Translations under genes and position numbers: made by a program
The notes under the pieces: generated by a model
What the model saw: the letters and a program-made list of their open reading frames with translations, nothing else
Database searches by the model: none
What the model was told of the DNA's origin: nothing
Assembly: GCA_050049715.1 (NCBI GenBank)
Contig: JASFVS010000001.1
Location: forward strand, 1 to 40,226
DNA length: 40,226 nucleotides
Source of the DNA: Phycisphaerales bacterium
GTDB taxonomy: Bacteria > Planctomycetota > Phycisphaerae > Sedimentisphaerales > Anaerobacaceae
Direction of reading: 5' to 3'
Shown: positions 1 to 40,226 of the stretch, piece by piece
How the letters are laid out: every line of letters begins with the position of its first letter
Numbering within the stretch: position 1 is the stretch's first letter

Positions 1-1449
1 GGACGATGGCGCTTGGTGCGTCAGGGATTGACCGAAAGCTTACTCATTGCTTTGGCCGGTGCAGCTGGCGGGTTGTTATTCGCTTCATGGGCAAAGCAAG
101 TTCTCTTCAATATGTTCTGGTCGTCGAATGAAGGAGTTGATTTAAGCCTGGATGTTACTGTGCTTGGTTTTACTTTAGTGATTTGCGTGGGATCAGTATT
201 GTTGTTCGGTTTGCTACCAGCCTGGCGCTGGAGTCGTATCAATCCCATGGTCTCGCTAAAGGAACGTTCCTCATGCGTATTGTCACGTATGCGATTGGGT
301 AAATGGATGGTTTCTTTGCAAATTGCCCTGGCCTTGCTGTTGTTAGTAGGGGCAGGACTTTTTGTACGAACATTAGTAAATCTATACAGAGTGAACACCG
401 GTTTCCAGACCAAGAATCTTTTAGTATTTAGCCTGGATGGTCGCAAGGCTGATATTAAAAACCAACAACTGGCAGATTTCTACGAACAGGTGCGTTCGGC
501 CATTGAAACACTGCCAAGTGTTCGGGGTGTGGCCCATTCCAATCTGCTATTGCTGACTGGCTGGATGAATAATAGTAAGGCGCAAATTCCCGGGCGACCC
601 GCAGAGGACAAAATGCCAATTCTGGGATTGTCTGTCAGCGACTCGTTCTTATCGACGATGGATATTTCGCTGTTGCTGGGTCGTGATTTTTCTATCACGG
701 ATAATGAAGCCGGGCGACCGGTTATTCTGGTCAACGAGACGCTGGCGCGTACAGCATTTCCGGAACAGAACCCTATCGGCCAAACTCTTACTATCAATCG
801 GCGAGAGTATAATATTGTAGGTGTCTTCGAGGATATAACTTACGTCAGATTAAAACAGGCTCCGGAACCGACTGTATTTTATTCCTACCAACAGCAATCC
901 GGATATCCGGGCAAGATTTTTTACGAAGTGCGGACTACATCAAATCCTATGGCTATGGTTCCCGCCATCCGCCAAATTATAACCGACATCAATCCCAATA
1001 TTCCGATGGCCGACATTAAGACTCAGGCTATCCAGCTCGATGAATCTATTGCACAGGAACGCTGCTTTACCGTAATCGCTTCAGGGTTGGCATTGCTGGC
1101 CATATTGCTCTCGTGTATTGGCCTTTTCGGGCTCATGGCATACCGGACCGCTCAACGCACCGGTGAAATGGGTATCCGCATGGCTTTAGGTGCAACCGCT
1201 TGGAATCTGGCCTGGCCTGTTCTCCGTAGTGCGTTGCTAATGGCAACCGCTGGCATCTCTATAGGACTACTGATGGTTTTTGCTGCTGTCAGATTAATTC
1301 GCAACTATCTATTCGGGATTGAACCATACGACTTCGGAACTATAGTCGCGGCTATGTTTGTATTGATAATAGTTTCAATTTTAGCCGCATGGATACCAGC
1401 CCGCCGGGTGGCAAGAATCGACCCGATGGAGGCGCTGAGGTATGAGTGA
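1..1449 (+). CDS. ADOP/MacB-type ABC permease (P1), C-terminal ~480 aa; 5' end outside the window
   Basis: Frame 1 is open from base 1 (GRWR precedes the track's start at 13). It aligns with residue ~310 onward of the full-length paralogs (GAGRWRxFRQxLTESLLLALLGG). It contains a second periplasmic domain, a C-terminal 4-TM FtsX bundle, and the family tail RIDPMEALRYE*. Confidence 0.9.
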   Translation, partial: GRWRLVRQGLTESLLIALAGAAGGLLFASWAKQVLFNMFWSSNEGVDLSLDVTVLGFTLVICVGSVLLFGLLPAWRWSRINPMVSLKERSSCVLSRMRLGKWMVSLQIALALLLLVGAGLFVRTLVNLYRVNTGFQTKNLLVFSLDGRKADIKNQQLADFYEQVRSAIETLPSVRGVAHSNLLLLTGWMNNSKAQIPGRPAEDKMPILGLSVSDSFLSTMDISLLLGRDFSITDNEAGRPVILVNETLARTAFPEQNPIGQTLTINRREYNIVGVFEDITYVRLKQAPEPTVFYSYQQQSGYPGKIFYEVRTTSNPMAMVPAIRQIITDINPNIPMADIKTQAIQLDESIAQERCFTVIASGLALLAILLSCIGLFGLMAYRTAQRTGEMGIRMALGATAWNLAWPVLRSALLMATAGISIGLLMVFAAVRLIRNYLFGIEPYDFGTIVAAMFVLIIVSILAAWIPARRVARIDPMEALRYE

Positions 1450-1466
1450 GATAGAATACAGAAGAC
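1423..1466. repeat. Junction repeat copy 1 (3' end of P1 plus post-stop motif)
   Basis: The sequence is CCGATGGAGGCGCTGAGGTATGAGTGAGATAGAATACAGAAGAC. Its first 29 nt are identical to the copy at 12689 and differ by 1 nt from the copy at 9490. Similarity continues past the TGA stop. Confidence 0.85.
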
Positions 1467-1487
1467 AGTGTAGGGAAGGAATTGTAG

Positions 1488-3902
1488 ATGAGTACTTTAT
1501 GGCATGATATTCGATACGGCTTTCGGGCGCTATTAAGAAATCCGGGATTGGCGATGGTAGTGATATTGACGCTGGCATTCAGCATTGGGATTAATATTGC
1601 AGTCTTTACCGTAGTTGATGGTATTTTACTACGTCCGTTGCCCTTTCCTGAATCGGATAAGCTGATATTTATCGGCTATTACCAGGATGGTATGCTGGAT
1701 ACACTCTCAGGGCCCGACTTCCTTGACTGGGAAAACCAGAATCACGTTTTCAAAAATTTATCCGCTTTCACTTTTTCTGACAGAAACCTGACAGGTATCG
1801 ATCGTCCGATGGCTTTGAAGACCTGGAACGTTACGACAAATTATTACCAAACTATGGGTATCGAACCAATTCTGGGCCGCGGTTTCCTACCCGAAGAATC
1901 TATCGAAGGCAATCATCAAGTTGTTATTTTAAACCATGATTTGTGGCAACAAAAATTCGGTGCCAATCCACAGGTAATCGGTAAACATATCACTTTGGAT
2001 GGGGAACCGTACACTGTGGTTGGAGTTGCTCCAGGAAAACAGGGAATAATAGGGCAGATGGCTCAAATCTTAGTCCCCCTAATCAAACAGGAATTAAATC
2101 AAAGTCGGGATTCGCACTCCTACCTGGCAGTGGGAAGGCTCAAATCCGGAATAACCCTGCAACAGGCCCAGGCGGAAATGGATACTATTGTCAGCCGACT
2201 GGAACAGAAGTATCCTAATTCTAATGCGAACTCTCGCGTTGAACTCATGCCTCTACAGAAGATATTGATAAGGGAAGCCGGAGTAATGCTTTGGATTTTA
2301 TTCTCTGCTGTGGGACTGTTTCTTTTAGTCGCAGGTGTGAATGTGGCCAGTATTCTGTTGGCACGCTCAGAAACACGAAGGCCTGAAATAGCTGTGCGCC
2401 GTGCATTGGGGGCCAGCCGGTTCCGTGTAATTAGGCAGATACTCATCGAAAGTCTGGTTTTGTCTGTGCTCGGTGGCGCTGCAGGGTTGCTAATGGGTTA
2501 TTGGGCTGTAACGTATCTGCAGCAAATGTTGCCCAACGAACTTTTCGGCGGTATCCCTCTTTTCGACCAGGTGCAGTTCCATCCTCGCGTACTTGGTTTT
2601 GCATGTATAATTTCGTTAGTAACAGGATTCCTCTTTGGCATTATTCCGGCCTGGCATGCGTCACGACCAACGTTGACAGAGGTTCTCAGGCAGGGGACTC
2701 AGACTGCTCTTGGTGGTTCACGCAGACACGGTTTGCTAAGTATCTTTGTGGGTACGGAAATAGCACTTGCTCTTGTTTTACTCGTTGGTGCCGGTTTACT
2801 CGCAAAAAGTTTTTATCGGTTTCAGCATGTTGAGCCTGGTTTTGACAGTAAACGGATTTTGGCTGTAGAATTGGAACTTCCGGGGCAGGATAAATATAGG
2901 ACACACTATCAACGTTTGGCGTTCTTCAGACAGGCCAAACGACGTATAGCATCCCTTTCAGATGTTATATCGGTTGATTCTATTAATCTTCGTCCATTGA
3001 GTACCTGGAAATCTAATCAGGGTTTCCGGATTGAAGGACGAGCCCCTTTGCCGACAGGGCGACATCAGGCGGCCGAGTACAGGCAGGTCAGTTGGAATTA
3101 CTTTTCCACGATGAAAATGAAATTGAGGTCGGGAAGATTTCTACAGGAAAAAGATGACAATACTAATCCGGTTATGGTGGTGAATGAGGCCTTTGTGTCT
3201 CGTTATTTCCCTGATGAAGAGCCTCTACATAAACACATACTCTTCCGCGGAAGAAATCTGGAGATTGTAGGTGTCGTCGGTAATGTCAAGTCACGCGGTA
3301 TGAGTTTGAACTTAGTAGAACATCCCCCAAAAATGTATGAACCAATAACCCAGGCCTGTAATAACTCTTTTACGATTATGGTCAGGACAATAGGTGATCC
3401 GATGGCATTAGTCGGTCCGGTTCAACAAAAGATCTGGGAGGTTGATGGAGATTTGCCTATTGCCAAGATTCACACTATGAATGAAGTATTATACGAATCC
3501 ATGGCCCTGCAGTATGTCGGGTCTTTATTAATGTGCGTGATAGCATTAGGCGCTCTGCTCCTTGCCGTAATTGGAATTTACGGTCTTTCAGCCTATTCCA
3601 CAAATCAACGTCACCATGAATATGGCATTCGTATGGCCATAGGGGCGCAGAGTAGGGATGTGCATTGGTTAGTGATGAAAAAAGGATTAAAGCTTACCGC
3701 TATAGGTTCGGTTGTCGGCTTAGTGGCTGCATTAGCCTTGGCAAGGGTTTTATCAAGTGTGCTTTATGATATGAGCGTTACGGATCCTGTTATTTTCGTA
3801 GGAATCACGTTGACGTTAATAGTTACAGCTCTTTTAGGCTGCCATATACCGGCCCGGAGAGCAGCGAAAGTTGACCCAATGGAAGCGTTAAGATACGAAT
3901 GA
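1488..3902 (+). CDS. ADOP/MacB-type ABC permease (P2), fused double FtsX with two periplasmic domains, 804 aa
   Basis: The N-terminus is MSTLWHDIRYGFRALLRNPGLAMVVILTLAFSIGINIAVF and the C-terminus is ARRAAKVDPMEALRYE*. An internal duplication is visible: IIPAWHASRPTLTEVLRQG mid-protein mirrors the C-terminal tail. Hydrophobic TM clusters flank two large soluble segments. Confidence 0.9.
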   Translation: MSTLWHDIRYGFRALLRNPGLAMVVILTLAFSIGINIAVFTVVDGILLRPLPFPESDKLIFIGYYQDGMLDTLSGPDFLDWENQNHVFKNLSAFTFSDRNLTGIDRPMALKTWNVTTNYYQTMGIEPILGRGFLPEESIEGNHQVVILNHDLWQQKFGANPQVIGKHITLDGEPYTVVGVAPGKQGIIGQMAQILVPLIKQELNQSRDSHSYLAVGRLKSGITLQQAQAEMDTIVSRLEQKYPNSNANSRVELMPLQKILIREAGVMLWILFSAVGLFLLVAGVNVASILLARSETRRPEIAVRRALGASRFRVIRQILIESLVLSVLGGAAGLLMGYWAVTYLQQMLPNELFGGIPLFDQVQFHPRVLGFACIISLVTGFLFGIIPAWHASRPTLTEVLRQGTQTALGGSRRHGLLSIFVGTEIALALVLLVGAGLLAKSFYRFQHVEPGFDSKRILAVELELPGQDKYRTHYQRLAFFRQAKRRIASLSDVISVDSINLRPLSTWKSNQGFRIEGRAPLPTGRHQAAEYRQVSWNYFSTMKMKLRSGRFLQEKDDNTNPVMVVNEAFVSRYFPDEEPLHKHILFRGRNLEIVGVVGNVKSRGMSLNLVEHPPKMYEPITQACNNSFTIMVRTIGDPMALVGPVQQKIWEVDGDLPIAKIHTMNEVLYESMALQYVGSLLMCVIALGALLLAVIGIYGLSAYSTNQRHHEYGIRMAIGAQSRDVHWLVMKKGLKLTAIGSVVGLVAALALARVLSSVLYDMSVTDPVIFVGITLTLIVTALLGCHIPARRAAKVDPMEALRYE

Positions 3903-3918
3903 TGAATAAAGGGAAGAA

Positions 3919-6345
3919 ATGAGTACTCTAATTAATGACATAAAATACGGTATCAGACAACTCTGGAAGAAGCCCGGTTTTACGGTTGTGGCGGTTTTGA
4001 TTCTGGGTTTGGGTATAGGCGCCAATACGGCTCTGTTTAGCTTAATCCAGGGGGTTTTGTTTAGTCCTTTGCCATTTGAAGACTCGGAAAACTTAGTGTT
4101 TGTGCAAAAGTCCTTTATAGGTCGTGGCCCGGGAGGGTCCTGTTCCGGTCCGGATTATCTGGACTGGGTCGAGCAGAATACGGTGTTTGAGGGATTAGCT
4201 TCTCTTGATATCGGGTATCGCTTGAATTTAACAGGCCAGGGAGAACCCGCGGCTTTGACAGGGGCAAGAGTCAGTACAAATTTCTTTGATGTGTTTGGCA
4301 CACGCGTCGCGCTGGGTCGTAAGTTTCGGAGTGACGAATCCGAGAGCGACAAGCGACACGTTGTAGTGCTGAGTGACCGGTTATGGCACGACCGTTTCGG
4401 TGCGGACCCTGATATTGTCGGTAAAAATATCAATCTCGATAGTGTCCCCTGCACCGTTATCGGCGTAGCGGCCCCAATGATGGGATTCATTGAGGAAATG
4501 ATTCAACTCTATGTCCCAATGCCAATCGATGAACTTCGCAGACACCGCGGCAGTCATTATCTGGATGTGATTGGCCGTTTGAAATCGGACGTATCTATCC
4601 AAGAAGCCCAGGCCCAAATGAATGTCGTATGCGCGCAGATTGAGAAACAACATCCCCGTACCAATAAGGACAAAAGGGTTTACTTGAGTTCTCTTCATAC
4701 CGAACTGATTGGGAGTATTCGGACAGCGTTTTTGGTATTGTATGGAGCTGTTGGATTTCTCTTATTGATCGCCTGTGTTAATGTATCGAATTTACTCTTA
4801 GCCAGAGCGGGAACACGTACGAAGGAAATCGCAGTTCGCAGCGCTCTGGGTGCCGGACGCTGGCGAATTTTTAGACAAATGCTGACAGAAAGCCTGCTTT
4901 TAGCTTTGCTCGGTGGCGCCTTCGGGTTGCTGCTTGGTTTTTGGGGATTGAGCGGCTTAAAGCTCATTGCTCCGGCGGTGTCACCCGATACCGGTGGTAG
5001 TATTCCCGGATTCGATGAGATAAGTCTTAATCCAATGGTCCTGGGATTTACTGTGCTGGTGTCTTTAGTTAGTGGTGTGTTGTTTGGTATGGTTCCGGCC
5101 TGGCACGGTTGTCGTTCTCGAATAATCGAAACGCTGAAACAGGGTGGGCGTTCCCTGTCGGAGGGGCGTTCGCGTCATCGTGCACTCAATATGCTGGTCG
5201 GTACGCAAGTGGCTTTAGCCCTGATTCTCCTGACCGGAGCCGGTTTACTGATTAAGAGCTTTTTTCGGTTACAGCACGTCCATCCCGGATTTGTGGCGGA
5301 TAGAGTTTTGGCCGTCACCCTGGAACGGCCGGATACCGAAAAGAACCGTAGTCTTAGTGAGCGAGTAGCTTTTTACGAACAGGTTGTTGACCGTATCCGT
5401 GCCTTGCCCGGCGTGGAGTGTGCCAGTGCCATCAGCAGGCATCCCATTACGTCCAGTACTAATGATAACGACTTTGGTATCAAGGGTAAAACCTTCCCGG
5501 TGGGTCAATCACCTAATGCGGAATACCGTCAAATTACACCCGATTATTTCAAATGTATGAAAATACCCCTGATCAAGGGTCGAGTGTTTACCCGCGAGGA
5601 TCGCGGCAACGAATCCCACGTTATTATAGTGAATCAGGAATTAGTACGCAGGTATTTCCCTGGCACAGACCCTATCGGACAGTTCCTTCAGATAAACGGC
5701 CGAGACAAAGAGGTAATCGGAGTCGTCGGTAACGTCAAACAGACCAGCCTGAATAGTAATCGCGTACGAACCTTTATGTACGAACCTATTACCCAGAGTT
5801 GCCGACGAGGTATGAGCCTAATGGTTCGTACAGCCGGCAATCCTAACGCTTTGATTAAAGCAATACATCAACAGATCTGGGATATCGATTCCAGTCAGCC
5901 TATTCTGAAAGCGGCTACTATGGAAAATATTATTGCTAATTCCATGTCTGTAGAGCGATTTTGCATGGTCCTGCTGGCCGTTATGGCCGGAGTAGCTTTG
6001 CTGATGGCCGTAGTGGGTCTTTATAGTGTCATGGCCTTTGCCGTTCACGAACGCATTAATGAAATCGGTATCCGCATGGCTTTGGGTGCACAAGCTGGTG
6101 ACATTCTAAAGCTTGTTACGAAACATGGGCTGATTCTAACGCTCATTGGTCTGGCAATCGGTCTGGCAGGGGCCTTCGCCCTCGTGCACTGCCTGTCCGG
6201 CATGCTGTATCAGACCAGTGCTACGGATCCAGTGACATTTGTAATTGTTCCATTAATACTCTTTGTTGTCGCTATGCTGGCCTGTTACCTGCCTGCACGA
6301 CGGGCGGCGAAAATCGATCCAATAAAAACATTAAGATACGAATAA
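3919..6345 (+). CDS. ADOP/MacB-type ABC permease (P3), 808 aa
   Basis: It begins MSTLINDIKYGIRQLWKKPGFTVVAVLILGLGIGANTALFS and ends ARRAAKIDPIKTLRYE*. The architecture matches P2. It starts 16 nt after the P2 stop. Confidence 0.9.
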   Translation: MSTLINDIKYGIRQLWKKPGFTVVAVLILGLGIGANTALFSLIQGVLFSPLPFEDSENLVFVQKSFIGRGPGGSCSGPDYLDWVEQNTVFEGLASLDIGYRLNLTGQGEPAALTGARVSTNFFDVFGTRVALGRKFRSDESESDKRHVVVLSDRLWHDRFGADPDIVGKNINLDSVPCTVIGVAAPMMGFIEEMIQLYVPMPIDELRRHRGSHYLDVIGRLKSDVSIQEAQAQMNVVCAQIEKQHPRTNKDKRVYLSSLHTELIGSIRTAFLVLYGAVGFLLLIACVNVSNLLLARAGTRTKEIAVRSALGAGRWRIFRQMLTESLLLALLGGAFGLLLGFWGLSGLKLIAPAVSPDTGGSIPGFDEISLNPMVLGFTVLVSLVSGVLFGMVPAWHGCRSRIIETLKQGGRSLSEGRSRHRALNMLVGTQVALALILLTGAGLLIKSFFRLQHVHPGFVADRVLAVTLERPDTEKNRSLSERVAFYEQVVDRIRALPGVECASAISRHPITSSTNDNDFGIKGKTFPVGQSPNAEYRQITPDYFKCMKIPLIKGRVFTREDRGNESHVIIVNQELVRRYFPGTDPIGQFLQINGRDKEVIGVVGNVKQTSLNSNRVRTFMYEPITQSCRRGMSLMVRTAGNPNALIKAIHQQIWDIDSSQPILKAATMENIIANSMSVERFCMVLLAVMAGVALLMAVVGLYSVMAFAVHERINEIGIRMALGAQAGDILKLVTKHGLILTLIGLAIGLAGAFALVHCLSGMLYQTSATDPVTFVIVPLILFVVAMLACYLPARRAAKIDPIKTLRYE

Positions 6346-6357
6346 TAGGAAGAAAAT

Positions 6358-7056
6358 ATGATTAAGTTGAAAAACATCGAAAAGTGTTACAAAACCAAAG
6401 CAGGATTTACCTATGTATTGCGGCAAATCACTCTGGATTTCGAAGATGGAGAGTTTGTCACTATCATGGGGCCGTCCGCCGCAGGCAAAACTACATTATT
6501 AAACATCCTCGGTATGCTTGACCACGACTGGGAGGGTGAATACTATCTCGAAGACAATGCGGTGCATGAGCTTAAACCCAAACAGCGTATGGCTTTGAAC
6601 AGGCAGTATGTGGGATTTGTGTTCCAGAACTTTAACCTTCTGGACAGCCTTACGGTTTATGAGAATCTGGATGCGCCCTTGTCCTATCGCAACGTTAAGA
6701 GTTCGGAACGTGCAAGTATTGTCTGCGATACTCTGGACCGTTTTGGAATCGTGGGCAAAAAGGATCTCTATCCAAGTCAGCTTTCCGGCGGTCAGCAACA
6801 ACTCGTAGCCATTGCCCGCGCTGTAGTGGCCAGCCCCAAGCTGATTCTTGCAGACGAACCAACAGGTAATCTGCATTCGTCACAAGGTGAGGAAATTATG
6901 GACCTATTTAAAAGATTGAATCGGGAAGGAACTACTATCATTCAAGTAACCCACTCGGAGAAATATGCCTCATACGGCAAACGTATTATTAAGCTCTCGG
7001 ATGGCTGGATGGATGGGGAAATCACCCCTGAGCAGTTATTAGGAAGGGTAAGTTAG
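6358..7056 (+). CDS. ABC transporter ATP-binding protein (MacB/LolD-type NBD), 232 aa; the only NBD in the array
   Basis: Motifs present: Walker A GPSAAGKTT, Q-loop FVFQNFNLL, signature LSGGQQQ, Walker B LILADEPT, H-loop VTHS. It lies 12 nt after the P3 stop and 3 nt before the P4 start. Confidence 0.93.
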   Translation: MIKLKNIEKCYKTKAGFTYVLRQITLDFEDGEFVTIMGPSAAGKTTLLNILGMLDHDWEGEYYLEDNAVHELKPKQRMALNRQYVGFVFQNFNLLDSLTVYENLDAPLSYRNVKSSERASIVCDTLDRFGIVGKKDLYPSQLSGGQQQLVAIARAVVASPKLILADEPTGNLHSSQGEEIMDLFKRLNREGTTIIQVTHSEKYASYGKRIIKLSDGWMDGEITPEQLLGRVS

Positions 7057-7059
7057 AGC

Positions 7060-9516
7060 ATGGTAAATTTATGGCACGACATCAAGTGCGGTATTCGACA
7101 ATTGCGCAAGTCTCCCGGCTTTACTATCGTAGCCGTACTGACCCTGGCACTCGGTATCGGTGCTAATATTACGATGTTCAGTTTCTTCAATGCCTATCTG
7201 CTTCGTCCCTTGCCGTACCAGGATACCGATCGTATAGTAACAGTGCGAGAGGAGGACAGAAAGACAGGTGACAGACCGCCGAACATTTCGTATGCCGACT
7301 ATCTGGACTGGGCCGAACATAACCAATGCTTTGAAGCATTGGCCTGTTATGGCATTGATGATTATACCCTTACATATCAAGATTCAAAGGAACGCCTCGG
7401 TTGTATAAAGGCCACAGGCAACCTGCTATCTATGCTTGATGTCAAACCTGTTGCTGGCCGGCTCTTTAGGCCAGAGGACGACCAGCCGCAGGCGGAGAGG
7501 ACGGTGATTCTAAGCCATGCACTTTGGCAACGGCGCTTTGGAGGCAGTACTGATGTGCTTGGTGAGTCTATTTTACTCAATGATCTTCCTTATACGGTCA
7601 TCGGTGTGTTACCTGCTTCGTTTGCCTTTCCCTCCTTCCGTCGAGATCCTGTTGACCTATGGACCCCCATGGCACCAATGGCGGTGATAGCTGGAAATGA
7701 GTGGTTTGCTGAGCGGGGTAACTATGGAGGAACCACAGGTATAGGGAAGCTCAAAGCGGGTGTATCCTTACAGCAGGCCCGGGCCGAGATGGATCGGGTA
7801 GCCCGACAATTAGAACAGGCCAATCCAAGATTCAATACGAATAAGGGTATATTCGTAGGATCATTCCACCACCGTCTCGTAGCCAACGTGAAGCCTACGA
7901 TGTTACTATTGATGGGCGCAGTGGCCTGCGTGCTCTTGATTGTATGTGTGAACATCGCCAATTTGGTTTTAATCCGTTCGGCCGTACGCAACCAGGAATT
8001 CGCCGTGCGCAGCGCCCTGGGTGCAGGTCGATGGCGTCTCTTTCGTCAATTGTTCTGCGAGAGCATGTTGTTAGCTGTACTTGGGGGCATAGGAGGACTC
8101 ATACTTGCCTTCTGGAGTTTGGATATCCTTGGCACTATACTGCCGGATAACCTGTCCCACCCTGACGGCAAACGTCTCCTGATGGATGGTCCTATGGTTC
8201 TGTTCCTACTGGGAGCCACAATGGGTACAGCTATGATTTTCGGTTTATTGCCGGCACTGCGGTCATCCCGGGTGGTATTGAGCCGTTCTTATTGGGACAC
8301 GGCACGAAGTGTTACTGCAGGACCGGGCAGCCATCGGTTGCGTAATGCCTTGGTTATTTCCGAGATGGCGCTGGCCTTGATTTTGTTAGTCGGGGCTGGC
8401 TTGCTGCTTCGCAGCTTTGTATACTATCTACGGAGCGACCCCGGATTCGATTCTCAAAAGACCCTGGTTATGAATCTTGATTTGCCTAAGAGGATCGGTC
8501 AATACCCTCCGCAGAAACAGGACTTTTATCGAGAACTCGTTCAACAGATTCAACCTATTGCTGGTGTTGAGTATGTAGGTGCGGCCTCGAATATTCTGGG
8601 GCATTGGGGCCAGACTTACTATGTCGAAGGCAGCCCTATTCTAGGACCCGGTGAAGCCAGTGGGGCCAATATTGGTAATGTCACCCCAGCATTCTTCCAG
8701 TCCATGGGGATTCCGCTTTTGGAGGGACGTTTTTTCACAGAGCACGATCAGCGTGATGCGGCCCTGGTGGCTATCATCGATGAAAAACTGGCGCGTAGAT
8801 GGTGGCCTAATGAAAGCCCTATTGGCAAACGTATACAACGCAACGGGCGGCCTGATCCGAACGATTCCTGGTATGAAGTGGTTGGCGTGGTGGGGCACAT
8901 TAAATATGACGGGGTAGATAGGGAGGCGGGGGAATACCTGTATTTTAGTGCCTATCAGTCCGTCCAGACCTTCTGGGACAGCATGACACTCGTCGTGCGC
9001 AGCGATGGTGATCCCATGCGTCTGGCAGGTGGGATTGGACAAGCAATTGCCGCTGTTGACCAAGAGGTCACAACCGGCAACATTCGCACGTTGCAGACGA
9101 TTGTGGGGGAACAATCCTTCATGCGGCGTTTAATTACAACCGTATTGGGTTTATTCGCAATTACGGCTTTGGTACTTTCCGCCTTGGGCATCTACGGTGT
9201 GATGGCTTATTCCATGTCTCAACGTACTCATGAAATTGGCATCCGCGTGGCCCTGGGAGCCAGCGAAGGTAATATTATTCGTATGACTCTGCGCCAGGGT
9301 ATTAAGCTGGTGCTGGTGGGCGTCAGCCTTGGATTGATAGGAGCCTTAGTTTTGACTCGATTACTTACCGGTTTTCTATTTGGTGTATCCAGCAGAGACC
9401 CGATTACATTATTCACTGTGATTGGTGTATTGGTAATAATAGCTCTCCTGGCCTGTTATGTTCCAGCTCGACGAGCGGCAAAGACTAATCCGATGGAAGC
9501 GCTGAGGTATGAGTGA
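7060..9516 (+). CDS. ADOP/MacB-type ABC permease (P4), 818 aa
   Basis: It begins MVNLWHDIKCGIRQLRKSPGFTIVAVLTLALGIGANITMFS and ends ARRAAKTNPMEALRYE*. It has the same double-FtsX layout. Confidence 0.9.
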   Translation: MVNLWHDIKCGIRQLRKSPGFTIVAVLTLALGIGANITMFSFFNAYLLRPLPYQDTDRIVTVREEDRKTGDRPPNISYADYLDWAEHNQCFEALACYGIDDYTLTYQDSKERLGCIKATGNLLSMLDVKPVAGRLFRPEDDQPQAERTVILSHALWQRRFGGSTDVLGESILLNDLPYTVIGVLPASFAFPSFRRDPVDLWTPMAPMAVIAGNEWFAERGNYGGTTGIGKLKAGVSLQQARAEMDRVARQLEQANPRFNTNKGIFVGSFHHRLVANVKPTMLLLMGAVACVLLIVCVNIANLVLIRSAVRNQEFAVRSALGAGRWRLFRQLFCESMLLAVLGGIGGLILAFWSLDILGTILPDNLSHPDGKRLLMDGPMVLFLLGATMGTAMIFGLLPALRSSRVVLSRSYWDTARSVTAGPGSHRLRNALVISEMALALILLVGAGLLLRSFVYYLRSDPGFDSQKTLVMNLDLPKRIGQYPPQKQDFYRELVQQIQPIAGVEYVGAASNILGHWGQTYYVEGSPILGPGEASGANIGNVTPAFFQSMGIPLLEGRFFTEHDQRDAALVAIIDEKLARRWWPNESPIGKRIQRNGRPDPNDSWYEVVGVVGHIKYDGVDREAGEYLYFSAYQSVQTFWDSMTLVVRSDGDPMRLAGGIGQAIAAVDQEVTTGNIRTLQTIVGEQSFMRRLITTVLGLFAITALVLSALGIYGVMAYSMSQRTHEIGIRVALGASEGNIIRMTLRQGIKLVLVGVSLGLIGALVLTRLLTGFLFGVSSRDPITLFTVIGVLVIIALLACYVPARRAAKTNPMEALRYE

Positions 9517-9540
9517 GACAGAAAACAGAATACAGAAGAC
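9490..9540. repeat. Junction repeat copy 2 (3' end of P4 plus post-stop motif, with an internal ACAGAA duplication)
   Basis: The sequence is CCGATGGAAGCGCTGAGGTATGAGTGAGACAGAAAACAGAATACAGAAGAC. Confidence 0.85.
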
Positions 9541-9620
9541 GAGTGAATCATTCAGTTTTCTTATAAATATTGTCATTGAACCGTTGAAAAGTAAAGCGTT
9601 CACACGATAAGGAGAATTCT

Positions 9621-10190
9621 ATGGATCGTAGAGAGCTCTTAAAACAAACCTGTGGCATGGGTCTATGTGCATGTGCAGGAACCTCCATGTTTGCTTCTGG
9701 ATGTAGTGCAACACAGTCCTCCAATTCCGAGGCAACCGAGGGCGAACCCACCTGGAGACTCCAATGGTGGCTGAGTCATACCCAGAAGCAGTGGGCCAAG
9801 CTCTGGAAGCTGCTGGAATCTCACTTGGATGAAAAGACTCGCGTGGCCATCCTGGAACAGTTGGGAAGGAACTGTGCCGCGAGTTTGGGGTGGGCCAAAC
9901 GATATAAAGGCAATTTTGAAGGTTTCTTCCAGTTCATGAATCAGAAGGCTGGCGAGCAGTTCAACTATGACAAGGACCACAGTGTCATTACCATTACGAC
10001 CCGTGAGCGGGCTTGCGATTGCCGTATGATTAACAATAAGGCCACGCCACCTATTGTTTGCGCTTGCTCGGTAGGCTGGCAGAAGTATACGTATGAGACC
10101 ATCCTTGATAAGAAGGTCGAGGCTGAGGTCAAGGAGTCGGTGTTACGTGGGTCGAAGCGATGCGTATTTGAGGTCCGTGTGGTTTCGTAG
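9621..10190 (+). CDS. Small exported Cys-rich protein of unknown function, 189 aa, with a twin-arginine signal and a possible lipobox
   Basis: The N-terminus MDRRELLKQTCGMGLCACAGTSMFASGC has an RR-x-LLK Tat motif, a hydrophobic core and ASGC at Cys28. The mature part carries C85, a C132-x-C134 ... C147-x-C149 cluster, and C181. A strong SD (AAGGAG) lies 7 nt upstream of the ATG. Confidence 0.7.
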   Translation: MDRRELLKQTCGMGLCACAGTSMFASGCSATQSSNSEATEGEPTWRLQWWLSHTQKQWAKLWKLLESHLDEKTRVAILEQLGRNCAASLGWAKRYKGNFEGFFQFMNQKAGEQFNYDKDHSVITITTRERACDCRMINNKATPPIVCACSVGWQKYTYETILDKKVEAEVKESVLRGSKRCVFEVRVVS

Positions 10191-10228
10191 CCTCCCGTTC
10201 GGAGATTGACAATGGATAAAGGGAAGAA

Positions 10229-12715
10229 ATGAATAGTTTAATCAATAATATTAAATATGCTCTGCGACAATTACGAAAGAAGCCCGGTTTTACTGTTATC
10301 ATAGTTTTAACGCTCGCCCTCGGCATCGGCGCAAACACTGCAATTTTCAATATTGTCAATACTACTTTTCTGCATGACCTGCCTTATGTTGAGTCTGACA
10401 GGCTTGTTTACCTTTCCGAAAGGAATGCACAAGGCAATACATTCCCGATATCGTATCCGAACTTTCTCGACTGGCAGCAACAGGATGTCTTTAGCGGGCT
10501 CGCGATATTTCACGGCGCAGAAGGTAAGCTGAATACCGAGCAAGGTATGGAGATAATGTCGGTGCTGAATGTCTCCTCAGATTTCTTTAATGTGCTATGT
10601 GTGCAACCGGCTCAGGGGCGCGGCATGCAGCCGGAGGATGATATCCCAGGTTCTGAACGGGTGGCTTGGATTACGAACGATGCCTGGCAGCGATTTTTCA
10701 GTGGTAATCCCGATATCGTGGGCCGCTCTTTCGAGTTTGACGGGCGGAATATCACTATTGTCGGTATTCTTCCTGCGAGTTTCCGATTTCACCAGCGGGC
10801 AGACCTCATAACGGCTATCGCACCGTTTGCCAAGGAATTCTTCCTCGACATGCGGGAGAGCCGCAGTAATGAATATGCAGTCGCTCGTCTTAAGCCTGGA
10901 ATTAGCATAGAGGCCGCAAAGGCGCAGATGGACGCGATCGCGATTCGTCTGGCCGAAGAACATCCCGTGGCCAACAAGGGCATTGGCATATCGACTGTTC
11001 CGCTACGTGAGCAACTTGCAGGTAGCGCGCGTGCGCAGCTTTTTCTGCTGCTTGGTGCGGTCGGCCTTGTACTGCTTATCGCATGTGCCAATGTAGCAAA
11101 CATGCTACTGGCACGCTCTTTCGCTCGCGAACGAGAGATGGCAATACGCACTTCACTCGGCGCGTCACGAATGCATCTGTTGCGGCAGTTACTCGTAGAA
11201 AGTCTCGTGCTCGCAGCAGCTGGTGGTGCTGCTGGTGCTATTGTAGGCTTGTGGGGTTATGGATTTGCCAGCCGTATGGTGCCTTTTCAGGTTCAGCAAG
11301 TAATCGATGGGGGAGGCTTTGATCTACGGACACTTCTTTTCATTGTCGGTATCACTATGGTTACCGGTGTAGTTTTTGGATTGGCTCCGGCCTGGCAACT
11401 TTCGCACGTCCTACCGGTCGAATCGCTTAAGCAGACTACGCGCGACAAACGCAAAATTTTCTGTCGCATCGGATTGAATGACCTGCTCGTTGTCGGGCAG
11501 GTGTCGCTGGCGCTGGTGCTGCTTATCGGGGCCGGCCTGATGATTCGCAGTCTGAACCGCCTGCTGAATGTTGAGACGGGATATGAACCAACCCGCGTAC
11601 TGACCCTTGAGGTGACGTCACCACCGATAGAACAATTCCAGCGCGATCCCGGTATTTTCACACGTCATTATGAGAAGGTGCTCGAGCCCGTCCAGAACAT
11701 GGTTGAGGTTGAGGCTGCGGCCGTTGCTTCGGGTATGCCTTTCACTTTCAGCACGAATAACATGACGTTCTATCGTAGGGATTTGCCCGTACCCGCGGCA
11801 GGCGAGTTTCCTATGGCCAGCAGTCATACAGTAAGTCCGGATTACTTTAGAGCTATGGGCATTCCCTTACTACACGGTCGTGTCTTTGATGGGACAGAAC
11901 CGGCTTACGTTATTCCGCCGGGAATGGAATTGACACCGCAGAACCTCGCCGCCATTTTTAAGGATGTCACCTTCTCCGCTGTTATAAGTAAGAAGATGGC
12001 CGATACTTTCTGGCCCGGGGAAGATCCAATCGGCAAACAATTTCGTCTCGGTTTTCCAGACCTCGGTCTTCCTTGGGTAGATGTTATTGGAGTAGTAGGT
12101 AATACCATACAGACAGGACTCGACCGCGGGGAAGCCACCGAGTTTTATCTGTCACTGCGTCAATGGCCGGTACCCGTTAACATGCATCTGTTGGTCCGCA
12201 CGCAACTCGAACCCAATGCTATTGTCAATTCTGTGCGAACCGCTGTCTCATCGGTAATGCCTGACGAACCTGTCCGTGATGTCCGGGTACTTGCTGAGCG
12301 AATCGACAACTCGACCGTCGGGCGCCGTTTCAACCGGAACCTTTTCGCTTGCTTTGCGACAACGGCACTTGTGCTCGCATTGGTTGGCCTTTACGGCGTA
12401 CTTGCCTTCAACATTAGTCGCCGCACTCGCGAGATTGGTATCCGCATGGCACTCGGTGCCAATCGTCTCGATATTATTTGCAGCGTTGTCGGAAGGGGGC
12501 TCGTTCTTGTTGTGCCCGGTTTGGTTATTGGTCTTGTATGCGCATGGGCAGTTGGTCGTGTACTGCAAAGCCAGCTTTTCGAAATCAAGAGCAGTGATCC
12601 GCTTACCTATGCAATCGGTGCATTGCTGATGATTTTCACTGCGGTAGTTGCCTGCTTGATACCAGCCTGCCGCGCATCTCGAATAGATCCGATGGAGGCG
12701 CTGAGGTATGAGTGA
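10229..12715 (+). CDS. ADOP/MacB-type ABC permease (P5), 828 aa
   Basis: It begins MNSLINNIKYALRQLRKKPGFTVIIVLTLALGIGANTAIFN and ends ACRASRIDPMEALRYE*. It has the double-FtsX layout. Confidence 0.9.
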   Translation: MNSLINNIKYALRQLRKKPGFTVIIVLTLALGIGANTAIFNIVNTTFLHDLPYVESDRLVYLSERNAQGNTFPISYPNFLDWQQQDVFSGLAIFHGAEGKLNTEQGMEIMSVLNVSSDFFNVLCVQPAQGRGMQPEDDIPGSERVAWITNDAWQRFFSGNPDIVGRSFEFDGRNITIVGILPASFRFHQRADLITAIAPFAKEFFLDMRESRSNEYAVARLKPGISIEAAKAQMDAIAIRLAEEHPVANKGIGISTVPLREQLAGSARAQLFLLLGAVGLVLLIACANVANMLLARSFAREREMAIRTSLGASRMHLLRQLLVESLVLAAAGGAAGAIVGLWGYGFASRMVPFQVQQVIDGGGFDLRTLLFIVGITMVTGVVFGLAPAWQLSHVLPVESLKQTTRDKRKIFCRIGLNDLLVVGQVSLALVLLIGAGLMIRSLNRLLNVETGYEPTRVLTLEVTSPPIEQFQRDPGIFTRHYEKVLEPVQNMVEVEAAAVASGMPFTFSTNNMTFYRRDLPVPAAGEFPMASSHTVSPDYFRAMGIPLLHGRVFDGTEPAYVIPPGMELTPQNLAAIFKDVTFSAVISKKMADTFWPGEDPIGKQFRLGFPDLGLPWVDVIGVVGNTIQTGLDRGEATEFYLSLRQWPVPVNMHLLVRTQLEPNAIVNSVRTAVSSVMPDEPVRDVRVLAERIDNSTVGRRFNRNLFACFATTALVLALVGLYGVLAFNISRRTREIGIRMALGANRLDIICSVVGRGLVLVVPGLVIGLVCAWAVGRVLQSQLFEIKSSDPLTYAIGALLMIFTAVVACLIPACRASRIDPMEALRYE

Positions 12716-12732
12716 GATAAAAAATAGAAGAC
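12689..12732. repeat. Junction repeat copy 3 (3' end of P5 plus post-stop motif)
   Basis: The sequence is CCGATGGAGGCGCTGAGGTATGAGTGAGATAAAAAATAGAAGAC. Confidence 0.85.
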
Positions 12733-12760
12733 GGGAGACAATATACAAAAGGAATTATAA

Positions 12761-15177
12761 ATGAGCACTTTAATCAACGACATCAAATACGGTGTCAGAC
12801 AACTCTGGAAGAGTCCCGGTTTTACCATCGTAGCTGTACTGACGCTCGGACTTGGCATTGGGGCTACCGCCACACTTTTTAGTGTTTTCAAGGCATGGGT
12901 TTTCAATCCGTTTCCATATCCTAGTTCAGACCGAATTGTTCATGTTTGGTCAAACGTTTCCAAAAATGGCGAGGGGCCGCTCTCTGCGCCCGACTTCCTT
13001 GATATTAGAGAGAGAAATAAATCATTTTCTGATATTGCGGCTTATACTCTCGAGCGGGTTGACCTTGGAGGTGACAAACCGGAATCTATACATGCTGTCC
13101 GTAGTACAGCCGGGTTGCTACGTGTATTTGGGGTGCAGCCTGTACTGGGGCGGTTTTTCGACAAGGCCGATGAGGATAATTCTGATTCGACACATGTGGC
13201 TATTATCAGTTATGGATTGTGGAAAAGGCTTTTCGCCTGCGACCGGGAGGTTATTGGGAAGACTGTGCGCTTGAATAGACAGGAGACTACGATTGTAGGT
13301 GTTATGCCTGCGAATTTTGAATTCTACACATCTCGACATGGAGGCCGTAGCTACGAAATCTGGCGGCCTCGTGCGTTGAGGTCACAAAATAGAGGACCTC
13401 AATGGTTATTATGTATGGCACGGTTAAAGGAGGGAGTGAGCTTCGAAGCAGCAGAAGCTGAAATCAAGATGATTGGTTTACAACTCAAAGCAGAGTATCC
13501 TGACACAAACCAATCCAAACCGTTTTGTCTGCGTTCACATCACGAAGAGATAACCCGTAACGCTAAGTCCAGCATGTGGTTTCTTTTCGCAACTGTAGTG
13601 CTGTTACTTCTTATTGCATGTGCAAACGTTGCCAGCATGCTGCTGGCCAGAGGTACTAAAAGACAGGCTGAATTCTCTTTGCGTTTTGCTATTGGGGCAC
13701 AACGTTCGGATATGCTAAGACTCTTATTTACTGAAAGTTTCCTGTTGGCGCTTTTGGGCAGCGTTTCAGGTATTTTGCTGGCTGCATTTGGTTTAGCTTT
13801 TGTTAAGCATTTCATTCCGCAGGCAGCGGTTCTTGAATCACAAAGGCTTGCTCTGCAAATAGATGGAATAGTCCTGATGTTCTCGATTGGTCTGGCTGTA
13901 CTAACAGCTTTGTTGTTTGGTTTGCTGCCTGCTTTTACGGCGGCGCAAAGCAACGTTACTGAGATGATTAAACAAGGCGGCCGATCACAAGCCAGCTCAC
14001 GAATCAGATATCGATTCCTTCGATACCTGGTGGTCGGGCAAATAGCTTTAGTTCTTGCTATTGCGAATTGTTCGATACTGCTTTCAAAAAGCTATCTTAA
14101 TGTTATGAATATAAATAAAAAACTTATTTCAGAGCATGTTCTGACATCAAATATCATTCTGCGCGGTGAGCACTATAATAATGCCGAATCCAGGGAACAA
14201 TTCTGGAACCAGTTAATCGAACATACCGGTGCCTTGTCCGGAGTCAGCCATGCCGCGATTGTAACAAATATGCCTCTTGAGGGTAGCTTCAGTTGCCTAA
14301 TCATCCAAAACGAAAAGTCCGTTGATCCTTCACAGTATCGTTTGCAGCCGCTCGCGGAAATAAGCTATATCTCACCTGACTATTTCATGAGTATGGGAAT
14401 TCCATTTATACAGGGGCGGTCTCCACGGAAGATTGACAGCGAAGATGAGTTTATTGGTGTTGCCGTAAATCGTGCTCTCGTTAAGGCATTGTGGCCCGGG
14501 CAGGACCCTATTGGCAAATTGTTTAAGCCTCCTTTTCCGGATCCGTTTTTCAAAGCAAAAGTTATAGGTGTGGTCGAAGATGTCAGGCAATGGGGCCCAG
14601 AAATACCAGCACTGCCACAGATATATTTCCCGTTTCAGAGTGGTCGTATGAACAGAGGTACATTGGTGATGCGTACGAATGCAAAAGCAAATGCTTTTGT
14701 TCCATTGCTCAGGCAGGAGCTGGCTAATATCGATCCTGATTTGCTTCTGGTTGATATAAGTACCATGAAGCAGGTCGTAGAAAGCTCAACCAGCGGCCGA
14801 CGGTTTTATACGTTTGCCACTAATGCTTTCATGAGTATTGCTTTAGCTATTACAGTAGTCGGTATATACGGCACGCTTTCCTATAACCTCACGCAGCGCA
14901 AACGTGAGATAGGTGTGCGTATCGCTCTGGGCGCATTACGCTGTGATATTATTCGCTTTGTTGTTCGGCAGGCATTGCCGGACTGGCCATTGGACTGACA
15001 CTCACAGCGGTACTGTCCTTTGTCTTGCGTTCCCTTGTATATGATATCAGCCCTTTAAATCCGCTGTCATTATTGCTTGGATTAGGCGTCATAGGCGGAG
15101 TTTCGTGCCTGGTGTGTCTTATTCCCGCTATTGGCGCAACACGAATCGACCCGATGGAAGCATTAAGATATGAATGA
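12761..15177 (+). pseudogene. ADOP/MacB-type ABC permease (P6) interrupted by a frameshift near 14970 (true pseudogene or assembly error)
   Basis: The ORF 12761-14998 (MSTLINDIKYGVRQLWKSPGFTIVAVL...) ends abnormally in ...RFVVRQALPDWPLD*. The missing last TM helices and family tail are intact in the -1 frame at 14974-15177: IAGLAIGLTLTAVLSFVLRSLVYDISPLNPLSLLLGLGVIGGVSCLVCLIPAIGATRIDPMEALRYE*. The junction CGGCAGGCATTGCC looks like CAG-GGC that has lost one G. Confidence 0.75.
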
Positions 15178-16838
15178 GAGTTTTTATGAGAAACAATGAA
15201 ATAAAAGAACAGAAGAGTATGTGGTTGGTACGCCATCAAACAGTTTTAGTATCAATTATCCTTATTATCATAGCGGGTTGTTCGACTTCGCACATTGAAG
15301 AGGAGGCAAACAACAAAGCCATGATAATGGGGCTCGATAAAATTGATACCGTGCAGCTTTCGGAGCATTCGGTATCATCTCCTGTAACTGTTGAACAAGC
15401 GACCGAAGAAATCACTCAACAGGTTACGGACTCTAATGAATCTCAACAAACAATAACTTTAAGCCTGGAACAAGTTCGAGAGGCCGCTTTAGCAAATAAT
15501 CTTGACTTAAAAGTCGAGCTTGTAGATCCTTCCATTGTCCAGACCGCACTGGATGAAGAGCGAGCCAAGTTCGAGGCGGCTTTCTTCGGCTCAGCAGAAA
15601 CTCAGCGAAGCAAAACTGCTACTGCTGTTACCAAAACCCAGGATTATGAATTAAGCATTGAAAAGCCATTGCCGACCGGCGGATTGATTGAAGTCGGTCT
15701 GCCTTTTGGTGATGACATGTCCTCAGGCGGTGTTGCGGATGCGGCCGCCAGCGTCTCTGTTATACAATCCTTGCTCCGCGGGGCCGGCACGCGTATAAAT
15801 ACGCAGTCTATTCGTATTGCCGGTCACGAAAGAAATATCATCAATGCCAGAACCAAACTTGTAGCTATTTATTTACTCGCCAGTGCTGATATTGCGTATT
15901 GGCGTCTTTACGCGGCCCGTAAAGAACTCGATGTTCGCAGAGAGCAATACAAGCTGGCACAGGACCAGCTTAATCACGCGAAGAAGAAAGTTGCTGCGGG
16001 TTCGGCTGCAAAAATCGAAATCGTACGAGCGGAAGCAGGTTTATCCGGTCGTCTCGAAGCTGTGATTAATGCTGAAACTACGGTGCTGAATCGAACTCGC
16101 GATATTCAACGCATCATGAATCGTGACGACATGCCTTTAGAGGCCGTTGTGGATATTGTGACACAGACTGAGCCAAATCCGCTTGGACTGGGCCTTGACG
16201 AAAGGCAACTTACCGAGCAGGCCTTGTCTAACCGAATGGAAATGGTTGAGCTGGAACTGCAATTAACCATTGATGAACTCAATGTTGAGCTGGCACGCAA
16301 CAATACCCTGCCCGATTTGGCGTTGAATTACACCTATGCAGCCCAGGCGCAGGAAAGCACTATAGGTGGTGCTTTAGGGGACCTGACGGATAATCCGTTT
16401 GATAGCCATTCAGTCGGCCTGTCTGTTGCTGTCCCCTTGGGTAACCGTGTTGCTAAAGCTCGCCTCCAACGGGCCCAGCTTTTAAAAATGCAGGATCAGG
16501 TAAGACGCAACAGACTCCAACAGCTTATTCGACAGGAAGTTTATAATGCAGTCAGTGAGTTACGTGGGAACTGGCGTCGTATTCTTGCTGCGGAACAGGG
16601 TGTGACCGCCGCATACAGGGATTACAAGGTCGAACAATCTCAATTTCAACTTGGTGTCCGTACAAGTACGGACGTTCTATACTCTGCTACCCGTCTAGCG
16701 GACGCACAGCTTGGCAGAATACGTGCCTTCACGGATTATGAAATAGCCCAGATATACCTGGCACAGGCTACCGGCACTCTTTTAGGAAAAGGACAAATCC
16801 AGATAGCCTCTGTGGATATCGATGACAGTCTCCCTTAA
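15174..16838 (+). CDS. TolC/NodT-type outer-membrane efflux lipoprotein (OMF), up to 554 aa
   Basis: There is a lipoprotein signal ...MWLVRHQTVLVSIILIIIAGC with lipobox IAGC. OEP-type repeats are present (LSLEQVREAALANNLDLKVELVDPSIVQTALDEERAKFEAAFFG; LPDLALNYTYA). The ATG at 15174 overlaps the TGA of the P6 C-terminal fragment (ATGA). Alternative starts exist at 15186 and 15219. Confidence 0.85.
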   Translation: MRVFMRNNEIKEQKSMWLVRHQTVLVSIILIIIAGCSTSHIEEEANNKAMIMGLDKIDTVQLSEHSVSSPVTVEQATEEITQQVTDSNESQQTITLSLEQVREAALANNLDLKVELVDPSIVQTALDEERAKFEAAFFGSAETQRSKTATAVTKTQDYELSIEKPLPTGGLIEVGLPFGDDMSSGGVADAAASVSVIQSLLRGAGTRINTQSIRIAGHERNIINARTKLVAIYLLASADIAYWRLYAARKELDVRREQYKLAQDQLNHAKKKVAAGSAAKIEIVRAEAGLSGRLEAVINAETTVLNRTRDIQRIMNRDDMPLEAVVDIVTQTEPNPLGLGLDERQLTEQALSNRMEMVELELQLTIDELNVELARNNTLPDLALNYTYAAQAQESTIGGALGDLTDNPFDSHSVGLSVAVPLGNRVAKARLQRAQLLKMQDQVRRNRLQQLIRQEVYNAVSELRGNWRRILAAEQGVTAAYRDYKVEQSQFQLGVRTSTDVLYSATRLADAQLGRIRAFTDYEIAQIYLAQATGTLLGKGQIQIASVDIDDSLP

Positions 16839-16898
16839 GAGGCCGAATAATTCATTTATAATCTGAGTTGCCTGACGAAGAGGAAGCCAGTTTTGATA

Positions 16899-18143
16899 TT
16901 ACGAAATGGTTTGTGGGGAGTATATGTTGTCGAACAAAACCTGAACTTGAATCTGGTTGTTTTCTTCGAAACGCTCCATACATTCAGGAATTTTAATCAG
17001 CGCATTTGCATTTGCTTGGGTTTGGATGCGGCTGTTCATTTTAAGGGGACTGACGAATAACTTATCATCCTTTTCCGTGAGTTTTGCATAAATAAACTGA
17101 GTCCAGTCTATATCGCCTTTCACTGCTGTGGTTAATGTTGCTGTTTTGTGTTCAAAAGGTACGGGCGACCTGCCTGCCAGATGAAATAAACCGGGTAAAG
17201 CGATTTGCAGGAAGGCCATTTCATTAGATGGAGGGCCGCCGGGAAGACAGAATACGGTTTTATCATTCAACGTAATCATTGCCACCGCCTTGCCGGGACC
17301 CATTCTGATGCGGTGGAAGATAATTTTACCGCCCATTTCGGTAAATGTTTTTACGGTCAAATCCCGGTCACTTTTCCATACACCGCCGCTGGTTGTAATG
17401 ACATCGTTGTGTTCCAGCATATTCTGTATAGTGTTGCGGAGTTTTTCTTTTTGGTCCGGGACTATTGCAATTTCAGCTTCCATCCTGAAATGTCGAAGCC
17501 ATGAAAGTAACGTCACCGAGTTACTTGCATAGAGCTGGCCCTCTTTGAGCGGTTTGCCGGGAGCAACTACCTCATCCCCTATGGCAATAATACCGGTTCG
17601 GGGTAATTTGTGGACTCGTACAGCGTCGAGTCCCCCCGCGGCTATCAGGCCGGTTTTAGCTGGCGTCAAAATCTCGCCGCGTTGTGCAATAAGTTCTCCC
17701 TTTTTGACATCGTATCCTTGCTCTAATATATTTCTTTTCAGGCTGTTATCCTGGTGGCAGAATACCCATCCATTTTGTTCCTTGGTAAGCTCTTCGGGAA
17801 TGACTGTGTCGGCGCCGTGGGGTAGTCTTGAGCCTGTGAGAATTTTGACGGCCATTCCTGATTCTACAGTTAAATCTGCTTGGCCCCCTGCGACCATTTG
17901 GCCCAAAACTTTCAGTTTAGCGGGCCGGTCTTTTGAGGTGTTTTTTAAATCTGCAGAAGACACGGCATAGCCATCTTTCAAAGATGTCTGAGTGGAGGGG
18001 CAGTCCACGACGGCGATACAGTCTTCGGCCGCAGTTAATCCTGATACCTGTTCGACAGGAAGGCTGACAGGAGTAAGCGGTTTCAATTGCTCTAACATTC
18101 TTGAAAATGCTTCTTCGAAACCGATATCGTATTTAGCACTCAT
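16899..18143 (-). CDS. moeA: Molybdopterin molybdenumtransferase MoeA, 414 aa
   Basis: MoeA-type motifs are present: SLKDGYAV, ILTGSRLPHGADTVIPEE, TTSGGVWKSDRD, IRMGPGKAV, CLPGGPPS. Confidence 0.85.
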   Translation of the reverse strand: MSAKYDIGFEEAFSRMLEQLKPLTPVSLPVEQVSGLTAAEDCIAVVDCPSTQTSLKDGYAVSSADLKNTSKDRPAKLKVLGQMVAGGQADLTVESGMAVKILTGSRLPHGADTVIPEELTKEQNGWVFCHQDNSLKRNILEQGYDVKKGELIAQRGEILTPAKTGLIAAGGLDAVRVHKLPRTGIIAIGDEVVAPGKPLKEGQLYASNSVTLLSWLRHFRMEAEIAIVPDQKEKLRNTIQNMLEHNDVITTSGGVWKSDRDLTVKTFTEMGGKIIFHRIRMGPGKAVAMITLNDKTVFCLPGGPPSNEMAFLQIALPGLFHLAGRSPVPFEHKTATLTTAVKGDIDWTQFIYAKLTEKDDKLFVSPLKMNSRIQTQANANALIKIPECMERFEENNQIQVQVLFDNIYSPQTIS

Positions 18144-18195
18144 GATAGATTACATTTGTTTGTAACAAAGGTTCTCGAATTATTAATTCTCATCA

Positions 18196-18990
18196 TTAAA
18201 ATATATCTTTACGCCGTCGTAATTCTGCAAAGACTTCCGCCGCCGGTGCATTGAGCATATTCAATGCAGACCTTAGCTCGGAAAAGTCAGCTCGTAAAAA
18301 CGGATTTGTTTCTTTTTCCCGCAATATTGTGGAAGGTACGGTTGGTTTGCCTGCTTTTTGCGCCTGCTTGAGTTCGTTCAGATATTTTTGGACAGCTTGA
18401 TTACCCGGCTCAATACTCAATGCGAATTTGTAATTTTCCAGCGTATAATCGTGCCCACAATAGACAAGTGTATCATCAGGTAAAGATGCTAATTTTTGTA
18501 AAGAATTCCACATTGAAGACGCGTCGCATTCGAATAATCTGCCACAGCCCCCAATGAACAATGTGTCACCTGTCCAAAGGATACCATTTTCCTTTTCGTT
18601 CGACGGCGGAATATAATAGCACACCGATGTGTGGGTGTGTCCCGGCGCGGCAATTACCTGTATCTTTACGTTGCCAATTTCTAATATTTGTATATCTTCG
18701 GCAAAGCAATCAACGTTTTTTATTCTTTGTTTATCGGGACCGATGACCCTGCAGGAAGTTTTTTTCTTTAGTTCTGCAGTTCCTCCGGTATGGTCCCAGT
18801 GATTATGTGTAAGAAGAATGGTGGTAAGGTTCAATTTGTGTTTTTTTAGTGCTCTGAATACCGAAGAACTTTCTCCGGGGTCAATTACAAATGCCTCACT
18901 CTGGTTATATCGATACAGGTAGATGTAGTTATCACCAAGTGCTGATATGGTGATTACCGGGTCCGTAGCTTTTGAATAATCAGACAACAT
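18196..18990 (-). CDS. gloB: Hydroxyacylglutathione hydrolase (glyoxalase II, MBL fold), 264 aa
   Basis: Glyoxalase II motifs are present: THNHWDHTGG, PGHTHTS, GDTLFIGGCGRLFE, CGHDYTLEN, and the C-terminal NPFLRAD. Confidence 0.88.
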   Translation of the reverse strand: MLSDYSKATDPVITISALGDNYIYLYRYNQSEAFVIDPGESSSVFRALKKHKLNLTTILLTHNHWDHTGGTAELKKKTSCRVIGPDKQRIKNVDCFAEDIQILEIGNVKIQVIAAPGHTHTSVCYYIPPSNEKENGILWTGDTLFIGGCGRLFECDASSMWNSLQKLASLPDDTLVYCGHDYTLENYKFALSIEPGNQAVQKYLNELKQAQKAGKPTVPSTILREKETNPFLRADFSELRSALNMLNAPAAEVFAELRRRKDIF

Positions 18991-19881
18991 TTATTGAAGC
19001 TCTTTCAATATTTTTTTGCATTGTTCTACGTGACTTCTGCCGGTCGGCATACTTTTGCCGCGGGCATAACGGATAAATGCGTATTTTATCAGTTCATACA
19101 CAATATACAATATCCGGCGAATCTGAGCATCCGAGTCATCAGGCCGTGGTTTTCCATATCCATCGAAAAATTCAGGTGTACTGTAGCCATAAGTATCGAG
19201 CACAGCAAACTCAAGCTCAGGGTCGCCATATAAGCCCCGGTCAAAGTCAAGTATCGCGGTTATATGGTTGTTTACTGTGAGGATGTTCTGGGTCCATAGG
19301 TCAAGGTGAAGAAGTGAGGGGGGCACTTCAGTAATAACATTTATGTGATTGTCGTATATGGAAATGAAATGCTCATACTCATTATCATCAATGATTCCGC
19401 ATGAAAGACAGTCGCGAAAAATTAACTCGACGTAATTGTAAAAAATATCAGGCCAGCTTTTTCCGGTTGGTGCGGCACGTTCAGGGTAACCGTAGTAATC
19501 GGATTTAATTGAATGGATTTGTCTTACATAAATACCGAGTTCACTCTCATCGAAGAAGCCTGAATCTCCTTTGAGATATTCCATTATAAGGTAATCTCTA
19601 TCAATGACTTCGCGTGAGAAGTCGTGATAGACAATCTTCGGTACGGGAACATCGGTGTTTTCTCTAACCAATCGGTGAATATTGACCTCGGATTTCATCA
19701 TGTCAACTTCGTAAAACAGTTTTGGTATATTATCCGGTGGGGCGATTCTAAGAACATATTTCCCTTTGTCCGAATCAATGTAATATGAATCATTATAGTG
19801 CCCGGCCCGGATAGTGCTTATTGTATTGCCGCCCAAACTTGCTTTTTGGAGTAGTTGTTCTATTTTATGATTAGATAACAT
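18991..19881 (-). CDS. Phosphotransferase of the APH/choline-kinase/fructosamine-kinase fold, 296 aa
   Basis: The catalytic loop is PSLLHLDLWTQNIL (HxDxxxxN) and the metal-binding segment is ILDFDRGLYGDPELEFA. Its stop codon abuts the gloB ATG with 0 nt between them. Confidence 0.75.
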   Translation of the reverse strand: MLSNHKIEQLLQKASLGGNTISTIRAGHYNDSYYIDSDKGKYVLRIAPPDNIPKLFYEVDMMKSEVNIHRLVRENTDVPVPKIVYHDFSREVIDRDYLIMEYLKGDSGFFDESELGIYVRQIHSIKSDYYGYPERAAPTGKSWPDIFYNYVELIFRDCLSCGIIDDNEYEHFISIYDNHINVITEVPPSLLHLDLWTQNILTVNNHITAILDFDRGLYGDPELEFAVLDTYGYSTPEFFDGYGKPRPDDSDAQIRRILYIVYELIKYAFIRYARGKSMPTGRSHVEQCKKILKELQ

Positions 19882-19985
19882 TATCTGAAATTATACGCGC
19901 AAATACTTTGCAGATACAGTATTCATCCGGGTTTTATAGTTTTAGGTTTGAGACGAGATGTTATCTGTATATTTTTGACAGGTGT

Positions 19986-20954
19986 CTAAGGCGTAAAATC
20001 TCCAGGTGTGCTTGTTGTGCCTGGGAGTTTTGTGTGGACCGTTGTGTACTCGCTGAATATTTTTTGTATTTCAGCTGTTTTGGCATCGCCTGTATGGACG
20101 ACAACTCTGTAGCGCAGGGTGAGCGTTTGCCCCTTAGGCAGGTCGAGGTGGTCGCCTTCAAGCCAGTTCATCGGCGTAGGTGAGAAAAAACCATAGTCGC
20201 GGGTAAACCATCTGCACGGAAACCAGAGGTTTTTCGGATGCTGTAAAATTGCGATGCCTTCTTTAATACCTTCTCGTATGCCGGAGTAGTCGCACCAGGG
20301 AGATTCAACGCCCCAAGTATCTTTTTCGCCGGTTTTGCCTTCGGCATTGATGAGTGTGCCGCCGGACTGGACGCTCAGTTCCGGTACGACACGCGCTGAG
20401 AATAAAGCGTGGTTAGTTTTGAGAATACGAATGTCTGTCAGTGGTTTTAGGCTAATCTCGAAATCAATGAAACGAATGTTTTTGTTCGGCGCGGTGATAG
20501 TAATATGCCGTCGGTCAAAAATGATTGGTTTTTTGCCCGGCTTTTGCCACAAGCATGTATCGCTAAAGATAATTTGACTGCCCGATGATTTTATGAGCTT
20601 AGGGCCTTGTGAGACAATCTGGCCGTGTTCATTACTTTCCTGCCAGTAGTTGCCGCCGTTGACCCGGTCGCAGCCAAAAAACAGCGAATGGTGGTGCGGC
20701 CAAGGCTGTGATGTTTCAGTGGTAATTGACTTGCCCGATACCGGCCCGTTCACCGGCCAGAAATACGGATACTTCTGAGATGCTTCGAATTTGTAGCAGG
20801 TAAACGGTTTGCCGTCGATAGTAACTATAATACGGTCCTTTTCGAGTTTTGCTTTTACTGTTTGGGATTCAGTGGGGAGTTTTGCGGGCGTCAGGGAACA
20901 GGCGCAAATCGTTATGAGGAGTAAGATTCCAAAGAATTTTATCGAGTGATTCAT
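19986..20954 (-). CDS. Exported PmoA-like (PF14100/DUF6807-type) protein, 322 aa
   Basis: There is a signal peptide MNHSIKFFGILLLITICAC. Matching motifs: WPHHHSLFFGCDRVNGGNYW, SPWCDYSG, LQHPKNLWFPCRWFTRDYGFFSPTPMNW. The family name is from recollection, not a search. Confidence 0.7.
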   Translation of the reverse strand: MNHSIKFFGILLLITICACSLTPAKLPTESQTVKAKLEKDRIIVTIDGKPFTCYKFEASQKYPYFWPVNGPVSGKSITTETSQPWPHHHSLFFGCDRVNGGNYWQESNEHGQIVSQGPKLIKSSGSQIIFSDTCLWQKPGKKPIIFDRRHITITAPNKNIRFIDFEISLKPLTDIRILKTNHALFSARVVPELSVQSGGTLINAEGKTGEKDTWGVESPWCDYSGIREGIKEGIAILQHPKNLWFPCRWFTRDYGFFSPTPMNWLEGDHLDLPKGQTLTLRYRVVVHTGDAKTAEIQKIFSEYTTVHTKLPGTTSTPGDFTP

Positions 20955-21026
20955 CTGTGTCTCTTTCAGTAAATTAATTGTGCTTATTAATTTTACTGAA
21001 TTAGCTAAATAGTTAAAAAATCAATT

Positions 21027-22448
21027 CTACAGATGCCATGGGCTTCGCATCGGCTTGGAAAGCATTCGGTTTGCCTGTTCATCATTAGTAAATCGTTCTT
21101 TTTCAGGGTCCCATCGTAACTTTCGGCCGAGTTTCATAGCAATATCACCCAGCAAACAAACACTGCATGAACGATGCGCGACTTCGACAGGAGCTATAGT
21201 TTCCGCTCTGGATTTGATACACTCGAAGAAGTTTTCTTTGTGATTATTGCTTTTGTAGAGATTGATTTCATTTGGGCCTATAGTTGATGTCAGTAATGAT
21301 TTTGGTTCAGCATCGATAAATCCTCGCCTGACATAAACCCACCCTCTTGTGCCTTCAAAAAGAACACCTTGTTTGTTTTCTTTATTATGTGCGCAAATAA
21401 CTTTCACGCCATTCGCATATTTATACTCGATGTGGAATACGCCGTGCACATTCCATAGTCCGTCCCGTGGATATTCGGCTTGGCCTTCAATCTCAATGGG
21501 GCCGGTATATTCGGTCCCCATTCCCCACTGTGCAATATCGTTATGGTGACTTCCCCAGCCTGTAATCATGCCGGCACCGTAATCTTGTATGCGCAGCCAG
21601 CCGGGTCGGCTGTATCCTGCTTGCGGGTGAACGCGTTTCTCGGTATAAGTCGCCCAGGGGGCGGGTCCGAGCCACATATCATAATCGAGCCAGTCCGGAA
21701 CAGGCATCGGGTCTTCAGGTGTTGTGGGTGGGTCTATATCAAAACCGACTTTAACGGTGTGCAACTCGCCGATACGTTTGTTGCGAACCAGTTCACAAGC
21801 AAAACGAAATCTTGAATCGGAACGCTGCTGGCTTCCTACCAAAAAGACCCTTTTATAACGGCGGACAGTGTCGCTTAATGTGCGTCCTTCCTCTATTGTC
21901 AAACTCAATGGCTTTTGCAGAAAAATATCTTTTCCGGCCTTGGCCGCTGCAATTGCAGGTAGCACATGCCAGTGGTCGGGCGTGACGATTGAAACTGCGT
22001 CGATATCCTCTCTTGCAATCAGCTTTCTGAAATCTTTGTACGTGTCACAACCCTTATAGTTTCCGCTTGCGCTTTGATTACTGTAATGTTTTTCAACGAA
22101 CTGCTTGGCATGTTCGGCTCTGTGGGAGTCAACGTCACACACGGCAACGATGCGGGCTTGTTTGAATCCCAGTATTTCCCGTATATCACCAAGTCCCATC
22201 CGTCCGACTCCGATGCAGCCGACTGTGATACGGTTGCTCGGTGCATCAGCACCTAATACGGAAGATGGAACTACCACCGGAGCCACCCAGGCCATGCCTG
22301 CTACAGCGGCTGAGTTTTTTAAAAACTGCCGACGAGTTATTACGTTTGTTTTGGGAGCCTTTGTGCTTTTCACTTTGTTCCCTTCCTTTCTCGAAGTAAA
22401 ACCGGTGTTTTCATATACCTTTTCAAAGGAAATAATTATATCGAACAT
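21027..22448 (-). CDS. Gfo/Idh/MocA-family oxidoreductase with a Tat signal, up to 473 aa; start uncertain
   Basis: The Tat motif is TRRQFLKNSAAVAGMAWVA, the Rossmann motif is VGCIGVGRMG, and TPDHWH and LQKPL are present. A GTG at 22373, preceded by AGGAAGGG, would give VKSTKAPKTNVITRRQFLK and is a more plausible start than the ATG at 22448. Confidence 0.85.
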   Translation of the reverse strand: MFDIIISFEKVYENTGFTSRKEGNKVKSTKAPKTNVITRRQFLKNSAAVAGMAWVAPVVVPSSVLGADAPSNRITVGCIGVGRMGLGDIREILGFKQARIVAVCDVDSHRAEHAKQFVEKHYSNQSASGNYKGCDTYKDFRKLIAREDIDAVSIVTPDHWHVLPAIAAAKAGKDIFLQKPLSLTIEEGRTLSDTVRRYKRVFLVGSQQRSDSRFRFACELVRNKRIGELHTVKVGFDIDPPTTPEDPMPVPDWLDYDMWLGPAPWATYTEKRVHPQAGYSRPGWLRIQDYGAGMITGWGSHHNDIAQWGMGTEYTGPIEIEGQAEYPRDGLWNVHGVFHIEYKYANGVKVICAHNKENKQGVLFEGTRGWVYVRRGFIDAEPKSLLTSTIGPNEINLYKSNNHKENFFECIKSRAETIAPVEVAHRSCSVCLLGDIAMKLGRKLRWDPEKERFTNDEQANRMLSKPMRSPWHL

Positions 22449-22606
22449 ATTTAGTTATAGCAAATTGGAATTTGAACGTTTGTTTTTTTACTTGACCTGT
22501 AATGGCAGGCTGTTAGATTTGATGCAAAAGTTGGCTGTTTCATAAAGTTGTCCTGATTCATCGGAAACTTAATTTTATAGCTTTCTAAGAACGAGGAGAT
22601 ATTATC

Positions 22607-23932
22607 ATGTCCTTTAATCGTCGCGTTTTTCTCAAAGGTTCGTTAGCCTCAGGCTTGACCATTGCTGTCCCGGCGATACTCTGTGCTCAGACTGACAGAA
22701 AGTATCGCACAGCTCTTATCGGCAGCGGCTGGTGGGGTATGAACATTGCTCGGGAAGCACTGCAATCGGGGCAATGCAGGATAGTTGCTATGTGTGATGT
22801 TGACCTTAATTTGTTAAATCCTGCTGCCGAAGAAGTAGAAAAACTCAGTGGTGACAAACCTAAAAAGTATCAGGACTATCGTGAGCTACTGGAGCGTGAG
22901 AGGCCGGATATAGCTATCGTGGCCACACCTGACCACTGGCATCCGTTGATTACTATTGCTGCGATAAAAGCGGGGGCTGATGTGTACGTGGAGAAACCCA
23001 TCGGACACACAATTAAAGAAGGCAGGGCTATGGTAAATGCGGCGCGGGCGACGGGCCGGGTCGTTCAGGTCGGCACGCATCGGAGGATATCGCCTCATAA
23101 TGTTTCCGGTATGAAATTCCTTAAGGAAGGCCGGGTGGGCAAAATCGGTATGGTGAGAGCCTTTGTTCACTATCCGGGTGGAGGCCCGGAGAAACCGACT
23201 CCTAATGAGGAACCTCCAGGGGGCCTGGACTGGGATATGTGGTGTGGGCCCGGACCATTGCGACCTTATAACAGACGGATGCACCCGAGAGGCTTTCGCC
23301 AGTTTCTCGATTACGCCAACGGTACGTTAGGTGACTGGGGCATACACTGGCTCGACCAGATTCTTTGGTGGACCGAAGAGAAATATCCTAAACGGGTTTT
23401 TTCTTCAGGTGGTCGTGTCATAAAGGGCCCTCCAATCAAAGATGAAAGGGGCCAGACTACCGATGCTCCTGACCACCAGGTCGCCAGTTTCGAATTCGAG
23501 GGTTTCACCGCGGTATGGGAACATCGCCAATTCGCCGGGAATAATACTGATAAAGGCGAAAATGTCGGTTGTTACTTCTATGGCACTGAAGGTATCTTTC
23601 ATATGGGCTGGCAACAGGGCTGGACTTTTTATCCTGCCAGAAGAGGGCAAGATGTGATACATGAGGCCCCAAAACTGAACGCGCCGAACGAGCAGAATAT
23701 TAAGGAGCTATGGGCTGACTTCCTCGGCGCTGTCAAGAAACGTTCCCGCCCGCTTTGTGACATAGAGACAATACATAGGTCGACGAATATGAGTTTACTG
23801 GGCATGCTTTCATTAAAAATTGGGCGAAGCGTTGAATGGGATGGCGAGAAAGAAGTAATTGTGGGTGATTCCGAGGCGAACAAGCTATTATACCGTAAGT
23901 ACCGTAAGCCCTGGATTTATCCAAAAGTGTAG
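22607..23932 (+). CDS. Gfo/Idh/MocA-family oxidoreductase with a Tat signal, 441 aa
   Basis: It begins MSFNRRVFLKGSLASGLTIAVPAILCAQ. Other motifs: ALIGSGWWG, ATPDHWH, VEKPIGHT. An SD (GAGGAG) lies upstream. Confidence 0.88.
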   Translation: MSFNRRVFLKGSLASGLTIAVPAILCAQTDRKYRTALIGSGWWGMNIAREALQSGQCRIVAMCDVDLNLLNPAAEEVEKLSGDKPKKYQDYRELLERERPDIAIVATPDHWHPLITIAAIKAGADVYVEKPIGHTIKEGRAMVNAARATGRVVQVGTHRRISPHNVSGMKFLKEGRVGKIGMVRAFVHYPGGGPEKPTPNEEPPGGLDWDMWCGPGPLRPYNRRMHPRGFRQFLDYANGTLGDWGIHWLDQILWWTEEKYPKRVFSSGGRVIKGPPIKDERGQTTDAPDHQVASFEFEGFTAVWEHRQFAGNNTDKGENVGCYFYGTEGIFHMGWQQGWTFYPARRGQDVIHEAPKLNAPNEQNIKELWADFLGAVKKRSRPLCDIETIHRSTNMSLLGMLSLKIGRSVEWDGEKEVIVGDSEANKLLYRKYRKPWIYPKV

Positions 23933-23995
23933 TTATTTGTCTTGTCGTATAAGGATGAGGCAATCTATAGCGGGGCATTGGTGGCGTTAGCGGGA

Positions 23996-24099
23996 TTTTT
24001 AGTCTTTTAAAGAAAAAATTAAATTTTTTCAAAATTTTTCACTTTTTTTCTCTTTTTGTATTTGCACTCTCAGGTCTATTTCGATAAATTACGTAATTT
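23996..24099 (+). promoter_or_regulatory. AT-rich phased T-tract region with a candidate promoter and a 14-bp palindrome upstream of tRNA-Thr/tuf
   Basis: T-runs start at 23996, 24005, 24024, 24035, 24043 and 24053, roughly one helical turn apart. A candidate promoter is TTGCAC (24062-24067), a 17-nt spacer, then TAAATT (24085-24090). A perfect palindrome AAATTACGTAATTT spans 24086-24099. The promoter hexamers are weak matches. Confidence 0.3.
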
Positions 24100-24255
24100 A
24101 CATAAATAAATTGTTTATAAGGCAATGTATTCCTGCGCTATCAGTATATAAAAGATGGGCAGGAATAAAGGGGGATTGCCGTATTTTTTGGCTTTAAGGT
24201 CAGGTGTGGTGTTGTATTTTGTTCGGTCCACCACTATGTCGGTGAGCTGGATATT

Positions 24256-24327
<72 letters not shown>

Positions 24328-24467
24328 AAATGCAAGCGGGTCAAGCCGGGCTGGTTTTGTAACTCCGGTTGTGAATTGATTATAAAAGGTTTTTAGAGAA
24401 TTTTGTAAGAGAGTTAAATATTGGGATAAGTCAATATTAATCCTTTACATTGGAGGTTTATATTAAG

Positions 24468-25682
24468 ATGGCTAAGGCGGTATTTGAAAGGACAAAACCA
24501 CATATCAATATTGGCACTATAGGTCATATCGACCACGGCAAGACGACGTTAACGGCTGCTATAACGATGCGGCTGGCGCAAAAAGCCGGTAGTGGTAATG
24601 TTAAAAAGTTTGAGGACATCGACAATGCACCGGAAGAAAGGGAGCGCGGCGTTACGATAAATACTGCTCATGTGGAATATGAGACAGAAAAACGCCATTA
24701 TGCGCACGTTGATTGCCCGGGACACGCCGACTATATTAAGAATATGATTACCGGGGCGGCCCAGATGGACGGAGCTATTCTGGTGGTTGCAGCCGGTGAT
24801 GGTCCAATGCCCCAGACTCGTGAGCATATCCTGCTTGCACGTCAGGTGAATGTGCCGAGGATTGTTGTGTTCCTGAATAAAGTGGATCAGGTTGACGATC
24901 CCGAATTACTTGAGCTGGTTGAGCTGGAAGTAAGAGACCTGTTGAATAAGTATGAATTTCCCGGGGACGATATTCCGATTGTTAAAGGTTCAGCTTTAGC
25001 TGCAATGGAATCCGAAGGCAAAGATGACGAGGCTTGCAAGTGTATCGATGATTTGATGGCATCGGTTGACGAATATTTCCCGCTTCCCGAGCGTGATGTT
25101 GATAAACCGTTTCTTATGCCGGTTGAAGATGTTTTCAGCATCAAAGGCCGTGGGACAGTAGGCACAGGTAGGGTTGAGCGTGGTGTAGTCCACACCGGCG
25201 AGGAAATTGAAATTGTCGGTCTTGCAAAGGAAACCCGTAAGACAGTTGTTACCGGCGTTGAAATGTTTAATAAGACGCTCAACGAAGGCCAGGCCGGCGA
25301 TAACATCGGCGTGCTTTTACGGGGCGTTGAAAAGAAAGATTTAGAGCGGGGGCAGGTTGTTGCGGCGCCGGGTAGTATTACTCCGCACACCAAGTTTCAT
25401 GCGGAAGTTTATGTTTTGACCAAAGAAGAGGGCGGTCGTCATACGCCGTTCTTCGCAGGTTATAAGCCGCAATTTTATTTCAGAACAACGGATGTTACCG
25501 GTTCGGTTCATGCGTTAATGAGCAAAGAAGGCAAGAGTGCAGAGATGTGTATGCCGGGCGATTACATTGCCATGGAAGTGGAGATTATTTCGCCAATCGC
25601 AATGGAAGAAGGTCTTCGTTTTGCTATTCGTGAAGGTGGCCGAACGGTTGGTGCCGGTGTGGTAACAAAGATTCTTGCCTGA
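24468..25682 (+). CDS. tuf: Elongation factor Tu
   Basis: It begins [28 protein letters not shown], with DCPGHADY and NKVD also present. The track ORF starts at a TTG at 24450; the ATG at 24468, preceded by GGAGG, gives the canonical N-terminus. Confidence 0.97.
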
Positions 25683-25823
25683 GCATCTCTGGGTGACTTC
25701 TAAAGGAAACTACGAGTACCCAAAATTAGAGTGCTCAGACCGGCTAAGTGTATCCGGGCAGGTATATATGGAACAATTAGATGTTTCTTAGGTGAATGAA
25801 CCTGTCTGGCGGGGATGAACTTT

Positions 25824-25994
25824 ATGGCTAAGAAGAAGAGTAAAAGGGAATATGTCTGGCTTGAATGCAGCCAGTGTAGCGATAGAAACTATAGGACTAC
25901 TGTTAGTGTAGCAGAGGGTACGCCGAAAATACGACTAAAGAAATTCTGCAAAAAGGAACGTAAGCATACTGTTCATAAGATACGGCGCAAGTAA
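25824..25994 (+). CDS. rpmG: 50S ribosomal protein L33, 56 aa (absent from the ORF track)
   Basis: Hand translation gives MAKKKSKREYVWLECSQCSDRNYRTTVSVAEGTPKIRLKKFCKKERKHTVHKIRRK*. It has the L33 CxxC pair and length, and sits in the canonical position between tuf and tRNA-Trp/secE. Confidence 0.85.
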   Translation: MAKKKSKREYVWLECSQCSDRNYRTTVSVAEGTPKIRLKKFCKKERKHTVHKIRRK

Positions 25995-26078
25995 TTGATT
26001 ATTGACAGATACAGATTTCGGCGTTTGGGGCAATTGCAAATATTCTATAAGGAAGGCATATTCAATAGTCAATTAAAT

Positions 26079-26151
26079 AGGCCAGTAGCTCAATTGGCAG
26101 AGCGTCGGTCTCCAAAACCGAAGGTTGGGGGTTCGACTCCCTCCTGGCCTG
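26079..26151 (+). tRNA. trnW: tRNA-Trp (anticodon CCA)
   Basis: Acceptor AGGCCAG/CTGGCCT, D arm GCTC-AATTGGCA-GAGC, anticodon stem TCGGT/ACCGA with loop CTCCAAA, T arm GGGGG-TTCGACT-CCCTC. No CCA is encoded. Confidence 0.93.
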
Positions 26152-26225
26152 TTTTGGATTGTTAGGTTTACGTAGAAATGCAGGATTGGCGGTCCTGTTT
26201 TAGTTTGGTGAATATGAGGTAAGTT

Positions 26226-26609
26226 ATGATATTTAGTATTTATAAACGTGGCCAGGGCAAATATACAAGACTCTGCAGTGCTTTTGCCGCTGCAATAATT
26301 GTTGGATTGGGTTGTTTACAGCTTTATAAAAAACTGCAGGCGACTGATCTGGGATTATGGGTTGAAACTATGGTGCCCGCCGGTTTGTTTGTTGTATTTG
26401 CTCTTTTGATTTCCTGGTTGTCTAATAAACCTTCAGTTGCAGATTTTATGGTATCGGCCGAGAGTGAAATGAAGAAGGTTAGCTGGTCAAGCAAACAAGA
26501 AATTGCTGTTTCAACATTTATTGTGATTGTAGTTGTGGTATTTATGGCTGTCCTCCTTGGGGCTACTGACCTCGGATTTAGAACGTTATTTTCGTGGCTT
26601 CTGGCTTAA
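26226..26609 (+). CDS. secE: Preprotein translocase subunit SecE (3-TM form), 127 aa
   Basis: It sits between tRNA-Trp and nusG. It has three hydrophobic helices and a C-terminal SecE core EMKKVSWSSKQEIAVSTFIVIVVVVFMAVLL. Confidence 0.85.
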   Translation: MIFSIYKRGQGKYTRLCSAFAAAIIVGLGCLQLYKKLQATDLGLWVETMVPAGLFVVFALLISWLSNKPSVADFMVSAESEMKKVSWSSKQEIAVSTFIVIVVVVFMAVLLGATDLGFRTLFSWLLA

Positions 26610-26650
26610 TATTTTAGTATCTCGGATTAGTTACGAGACAGGGTATTAAT

Positions 26651-27193
26651 ATGCAGTGGTATGTTTTACGAGTTGCGGCAAATAAGGAAGTGCAGGTCAA
26701 AGAAGCGCTTGTGCAGAATATTGAAAGGGAGGGTTTAACGGATATTATTGGCCGGATAGAAGTTCCTGTAGAGCGGATTAAACGTATCCGAGGTGGCAAG
26801 CAGACGGTTCGTAAGCCGCCGAAGTACACCGGCTATGTTTTTATGGAAATGGAATCGACTGAAGATGGACGGGTTCCTGAAAAGGTCTGGTTTATGATAA
26901 AAGGAACGACCGGTGTAGGAGATTTCATTGGAACAGATGGAGTTCCGATCCCCATGCGGGACACAGAGGTCGCAAAAATACTTGAAGAGGCGGAAAAGCC
27001 GGAAGAGGCACCGAGCATCAGAGTGGAGTTTAAAAAAGGTGATATGATTAAGATTCGAGAAGGCGCTTTTGAGAATTTTGAGGGTGTTGTCGATTCAATC
27101 GATCCTGAACGTGGGATTGTTAAAGTTATTGTTACGATATTCGGCAGAAGCACTCCTCTGGATATAGAGTATTGGCAGATTGAGAAGGCATAA
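26651..27193 (+). CDS. nusG: Transcription termination/antitermination factor NusG
   Basis: It has the NGN start MQWYVLRVAANKE and a KOW domain FKKGDMIKIREGAFENFEGVV. Confidence 0.95.
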   Translation: MQWYVLRVAANKEVQVKEALVQNIEREGLTDIIGRIEVPVERIKRIRGGKQTVRKPPKYTGYVFMEMESTEDGRVPEKVWFMIKGTTGVGDFIGTDGVPIPMRDTEVAKILEEAEKPEEAPSIRVEFKKGDMIKIREGAFENFEGVVDSIDPERGIVKVIVTIFGRSTPLDIEYWQIEKA

Positions 27194-27230
27194 TTCAGTA
27201 TTGAAATATTGAAACAAGAGACAAAAGATT

Positions 27231-27656
27231 ATGGCGAAAGAAGTAGCAGTAAAGATTAAATTACAGGCACCGGGCGGGCAGGCAACGCCAGCTCCTCCGA
27301 TAGGGCCTGCTTTAGGTCAGCATGGTGTGAATATTGGACAGTTCGTTTCACAGTTCAACGAGCGAACAAGAGAACTTAACGGGACAATTGTGCCGGTTGT
27401 GATAACCGTTTTCAAGGATAAAAGTTTTACTTTCGAGGTTAAAAGTCCACCGGCGGCGGTTCTGATTAAACAAGCGGCCGAAATCGCAAAGGGTAGTGGC
27501 GTTCCTAATAAAGAGAAGGTAGGGAAAATCAGTGTTGAGCAGTTACGGAAAATCACTGAGACCAAGTTCAATGACCTGAACGCATACGATATAGAACAGG
27601 CCGAAAAGATTATCAGAGGAACCGCCCGAAGTATGGGTGTCGAGGTAGAAGGTTAA
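27231..27656 (+). CDS. rplK: 50S ribosomal protein L11
   Basis: It contains [35 protein letters not shown]. Confidence 0.97.
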
Positions 27657-27696
27657 CGATTATTGAGGAATTTATACGCAGAACGAGAAATAAGCA

Positions 27697-28374
27697 ATGC
27701 GAGTGAAAAGTAAAAGATACAAAAAAGAATCGGAACAGGTAAGTAAAGAACCAATTGGTTTGACTAAGGCAGTCGAGAAAGTCAAATCATTCAAGTCAGT
27801 GAAGTTTGATCAGACTGTAGAATGCGTACTGCATTTAGGTATTGATCCGAAGCAGGCCGACCAGGCGATTCGCGGTTCACTATCCTTGCCTAACGGGATA
27901 GGGAAACAGAAAAAAGTCATTGCTTTTTGTGAGGATTCAGATGTTGAATCGGCTAAAAAGGCCGGTGCGATTGAGGCAGGATGTGATGAATTGGTCAAAA
28001 AGATTTCGGATGGGTGGATGGATTTCGATGTAGCTATTGCTTCGCCTAAAGTTATGAGCAAAGTAGGCAAGCTCGGAAGAGTTCTCGGTCCACAGGGAAA
28101 AATGCCTTCACCGAAAAACGGTACAGTAACTGCTGATGTCACAACGGCAGTGGCTGAATTCTCCGCGGGCAAAGTTGAATTTAGAAACGATTCCGGCGGG
28201 AATGTCCATGTAGTAGTTGGCAAGCAAAGTTTTGAGACTACAAAACTGGTAGATAATATCGAGGCATTTGTCTCGCATATAAAAAAGGTAAAACCGGCAG
28301 CGGCCAAAGGTACGTATATAAAGAAAATGTGTATATCTGCAACAATGAGCCCCGGTATCGCAGTTGAGTTTTGA
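27697..28374 (+). CDS. rplA: 50S ribosomal protein L1
   Basis: L1 motifs FDQTVECVLHLGIDPKQADQAIRG and LGPQGKMPSPKNGTVT are present, in the canonical position. Confidence 0.96.
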   Translation: MRVKSKRYKKESEQVSKEPIGLTKAVEKVKSFKSVKFDQTVECVLHLGIDPKQADQAIRGSLSLPNGIGKQKKVIAFCEDSDVESAKKAGAIEAGCDELVKKISDGWMDFDVAIASPKVMSKVGKLGRVLGPQGKMPSPKNGTVTADVTTAVAEFSAGKVEFRNDSGGNVHVVVGKQSFETTKLVDNIEAFVSHIKKVKPAAAKGTYIKKMCISATMSPGIAVEF

Positions 28375-28405
28375 TAGTAAAATACGCAATGTGGGATTAT
28401 AGAAA

Positions 28406-28939
28406 ATGAGCAAATATATAAAAGAGTTACTACAATCGGAACTGGAAAAGAAAATCGTCGATGAGAATATTACGGATTTTTTAATTGTGTGTACAAGGGG
28501 TGTTGGCGGTGTTGACAACAATCTGATGAGGGGTGAACTCAAAGAAAAAGACATCAAGTTAACGGTGGTCAGGAATTCGCTATTTAGAAAAGCGCTGCGT
28601 AACCAGAAGATGGATTCGGCAGCAGCGTTGTTTTGCGGACCTTGTGCTATCGCGTACGGAGGAGATAGTATAGTTGATGTTGCAAAAGAGCTTGCCGATT
28701 GGGCAAAGAAGGTGCCGGTACTTGAGATTAAAGGAGCTTTTCTCGACGGTTCCGCTTTAGATGATAAGGCGGCAGTGGAACTTTCGAAGATGCCGACGCG
28801 TGTAGAGTTGCTTGGTAAGATTGCTGGTATGTTACAGTCTCCGGCCAGAGGATTAGCCTCAACCATCGGAGCTCCGGCGGGGATTATCGCAGGTTGCATA
28901 AAAACTATCACCGAGGACGGCGAGAAACAAGCGGCATAA
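28406..28939 (+). CDS. rplJ: 50S ribosomal protein L10
   Basis: It sits between rplA and rplL. L10-like segments: [19 protein letters not shown] ... [12 protein letters not shown]. Confidence 0.93.
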
Positions 28940-29059
28940 AAACAAAACAAGAAATTTTGAACAAGCCTGTGTGGCTGTCCCTGATTTAGGTAACAGGGTT
29001 AAACGAAACGGCGGAGTTTCGGCTACCACTTGGCGCTGTATAAACAGGAGTTAATGGAA

Positions 29060-29536
29060 ATGGCAGAAGAACAAGCGAAAGAAACTAAGAAAGAAAAAGA
29101 AGCCAAGGGAACGAAAGAGACCAAAGAGACAAAGGAAACTAAAAAGACAAGTAAATGGAGTAGTGATATCAAGAAGCTTGGTGACAAAATAGTCGGCTTA
29201 ACGTTAATGCAGGCCAAAGAGCTGGGTGATTATCTTAAAGAAGAGCATGGTATTGAACCGGCCGCTGGCGGTGCTGTTATGATGGCAGGTCCTGCACAGG
29301 GGCCAGCTGAAGAAAAGGAGGAAAAAACAAGCTTTGATGTCATTCTTAAGGAATTCGGCGATAAGAAGATTCAGGTTATCAAAGAAGTAAGGGCGTTGAC
29401 AGGGCTGGGATTAAAAGAGGCCAAAGACCTTGTAGAAGGTGTGCCTAAACCGGTCAAAGAGGGATTAAGTAAAGATGAAGCTGAAGAAGCAAGAAAAAAG
29501 CTCGAAGAGGTTGGGGCCGTTGTAGAATTGGCGTAA
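29060..29536 (+). CDS. rplL: 50S ribosomal protein L7/L12 with an unusual ~33-aa K/E/T-rich N-terminal extension
   Basis: The canonical L12 body is present from [26 protein letters not shown] through the hinge to [20 protein letters not shown]...VVELA*. No in-frame ATG/GTG/TTG lies near the canonical N-terminus. Usable starts are ATG 29054, ATG 29060 (AGGAG 9 nt upstream) or TTG 29030. Confidence 0.9.
29114..29149 (+). repeat. Four tandem 9-bp units (AAAGAGACC AAAGAGACA AAGGAAACT AAAAAGACA) encoding [12 protein letters not shown] within the rplL extension
   Basis: Read directly from the sequence. The units are in frame with rplL. Confidence 0.9.
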
Positions 29537-29648
29537 AGATGGAACTTAACCTTTTGGAATGTATGAATCAACGTGGTGGCGTAGGGTTGAGGCAATCACA
29601 GAGGGTTGTCTTTAAAGCGATTTGAGCATTTAATGCTGGAGATTGGTA

Positions 29649-32600
29649 ATGCGTGACACAAAGGCTGAAAAGGCCGTTCGCAATTTTGGCGGGGTTAGCG
29701 ATGCCGTTGAGATTCCTGACCTCGTGGCGATACAAAGAAGAAGTTATGAGCATTTTTTACAGGAGAATGTGGCGCCAACGAGAAGAAAGCGTATTGGGCT
29801 TGAAGCACTTTTTCAAGAGACATTTCCTATCGAGAGTTATGACAAGAAGATGCTTCTGGAATATCTCTACTACGAACTGGAGAAACCACATTATACACCT
29901 ACTCAGTGTCGGCAGTTACGGTTGACATATGGCTACCCGCTAAAAATCTGGTGCAGATTGAGAAGGAAGGAAGGGGAAGATTTGGCCGAACAGGCAATGT
30001 ATCTTGGCGAGATGCCTGTAATGGTAGGTGGAGGAGAATTTATTATCAATGGGGCGGTGCGAGTTATCGTGAGCCAGTTGCACCGCAGTCCCGGTGTTGA
30101 TTTTCTTATTGAAAGCAAAGAAGGTGACAGAGTTCTTCATGGTGGCAGAGTCATACCGGAAAGAGGCAGTTGGATAGAAATAGGTGTTACAAATAAAGAC
30201 ATATTAGTCGTGAGGATCGATCAGTCCAGCAAGATTCCTGCGACAATTCTGCTGCGTGCAATGGCTCCCGAATATGGAACTACGGAAGACATTCTTCGTT
30301 TGTTTTATCCGACACGGAAAGTTCCGCTGAACAAATTGACGCCAACTATGTGGTCTGTGCAGCCGATCGTGGACGAAGAGTCTGGAGAGGTCATAGTAAA
30401 GGCCGGTGCGCAAATAAGCGATAAGGTTTCTTTGATACAGGCTGCATTGGAAAAACCCAAATCAAAAAGCACTAAGAAAAAGAAGAAAACTAAAAAGGCC
30501 AAACGCTCACAAATTAGTATTGAAGTTGTAGATAAAATTCGTGACACATTGATATTGACTACTCTTGCTGAGGATGATTGCCAGAGCCATGAACAAGCCT
30601 TGCTGAAATTTTATATCAGATTGCGGCCGGGTAATCCGCCTAATAAAGAGAAGGCAAAGAGTTTCTTTACAGAGAAATTTTTCGATACCAATCGTTATCG
30701 TCTTGGCAAGGTTGGCAGATTTAGACTGAATCGCAAGTTCGACCAATCTGTGGATGAGAATGAGATGACGCTTCGGCCTGAAGATTTCCTCAACACAATG
30801 AAATACATAATGGCTTTACGTAATAATGAGGGTGAGGTTGACGATATTGACCATCTGGGAAACAGGAGACTTCGCACAATCGATGAGCTTGCGGCCGATG
30901 AGGTTAGAAAGGGGTTGCTTAAACTCCGCAGAACTGTGCAGGAACGGATGAGTATGAAAAGGGATGCCGAGGAGCCGCCGCGTATCGCAGATCTGGTTAA
31001 TTCCAAGAGTGTATCAAGCAGTATTAATTATTTCTTTGGTCGTGGCGAGTTGAGTCAGGTTGTGGATCAGACTAATGCTTTAAGTCAATTGACCCACGAG
31101 AGGCGTCTGTCTGCTCTTGGGCCGGGTGGATTGAACAGGAGGCGTGCCGGTTTTGAAGTACGTGATGTGCATATAAGCCATTATGGTAGAATCTGCCCGA
31201 TTGAAACACCCGAAGGTACGAATATCGGATTGATTGCCTCGTTAGCGATATTCGCTTCTGTTGATGAATATGGTTTCTTACTTACGCCATATCAAAAGGT
31301 TAAGAAAGGCAAAGTCACGAATGAGGTGGAATATTTACGTGCCGATGAGGAAATGAGAGCAATATTTGCACCACCGAGTGCAGTTGATACTGATAGTAGG
31401 AGAATCCCGAAAGGGTTTGTTCTTGCAAGAAAAAGCGGTGAGCTAACCCAGGTTCAAAACGATGATGTCGACTATGTTGATATTTCGCCCAAACAAATTG
31501 TTGGTATTTCGGCTTCACTTATTCCGTTTCTCGAACACGATGATGCGAACCGAGCTTTAATGGGCTCGAATATGCAGCGCCAGGCTGTTCCATTGTTAAA
31601 AACGGAGGCGCCCTTGGTTTCTACGGGTATGGAACAGATCGTTGGTCAAAATTCGAGTATGGTTGTGCGAGCCCAGAAGAGCGGTGTAGTTACCGAAGTT
31701 GATGCAACGAAGGTAGTTATTAACCATACTGAGGAATATGAGCTTGCCAAATTTGAAGGGCTGAACGAAAGAACCTGTCTTAATCAAAAACCTGTCGTCG
31801 AGCTGGGTGAAAGAGTTAAGGCCGGCCAAGTCATAGCAGATGGCGGAGGTACTGCTGATGGTATATTGGCTCTCGGGAAAAATATACTTGTAGGATTTGT
31901 CTCTTTCGACGGTTTTAATTTTGAAGATGCAATTATCGTCAGTGAGAGATTGTGTAAAGATGACAGCTTTACGAGCATTCATATCGATGAATTCACTGCT
32001 GAAGTTCGTGAAACTCGTCTTGGCAAAGAGGAGTTTACTCGTGATATCCCTAATGTCAGTGAGAGAGCGTTGCGGAACCTTGATGAGAATGGAGTAGTGT
32101 GTGAAGGTACGAGAGTGTGTCCCGGTGACATTCTTGTCGGGAAAGTTGTGCCCAAGAGTAAAACTGAGCTAACGCCCGAAGAAAAACTCCTGCATGCAAT
32201 ATTCGGCAGGGCTGGTGAAGATGTTAAAAATGATTCACTTGAATTGCCCAGTGGTTATGAAGGAGTCGTAATAAAGACCGAACGGTTTACCAGGCGTGGG
32301 GCAGGTACCGAAGAACAAAAAAAGGCGCTGGCGGTGCAGATAAAAGAGTATCAGCAGCAAATGAAAGCAAAAGAGTGCATGATATTCAGGCAGATGATTG
32401 AGGCGGTGCATAAGAAGCTTGATGTCAATATTATCGACCCGTCTACACGTCAAAAAGTCGGTGCCAGTGCTGATGATGCGGTTATTTATGAGCAGGTTGA
32501 GAATTTTAATATCAAATGGGTCAGACCGGCTGCTTTGCGAGATGAAGTACAGAAAATAATAGACAAATTCTGGGTCAAGATTACAGAAGTCCAGGAAGAA

Positions 32601-33479
32601 AAGAAGCACAGGATTGAAAGTTTTAAACACGGCGATGAGTTGCCCAGTGGCGTTCTACAAATGGTAAAAATTTATGTTGCAATTAAAAGAACGCTTTCAA
32701 TCGGTGATAAGATGGCGGGGCGTCACGGCAATAAGGGAGTTATTGCCAAGATTATGCCCGAGGAGGATATGCCGTTTCTTGAAGATGGTACTCCGCTTGA
32801 CATATTATTGAATCCTCTTGGCGTTCCGAGTCGAATGAATGTCGGACAGATTCTTGAGACACATCTTGGCTGGGTGGCTAAGGTATTAGGTTTTAATGCT
32901 ATAACACCGGTATTCGATGGGGCTACTGAGGACGATGTTCAAAAGCTAACATTCGAGGCGAATGAGCTTATGAACAAGCGAAAGGAACAGCTTGAAAAGG
33001 AAAAAAATGCACCGGATGCTGAAGAATTTTTCATAAATGTGCCCAATACTCTTAAAACGCAATTGTTTGATGGAAGAACAGGTGAGCCTTTTGATCAGCG
33101 CGCAACCATCGGATATATATACATGATGAAACTGCACCATCTTGTTGATGACAAAATTCATGCCAGAGCGACGGGACCTTATAGCCTTATTACACAACAG
33201 CCGTTAGGCGGAAAAGCCAGGACCGGCGGGCAAAGGTTTGGTGAGATGGAAGTTTGGGCGCTCGAGGGATATGGAGCCGCTTATGCTTTACAGGAAATGC
33301 TTACTGTAAAGAGCGATGATGTCGAAGGGCGAACTAAAATTTATGAGTCAATGGTCAAAGGGCAAAACACACTCGAAGCGGGAACTCCGTTGTCTTTTGA
33401 TGTACTATGTAATGAGATTAGAGGGTTGGGATTAAATATCCAGCTTGAGAAGAAGCGGCTTGGAACGGCTGCTCTGTGA
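29649..33479 (+). CDS. rpoB: DNA-directed RNA polymerase subunit beta
   Basis: Conserved blocks are present: [56 protein letters not shown]. The ATG at 29649 is preferred over the track's TTG at 29643. Confidence 0.97.
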
Positions 33480-33530
33480 AAGTGATGAGTGGATTACCAA
33501 TTGTCAAATGTCAATGGTAAGGGGCCTTAA

Positions 33531-36500
33531 ATGTTAGGAAGTATTTACGATCGGATTAATGATTACGGTTCGGTTAAGATATCATTAGCCAGTCCGAATG
33601 ATATTCGAAGCTGGTCTTTTGGAGAGGTACGAAAGCCGGAGACTATTAACTATCGTACGTATCGACCGGAGAAAGATGGCTTGTTCTGCGAGCGCATCTT
33701 CGGACCTGAAAGAGACTGGGAGTGTGCATGCGGGAAATACAAAGGCACTAAGTTTAAGGGAATAATTTGTGACCGATGCGGAGTTAAGGTTACTCATAGC
33801 CGCGTAAGAAGAAAACGAATGGGACATATTAATCTGGCGGCACCGGTTGTCCATATATGGTTCTTCAAGGCAATACCAAATCGGCTTGGAAACCTTTTGG
33901 CGATGAAATCCGCTGACCTCGAGAAGATTATCTATTTCCAGGAATATGTTGTTACGGATCCGGGACAGAGCCCTTTGAAAGAAGGCCAACTGCTAAGTGA
34001 AGAAGAGTACAGAGAAGCTGAAAGTAAATATGGAAAAGCTTTCAAGGCGGCAATGGGAGCTGAAGCTATCAGGGCACTTTTGGAAAACTTAAAACTTGAA
34101 GAAATCGGGGTACAATTAAGAGATGCGATAGCAAAGACAAACAGTAAACAAAAGATAAAAGACCTGACGAAGCGGCTCAAGATTATCAACCAGGTTAAGA
34201 ATAGTAAAAACAAACCTCAGTGGATGGTACTTGAGGTAATTCCAGTTATTCCGCCGGATTTAAGGCCATTGGTTTTACTTGAAAGAGATAATTTTGCTAC
34301 CAGTGACCTGAATGACCTGTACAGGAGAATTATCAATCGCAACAACCGCTTAAAGAAACTGATGGATTTAAATGCTCCTGAAGTAATTATCCGGAACGAG
34401 AAACGGATGTTACAGCAGGCGGTAGATTCGCTACTGGATAACGGTCGTTGTCGGCGGTCTGTACTTGGCAGTAATAATCGTCCACTAAAGTCATTAACCG
34501 ATATGATTAAAGGAAAACAGGGAAGATTTCGTGAAAATCTGCTTGGCAAGCGTGTTGATTACTCGGCTCGTTCGGTAATTGTGGTGGGTCCTGATTTGAA
34601 GCTTTATCAATGTGGCCTGCCGAAGAAGATTGCTCTCGAGTTGTATCAGCCATTCCTTATTCGTAAGCTTAAGCAACGTGGTTTGGCTGATACTATTAAA
34701 AGCGCGAAGCGAATGATTGAACGGCGTGATGAGCAAGTTTGGGACATACTTGAAGAGGTTATCCACCAACATCCCATTTTACTTAATCGTGCTCCAACAC
34801 TGCATCGGATGGGCGTTCAGGCTTTTGAGCCGGTATTGGTTGAAGGGAATGCGATTATGTTGCATCCTTTGGCTTGTAAAGGATTCAACGCCGACTTCGA
34901 TGGTGACCAGATGGCGGTGCATTTACCGTTAAGTGTCGAGGCGCAGGCTGAGACTCATATCTTAATGATGACCACATCGAATATTTTCTCACCGGCTAAT
35001 GGGTTGCCAATGGTTGGACCATCTCAGGATATGGTAATGGGTAATTATTATTTGACTCATGTAGAAACCCGCCGGACATCTGAAGAGTCGGAAATTAAAG
35101 TTTTCAGGGATCCTTTCGAGGCTATTATGGCCCTGGAAATGGGTAAAATTAGTTTACATACACAGATTAAAGTCCGACTTAGCGACGTTAAAGTTATTAG
35201 CGATTCGCAAACTGGTGATTCTAAACTTGTTAAAACTACTGTTGGGCGGTGTATATTTAACGATATGCTTCCGGAGGGAATGCCATTTTATAATGTGACC
35301 ATGACTCAGAAATTATTGAGCCGGGTCATTAGTGATTGTTTCGAGTACACTGGTTCTGCTCAGACAGTGGACCTTCTCGATAGAATCAAGAATTTGGGCT
35401 TCAAATATGCTACGCTTGCCGGTCTGAGTTTTGGCATTACGGACCTAAAAATCCCCGAGAAGAAGGCGCAGATTATTGAACAAACCGAAAATAAGGTCAA
35501 CAAAATACATAGGAACTATGATGGTGGTGTTTTAACAGAAGGCGAAAGATACAATCAGGTTATTGATGCCTGGACAAATGCGAGAGTTGCTGTCACCAAT
35601 GAAATGATGAGAGGGCTAAAAGAAGATACTACTGATGACGGTGAGCCGTATTTGAATCCAATATACCTTATGAGCGATTCTGGCGCCAGAGGAAGTGTCG
35701 ATCAGATTCAGCAGCTTGCGGGAATGAGAGCGTTGATGGCCAAGCCCAGCGGTGAAATTATAGAAACACCTATTAAATCAAACTTCCGTGAGGGATTAAC
35801 TGTTCTTGAGTACTTTAGCTCTACACACGGGGCGCGCAAGGGATTGGCGGATACGGCGCTCAAAACAGCTAACTCCGGTTATCTAACAAGAAAACTTATC
35901 GATGTGGCGCAGAACGTAATTGTTATTGAAAGAGACTGCCAGACTTTGCAGGGAATCACAAAAAGTACTGTTAGCAGAGGGGACCAGATTGATGTGCCGC
36001 TTTCGCAGCTTGTTATCGGGAGAACTGCGAGAGATAATATTCGCAATCCAATCACGGATGAAATGGTTGTGCATGAAAACGAGGTTATAACACACGAGGC
36101 GGCAGCAAAGATTGAAGCTTTAGGCCTTGATGCTATCAGAATCAGGAGCCCGCTGACATGCGATAGCCCATTTGGAGTTTGTGCCAAGTGTTATGGATGG
36201 GACATGAGTACCGGAAAATTAGTCGAAGAGGGTACGGCGGTTGGGATTATTGCGGCACAATCCATTGGTGAACCTGGAACCCAATTAACCCTGAGAACGT
36301 TCCACACTGGAGGAGTCGCTGAAAGAGCTATTCTTGAACGTGAACAAAGGGCTACACAGGCAGGAAAGGTACAGTATCGTGATATCAATGCAGTTACTAC
36401 CAAGTCCGAAGTTGATGGAAAGAAAACGACTACGTTAGTTGCATTGAAACGCAATGGTGAAATAGCTCTTTTTGATGAAAAAGACAGAGAACTTGACAGG

Positions 36501-37832
36501 TTCAAGGTGCCATACGGTGCTGTTGTGTTGGTTAAGGATGATCAAAAAGTTAAAGCCGGGGCTTTGTTATTCAGATGGGATCCACACCGTACACCGATTT
36601 TGGCAGAAATAGCCGGGCTGATTCGGTTTGTTGATATTATTGAAGGTGAAACAATTGGCATTGAGGAAGAGCGAAAAGGTCAAGCTGGCAGGCCGGTAGT
36701 AATCGAACATAAAGGTGATAAGCATCCACAAATCATAATTGAAGATAAGGAAGGTAAAATCCTTGATGTTCATTATTTGCCTGCAGGGGCCAGAATTGAG
36801 GTTAACGAAGGTCAGAAAGTTCAGGCCGGCCAGTTACTTGCCCATCAACCCAGAGCTACCGGTGGAACTCAGGATATTACGGGGGGTCTACCGAGAGTTA
36901 CCGAAGTATTCGAAGCACGTAAACCCAAAGATCCTGCTGCGATGGCGGAAATTAGCGGCCAGGTTGAGCTTAGGAGTGATAAACGTAAGGGTAAAATGAC
37001 AATTACCATTCGCTCCGAATCCGGCATGGAAAAAGAGCATCACGTCCCGCGTGACAGACATCTTAATGTTCATACCGGTGATTTGGCTGAAGCTGGAGAT
37101 GCCCTAACGGATGGCCCGTTAGTGCCCCATGATATTCTGCGAATTAAAGGTGAAGAGGCGCTACAAAGATATTTAACGACAGAGATCCAAAATGTCTATC
37201 GTTCGCAGCATGTCAATATCAACGACAAGCACATTGAGATTATTTGTTCTCAAATGATGAGAAAAGTCGAAATAGAATCTGTCGGTGACAGTCCGTTTTT
37301 ACCCGGAGAGGTGACAGATAAATTTGTATTCAGAAAAGAGAATGAGAAATTGACCAACAGCGTCAAGATTACAAACGCAGGAGATGCTGCTGATTTACAG
37401 GTTGGCCAGGTTGTAAGTAAGAAAGAGCTGGCGAGTATTAATGAAAAAGTTGAAATGATTGGTGGGGCCGGGGCCACGGGCAAAAAACCAAAGCCCGCAA
37501 CCGCCAATACTCTTCTTTTAGGAATTACGAAAGCTTCCTTATGGTCGGAGAGTTTTATTGCAGCAGCCAGCTTCCAGGAAACAACTAAGGTCTTGACTGA
37601 GGCTTCTTTAGCTGGTAAAGTGGATGAACTTTACGGATTGAAGGAAAACGTTATACTTGGTCATTTGATACCAGCGGGTACGGCTTTCAAGCCGCATCTC
37701 GATATAAAGGTCAAGCACCTTGTCGAAGCACCGCTACCTAAGGAATTCGAAGAGGCTAAGGATATCAAGGAGGCAAAAGAAGCCGAAGCAAAAGCTGAGG
37801 CTGCTGTCAGGGAGGCTTTGGGAATAAGTTAG
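33531..37832 (+). CDS. rpoC: DNA-directed RNA polymerase subunit beta'
   Basis: It has the zinc-binding [18 protein letters not shown], the catalytic [12 protein letters not shown], and trigger-loop/bridge-helix blocks. Confidence 0.97.
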
Positions 37833-37870
37833 TTGTCAGTAATGAAATAACGAAAGATGAGATAAGAATT

Positions 37871-38242
37871 ATGCCTACTATAAACCAGTTAGTTCGACGT
37901 CCAAGGGCGAAATCGAAGGGTAGCAAGCGTGTATCTGATATTAGCGGTTCACCACAAAAAAGAGGTGTGTGCCTGATAGTAAGGACCCAGACGCCCAAGA
38001 AACCGAATTCTGCTTTGCGTAAAATCGCACGTGTCCGGTTAACCAACGGCAAAGAAGTTACAGCTTACATACCGGGTATTGACCACAATCTTCAGGAACA
38101 CAGCACGGTTGTGATTCGTGGAGGCAGGGTCAGAGACTTACCGGGGGTAAGGTATCATATTGTTCGTGGTGTTCTTGATTGTGCTGGTGTGGCTAACCGG
38201 AAACAAGGCAGAAGTAAATATGGCGCAAAAAAAGCTAAATGA
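37871..38242 (+). CDS. rpsL: 30S ribosomal protein S12
   Basis: It contains [23 protein letters not shown] and [14 protein letters not shown]. Confidence 0.97.
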
Positions 38243-38265
38243 GCTGGCTAAATTGAGGAAAAATA

Positions 38266-38739
38266 ATGGCTAAAAAATTTACCGCTTCGAGCCAACAATT
38301 AAAGCCGGACCCGAAGTATAACAGTAAGCTGGTTTCCAAGTTTATTAACTGTTTGATGTGGGACGGTAAGAAGAGTACTGCGCAACAGGTTTTCTATGAT
38401 GCTATGGATATAATCAGTAAAAGGGTTAAAGATGCTGAAGCTTTTGATGTATTTGAGAAGGCGATAAACAATGTAAAACCTATGATAGAGGTTCGTAGTA
38501 AGCGTATTGGCGGAGCCAGTTACCAGGTTCCGATGCAGATAAATGCCAAACGCCAGCAGTCGCTTGCCTTCAGGTGGATATTGGCATCGTCGAGGGGCAA
38601 AAAAGGCAAACCTATGTCCGAGCGGTTGGCTTCTGAGTTGATAGATGCATATAATGAACACGGTGGAGCAATGACAACTCGGGAGAATGTTCATAGAATG
38701 GCTGAGGCAAATAAGGCTTTTGCGCATTTCGCTTGGTAA
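38266..38739 (+). CDS. rpsG: 30S ribosomal protein S7
   Basis: It contains [28 protein letters not shown] and ends [12 protein letters not shown]. Confidence 0.96.
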
Positions 38740-38754
38740 AATTTTCTGTTTTTA

Positions 38755-38798
38755 ACTGCCACGGTGTGTTTATGAAACTAATCGTGGCAGTTTTTTTT
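38755..38798 (+). terminator. Candidate intrinsic terminator/attenuator between rpsG and fusA
   Basis: A 9-bp stem ACTGCCACG (38755-38763) pairs with CGTGGCAGT (38783-38791), and the T-run spans 38791-38798. The 19-nt loop is long for a classic terminator. Confidence 0.45.
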
Positions 38799-38828
38799 AT
38801 ACTCTTTTTGAATGATAAGATGTGAGTT

Positions 38829-40226
38829 ATGACGAGCGCTTTGGAAAAAATACGAAATATTGGGATTATGGCTCATATCGACGCCGGTAAGACGACGGTG
38901 ACCGAACGTATTCTGTACTATACGGGGAAGACTTACAAAATGGGGGAAGTTCACGATGGCACTGCCGTTATGGATTTCATGGAGGAGGAGCAAAAAAGAG
39001 GTATTACTATTACGTCAGCAGCGACGAAATGCCCCTGGAAGAACTGTGAAATCAATCTTATTGACACACCTGGGCATATTGATTTTACAGCAGAGGTCGA
39101 AAGGTCGTTGCGTGTTTTGGATGGAGCGGTGGCGGTTTTTGACGGCAGCGAAGGAGTACAGGCCCAGAGCGAGACCGTTTGGAGGCAGGGACAAAAATAC
39201 GGCCTGCCCTGTCTTTGCTTTATAAACAAGATGGATAAAGTAGGTGCCGATTTTGAAATGTCCGTGGAAAGTATTCGTGATAAGCTTCTTGCTAATCCGA
39301 TTCTTATGCAGATTCCTATTGGTGCCGAGGAGTCTTTTTCAGGCGTAGTCGACTTGATAAAGATGAAGGCGGTTTTTTATAAAGCCGAGAAGATGGGAGC
39401 AGCTTTTGAAGAGACAGAGATTCCCTCTGATTGGAAAGAGGTCGCTCAGCAGCGAAGGAACGAAATGATTGAGCTTGCCGCCGAATACGATAACGAGCTG
39501 ATGGATAACTATGTCCATGATAAGCCGGTTGATATTAAAATGATAAGCCGGGCAATCAGAAAAGGAACTCTGAGCAATAAACTTCATCCTGTGTTTGCTG
39601 GTTCTGCTTTGAAGTATATTGGTGTACAAAAGTTACTTGATGGTGTTTTGGTGTATTTGCCTTCTCCGTTGGATAAACCTGTTTTAACGGGTCACAAGCC
39701 GACAGATGAAAACAAAAAAATATCGATTAAGTGCGACCCGAACGGAAGTATGGTGGCGCTGGCTTTCAAAATTACAAGCGATGTGCACGGCGATTTGAAC
39801 TTTCTTAGGATATACCAAGGCAAGTTAAAGTCTGGCAGCAGGGTGTTGAATCCTAATCGCAACAAACGCGAGAATATCACCAGGATATTCGAAATGCACG
39901 CCAAAGAACGAAAAATTATAGACTCGGCCGGAGCGGGTGATATTGTGGCAGTTGTCGGTTTGAAGCAAACACTTACTGGCGATACGATTTGCGATCCTAA
40001 AAAGCCCATTTGTCTGCCAAGTATTACGTTTCCACAAACTGTTATTAATATGTCGATAGAGCCCCGGACGGCTGCGGAAAAAGCAAAATTAGCAGAGGCA
40101 CTAGCCGATCTGAAGCGCGAAGACCCGACTTTTGAGTGTAGGAAAGATGGCGAAACGGGCCAGATGATAATAAGCGGAATGGGGGAATTGCATCTGGAGA
40201 TACTTCAGCATAAGCTAATCAGAGAA
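38829..40226 (+). CDS. fusA: Elongation factor G, N-terminal 466 aa (3' end outside the window; absent from the ORF track)
   Basis: Hand translation gives [66 protein letters not shown]...[25 protein letters not shown]...INKMDK. The frame is open to base 40226. Confidence 0.95.

Follow-up and report, generated by a model that had tools for sequence, protein, structure and literature searches.

A run of ADOP permease genes in a Phycisphaerales bacterium, probably part of a MacAB-TolC-like type VII ABC export operon

ADOP permeases owe the word 'orphan' in their original family description to the fact that they usually have no ABC ATPase gene next door. To our knowledge, no ADOP has been assigned a substrate, a partner ATPase or a structure. 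The 40,226 nucleotides analysed here (the window; contig JASFVS010000001.1 of a Phycisphaerales bacterium) begin with a run of ADOP genes that comprises an ATPase gene and ends with a gene for an outer-membrane duct. Is this locus a self-contained export system, or the visible part of a longer operon shared by related bacteria?

Fused double permeases and their junctions

The array (positions 1 to 16838) is co-directional, all its features lying on the forward strand. Five of its permease genes passed the curated cutoff of the ADOP profile (TIGR03434; 622.3 bits): W2 (1488 to 3902; 804 amino acids; 874 bits), W3 (3919 to 6345; 808 amino acids; 955 bits), W4 (7060 to 9516; 818 amino acids; 931 bits), W5 (10229 to 12715; 828 amino acids; 849 bits) and W6 (12761 to 15177; 709 bits). 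W1 (1 to 1449), with a frame open from base 1, comprises only the C-terminal 482 amino acids; it matched profile positions 317-803 only in the HMM search, and its score of 493 bits falls below the cutoff because the window edge cuts the gene. Since W1 extends past base 1, the whole array is not visible in the window. As the E-values range from 1e-147 (the edge-cut W1) to 1e-287, chance matches are of no concern. Every complete permease ORF of the window, such as W2, harbors two MacB_PCD and two FtsX stretches (Pfam). The six permeases share 27-45% amino-acid identity with one another, the best sequence match in the PDB is MacB (E=1e-20), and exact-protein look-ups of W2 and W3 returned no record. 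W6 is frameshifted: as compared to its orthologue in the related locus L017 (positions 5047 to 7476 of that locus; 90% amino-acid and 87% nucleotide identity), it exhibits a 13-nt deletion after approximately position 14973, so that its in-frame product (745 amino acids) ends at 14998 and its last 68 codons, which end at 15177, are out of frame. The counterpart of W6 is intact (809 amino acids) in a 16-kb JGI contig that starts inside W3 and encodes an identical ATPase. Thus, of the six double-FtsX paralogs of about 800 residues announced by the preliminary description, five are recognized by the ADOP profile, W6 being frameshifted, and the sixth is cut by base 1.

The AlphaFold2 model of W3 (pLDDT 89.4; pTM 0.85) displays eight transmembrane (TM) helices together with a pair of alpha/beta periplasmic domains. 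Its organization is typical of type VII ABC permeases, in which TM1 and TM2 of a four-TM bundle are separated by a periplasmic domain, and TM2 and TM3 by a coupling helix. The two coupling helices (residues 301-309 and 713-721) bear invariant R/E/G/A residues. Foldseek matched the model to YbbP, MacB, Spr0695, LolC/E and BceB with a probability of 1.00, the best full-length match being Escherichia coli YbbP (9ge6_A, E=6e-20), followed by MacB and LolC/E. On the pattern of W3, every ADOP can be described as a pseudo-dimer fused into one chain, with eight TM helices and two copies each of the periplasmic domain and the coupling helix, and the model together with the TIGR03434 and Pfam matches confirms the initial assignment of these ORFs as fused double-FtsX permeases. 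The idea of differing periplasmic specificities is supported as well: the periplasmic domains are the most divergent parts of the ADOPs (28-31% identity versus 62% for the N-terminal helix), whereas the coupling helices and the termini are the best conserved parts, and the second coupling helix the most conserved segment of all.

Neighbouring genes lie 3-45 nt apart, with one 4-nt overlap and a gap of 104 nt in front of a small ORF. The tight spacing noticed at the outset is therefore genuine, but the 104-nt gap, which had been taken to separate two permeases, precedes a 189-residue gene, and W5 begins only at 10229. The conserved W1-W2 junction spacer (1450 to 1487) contains ACAGAA-type repeats and a GGAA ribosome-binding site; the W5-W6 spacer (12716 to 12760) is a conserved 45-nt ADOP-ADOP spacer; and the first 24 nt of such a spacer follow W4 (9517 to 9540), where it is interrupted by the insertion of the small gene. 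Identity between the window and its closest relative, L002, amounts to 80-94% and falls to about 50% just past the spacer 1450-1487, and in L002 the W1 orthologue is followed by a gene other than W2. The conserved 45-nt junctions and the single-gene synteny breaks suggest a shuffling of cassettes. A motif search found no sigma54 motif within the window array, the promoter and terminator consensus scans of the window stayed at the level of shuffled sequence and were uninformative, and Rfam returned two tRNAs only (at 24256 and 26079).

The small gene (9621 to 10190), a separate gene between W4 and W5, encodes a cysteine-rich protein of 189 amino acids, predicted to be exported through a TAT-like signal. 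Pfam gives nothing above cutoff, apart from a weak match to DUF6144 below it, and 428 cluster representatives match the protein at E<=1e-3. C132, C134, C147, C149 and C181 are invariant. The AlphaFold2 model (pLDDT 88.8) was matched by Foldseek to Bet3/TRAPPC3 and to the phenol-sensor domains of MopR/PoxR/DmpR, with TM scores of about 0.5 (V4R/Bet3-like fold). It is probably a passenger or accessory gene.

ATPases, duct and adaptor in the window and in related loci

The ATPase gene of the window, NBD-A (6358 to 7056), is located 12 nt downstream of W3 and 3 nt upstream of W4, so that the permeases of this array do have an adjoining ABC ATPase gene. The 'orphan' feature itself derives from the name of the ADOP family and not from an HMM criterion. 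NBD-A encodes an ABC ATPase of the MacB/FtsE/LolD type (232 amino acids; PF00005, 103 bits), and inspection of its sequence by eye showed no damage to the Walker A, Q-loop, signature, Walker B and H-loop motifs. Its best NCBIfam match is DarD, at 261 bits for a cutoff of 375, and an exact-protein look-up found it only in the JGI contig mentioned above and in a 2-kb Logan contig.

The array is closed by the gene of a TolC-like lipoprotein (OMF; 15174 to 16838), the ATG of which overlaps the restored stop of W6 (ATGA). An OMF gene in the same operon is a trait that the window shares with MacAB-TolC-type tripartite pumps. Its two OEP repeats (PF02321, twice; 114 bits), its lipobox (IIAG/C, at Cys36) and its strand agree with what had been proposed for this gene; it scored 81 bits with TIGR01844, under the cutoff of 225, and is 67% identical to the OMF of locus L011. 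No HlyD-type adaptor gene was found in the window, either by Pfam domain search or by phmmer with the L011 adaptor; the latter search, run against the ORFs of the window and of loci L001-L018, was also negative for L002, L014 and L016-L018.

These parts take on another meaning when the window is compared with its relatives, namely L002 (the closest one, with 89% amino-acid identity in permease 1) and loci from six further Phycisphaerae lineages. L002 was the one relative of use that came out of the genome scan, next to an unrelated Microthrix match, and a metagenome scan queried with the L002 ADOP that lies farthest upstream recovered relatives at about 30% identity only, of no use for synteny. 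In L002, the order is ADOP, ADOP, NBD-B and the W1 orthologue (5369-7846 of that locus), which directly follows NBD-B, a second ATPase gene that is 45% identical to NBD-A and overlaps the start of the W1 orthologue. The order is response regulator, histidine kinase, adaptor, NBD-A, ADOP, NBD-B, ADOP and OMF in L011-13; response regulator, histidine kinase, adaptor, four ADOPs and NBD-B in L020; six ADOPs, NBD-B, NBD-A, ADOP and OMF in L017, the array of which is headed by a beta-lactamase-family gene and not by an adaptor; and four ADOPs, NBD-B, two ADOPs, NBD-A and further ADOPs in L022/23. L019 and L016, on one 994-kb contig, comprise within 40 kb a response regulator, a histidine kinase and an adaptor, after which come no fewer than 13 ADOPs, a single NBD-B and an ECF sigma gene. 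L014 consists of three ADOPs and NBD-B, and the 10 kb shown on either side contain no gene for an adaptor or an OMF; from this and the head of L017 it follows that some arrays are not tripartite. L018 spans 22 kb with nine ADOP genes or gene fragments, and no gene for an NBD, an adaptor or an OMF is visible there; two of its ADOPs are fragmented, as is one in L015.

Embedded NBD genes, which had seemed unusual, turned out to be the rule within this clade (6/7 related lineages). NBD-A of the window shares 79-86% identity with NBD-A of L011, L017 and L022, and 43-45% with the copies of NBD-B; both types occur in all four lineages that have NBD-A at the locus, every OMF-terminated locus included. 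The idea of one ATPase for the array is not supported: the window has a single NBD gene, but NBD-B lies upstream in L002, and ATPases and ADOPs alternate in the same order in L022/L023. In the ADOP tree, the permease behind NBD-A falls in different ADOP clades in different genomes, and therefore there is no fixed NBD-permease pair; a constant pairing of each NBD with the next ADOP finds no support in that tree. As for the adaptor, an HlyD-family gene heads the array in L011-13, L019, L020 and L021, the last being another contig of the L002 MAG, where the adaptor (PF13437, 50 bits) is followed by three ADOPs; its absence is thus a feature of the window but not of these relatives. Adaptor identity is at least 68% across the 120 best database matches. 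In three lineages, the motif TGGCAC-N5-TTGCT (TGGCAT in L020) occurs 15-25 nt upstream of the adaptor ATG.

Across lineages, the shared parts are well conserved (NBD-A 79-86%, NBD-B 84-90%, adaptor 77-84% and OMF 55-67% identity), and the ADOPs, numbering from two to at least 13 per locus, are highly divergent and mostly 30-51% identical between genomes, even though the same subclades recur between genomes at 60-69% identity. In the window and in every related locus, the permease genes are far more numerous than those of the ATPases, adaptor and duct. The conserved set that emerges from these loci is a putative sigma54-dependent response regulator, a histidine kinase, a sigma54 promoter, one HlyD adaptor, NBD-A, NBD-B and one OMF lipoprotein.

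Comparison with known type VII systems

Similarly to MacAB-TolC (E. coli, A. baumannii and A. actinomycetemcomitans), the present locus combines four-TM FtsX bundles and Porter/Sabre-type periplasmic domains with a MacB/LolD-type NBD and an OEP-family duct, an HlyD adaptor being found in its relatives. [quoted passage not shown] Other differences are the many permease genes per adaptor and OMF gene, the two NBD paralogs and the predicted sigma54 and two-component control of the Phycisphaerae loci. ADOP arrays with ATPases have been reported previously, as a 42-kb ADOP cluster in Psychroflexus torquis (PMC3914696). The ADOPs of Acidobacteria and P. torquis belong to the same HMM family, with window scores above its cutoff, but the window lineage is Phycisphaerae and its ADOPs are not 'orphan', NBD genes being embedded in the array. 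In the literature searched on ADOPs and on MacB/FtsX in Phycisphaerae and Sedimentisphaerales, we found only the Psychroflexus report, a Dyadobacter species description and general type VII reviews, and no description of the adaptor/NBD-A/NBD-B/OMF frame, of the sigma54 control or of the junction spacers.

In E. coli YbbAP-TesA (9GE6; PMC12646458), YbbP is likewise a single chain in which two type VII units are fused; it has two periplasmic domains, its NBD is a separate protein, and its partner is the thioesterase TesA, neither an adaptor nor an OMF being used. YbbP has ten TM helices, two of them extra linking ones (PMC5985334), for eight in the ADOP model, and is only 13-14% identical to the ADOPs. 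The window proteins do not belong to that family (NF041854, 17-25 bits for a cutoff of 999; eight TM helices; no thioesterase gene in the window).

In LolCDE, the non-identical four-TM units LolC and LolE operate with two copies of one NBD, and can be viewed as the unfused equivalent of the ADOP pseudo-dimer, but they are separate chains acting on lipoproteins with LolA as a partner; membership is denied by the scores (lolCE, TIGR02212, at most 46 bits for 362; LolD, TIGR02211, 173 for 308). DarB, a double-FtsX permease of about 780 amino acids, works with the separate NBD DarD. The darobactin exporter DarBCD thus resembles the window in both respects, DarD being the top NCBIfam match of NBD-A, but the window is devoid of precursor-peptide and radical-SAM genes, and its proteins are no DarBCD members (DarB, NF038008, 20-36 bits for 700; DarD, NF038007, 261 for 375).

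Possible organizations of the system and their meaning

From the gene orders compared above, we propose, with a probability of roughly 0.6, that positions 1-16838 are the downstream part of a longer Phycisphaerae operon for a tripartite envelope export system of type VII ABC, similar to MacAB-TolC and made of conserved parts and a variable run of ADOPs, and that the sequence ahead of base 1 most likely harbors NBD-B, more ADOP genes, the adaptor gene and the regulatory genes. As the relatives possess NBD-B and the adaptor, the 'single ATPase' and the 'missing adaptor' of the window are most likely window-edge effects, although these relatives differ in array content. The preliminary description took the locus to be self-contained, one NBD dimer and one OMF serving six permeases (6:1:1), in which case the ADOP periplasmic domains would touch the duct directly. 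The window, with one NBD gene and no adaptor, and the head of the L017 array, also without adaptor, agree with this; nonetheless, we regard it as very unlikely, knowing that W1 is cut by the window edge, that in L002 NBD-B and two ADOPs precede the W1 orthologue, that the MAG of L002 also contains a contig whose ADOPs stand behind an adaptor gene, that both NBD types accompany each other in four lineages of four, and that the adaptor is so well conserved among its best database matches. The same description held that further NBD genes and an adaptor upstream would reduce the locus to an ordinary set of independent MacAB-like pumps; the relatives point to such genes, but the locus still does not look like such a set. 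An array of mostly redundant or decaying duplicates, with one or two working permeases, is extremely improbable: the frameshift of W6 and the broken ADOPs of L018 and L015 would fit it, but these ancient paralogs (27-45% identity) keep full-length ORFs and invariant coupling-helix motifs, their subclades recur between genomes, and W6 is intact in the sister JGI contig.

In the tripartite system that we favor, each ADOP would use its conserved coupling helices to bind a pair of NBD subunits, its divergent periplasmic domains would capture their own substrate class, either from the periplasm or from the inner membrane's outer leaflet, and mechanotransmission would push the substrate into the common adaptor/OMF duct. 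That parts are common to several permeases is in line with the excess of permease genes over those of the ATPases, adaptor and duct, and from these gene counts we infer that all ADOPs may use the same adaptor and duct. An alternative, which we consider unlikely, is that only some ADOPs feed this duct, and that others are TolC-independent type VII machines (similar to LolCDE, YbbAP-TesA or FtsEX) borrowing the same ATPases, which would either pull lipids, lipoproteins or hydrophobic compounds out of the inner membrane or pass force to periplasmic partners. It would account for the best full-length structural match being YbbP, described as an extractor that needs no duct (PMC12646458), for the ADOPs of L014 and L018 with no duct genes nearby, and for the insertion at 9621-10190 of a predicted periplasmic protein with a ligand-binding fold. 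It accords less well with the several lineages in which an adaptor heads the operon and an OMF ends it on the same strand as the ADOPs, and with the eight TM helices of the ADOP model versus ten in YbbP (PMC5985334).

More tentatively, the tripartite system could operate as a modular 'specificity library', in which ADOP cassettes added to the conserved parts would be gained, lost and swapped singly by recombination at a conserved junction; NBD-A and NBD-B would then be the long-missing motors of the 'orphan' ADOPs. This junction would consist of the codons for the C-terminal DPMEALRYE, the ACAGAA-repeat spacer of about 45 nt and the codons for the N-terminal MSTL..DIKYG. Such a single-gene exchange would explain why related genomes have different permease repertoires on the same machine.

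The best reading of the locus, which these data together support, is a tripartite type VII ABC system similar to MacAB-TolC, in which many alternative permeases presumably share the parts. Large ADOP families are found in Acidobacteria and Bacteroidota, and the present loci extend them to Phycisphaerae. The Phycisphaerae operons name candidate partners for the ADOPs, i.e. two conserved types of ATPase, one adaptor, one duct and a putative sigma54 two-component switch, and they thereby make testable both the power source of the ADOPs and the proposal that one tripartite pump takes many alternative inner-membrane permeases. Should the sharing of parts prove real, such a combinatorial design would be unusual for an efflux machine, and would widen the specificity of envelope export without duplication of the whole pump.

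Permease array and fold

The window carries at 1-16838, on the plus strand, densely packed co-directional genes, in the following order: the ADOP permease genes W1 (1-1449, incomplete, with a frame open from base 1), W2 (1488-3902) and W3 (3919-6345); the ATPase gene NBD-A (6358-7056), of the canonical MacB/FtsE/LolD type, whose top NCBIfam match is DarD (261 bits, under the cutoff of 375); W4 (7060-9516); a small 189-aa ORF (9621-10190); W5 (10229-12715); W6 (12761-14998, frameshifted); and an OEP-family outer-membrane factor gene (OMF, 15174-16838) with two OEP repeats and a lipobox (IIAG|C). Of the six double-FtsX permeases announced by the preliminary description, W2 to W6 score 709-955 bits against TIGR03434, the profile of the curated ADOP family (cutoff, 622 bits), and each complete copy contains two MacB_PCD and two FtsX domains. 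The W1 match is limited to profile positions 317-803 because the window edge cuts this gene, so that the array is not seen whole. The 104-nt gap previously counted as an inter-permease spacing precedes the separate small gene, not the fifth permease.

The AlphaFold2 model of W3, built from 80 homologues (pLDDT 89.4; pTM 0.85), comprises an N-terminal elbow helix, TM1, a periplasmic alpha/beta domain, TM2, a coupling helix (301-309), TM3 and TM4, followed by TM5, a second periplasmic domain, TM6, a second coupling helix (713-721), TM7 and TM8. Over its full length, it is best matched in Foldseek by E. coli YbbP (9GE6_A, E=6e-20), then by MacB, Spr0695, LolC/E and BceB, and the nearest solved protein by sequence is MacB (E=1e-20). 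This modelled TM order and these matches indicate that ADOPs join two type VII units directly into one 8-TM chain, without the pair of linking helices described for YbbP and BceB (Greene et al. review, PMC5985334). Conservation within ADOPs is lowest in the periplasmic domains (28-31%), and highest in the N-terminal helix (62%), the coupling helices and the C-terminal DPMEALRYE.

As compared to its 87%-identical orthologue in the related locus L017, W6 lacks 13 nt (AGGCTTATTATTG) after about 14973, next to an AGGC direct repeat. The resulting frameshift leaves the last 68 codons (…GLAIGL…RIDPMEALRYE) readable up to 15177 in a different frame, and their stop codon shares an ATGA with the start of OMF. 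A polymorphism between strains, a pseudogene or an error of the assembly could explain the lesion; a JGI contig with an ATPase identical to NBD-A carries an intact copy (809 aa) there, which argues for a strain-specific lesion or an assembly error.

The 189-aa gene sits in the W4-W5 junction. Its product matches DUF6144 weakly and is a member of a genuine family with 428 cluster representatives. It has a TAT-like N-terminus (MDRRELLK) and an invariant CxC…CxC…C motif (Cys132, 134, 147, 149 and 181). Its AlphaFold2 model (pLDDT 88.8) shows a V4R/Bet3-like fold, which the MopR/PoxR/DmpR phenol-sensor domains share. The protein may act in the periplasm as a partner that binds ligands, or be a mere passenger.

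The rest of the window encodes MoeA, a glyoxalase-II-like hydrolase, a kinase, DUF6807 and two GFO/IDH/MocA oxidoreductases, then, 3' of the array (24000-40226), a ribosomal/transcription gene cluster (EF-Tu, NusG, L1, S7) with tRNAs at 24256 and 26079. The GC skew of this cluster (0.16-0.27) is markedly above that of the array (0.03-0.15). The long ORFs at 29643-33479 and 33531-37832 probably correspond to rpoB and rpoC.

Related loci and their regulation

One close genomic relative was found, the locus L002 (contig JASFMF010000045 of a Phycisphaerales MAG), whose identity with the window across W1 is 89% (aa) and 85% (nt). It comprises a partial ADOP, an ADOP, a 235-aa ATPase, the W1 orthologue and a further ADOP; the NCBI name for its protein already is "ADOP family duplicated permease". 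This ATPase (NBD-B) is only 45% identical to NBD-A, and its stop codon overlaps the beginning of the W1 orthologue. Another contig of this MAG (L021, JASFMF010000042) begins inside an HlyD-family adaptor (PF13437, 50 bits; HlyD_D23, 31 bits) followed by three ADOPs.

In other Phycisphaerae, L011-L013 share the order sigma54 response regulator, histidine kinase, HlyD adaptor, NBD-A (79% identical to that of the window), ADOP, NBD-B, ADOP and OMF. L020 begins with the response regulator, the kinase, the adaptor, four ADOPs and NBD-B. On a single strand of one 994-kb contig, L019 has the regulator, kinase and adaptor at 124.9 kb, then four ADOPs and an ECF sigma gene, and is followed, after an unseen 6.7 kb, by the nine ADOPs and one NBD-B of L016, up to 165.3 kb. 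L017 has six ADOPs, NBD-B, NBD-A, an ADOP and OMF, headed by a beta-lactamase-family gene, with no adaptor; L022/L023 have four ADOPs, NBD-B, two ADOPs, NBD-A and at least two ADOPs.

A canonical sigma54 promoter (TGGCAC-N5-TTGCT), located 15-25 nt 5' of the adaptor start, is kept in three lineages (L011, 5212-5227; L013, 198-213; L019, 9972-9987; L020, 9973-9988, with the variant TGGCAT), and adjoins the NtrC-type response regulator and histidine kinase pair. A motif search did not find it in the ADOP array of the window. A conserved spacer of about 91 nt 5' of NBD-B (L002, 4574-4664; L020, 21150-21240) holds a small hairpin (GGTCTGAAAGGCC / GGCCCAATGGGCC) with compensatory changes. Foreign genes occur within or next to related arrays: an ECF sigma factor gene between ADOPs (L019, 18948-19496), a DNA_alkylation-family gene between ADOPs (L018, 17618-18382), and an rve-family transposase directly after OMF (L011, 15241-16320; L013, 10227-11294).

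Conserved components and divergent permeases

Across loci, identity reaches 79-86% for NBD-A, 84-90% for NBD-B (43-46% between both types), 77-84% for the adaptor and 55-67% for OMF, and database searches found NBD-B and the adaptor about 70-97% conserved across more than 100 Phycisphaerae/Sedimentisphaerales clusters. The ADOPs of the window are 27-45% identical to one another, and mostly 30-51% to their best counterparts in other genomes. Since subclades recur, these sequences indicate an ancient paralogy, not a recent amplification. The ADOP following NBD-A falls into clades that differ between genomes, which argues against dedicated NBD-permease pairs.

A conserved sequence of 38-46 nt (GACAGAAAACAGAATACAGAAGACAGTATACAGAAGGAATTATAA) is common to the ADOP-ADOP spacers. 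It is made of ACAGAA-type heptad repeats, then GGAATTATAA-ATG, and returns at the junctions of unrelated paralogs and in different genomes, the gene bodies being just about 30-40% identical (window, 1450-1487, 9517-9540 and 12716-12760; L002, 2093-2137 and 7847-7884; L021, 3655-3699 and 6133-6177; L017, 5002-5046 and 7477-7514; L020, 13649-13693 and 16181-16225). A motif scan gave four matches, three of them in ADOP junctions (expected, 0.28). This spacer could act as an RNA element or in translation, or serve as a junction for recombination. Two ADOP genes are individually shared with other genomes at 85-87% nt identity (window 12650-15179 with L017 4936-7478; window 6-1549 with L002 6406-7946), next to unrelated paralogs. 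The breaks in identity coincide with an ADOP junction: between the window and L002, identity drops from 80-94% to about 50% directly past about 1500. These unrelated neighbours and junction breaks hint at the gain, loss or exchange of ADOP cassettes one gene at a time.

A proposed tripartite type VII system

The preliminary description had proposed many alternative fused permeases served by few shared ATPase subunits and one duct, a view that the comparative sequence data fit, and even strengthen. Its 6:1:1 ratio and single ATPase are most likely window-edge artefacts: W1 is cut, and L002 has NBD-B directly 5' of the W1 orthologue and further ADOPs upstream. No HlyD-type gene occurs in the whole window, as reported, and this absence too is most likely due to the window edge, the adaptor being present in L021, L011-L013, L019 and L020. 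The embedded ATPase, regarded as unusual, is the usual arrangement among these relatives.

In Psychroflexus torquis, ten ADOP paralogs form a highly expressed 42-kb cluster associated with ATP-binding transporter proteins, to which the authors gave no firm function (PMC3914696); our literature search found no description of the Phycisphaerae architecture. The main rival explanation is that some or most ADOPs work without a duct, like LolCDE or YbbAP (PMC12646458). It is compatible with L014 (three ADOPs and NBD-B, without OMF or adaptor in the 10 kb on each side) and L018 (nine ADOP genes or fragments in 22 kb, without NBD). From gene order and sequence, our preferred model is a tripartite type VII system that resembles MacAB-TolC, is induced through sigma54 and a two-component system, and draws on many alternative permeases; in it, the NBDs would bind through the ADOP coupling helices, the periplasmic domains would capture the substrates, and extrusion would proceed via the adaptor and OMF.

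Follow-up and report, generated by a model that had tools for sequence, protein, structure and literature searches.

What is a small, cysteine-rich protein with an export-type N-terminus doing in the middle of an array of ABC permease genes? We address this question for an open reading frame (ORF) at positions 9621..10190 (+) of a 40,226-nucleotide stretch of DNA from a Phycisphaerales bacterium (GCA_050049715.1, JASFVS010000001.1:1-40226), the whole of which is referred to here as the window. A sequence-only reading of the window had described the product as a Tat-exported, possibly lipid-anchored protein with a metal or Fe-S type cofactor, and had proposed that it serves the surrounding MacB-like array as a substrate receptor, sensor or substrate-modifying partner. 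The analysis presented here finds the earlier observation correct and the idea of a cofactor reasonable, while its main functional inference, the tie to the array, is refuted.

The gene and its setting in the array

The ORF begins with ATG and encodes a protein of 189 amino acids, a DUF6144-related protein of the V4R fold, and its translation agrees exactly with the one quoted earlier. It lies on the same strand as the array, separated by short gaps from its neighbours, and is indeed the sole non-transporter gene of the array. The genes around it encode MacB_PCD+FtsX permeases (1488-3902, 3919-6345 and 7060-9516 on one side, 10229-12715 and 12761-14998 on the other), together with a partial permease of the same type (13-1449), one ABC ATPase (6358-7056) and an OEP/TolC-type protein (15174-16838).

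The Shine-Dalgarno sequence AAGGAG (9609..9614, +), located 6 nt 5' of the ATG, is the best match among the nine array genes, the others being of the GGGAAG or AGGAAG types, which bears out the claim that it is the strongest in the region. A gap of 104 nt separates the ORF from the stop codon of the 7060-9516 permease, and the gap on its 3' side measures 38 nt. The 175 nt that seem to separate the OEP gene (15174) from the last permease of the array do not form a real gap, since that permease carries a frameshift and its canonical C-terminal end (IDPMEALRYE followed by the stop) is encoded in another frame, up to ~15170. The 104 nt are therefore the largest true intergenic gap in the array, as had been stated.

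We found no sigma-70-like promoter site on the + strand of the 104-nt gap and no terminator-like site within 9300-10500, and because of this the gene is probably co-transcribed with the array by read-through, with its own strong Shine-Dalgarno sequence helping. An Rfam scan of the gap for riboswitches or other RNA elements returned no match, and its predicted folding is unremarkable (z=-1.2). The gene has a GC3 of 0.60, compared to 0.43-0.52 for its neighbours. An antisense ORF at 9663-9980 was rejected as a gene, its recurrence in 46 loci being due only to the overlap with the conserved gene.

A strain-specific insertion between two permease genes

Locus L083 encodes the permease most similar to the one downstream of the ORF (P0245, 94% identical). 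Its genes follow the same order as in the window (804, 808, ATPase 232, 819, 828), with the two permeases 13 nt apart and the 9621-10190 gene absent. In a blastn comparison, window positions 9301-9512 correspond to L083 positions 9744-9955 at 93.9% identity, and window positions 10212-10500 to L083 positions 9959-10247 at 85%. What L083 lacks is a segment of ~700 bp (9513..10211, +), made up of the ORF, the spacer before it and the 21 nt that follow it. The gene is also absent from the arrays L085 and L086, which are related to that of the window at 81-82% identity, and in the genome GCA_964556885.1 the orthologous array (L085) and a member of the protein family (L009) are located on different contigs and in different contexts.

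The segment does recur, with the gene, in L087 and L088, which come from two other samples and are 99.7% identical to the window across it. This recurrence at 99.7% identity means that the arrangement is a presence/absence polymorphism and not an assembly error. The ~700-bp segment is thus shown to be a strain-specific insertion between two ADOP/MacB-type permease genes.

Genomic neighbours of the family

Homologues at 58-74% identity occur in other contexts, and those at 70-74% adjoin ClpX, GH2-like or cupredoxin genes. We surveyed 75 loci that carry a family member, calling genes by an all-ORF approach and scanning with Pfam the neighbours at ±1 (135 proteins), at ±2 (118) and, as a control, at ±5/6 (150). 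At ±1, the 135 proteins fall into 108 families, of which none is present in more than six loci, and no conserved partner gene was found across the 75 loci.

Two explanations would derive the function of the gene from what stands next to it. According to the one proposed in the sequence-only reading, the protein would serve the MacB-like/ADOP array specifically, working in the periplasm as its substrate receptor, as a sensor or as a subunit that modifies the substrate. This explanation draws on the gene's position within the array, in the same orientation as the permeases and with short intergenic gaps on either side, on the lack of a terminator-like site and the probable co-transcription, and on six loci besides the window (L032, L034, L037, L052, L063 and L073) in which a family member has a MacB/FtsX gene at a distance of up to 10 kb. 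Genomes of these phyla, however, carry many MacB/FtsX-type permease genes, and six loci in 75 fit chance; moreover, MacB_PCD/FtsX is not among the 25 commonest neighbour families at ±1 or at ±2, compared to 4 of the 150 proteins at ±5/6. The array with the 94% identical flank and the two at 81-82% do without the gene, a family member and an array reside on separate contigs of GCA_964556885.1, and no permease gene adjoins the homologues at 58-74% identity. The absence from syntenic arrays and the lack of enrichment among neighbours leave no conserved linkage to ABC permeases among homologues over the 75 loci, and it was on such linkage that the earlier proposal had been made to depend. As a component of the array the gene is not conserved, and we consider a dedicated array partner very unlikely, the idea being largely refuted by comparative genomics. 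Slightly less probable still is a partnership of the family with exported enzymes that break down glycans (GH2/GH106/GH29, SGNH esterases), in which its members might, for example, be accessory binding proteins. GH2_N (6), GH106 (4) and GDSL (6) are the commonest families among the 135 neighbours at ±1 and drop off the top lists at ±2 and ±5/6, and this arrangement recurs in Pirellulales (L005, L006, L012, L015, L077), Verrucomicrobiota (L037, L046, L051, L053), Acidobacteriota (L029) and Bacteroidales (L068). Yet it concerns fewer than ~12% of the loci, varies in orientation and side and is absent in the window, and these phyla are rich in CAZymes; in addition, the counts are not independent, as many loci come from MAGs that are close relatives of one another. 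As the sole recurrent neighbours, the glycan enzymes are a lead, not a finding.

A widespread family related to DUF6144

A search with the 9621-10190 protein retrieved 96 homologous clusters at E ≤ 1e-3, down to 41% identity, and a profile search of a 50%-identity library retrieved 1204 representatives at E ≤ 1e-3, 411 of them at 1e-10. Nearly all of the 1204 representatives are single-domain proteins of ~185 aa, and they are distributed over Planctomycetota, Verrucomicrobiota, Acidobacteriota, Bacteroidota and Bacillota. Some large ORFs that clustered with the family are not members but GH2-type enzymes, linked to it through a single read-through ORF in L051.

The protein as a whole matches no NCBIfam family, and Pfam V4R (PF02830) gives no match to it at E ≤ 10. 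Pfam DUF6144 (PF19641) matches at E=0.018 with 15.4 bits, below the gathering cut-off of 28.8, and the match covers aa 131-184, the C-terminal cysteine-rich half, aligned to profile positions 118-173. The link to DUF6144 is established through intermediate sequences: of 99 diverse members of the HMMER-defined family scanned with Pfam at E ≤ 0.01, 74 match DUF6144 (best 1e-17), 15 MetOD1, 10 V4R, 3 BcsD and 2 ATC hydrolase, and precomputed PF19641 matches exist for the homologues P0003, P0021, P0036 and P0049. Many homologues bear the JGI label 'predicted hydrocarbon binding protein', which is the description used for COG1719, and our literature search found no paper mentioning DUF6144. The close subfamily of the 9621-10190 protein forms a divergent branch of the DUF6144-type family. 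The dim resemblance to an uncharacterised DUF that had been noted from the sequence can therefore be given a name, shared by 74 of the 99 diverse members and reached by the protein itself at E=0.018.

Predicted fold

We built an AlphaFold2 (AF2) model of the protein on 92 sequences (m0252dc49d35f), with a pLDDT of 87.5 overall and of 92-99 for residues 44-189, while residues 11-34 are disordered (pLDDT <50). The well-predicted part, aa 44-189 (9750..10187, +), is modelled as an α/β domain with helices 44-65, 71-89, 91-94, 99-110 and 144-162 and strands 113-117, 122-126, 166-172 and 182-187, giving a two-layer fold in which the N-terminal helices pack on a 4-stranded sheet.

In Foldseek searches against the PDB the best matches of the model were TRAPPC3/Bet3 proteins (E=3e-6, TM ~0.5), among them 7yh3 from Thorarchaeota; MopR, PoxR and DmpR followed with their phenol-sensor domains at ~7e-4 and the V4R protein MJ1460 at 1e-3, and BcsD and YslB were also matched. 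The Foldseek probability was 1.00 for TRAPPC3, PoxR, MopR, DmpR, MJ1460 and BcsD, with TM values of 0.45-0.52. A viral structure library yielded no match below E=0.03, and PDB sequence searches with the profiles A2 and A3 and with the distant member P0218 gave chance matches only. As far as the model carries, the V4R/Bet3 fold and membership at superfamily level are shown.

The weak DUF6144 score, the Pfam matches of the family and the fold matches together identify the protein as a divergent DUF6144-type member of the V4R/Bet3/H-NOX-like small-ligand-binding superfamily. That 9621-10190 is a genuine gene and not a chance ORF follows from its 96 homologous clusters, its 1204 representatives and the confident AF2 model.

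Conserved cysteines and a putative metal site

The domain contains six cysteines, C85, C132, C134, C147, C149 and C181, and the protein ends in RCVFEVRVVS. The earlier description of this part, with six cysteines in the mature protein, C132-x-C134 and C147-x-C149 at DNA positions 10014-10067 and a terminal RCVFEV, is accurate in all points. Conservation of the cysteines among homologues, on which the cofactor idea had been made to hinge, is strong: all six (the CCCCCC pattern) are present in 270 of 278 profile-aligned members, a set that includes distant members and those from the 75 genome loci. In the close-family alignments A1 and A2, no sequence departs from G82, R83, C85, C132, C134, C147, C149, G152, W153 and Q154, and at least 90% have C181 as well. 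In the wide alignment A3 the near-invariant residues of the domain are almost only Cys and Gly, as is typical of a metal-stapled scaffold.

The C132-x-C134...C147-x-C149 cluster (10014..10067, +) is predicted to form a metal knuckle of the Zn type, given its invariance in A1 and A2, its presence in 270/278 members and the AF2 model. In the model, C132-x-C134 is part of loop 127-143, which follows strand 122-126 and reaches a pLDDT of 96-98 despite having no secondary structure, and C147-x-C149 opens helix 144-162. The codon of C85 (9873..9875, +) belongs to the invariant G82-R83-x-C85 motif on helix 71-89, and that of C181 (10161..10163, +) stands at the start of the last strand (RCVFEV), both as located by the alignments; C85 and C181 are candidates for lining the predicted cavity or forming a second site.

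Related proteins offer a guide to these residues. In Thor-TRAPPC3, as in PoxR, Zn is bound via four cysteines, which tethers the sheet to helix D and creates a cavity (PMC10933270). A conserved cysteine cluster is common to V4R, MetOD1 and ATC hydrolase (PMC5847659), and in the V4R domain of MsvR the cysteines are redox-active and mediate a redox-dependent conformational change (PMC3729527). The four invariant cysteines of the 9621-10190 protein occupy the region in which the Zn site of the superfamily would be expected, namely the loop following strand 2 and the first residues of helix 144-162. By analogy with PoxR/MopR and Thor-TRAPPC3, the putative CxC-x12-CxC site is most likely a structural Zn(Cys)4 knuckle. 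The cofactor idea thus gains from the conserved cysteines and from a superfamily with a known Cys-ligated Zn site, and the identity of the metal is suggested by analogy only.

The N-terminal signal-like region

The first 28 residues (9621..9704, +) form a signal-like region, delimited by family conservation, in which MDRRELLK is followed by 20 uncharged residues that include C11, C16, C18 and C28. It is followed by a polar low-complexity linker, aa 29-43 (9705..9749, +), which is variable in length and sequence among homologues (gapped columns 38-65 of A1) and of low pLDDT. With D-R-R-E-L-L-K and the uncharged stretch, the protein fits the Tat consensus S/T-R-R-x-F-L-K. The close subfamily begins with M-x-R-R-x-L/F-L-K and the distant members mostly with M-[DN]-R-K-x-F-L-K. 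Among 221 Met-starting family sequences, 150 carry the basic pair (77 RR, 60 RK and 13 KR); many of the 221 are fragments, and so are most of those without the pair. After [RK][RK]xFLK comes a moderately hydrophobic, uncharged stretch with a median length of 16-18 residues, which leads into the variable polar linker, and the motif together with the stretch is conserved across phyla.

The signal profiles are less clear. The N-terminus finds its best NCBIfam match in TAT_signal_seq (TIGR01409), whose cut-off of 16.7 bits it misses with 14.8 bits, and it is not matched by Pfam TAT_signal (PF10518). Tat controls from the window scored 26.9 bits with TIGR01409 and 21.3 and 19.0 bits with PF10518, and canonical Tat signals are carried by two Gfo/Idh/MocA enzymes of the same organism. 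The claim of a Tat signal is therefore upheld by the conserved motif and uncharged stretch and left short by the profiles; judged from sequence conservation, we regard Tat export of the protein as likely. The possible lipobox at Cys28 fares worse: FASG-C28 of the 9621-10190 protein fits a PROSITE-type pattern looser than [LVI][ASTVI][GAS]C, but a lipobox-like match at the equivalent position is found in only ~9 of 189 full-length members, and the loose pattern anywhere in 27 of 221, so this feature is not conserved.

The cysteines within the signal-like region set the family apart. Members from different phyla whose domains are 25-35% identical still have the motif FLKxxCxxGxCxCA in common, and the h-regions of family members from the fetched loci contain on average 3.26 cysteines, compared to 0.44 in other Tat-like N-termini. 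At least three N-terminal cysteines are present in 211 of 278 members and none in 36 of 278, many of the latter having plain Gly/Ala-rich h-regions. Bacillota-type members (P0057, P0070, P0081, P0082, P0084 and P0085) are without RR and the hydrophobic stretch, yet they keep CxxCxxxC, and this persistence hints at a role of the N-terminal cysteines in the protein itself. AF2 docks them on the domain neither in the 9621-10190 protein (pLDDT <50) nor in the signal-less P0081 (53-63); at such confidence the modelled N-termini lend no support either way to docking. We regard it as rather unlikely that the cysteine triad of the signal is functional, whether as a ligand of the metal or Fe-S cofactor in the precursor that would serve as a checkpoint before Tat export or as part of an uncleaved anchor, so that its thiols would be those of the mature protein. 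If true, it would represent a new type of coupling between signal peptide and cofactor in a widespread, uncharacterised family of exported V4R-fold proteins, and this cysteine-rich, conserved signal-like segment is the one feature of the locus that could prove to be new biology.

Proposed role of the protein

The explanation that we favour as a whole, and hold to be moderately likely, is a stand-alone periplasmic protein with a Tat-type signal, a linker and a metal-containing V4R/Bet3/DUF6144 domain, whose gene reached the array as a strain-specific insertion. The pre-protein would consist of the twin-arginine-type signal (RRELLK and 20 uncharged residues), the short polar linker and the 145-residue α/β domain. 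The four cysteines of CxC-x12-CxC, located where strand 2 meets helix D, would ligate a metal, which in turn would staple the sheet to helix D and shape an internal ligand cavity. The domain would fold and take up the metal in the cytoplasm before export by the Tat pathway, and in the periplasm it may bind or sense a small ligand on its own, with the helical layer and the sheet enclosing the ligand in the cavity.

Two further readings of the protein compete with this one. The more serious, though still unlikely, is that the N-terminus is not an export signal and that the protein is cytoplasmic, with CxxGxCxC/CxxCxxxC as a tethered metal or Fe-S motif working with the domain. It would account for an N-terminal cysteine motif that is family-specific and conserved across phyla, for the Bacillota-type members that retain three N-terminal cysteines with neither RR nor a hydrophobic stretch, and for the sub-threshold Tat profiles. 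It sits poorly, however, with the 36 of 278 members that have no N-terminal cysteines, many of which show a plain signal-like h-region after RKxFLK, and with the order of charge, 16-18 uncharged residues and polar linker, which is the typical layout of a signal peptide; in the models of the 9621-10190 protein and of P0081, moreover, the N-terminal cysteines are left undocked. Distinctly unlikely is that the domain is an enzyme or a thiol redox sensor, either a C-S hydrolase like ATC hydrolase or an MsvR-like switch operating via C85/C181. The matches of 2 of the 99 members to ATC_hydrolase and of 15 to MetOD1, for which a related enzymatic activity has been suggested (PMC5847659), point in this direction, as do the redox-dependent conformational change mediated by the V4R cysteines of MsvR (PMC3729527) and the two extra invariant cysteines, C85 and C181, outside the CxC-CxC cluster. 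Against it, only Cys and Gly are near-invariant in the domain across the wide family (A3), there is no conserved acid/base or nucleophile set besides the cysteines, and the locus survey found no conserved neighbouring pathway genes.

With the exported ligand-binding protein as the preferred reading, the analysis provides a structural and family assignment for a widespread uncharacterised DUF6144-related family of ~1200 clusters at 50% identity, and the six invariant cysteines and the family-specific cysteine motif of the signal region are concrete, testable features. It also removes a tempting but wrong inference, namely that ADOP/MacB arrays have a dedicated cysteine-rich periplasmic partner. 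Apart from its cysteine features, 9621-10190 is an ordinary accessory gene of a catalogued uncharacterised family (DUF6144) within a known fold superfamily.

Comparison with known systems

The best structural matches are TRAPPC3/Bet3 proteins (7yh3, 6aq3 and 1sz7; E 3e-6 to 4e-4), with a sequence identity of only 10-18%. Unlike them, the 9621-10190 protein is bacterial, of exported type and stand-alone, and has no vesicle-tethering context.

The fold is likewise common to the phenol sensors PoxR, MopR and DmpR (5fru, 5frw, 5kbh and 6iy8) and to the V4R protein MJ1460 (2oso), at E 7e-4 to 1e-3 and a TM of ~0.47. The PoxR/MopR/DmpR/V4R proteins have a Cys-ligated Zn site near the junction of sheet and helix D and an internal ligand pocket, but they differ from the 9621-10190 protein in three respects: it has no fused AAA+/HTH output module, it begins with a signal-like N-terminus whereas V4R sensors are cytoplasmic, and it carries six invariant cysteines (CxC-x12-CxC plus C85 and C181) in contrast to their three-Cys(+Glu) pattern. 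A literature search for V4R with twin-arginine returned nothing relevant and no exported V4R protein. To our knowledge, no exported, stand-alone protein with the V4R/Bet3 ligand-binding fold has been described before, which would make this one the first.

MetOD1 (PF18546) and ATC hydrolase (PF14196) are matched by 15 and 2 of the 99 family members, respectively, and have the cysteine cluster of the superfamily in common with them, while neither profile matches the 9621-10190 protein itself. MetOD1 serves methanogen response regulators as an output domain, ATC hydrolase is a cytoplasmic enzyme, and neither has a signal peptide.

Finally, the protein resembles Tat-exported metalloproteins in its RRxLLK after a short n-region, its mildly hydrophobic stretch of 20 residues and its metal-type cysteine cluster, features that suit folding in the cytoplasm before export. 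It departs from the usual Tat-exported metalloproteins in its sub-threshold profile score, in the RK found in most distant members and in an h-region that is unusually rich in cysteine and conserved in sequence.

Cassette polymorphism and the permease array

A 700-bp gene cassette that carries the family gene shows presence/absence polymorphism: it occupies 9513-10211 in the window, while the closest syntenic array, L083, lacks the gene and has only positions 9956-9958 at the corresponding point; the comparison also included L087 and L088, which come from other samples and share the window arrangement. The relatives that differ in this cassette are very close and derive from neighbouring metagenome samples. 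Between the window and L083, the permease downstream diverges more in its first 23 codons (identity of 49/60 for the first block, compared with about 57/60 elsewhere).

The last ADOP/MacB-type permease of the array (12761-15170) contains a frameshift near 14950-14998. Its called ORF terminates in ...RQALPDWPLD*, and the canonical C-terminus (...GATRIDPMEALRYE*) runs on in another frame and stops just before the start of the OEP gene at 15174. The permease is either a pseudogene or affected by a sequencing error.

An antisense ORF of 105 aa (9663-9980, minus strand) lies inside the family gene and was found again in 46 loci. We rejected it as a gene, since this recurrence is due solely to its overlap with conserved coding sequence.

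Neighbourhoods of the family gene in other genomes

The family gene is directly adjoined by GH2-type or GH106 glycoside hydrolases in several phyla (loci L005, L006, L012, L015, L077, L029, L037, L046, L051, L053 and L068), and the enrichment is confined to positions +/-1. Pirellulales MAGs carry an SGNH/GDSL esterase, a PP-loop ATPase and a GH29 fucosidase upstream.

Six Verrucomicrobiota loci (L034, L038, L045, L047, L053 and L063) have a DUF3788 gene (139 aa) immediately before the family gene, which is itself located inside tandem arrays of 4-6 paralogues, about 400-550 aa in size. In these proteins an ECF sigma factor (Sigma70_r2/r4) is fused to a TM segment and a LamG/concanavalin-like domain. 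A few genes upstream, L034, L037 and L063 encode an ABC ATPase and two split MacB/FtsX permeases.

Tandem or near-tandem duplication of the family gene was observed in L019, L024, L032, L049 and L051. In L038 the family gene is adjoined by an unrelated esterase-like protein (8509-9414) with a similar N-terminus, MNRKQFLKNAVGILCFCAVTGMLASG, the only one of the 18 non-family Tat-like N-termini examined to contain two Cys.

Chromosomal setting of the array

The stretch between the array and a conserved core cluster includes MoeA (16899-18143) and glyoxalase II (18196-18990). A divergently transcribed pair of Gfo/Idh/MocA oxidoreductases (21027-22448, minus strand; 22607-23932, plus strand) carries canonical Tat signals (TRRQFLKNSAAVAG..., NRRVFLKGSLASG...); the adjoining DUF6807 gene (19986-20954) encodes a protein that starts with what resembles a lipoprotein signal. 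Within the core cluster, tRNA-Thr, tuf, tRNA-Trp, secE, nusG, rplK, rplA and rplL were confirmed by ARAGORN or Pfam, and putative rplJ (28406-28939) and putative rpoB and rpoC (two large ORFs, 29643-33479 and 33531-37832) were assigned from position only. Because this cluster fills 24256-40226, to the end of the window, the permease array is chromosomal and stands beside housekeeping genes.
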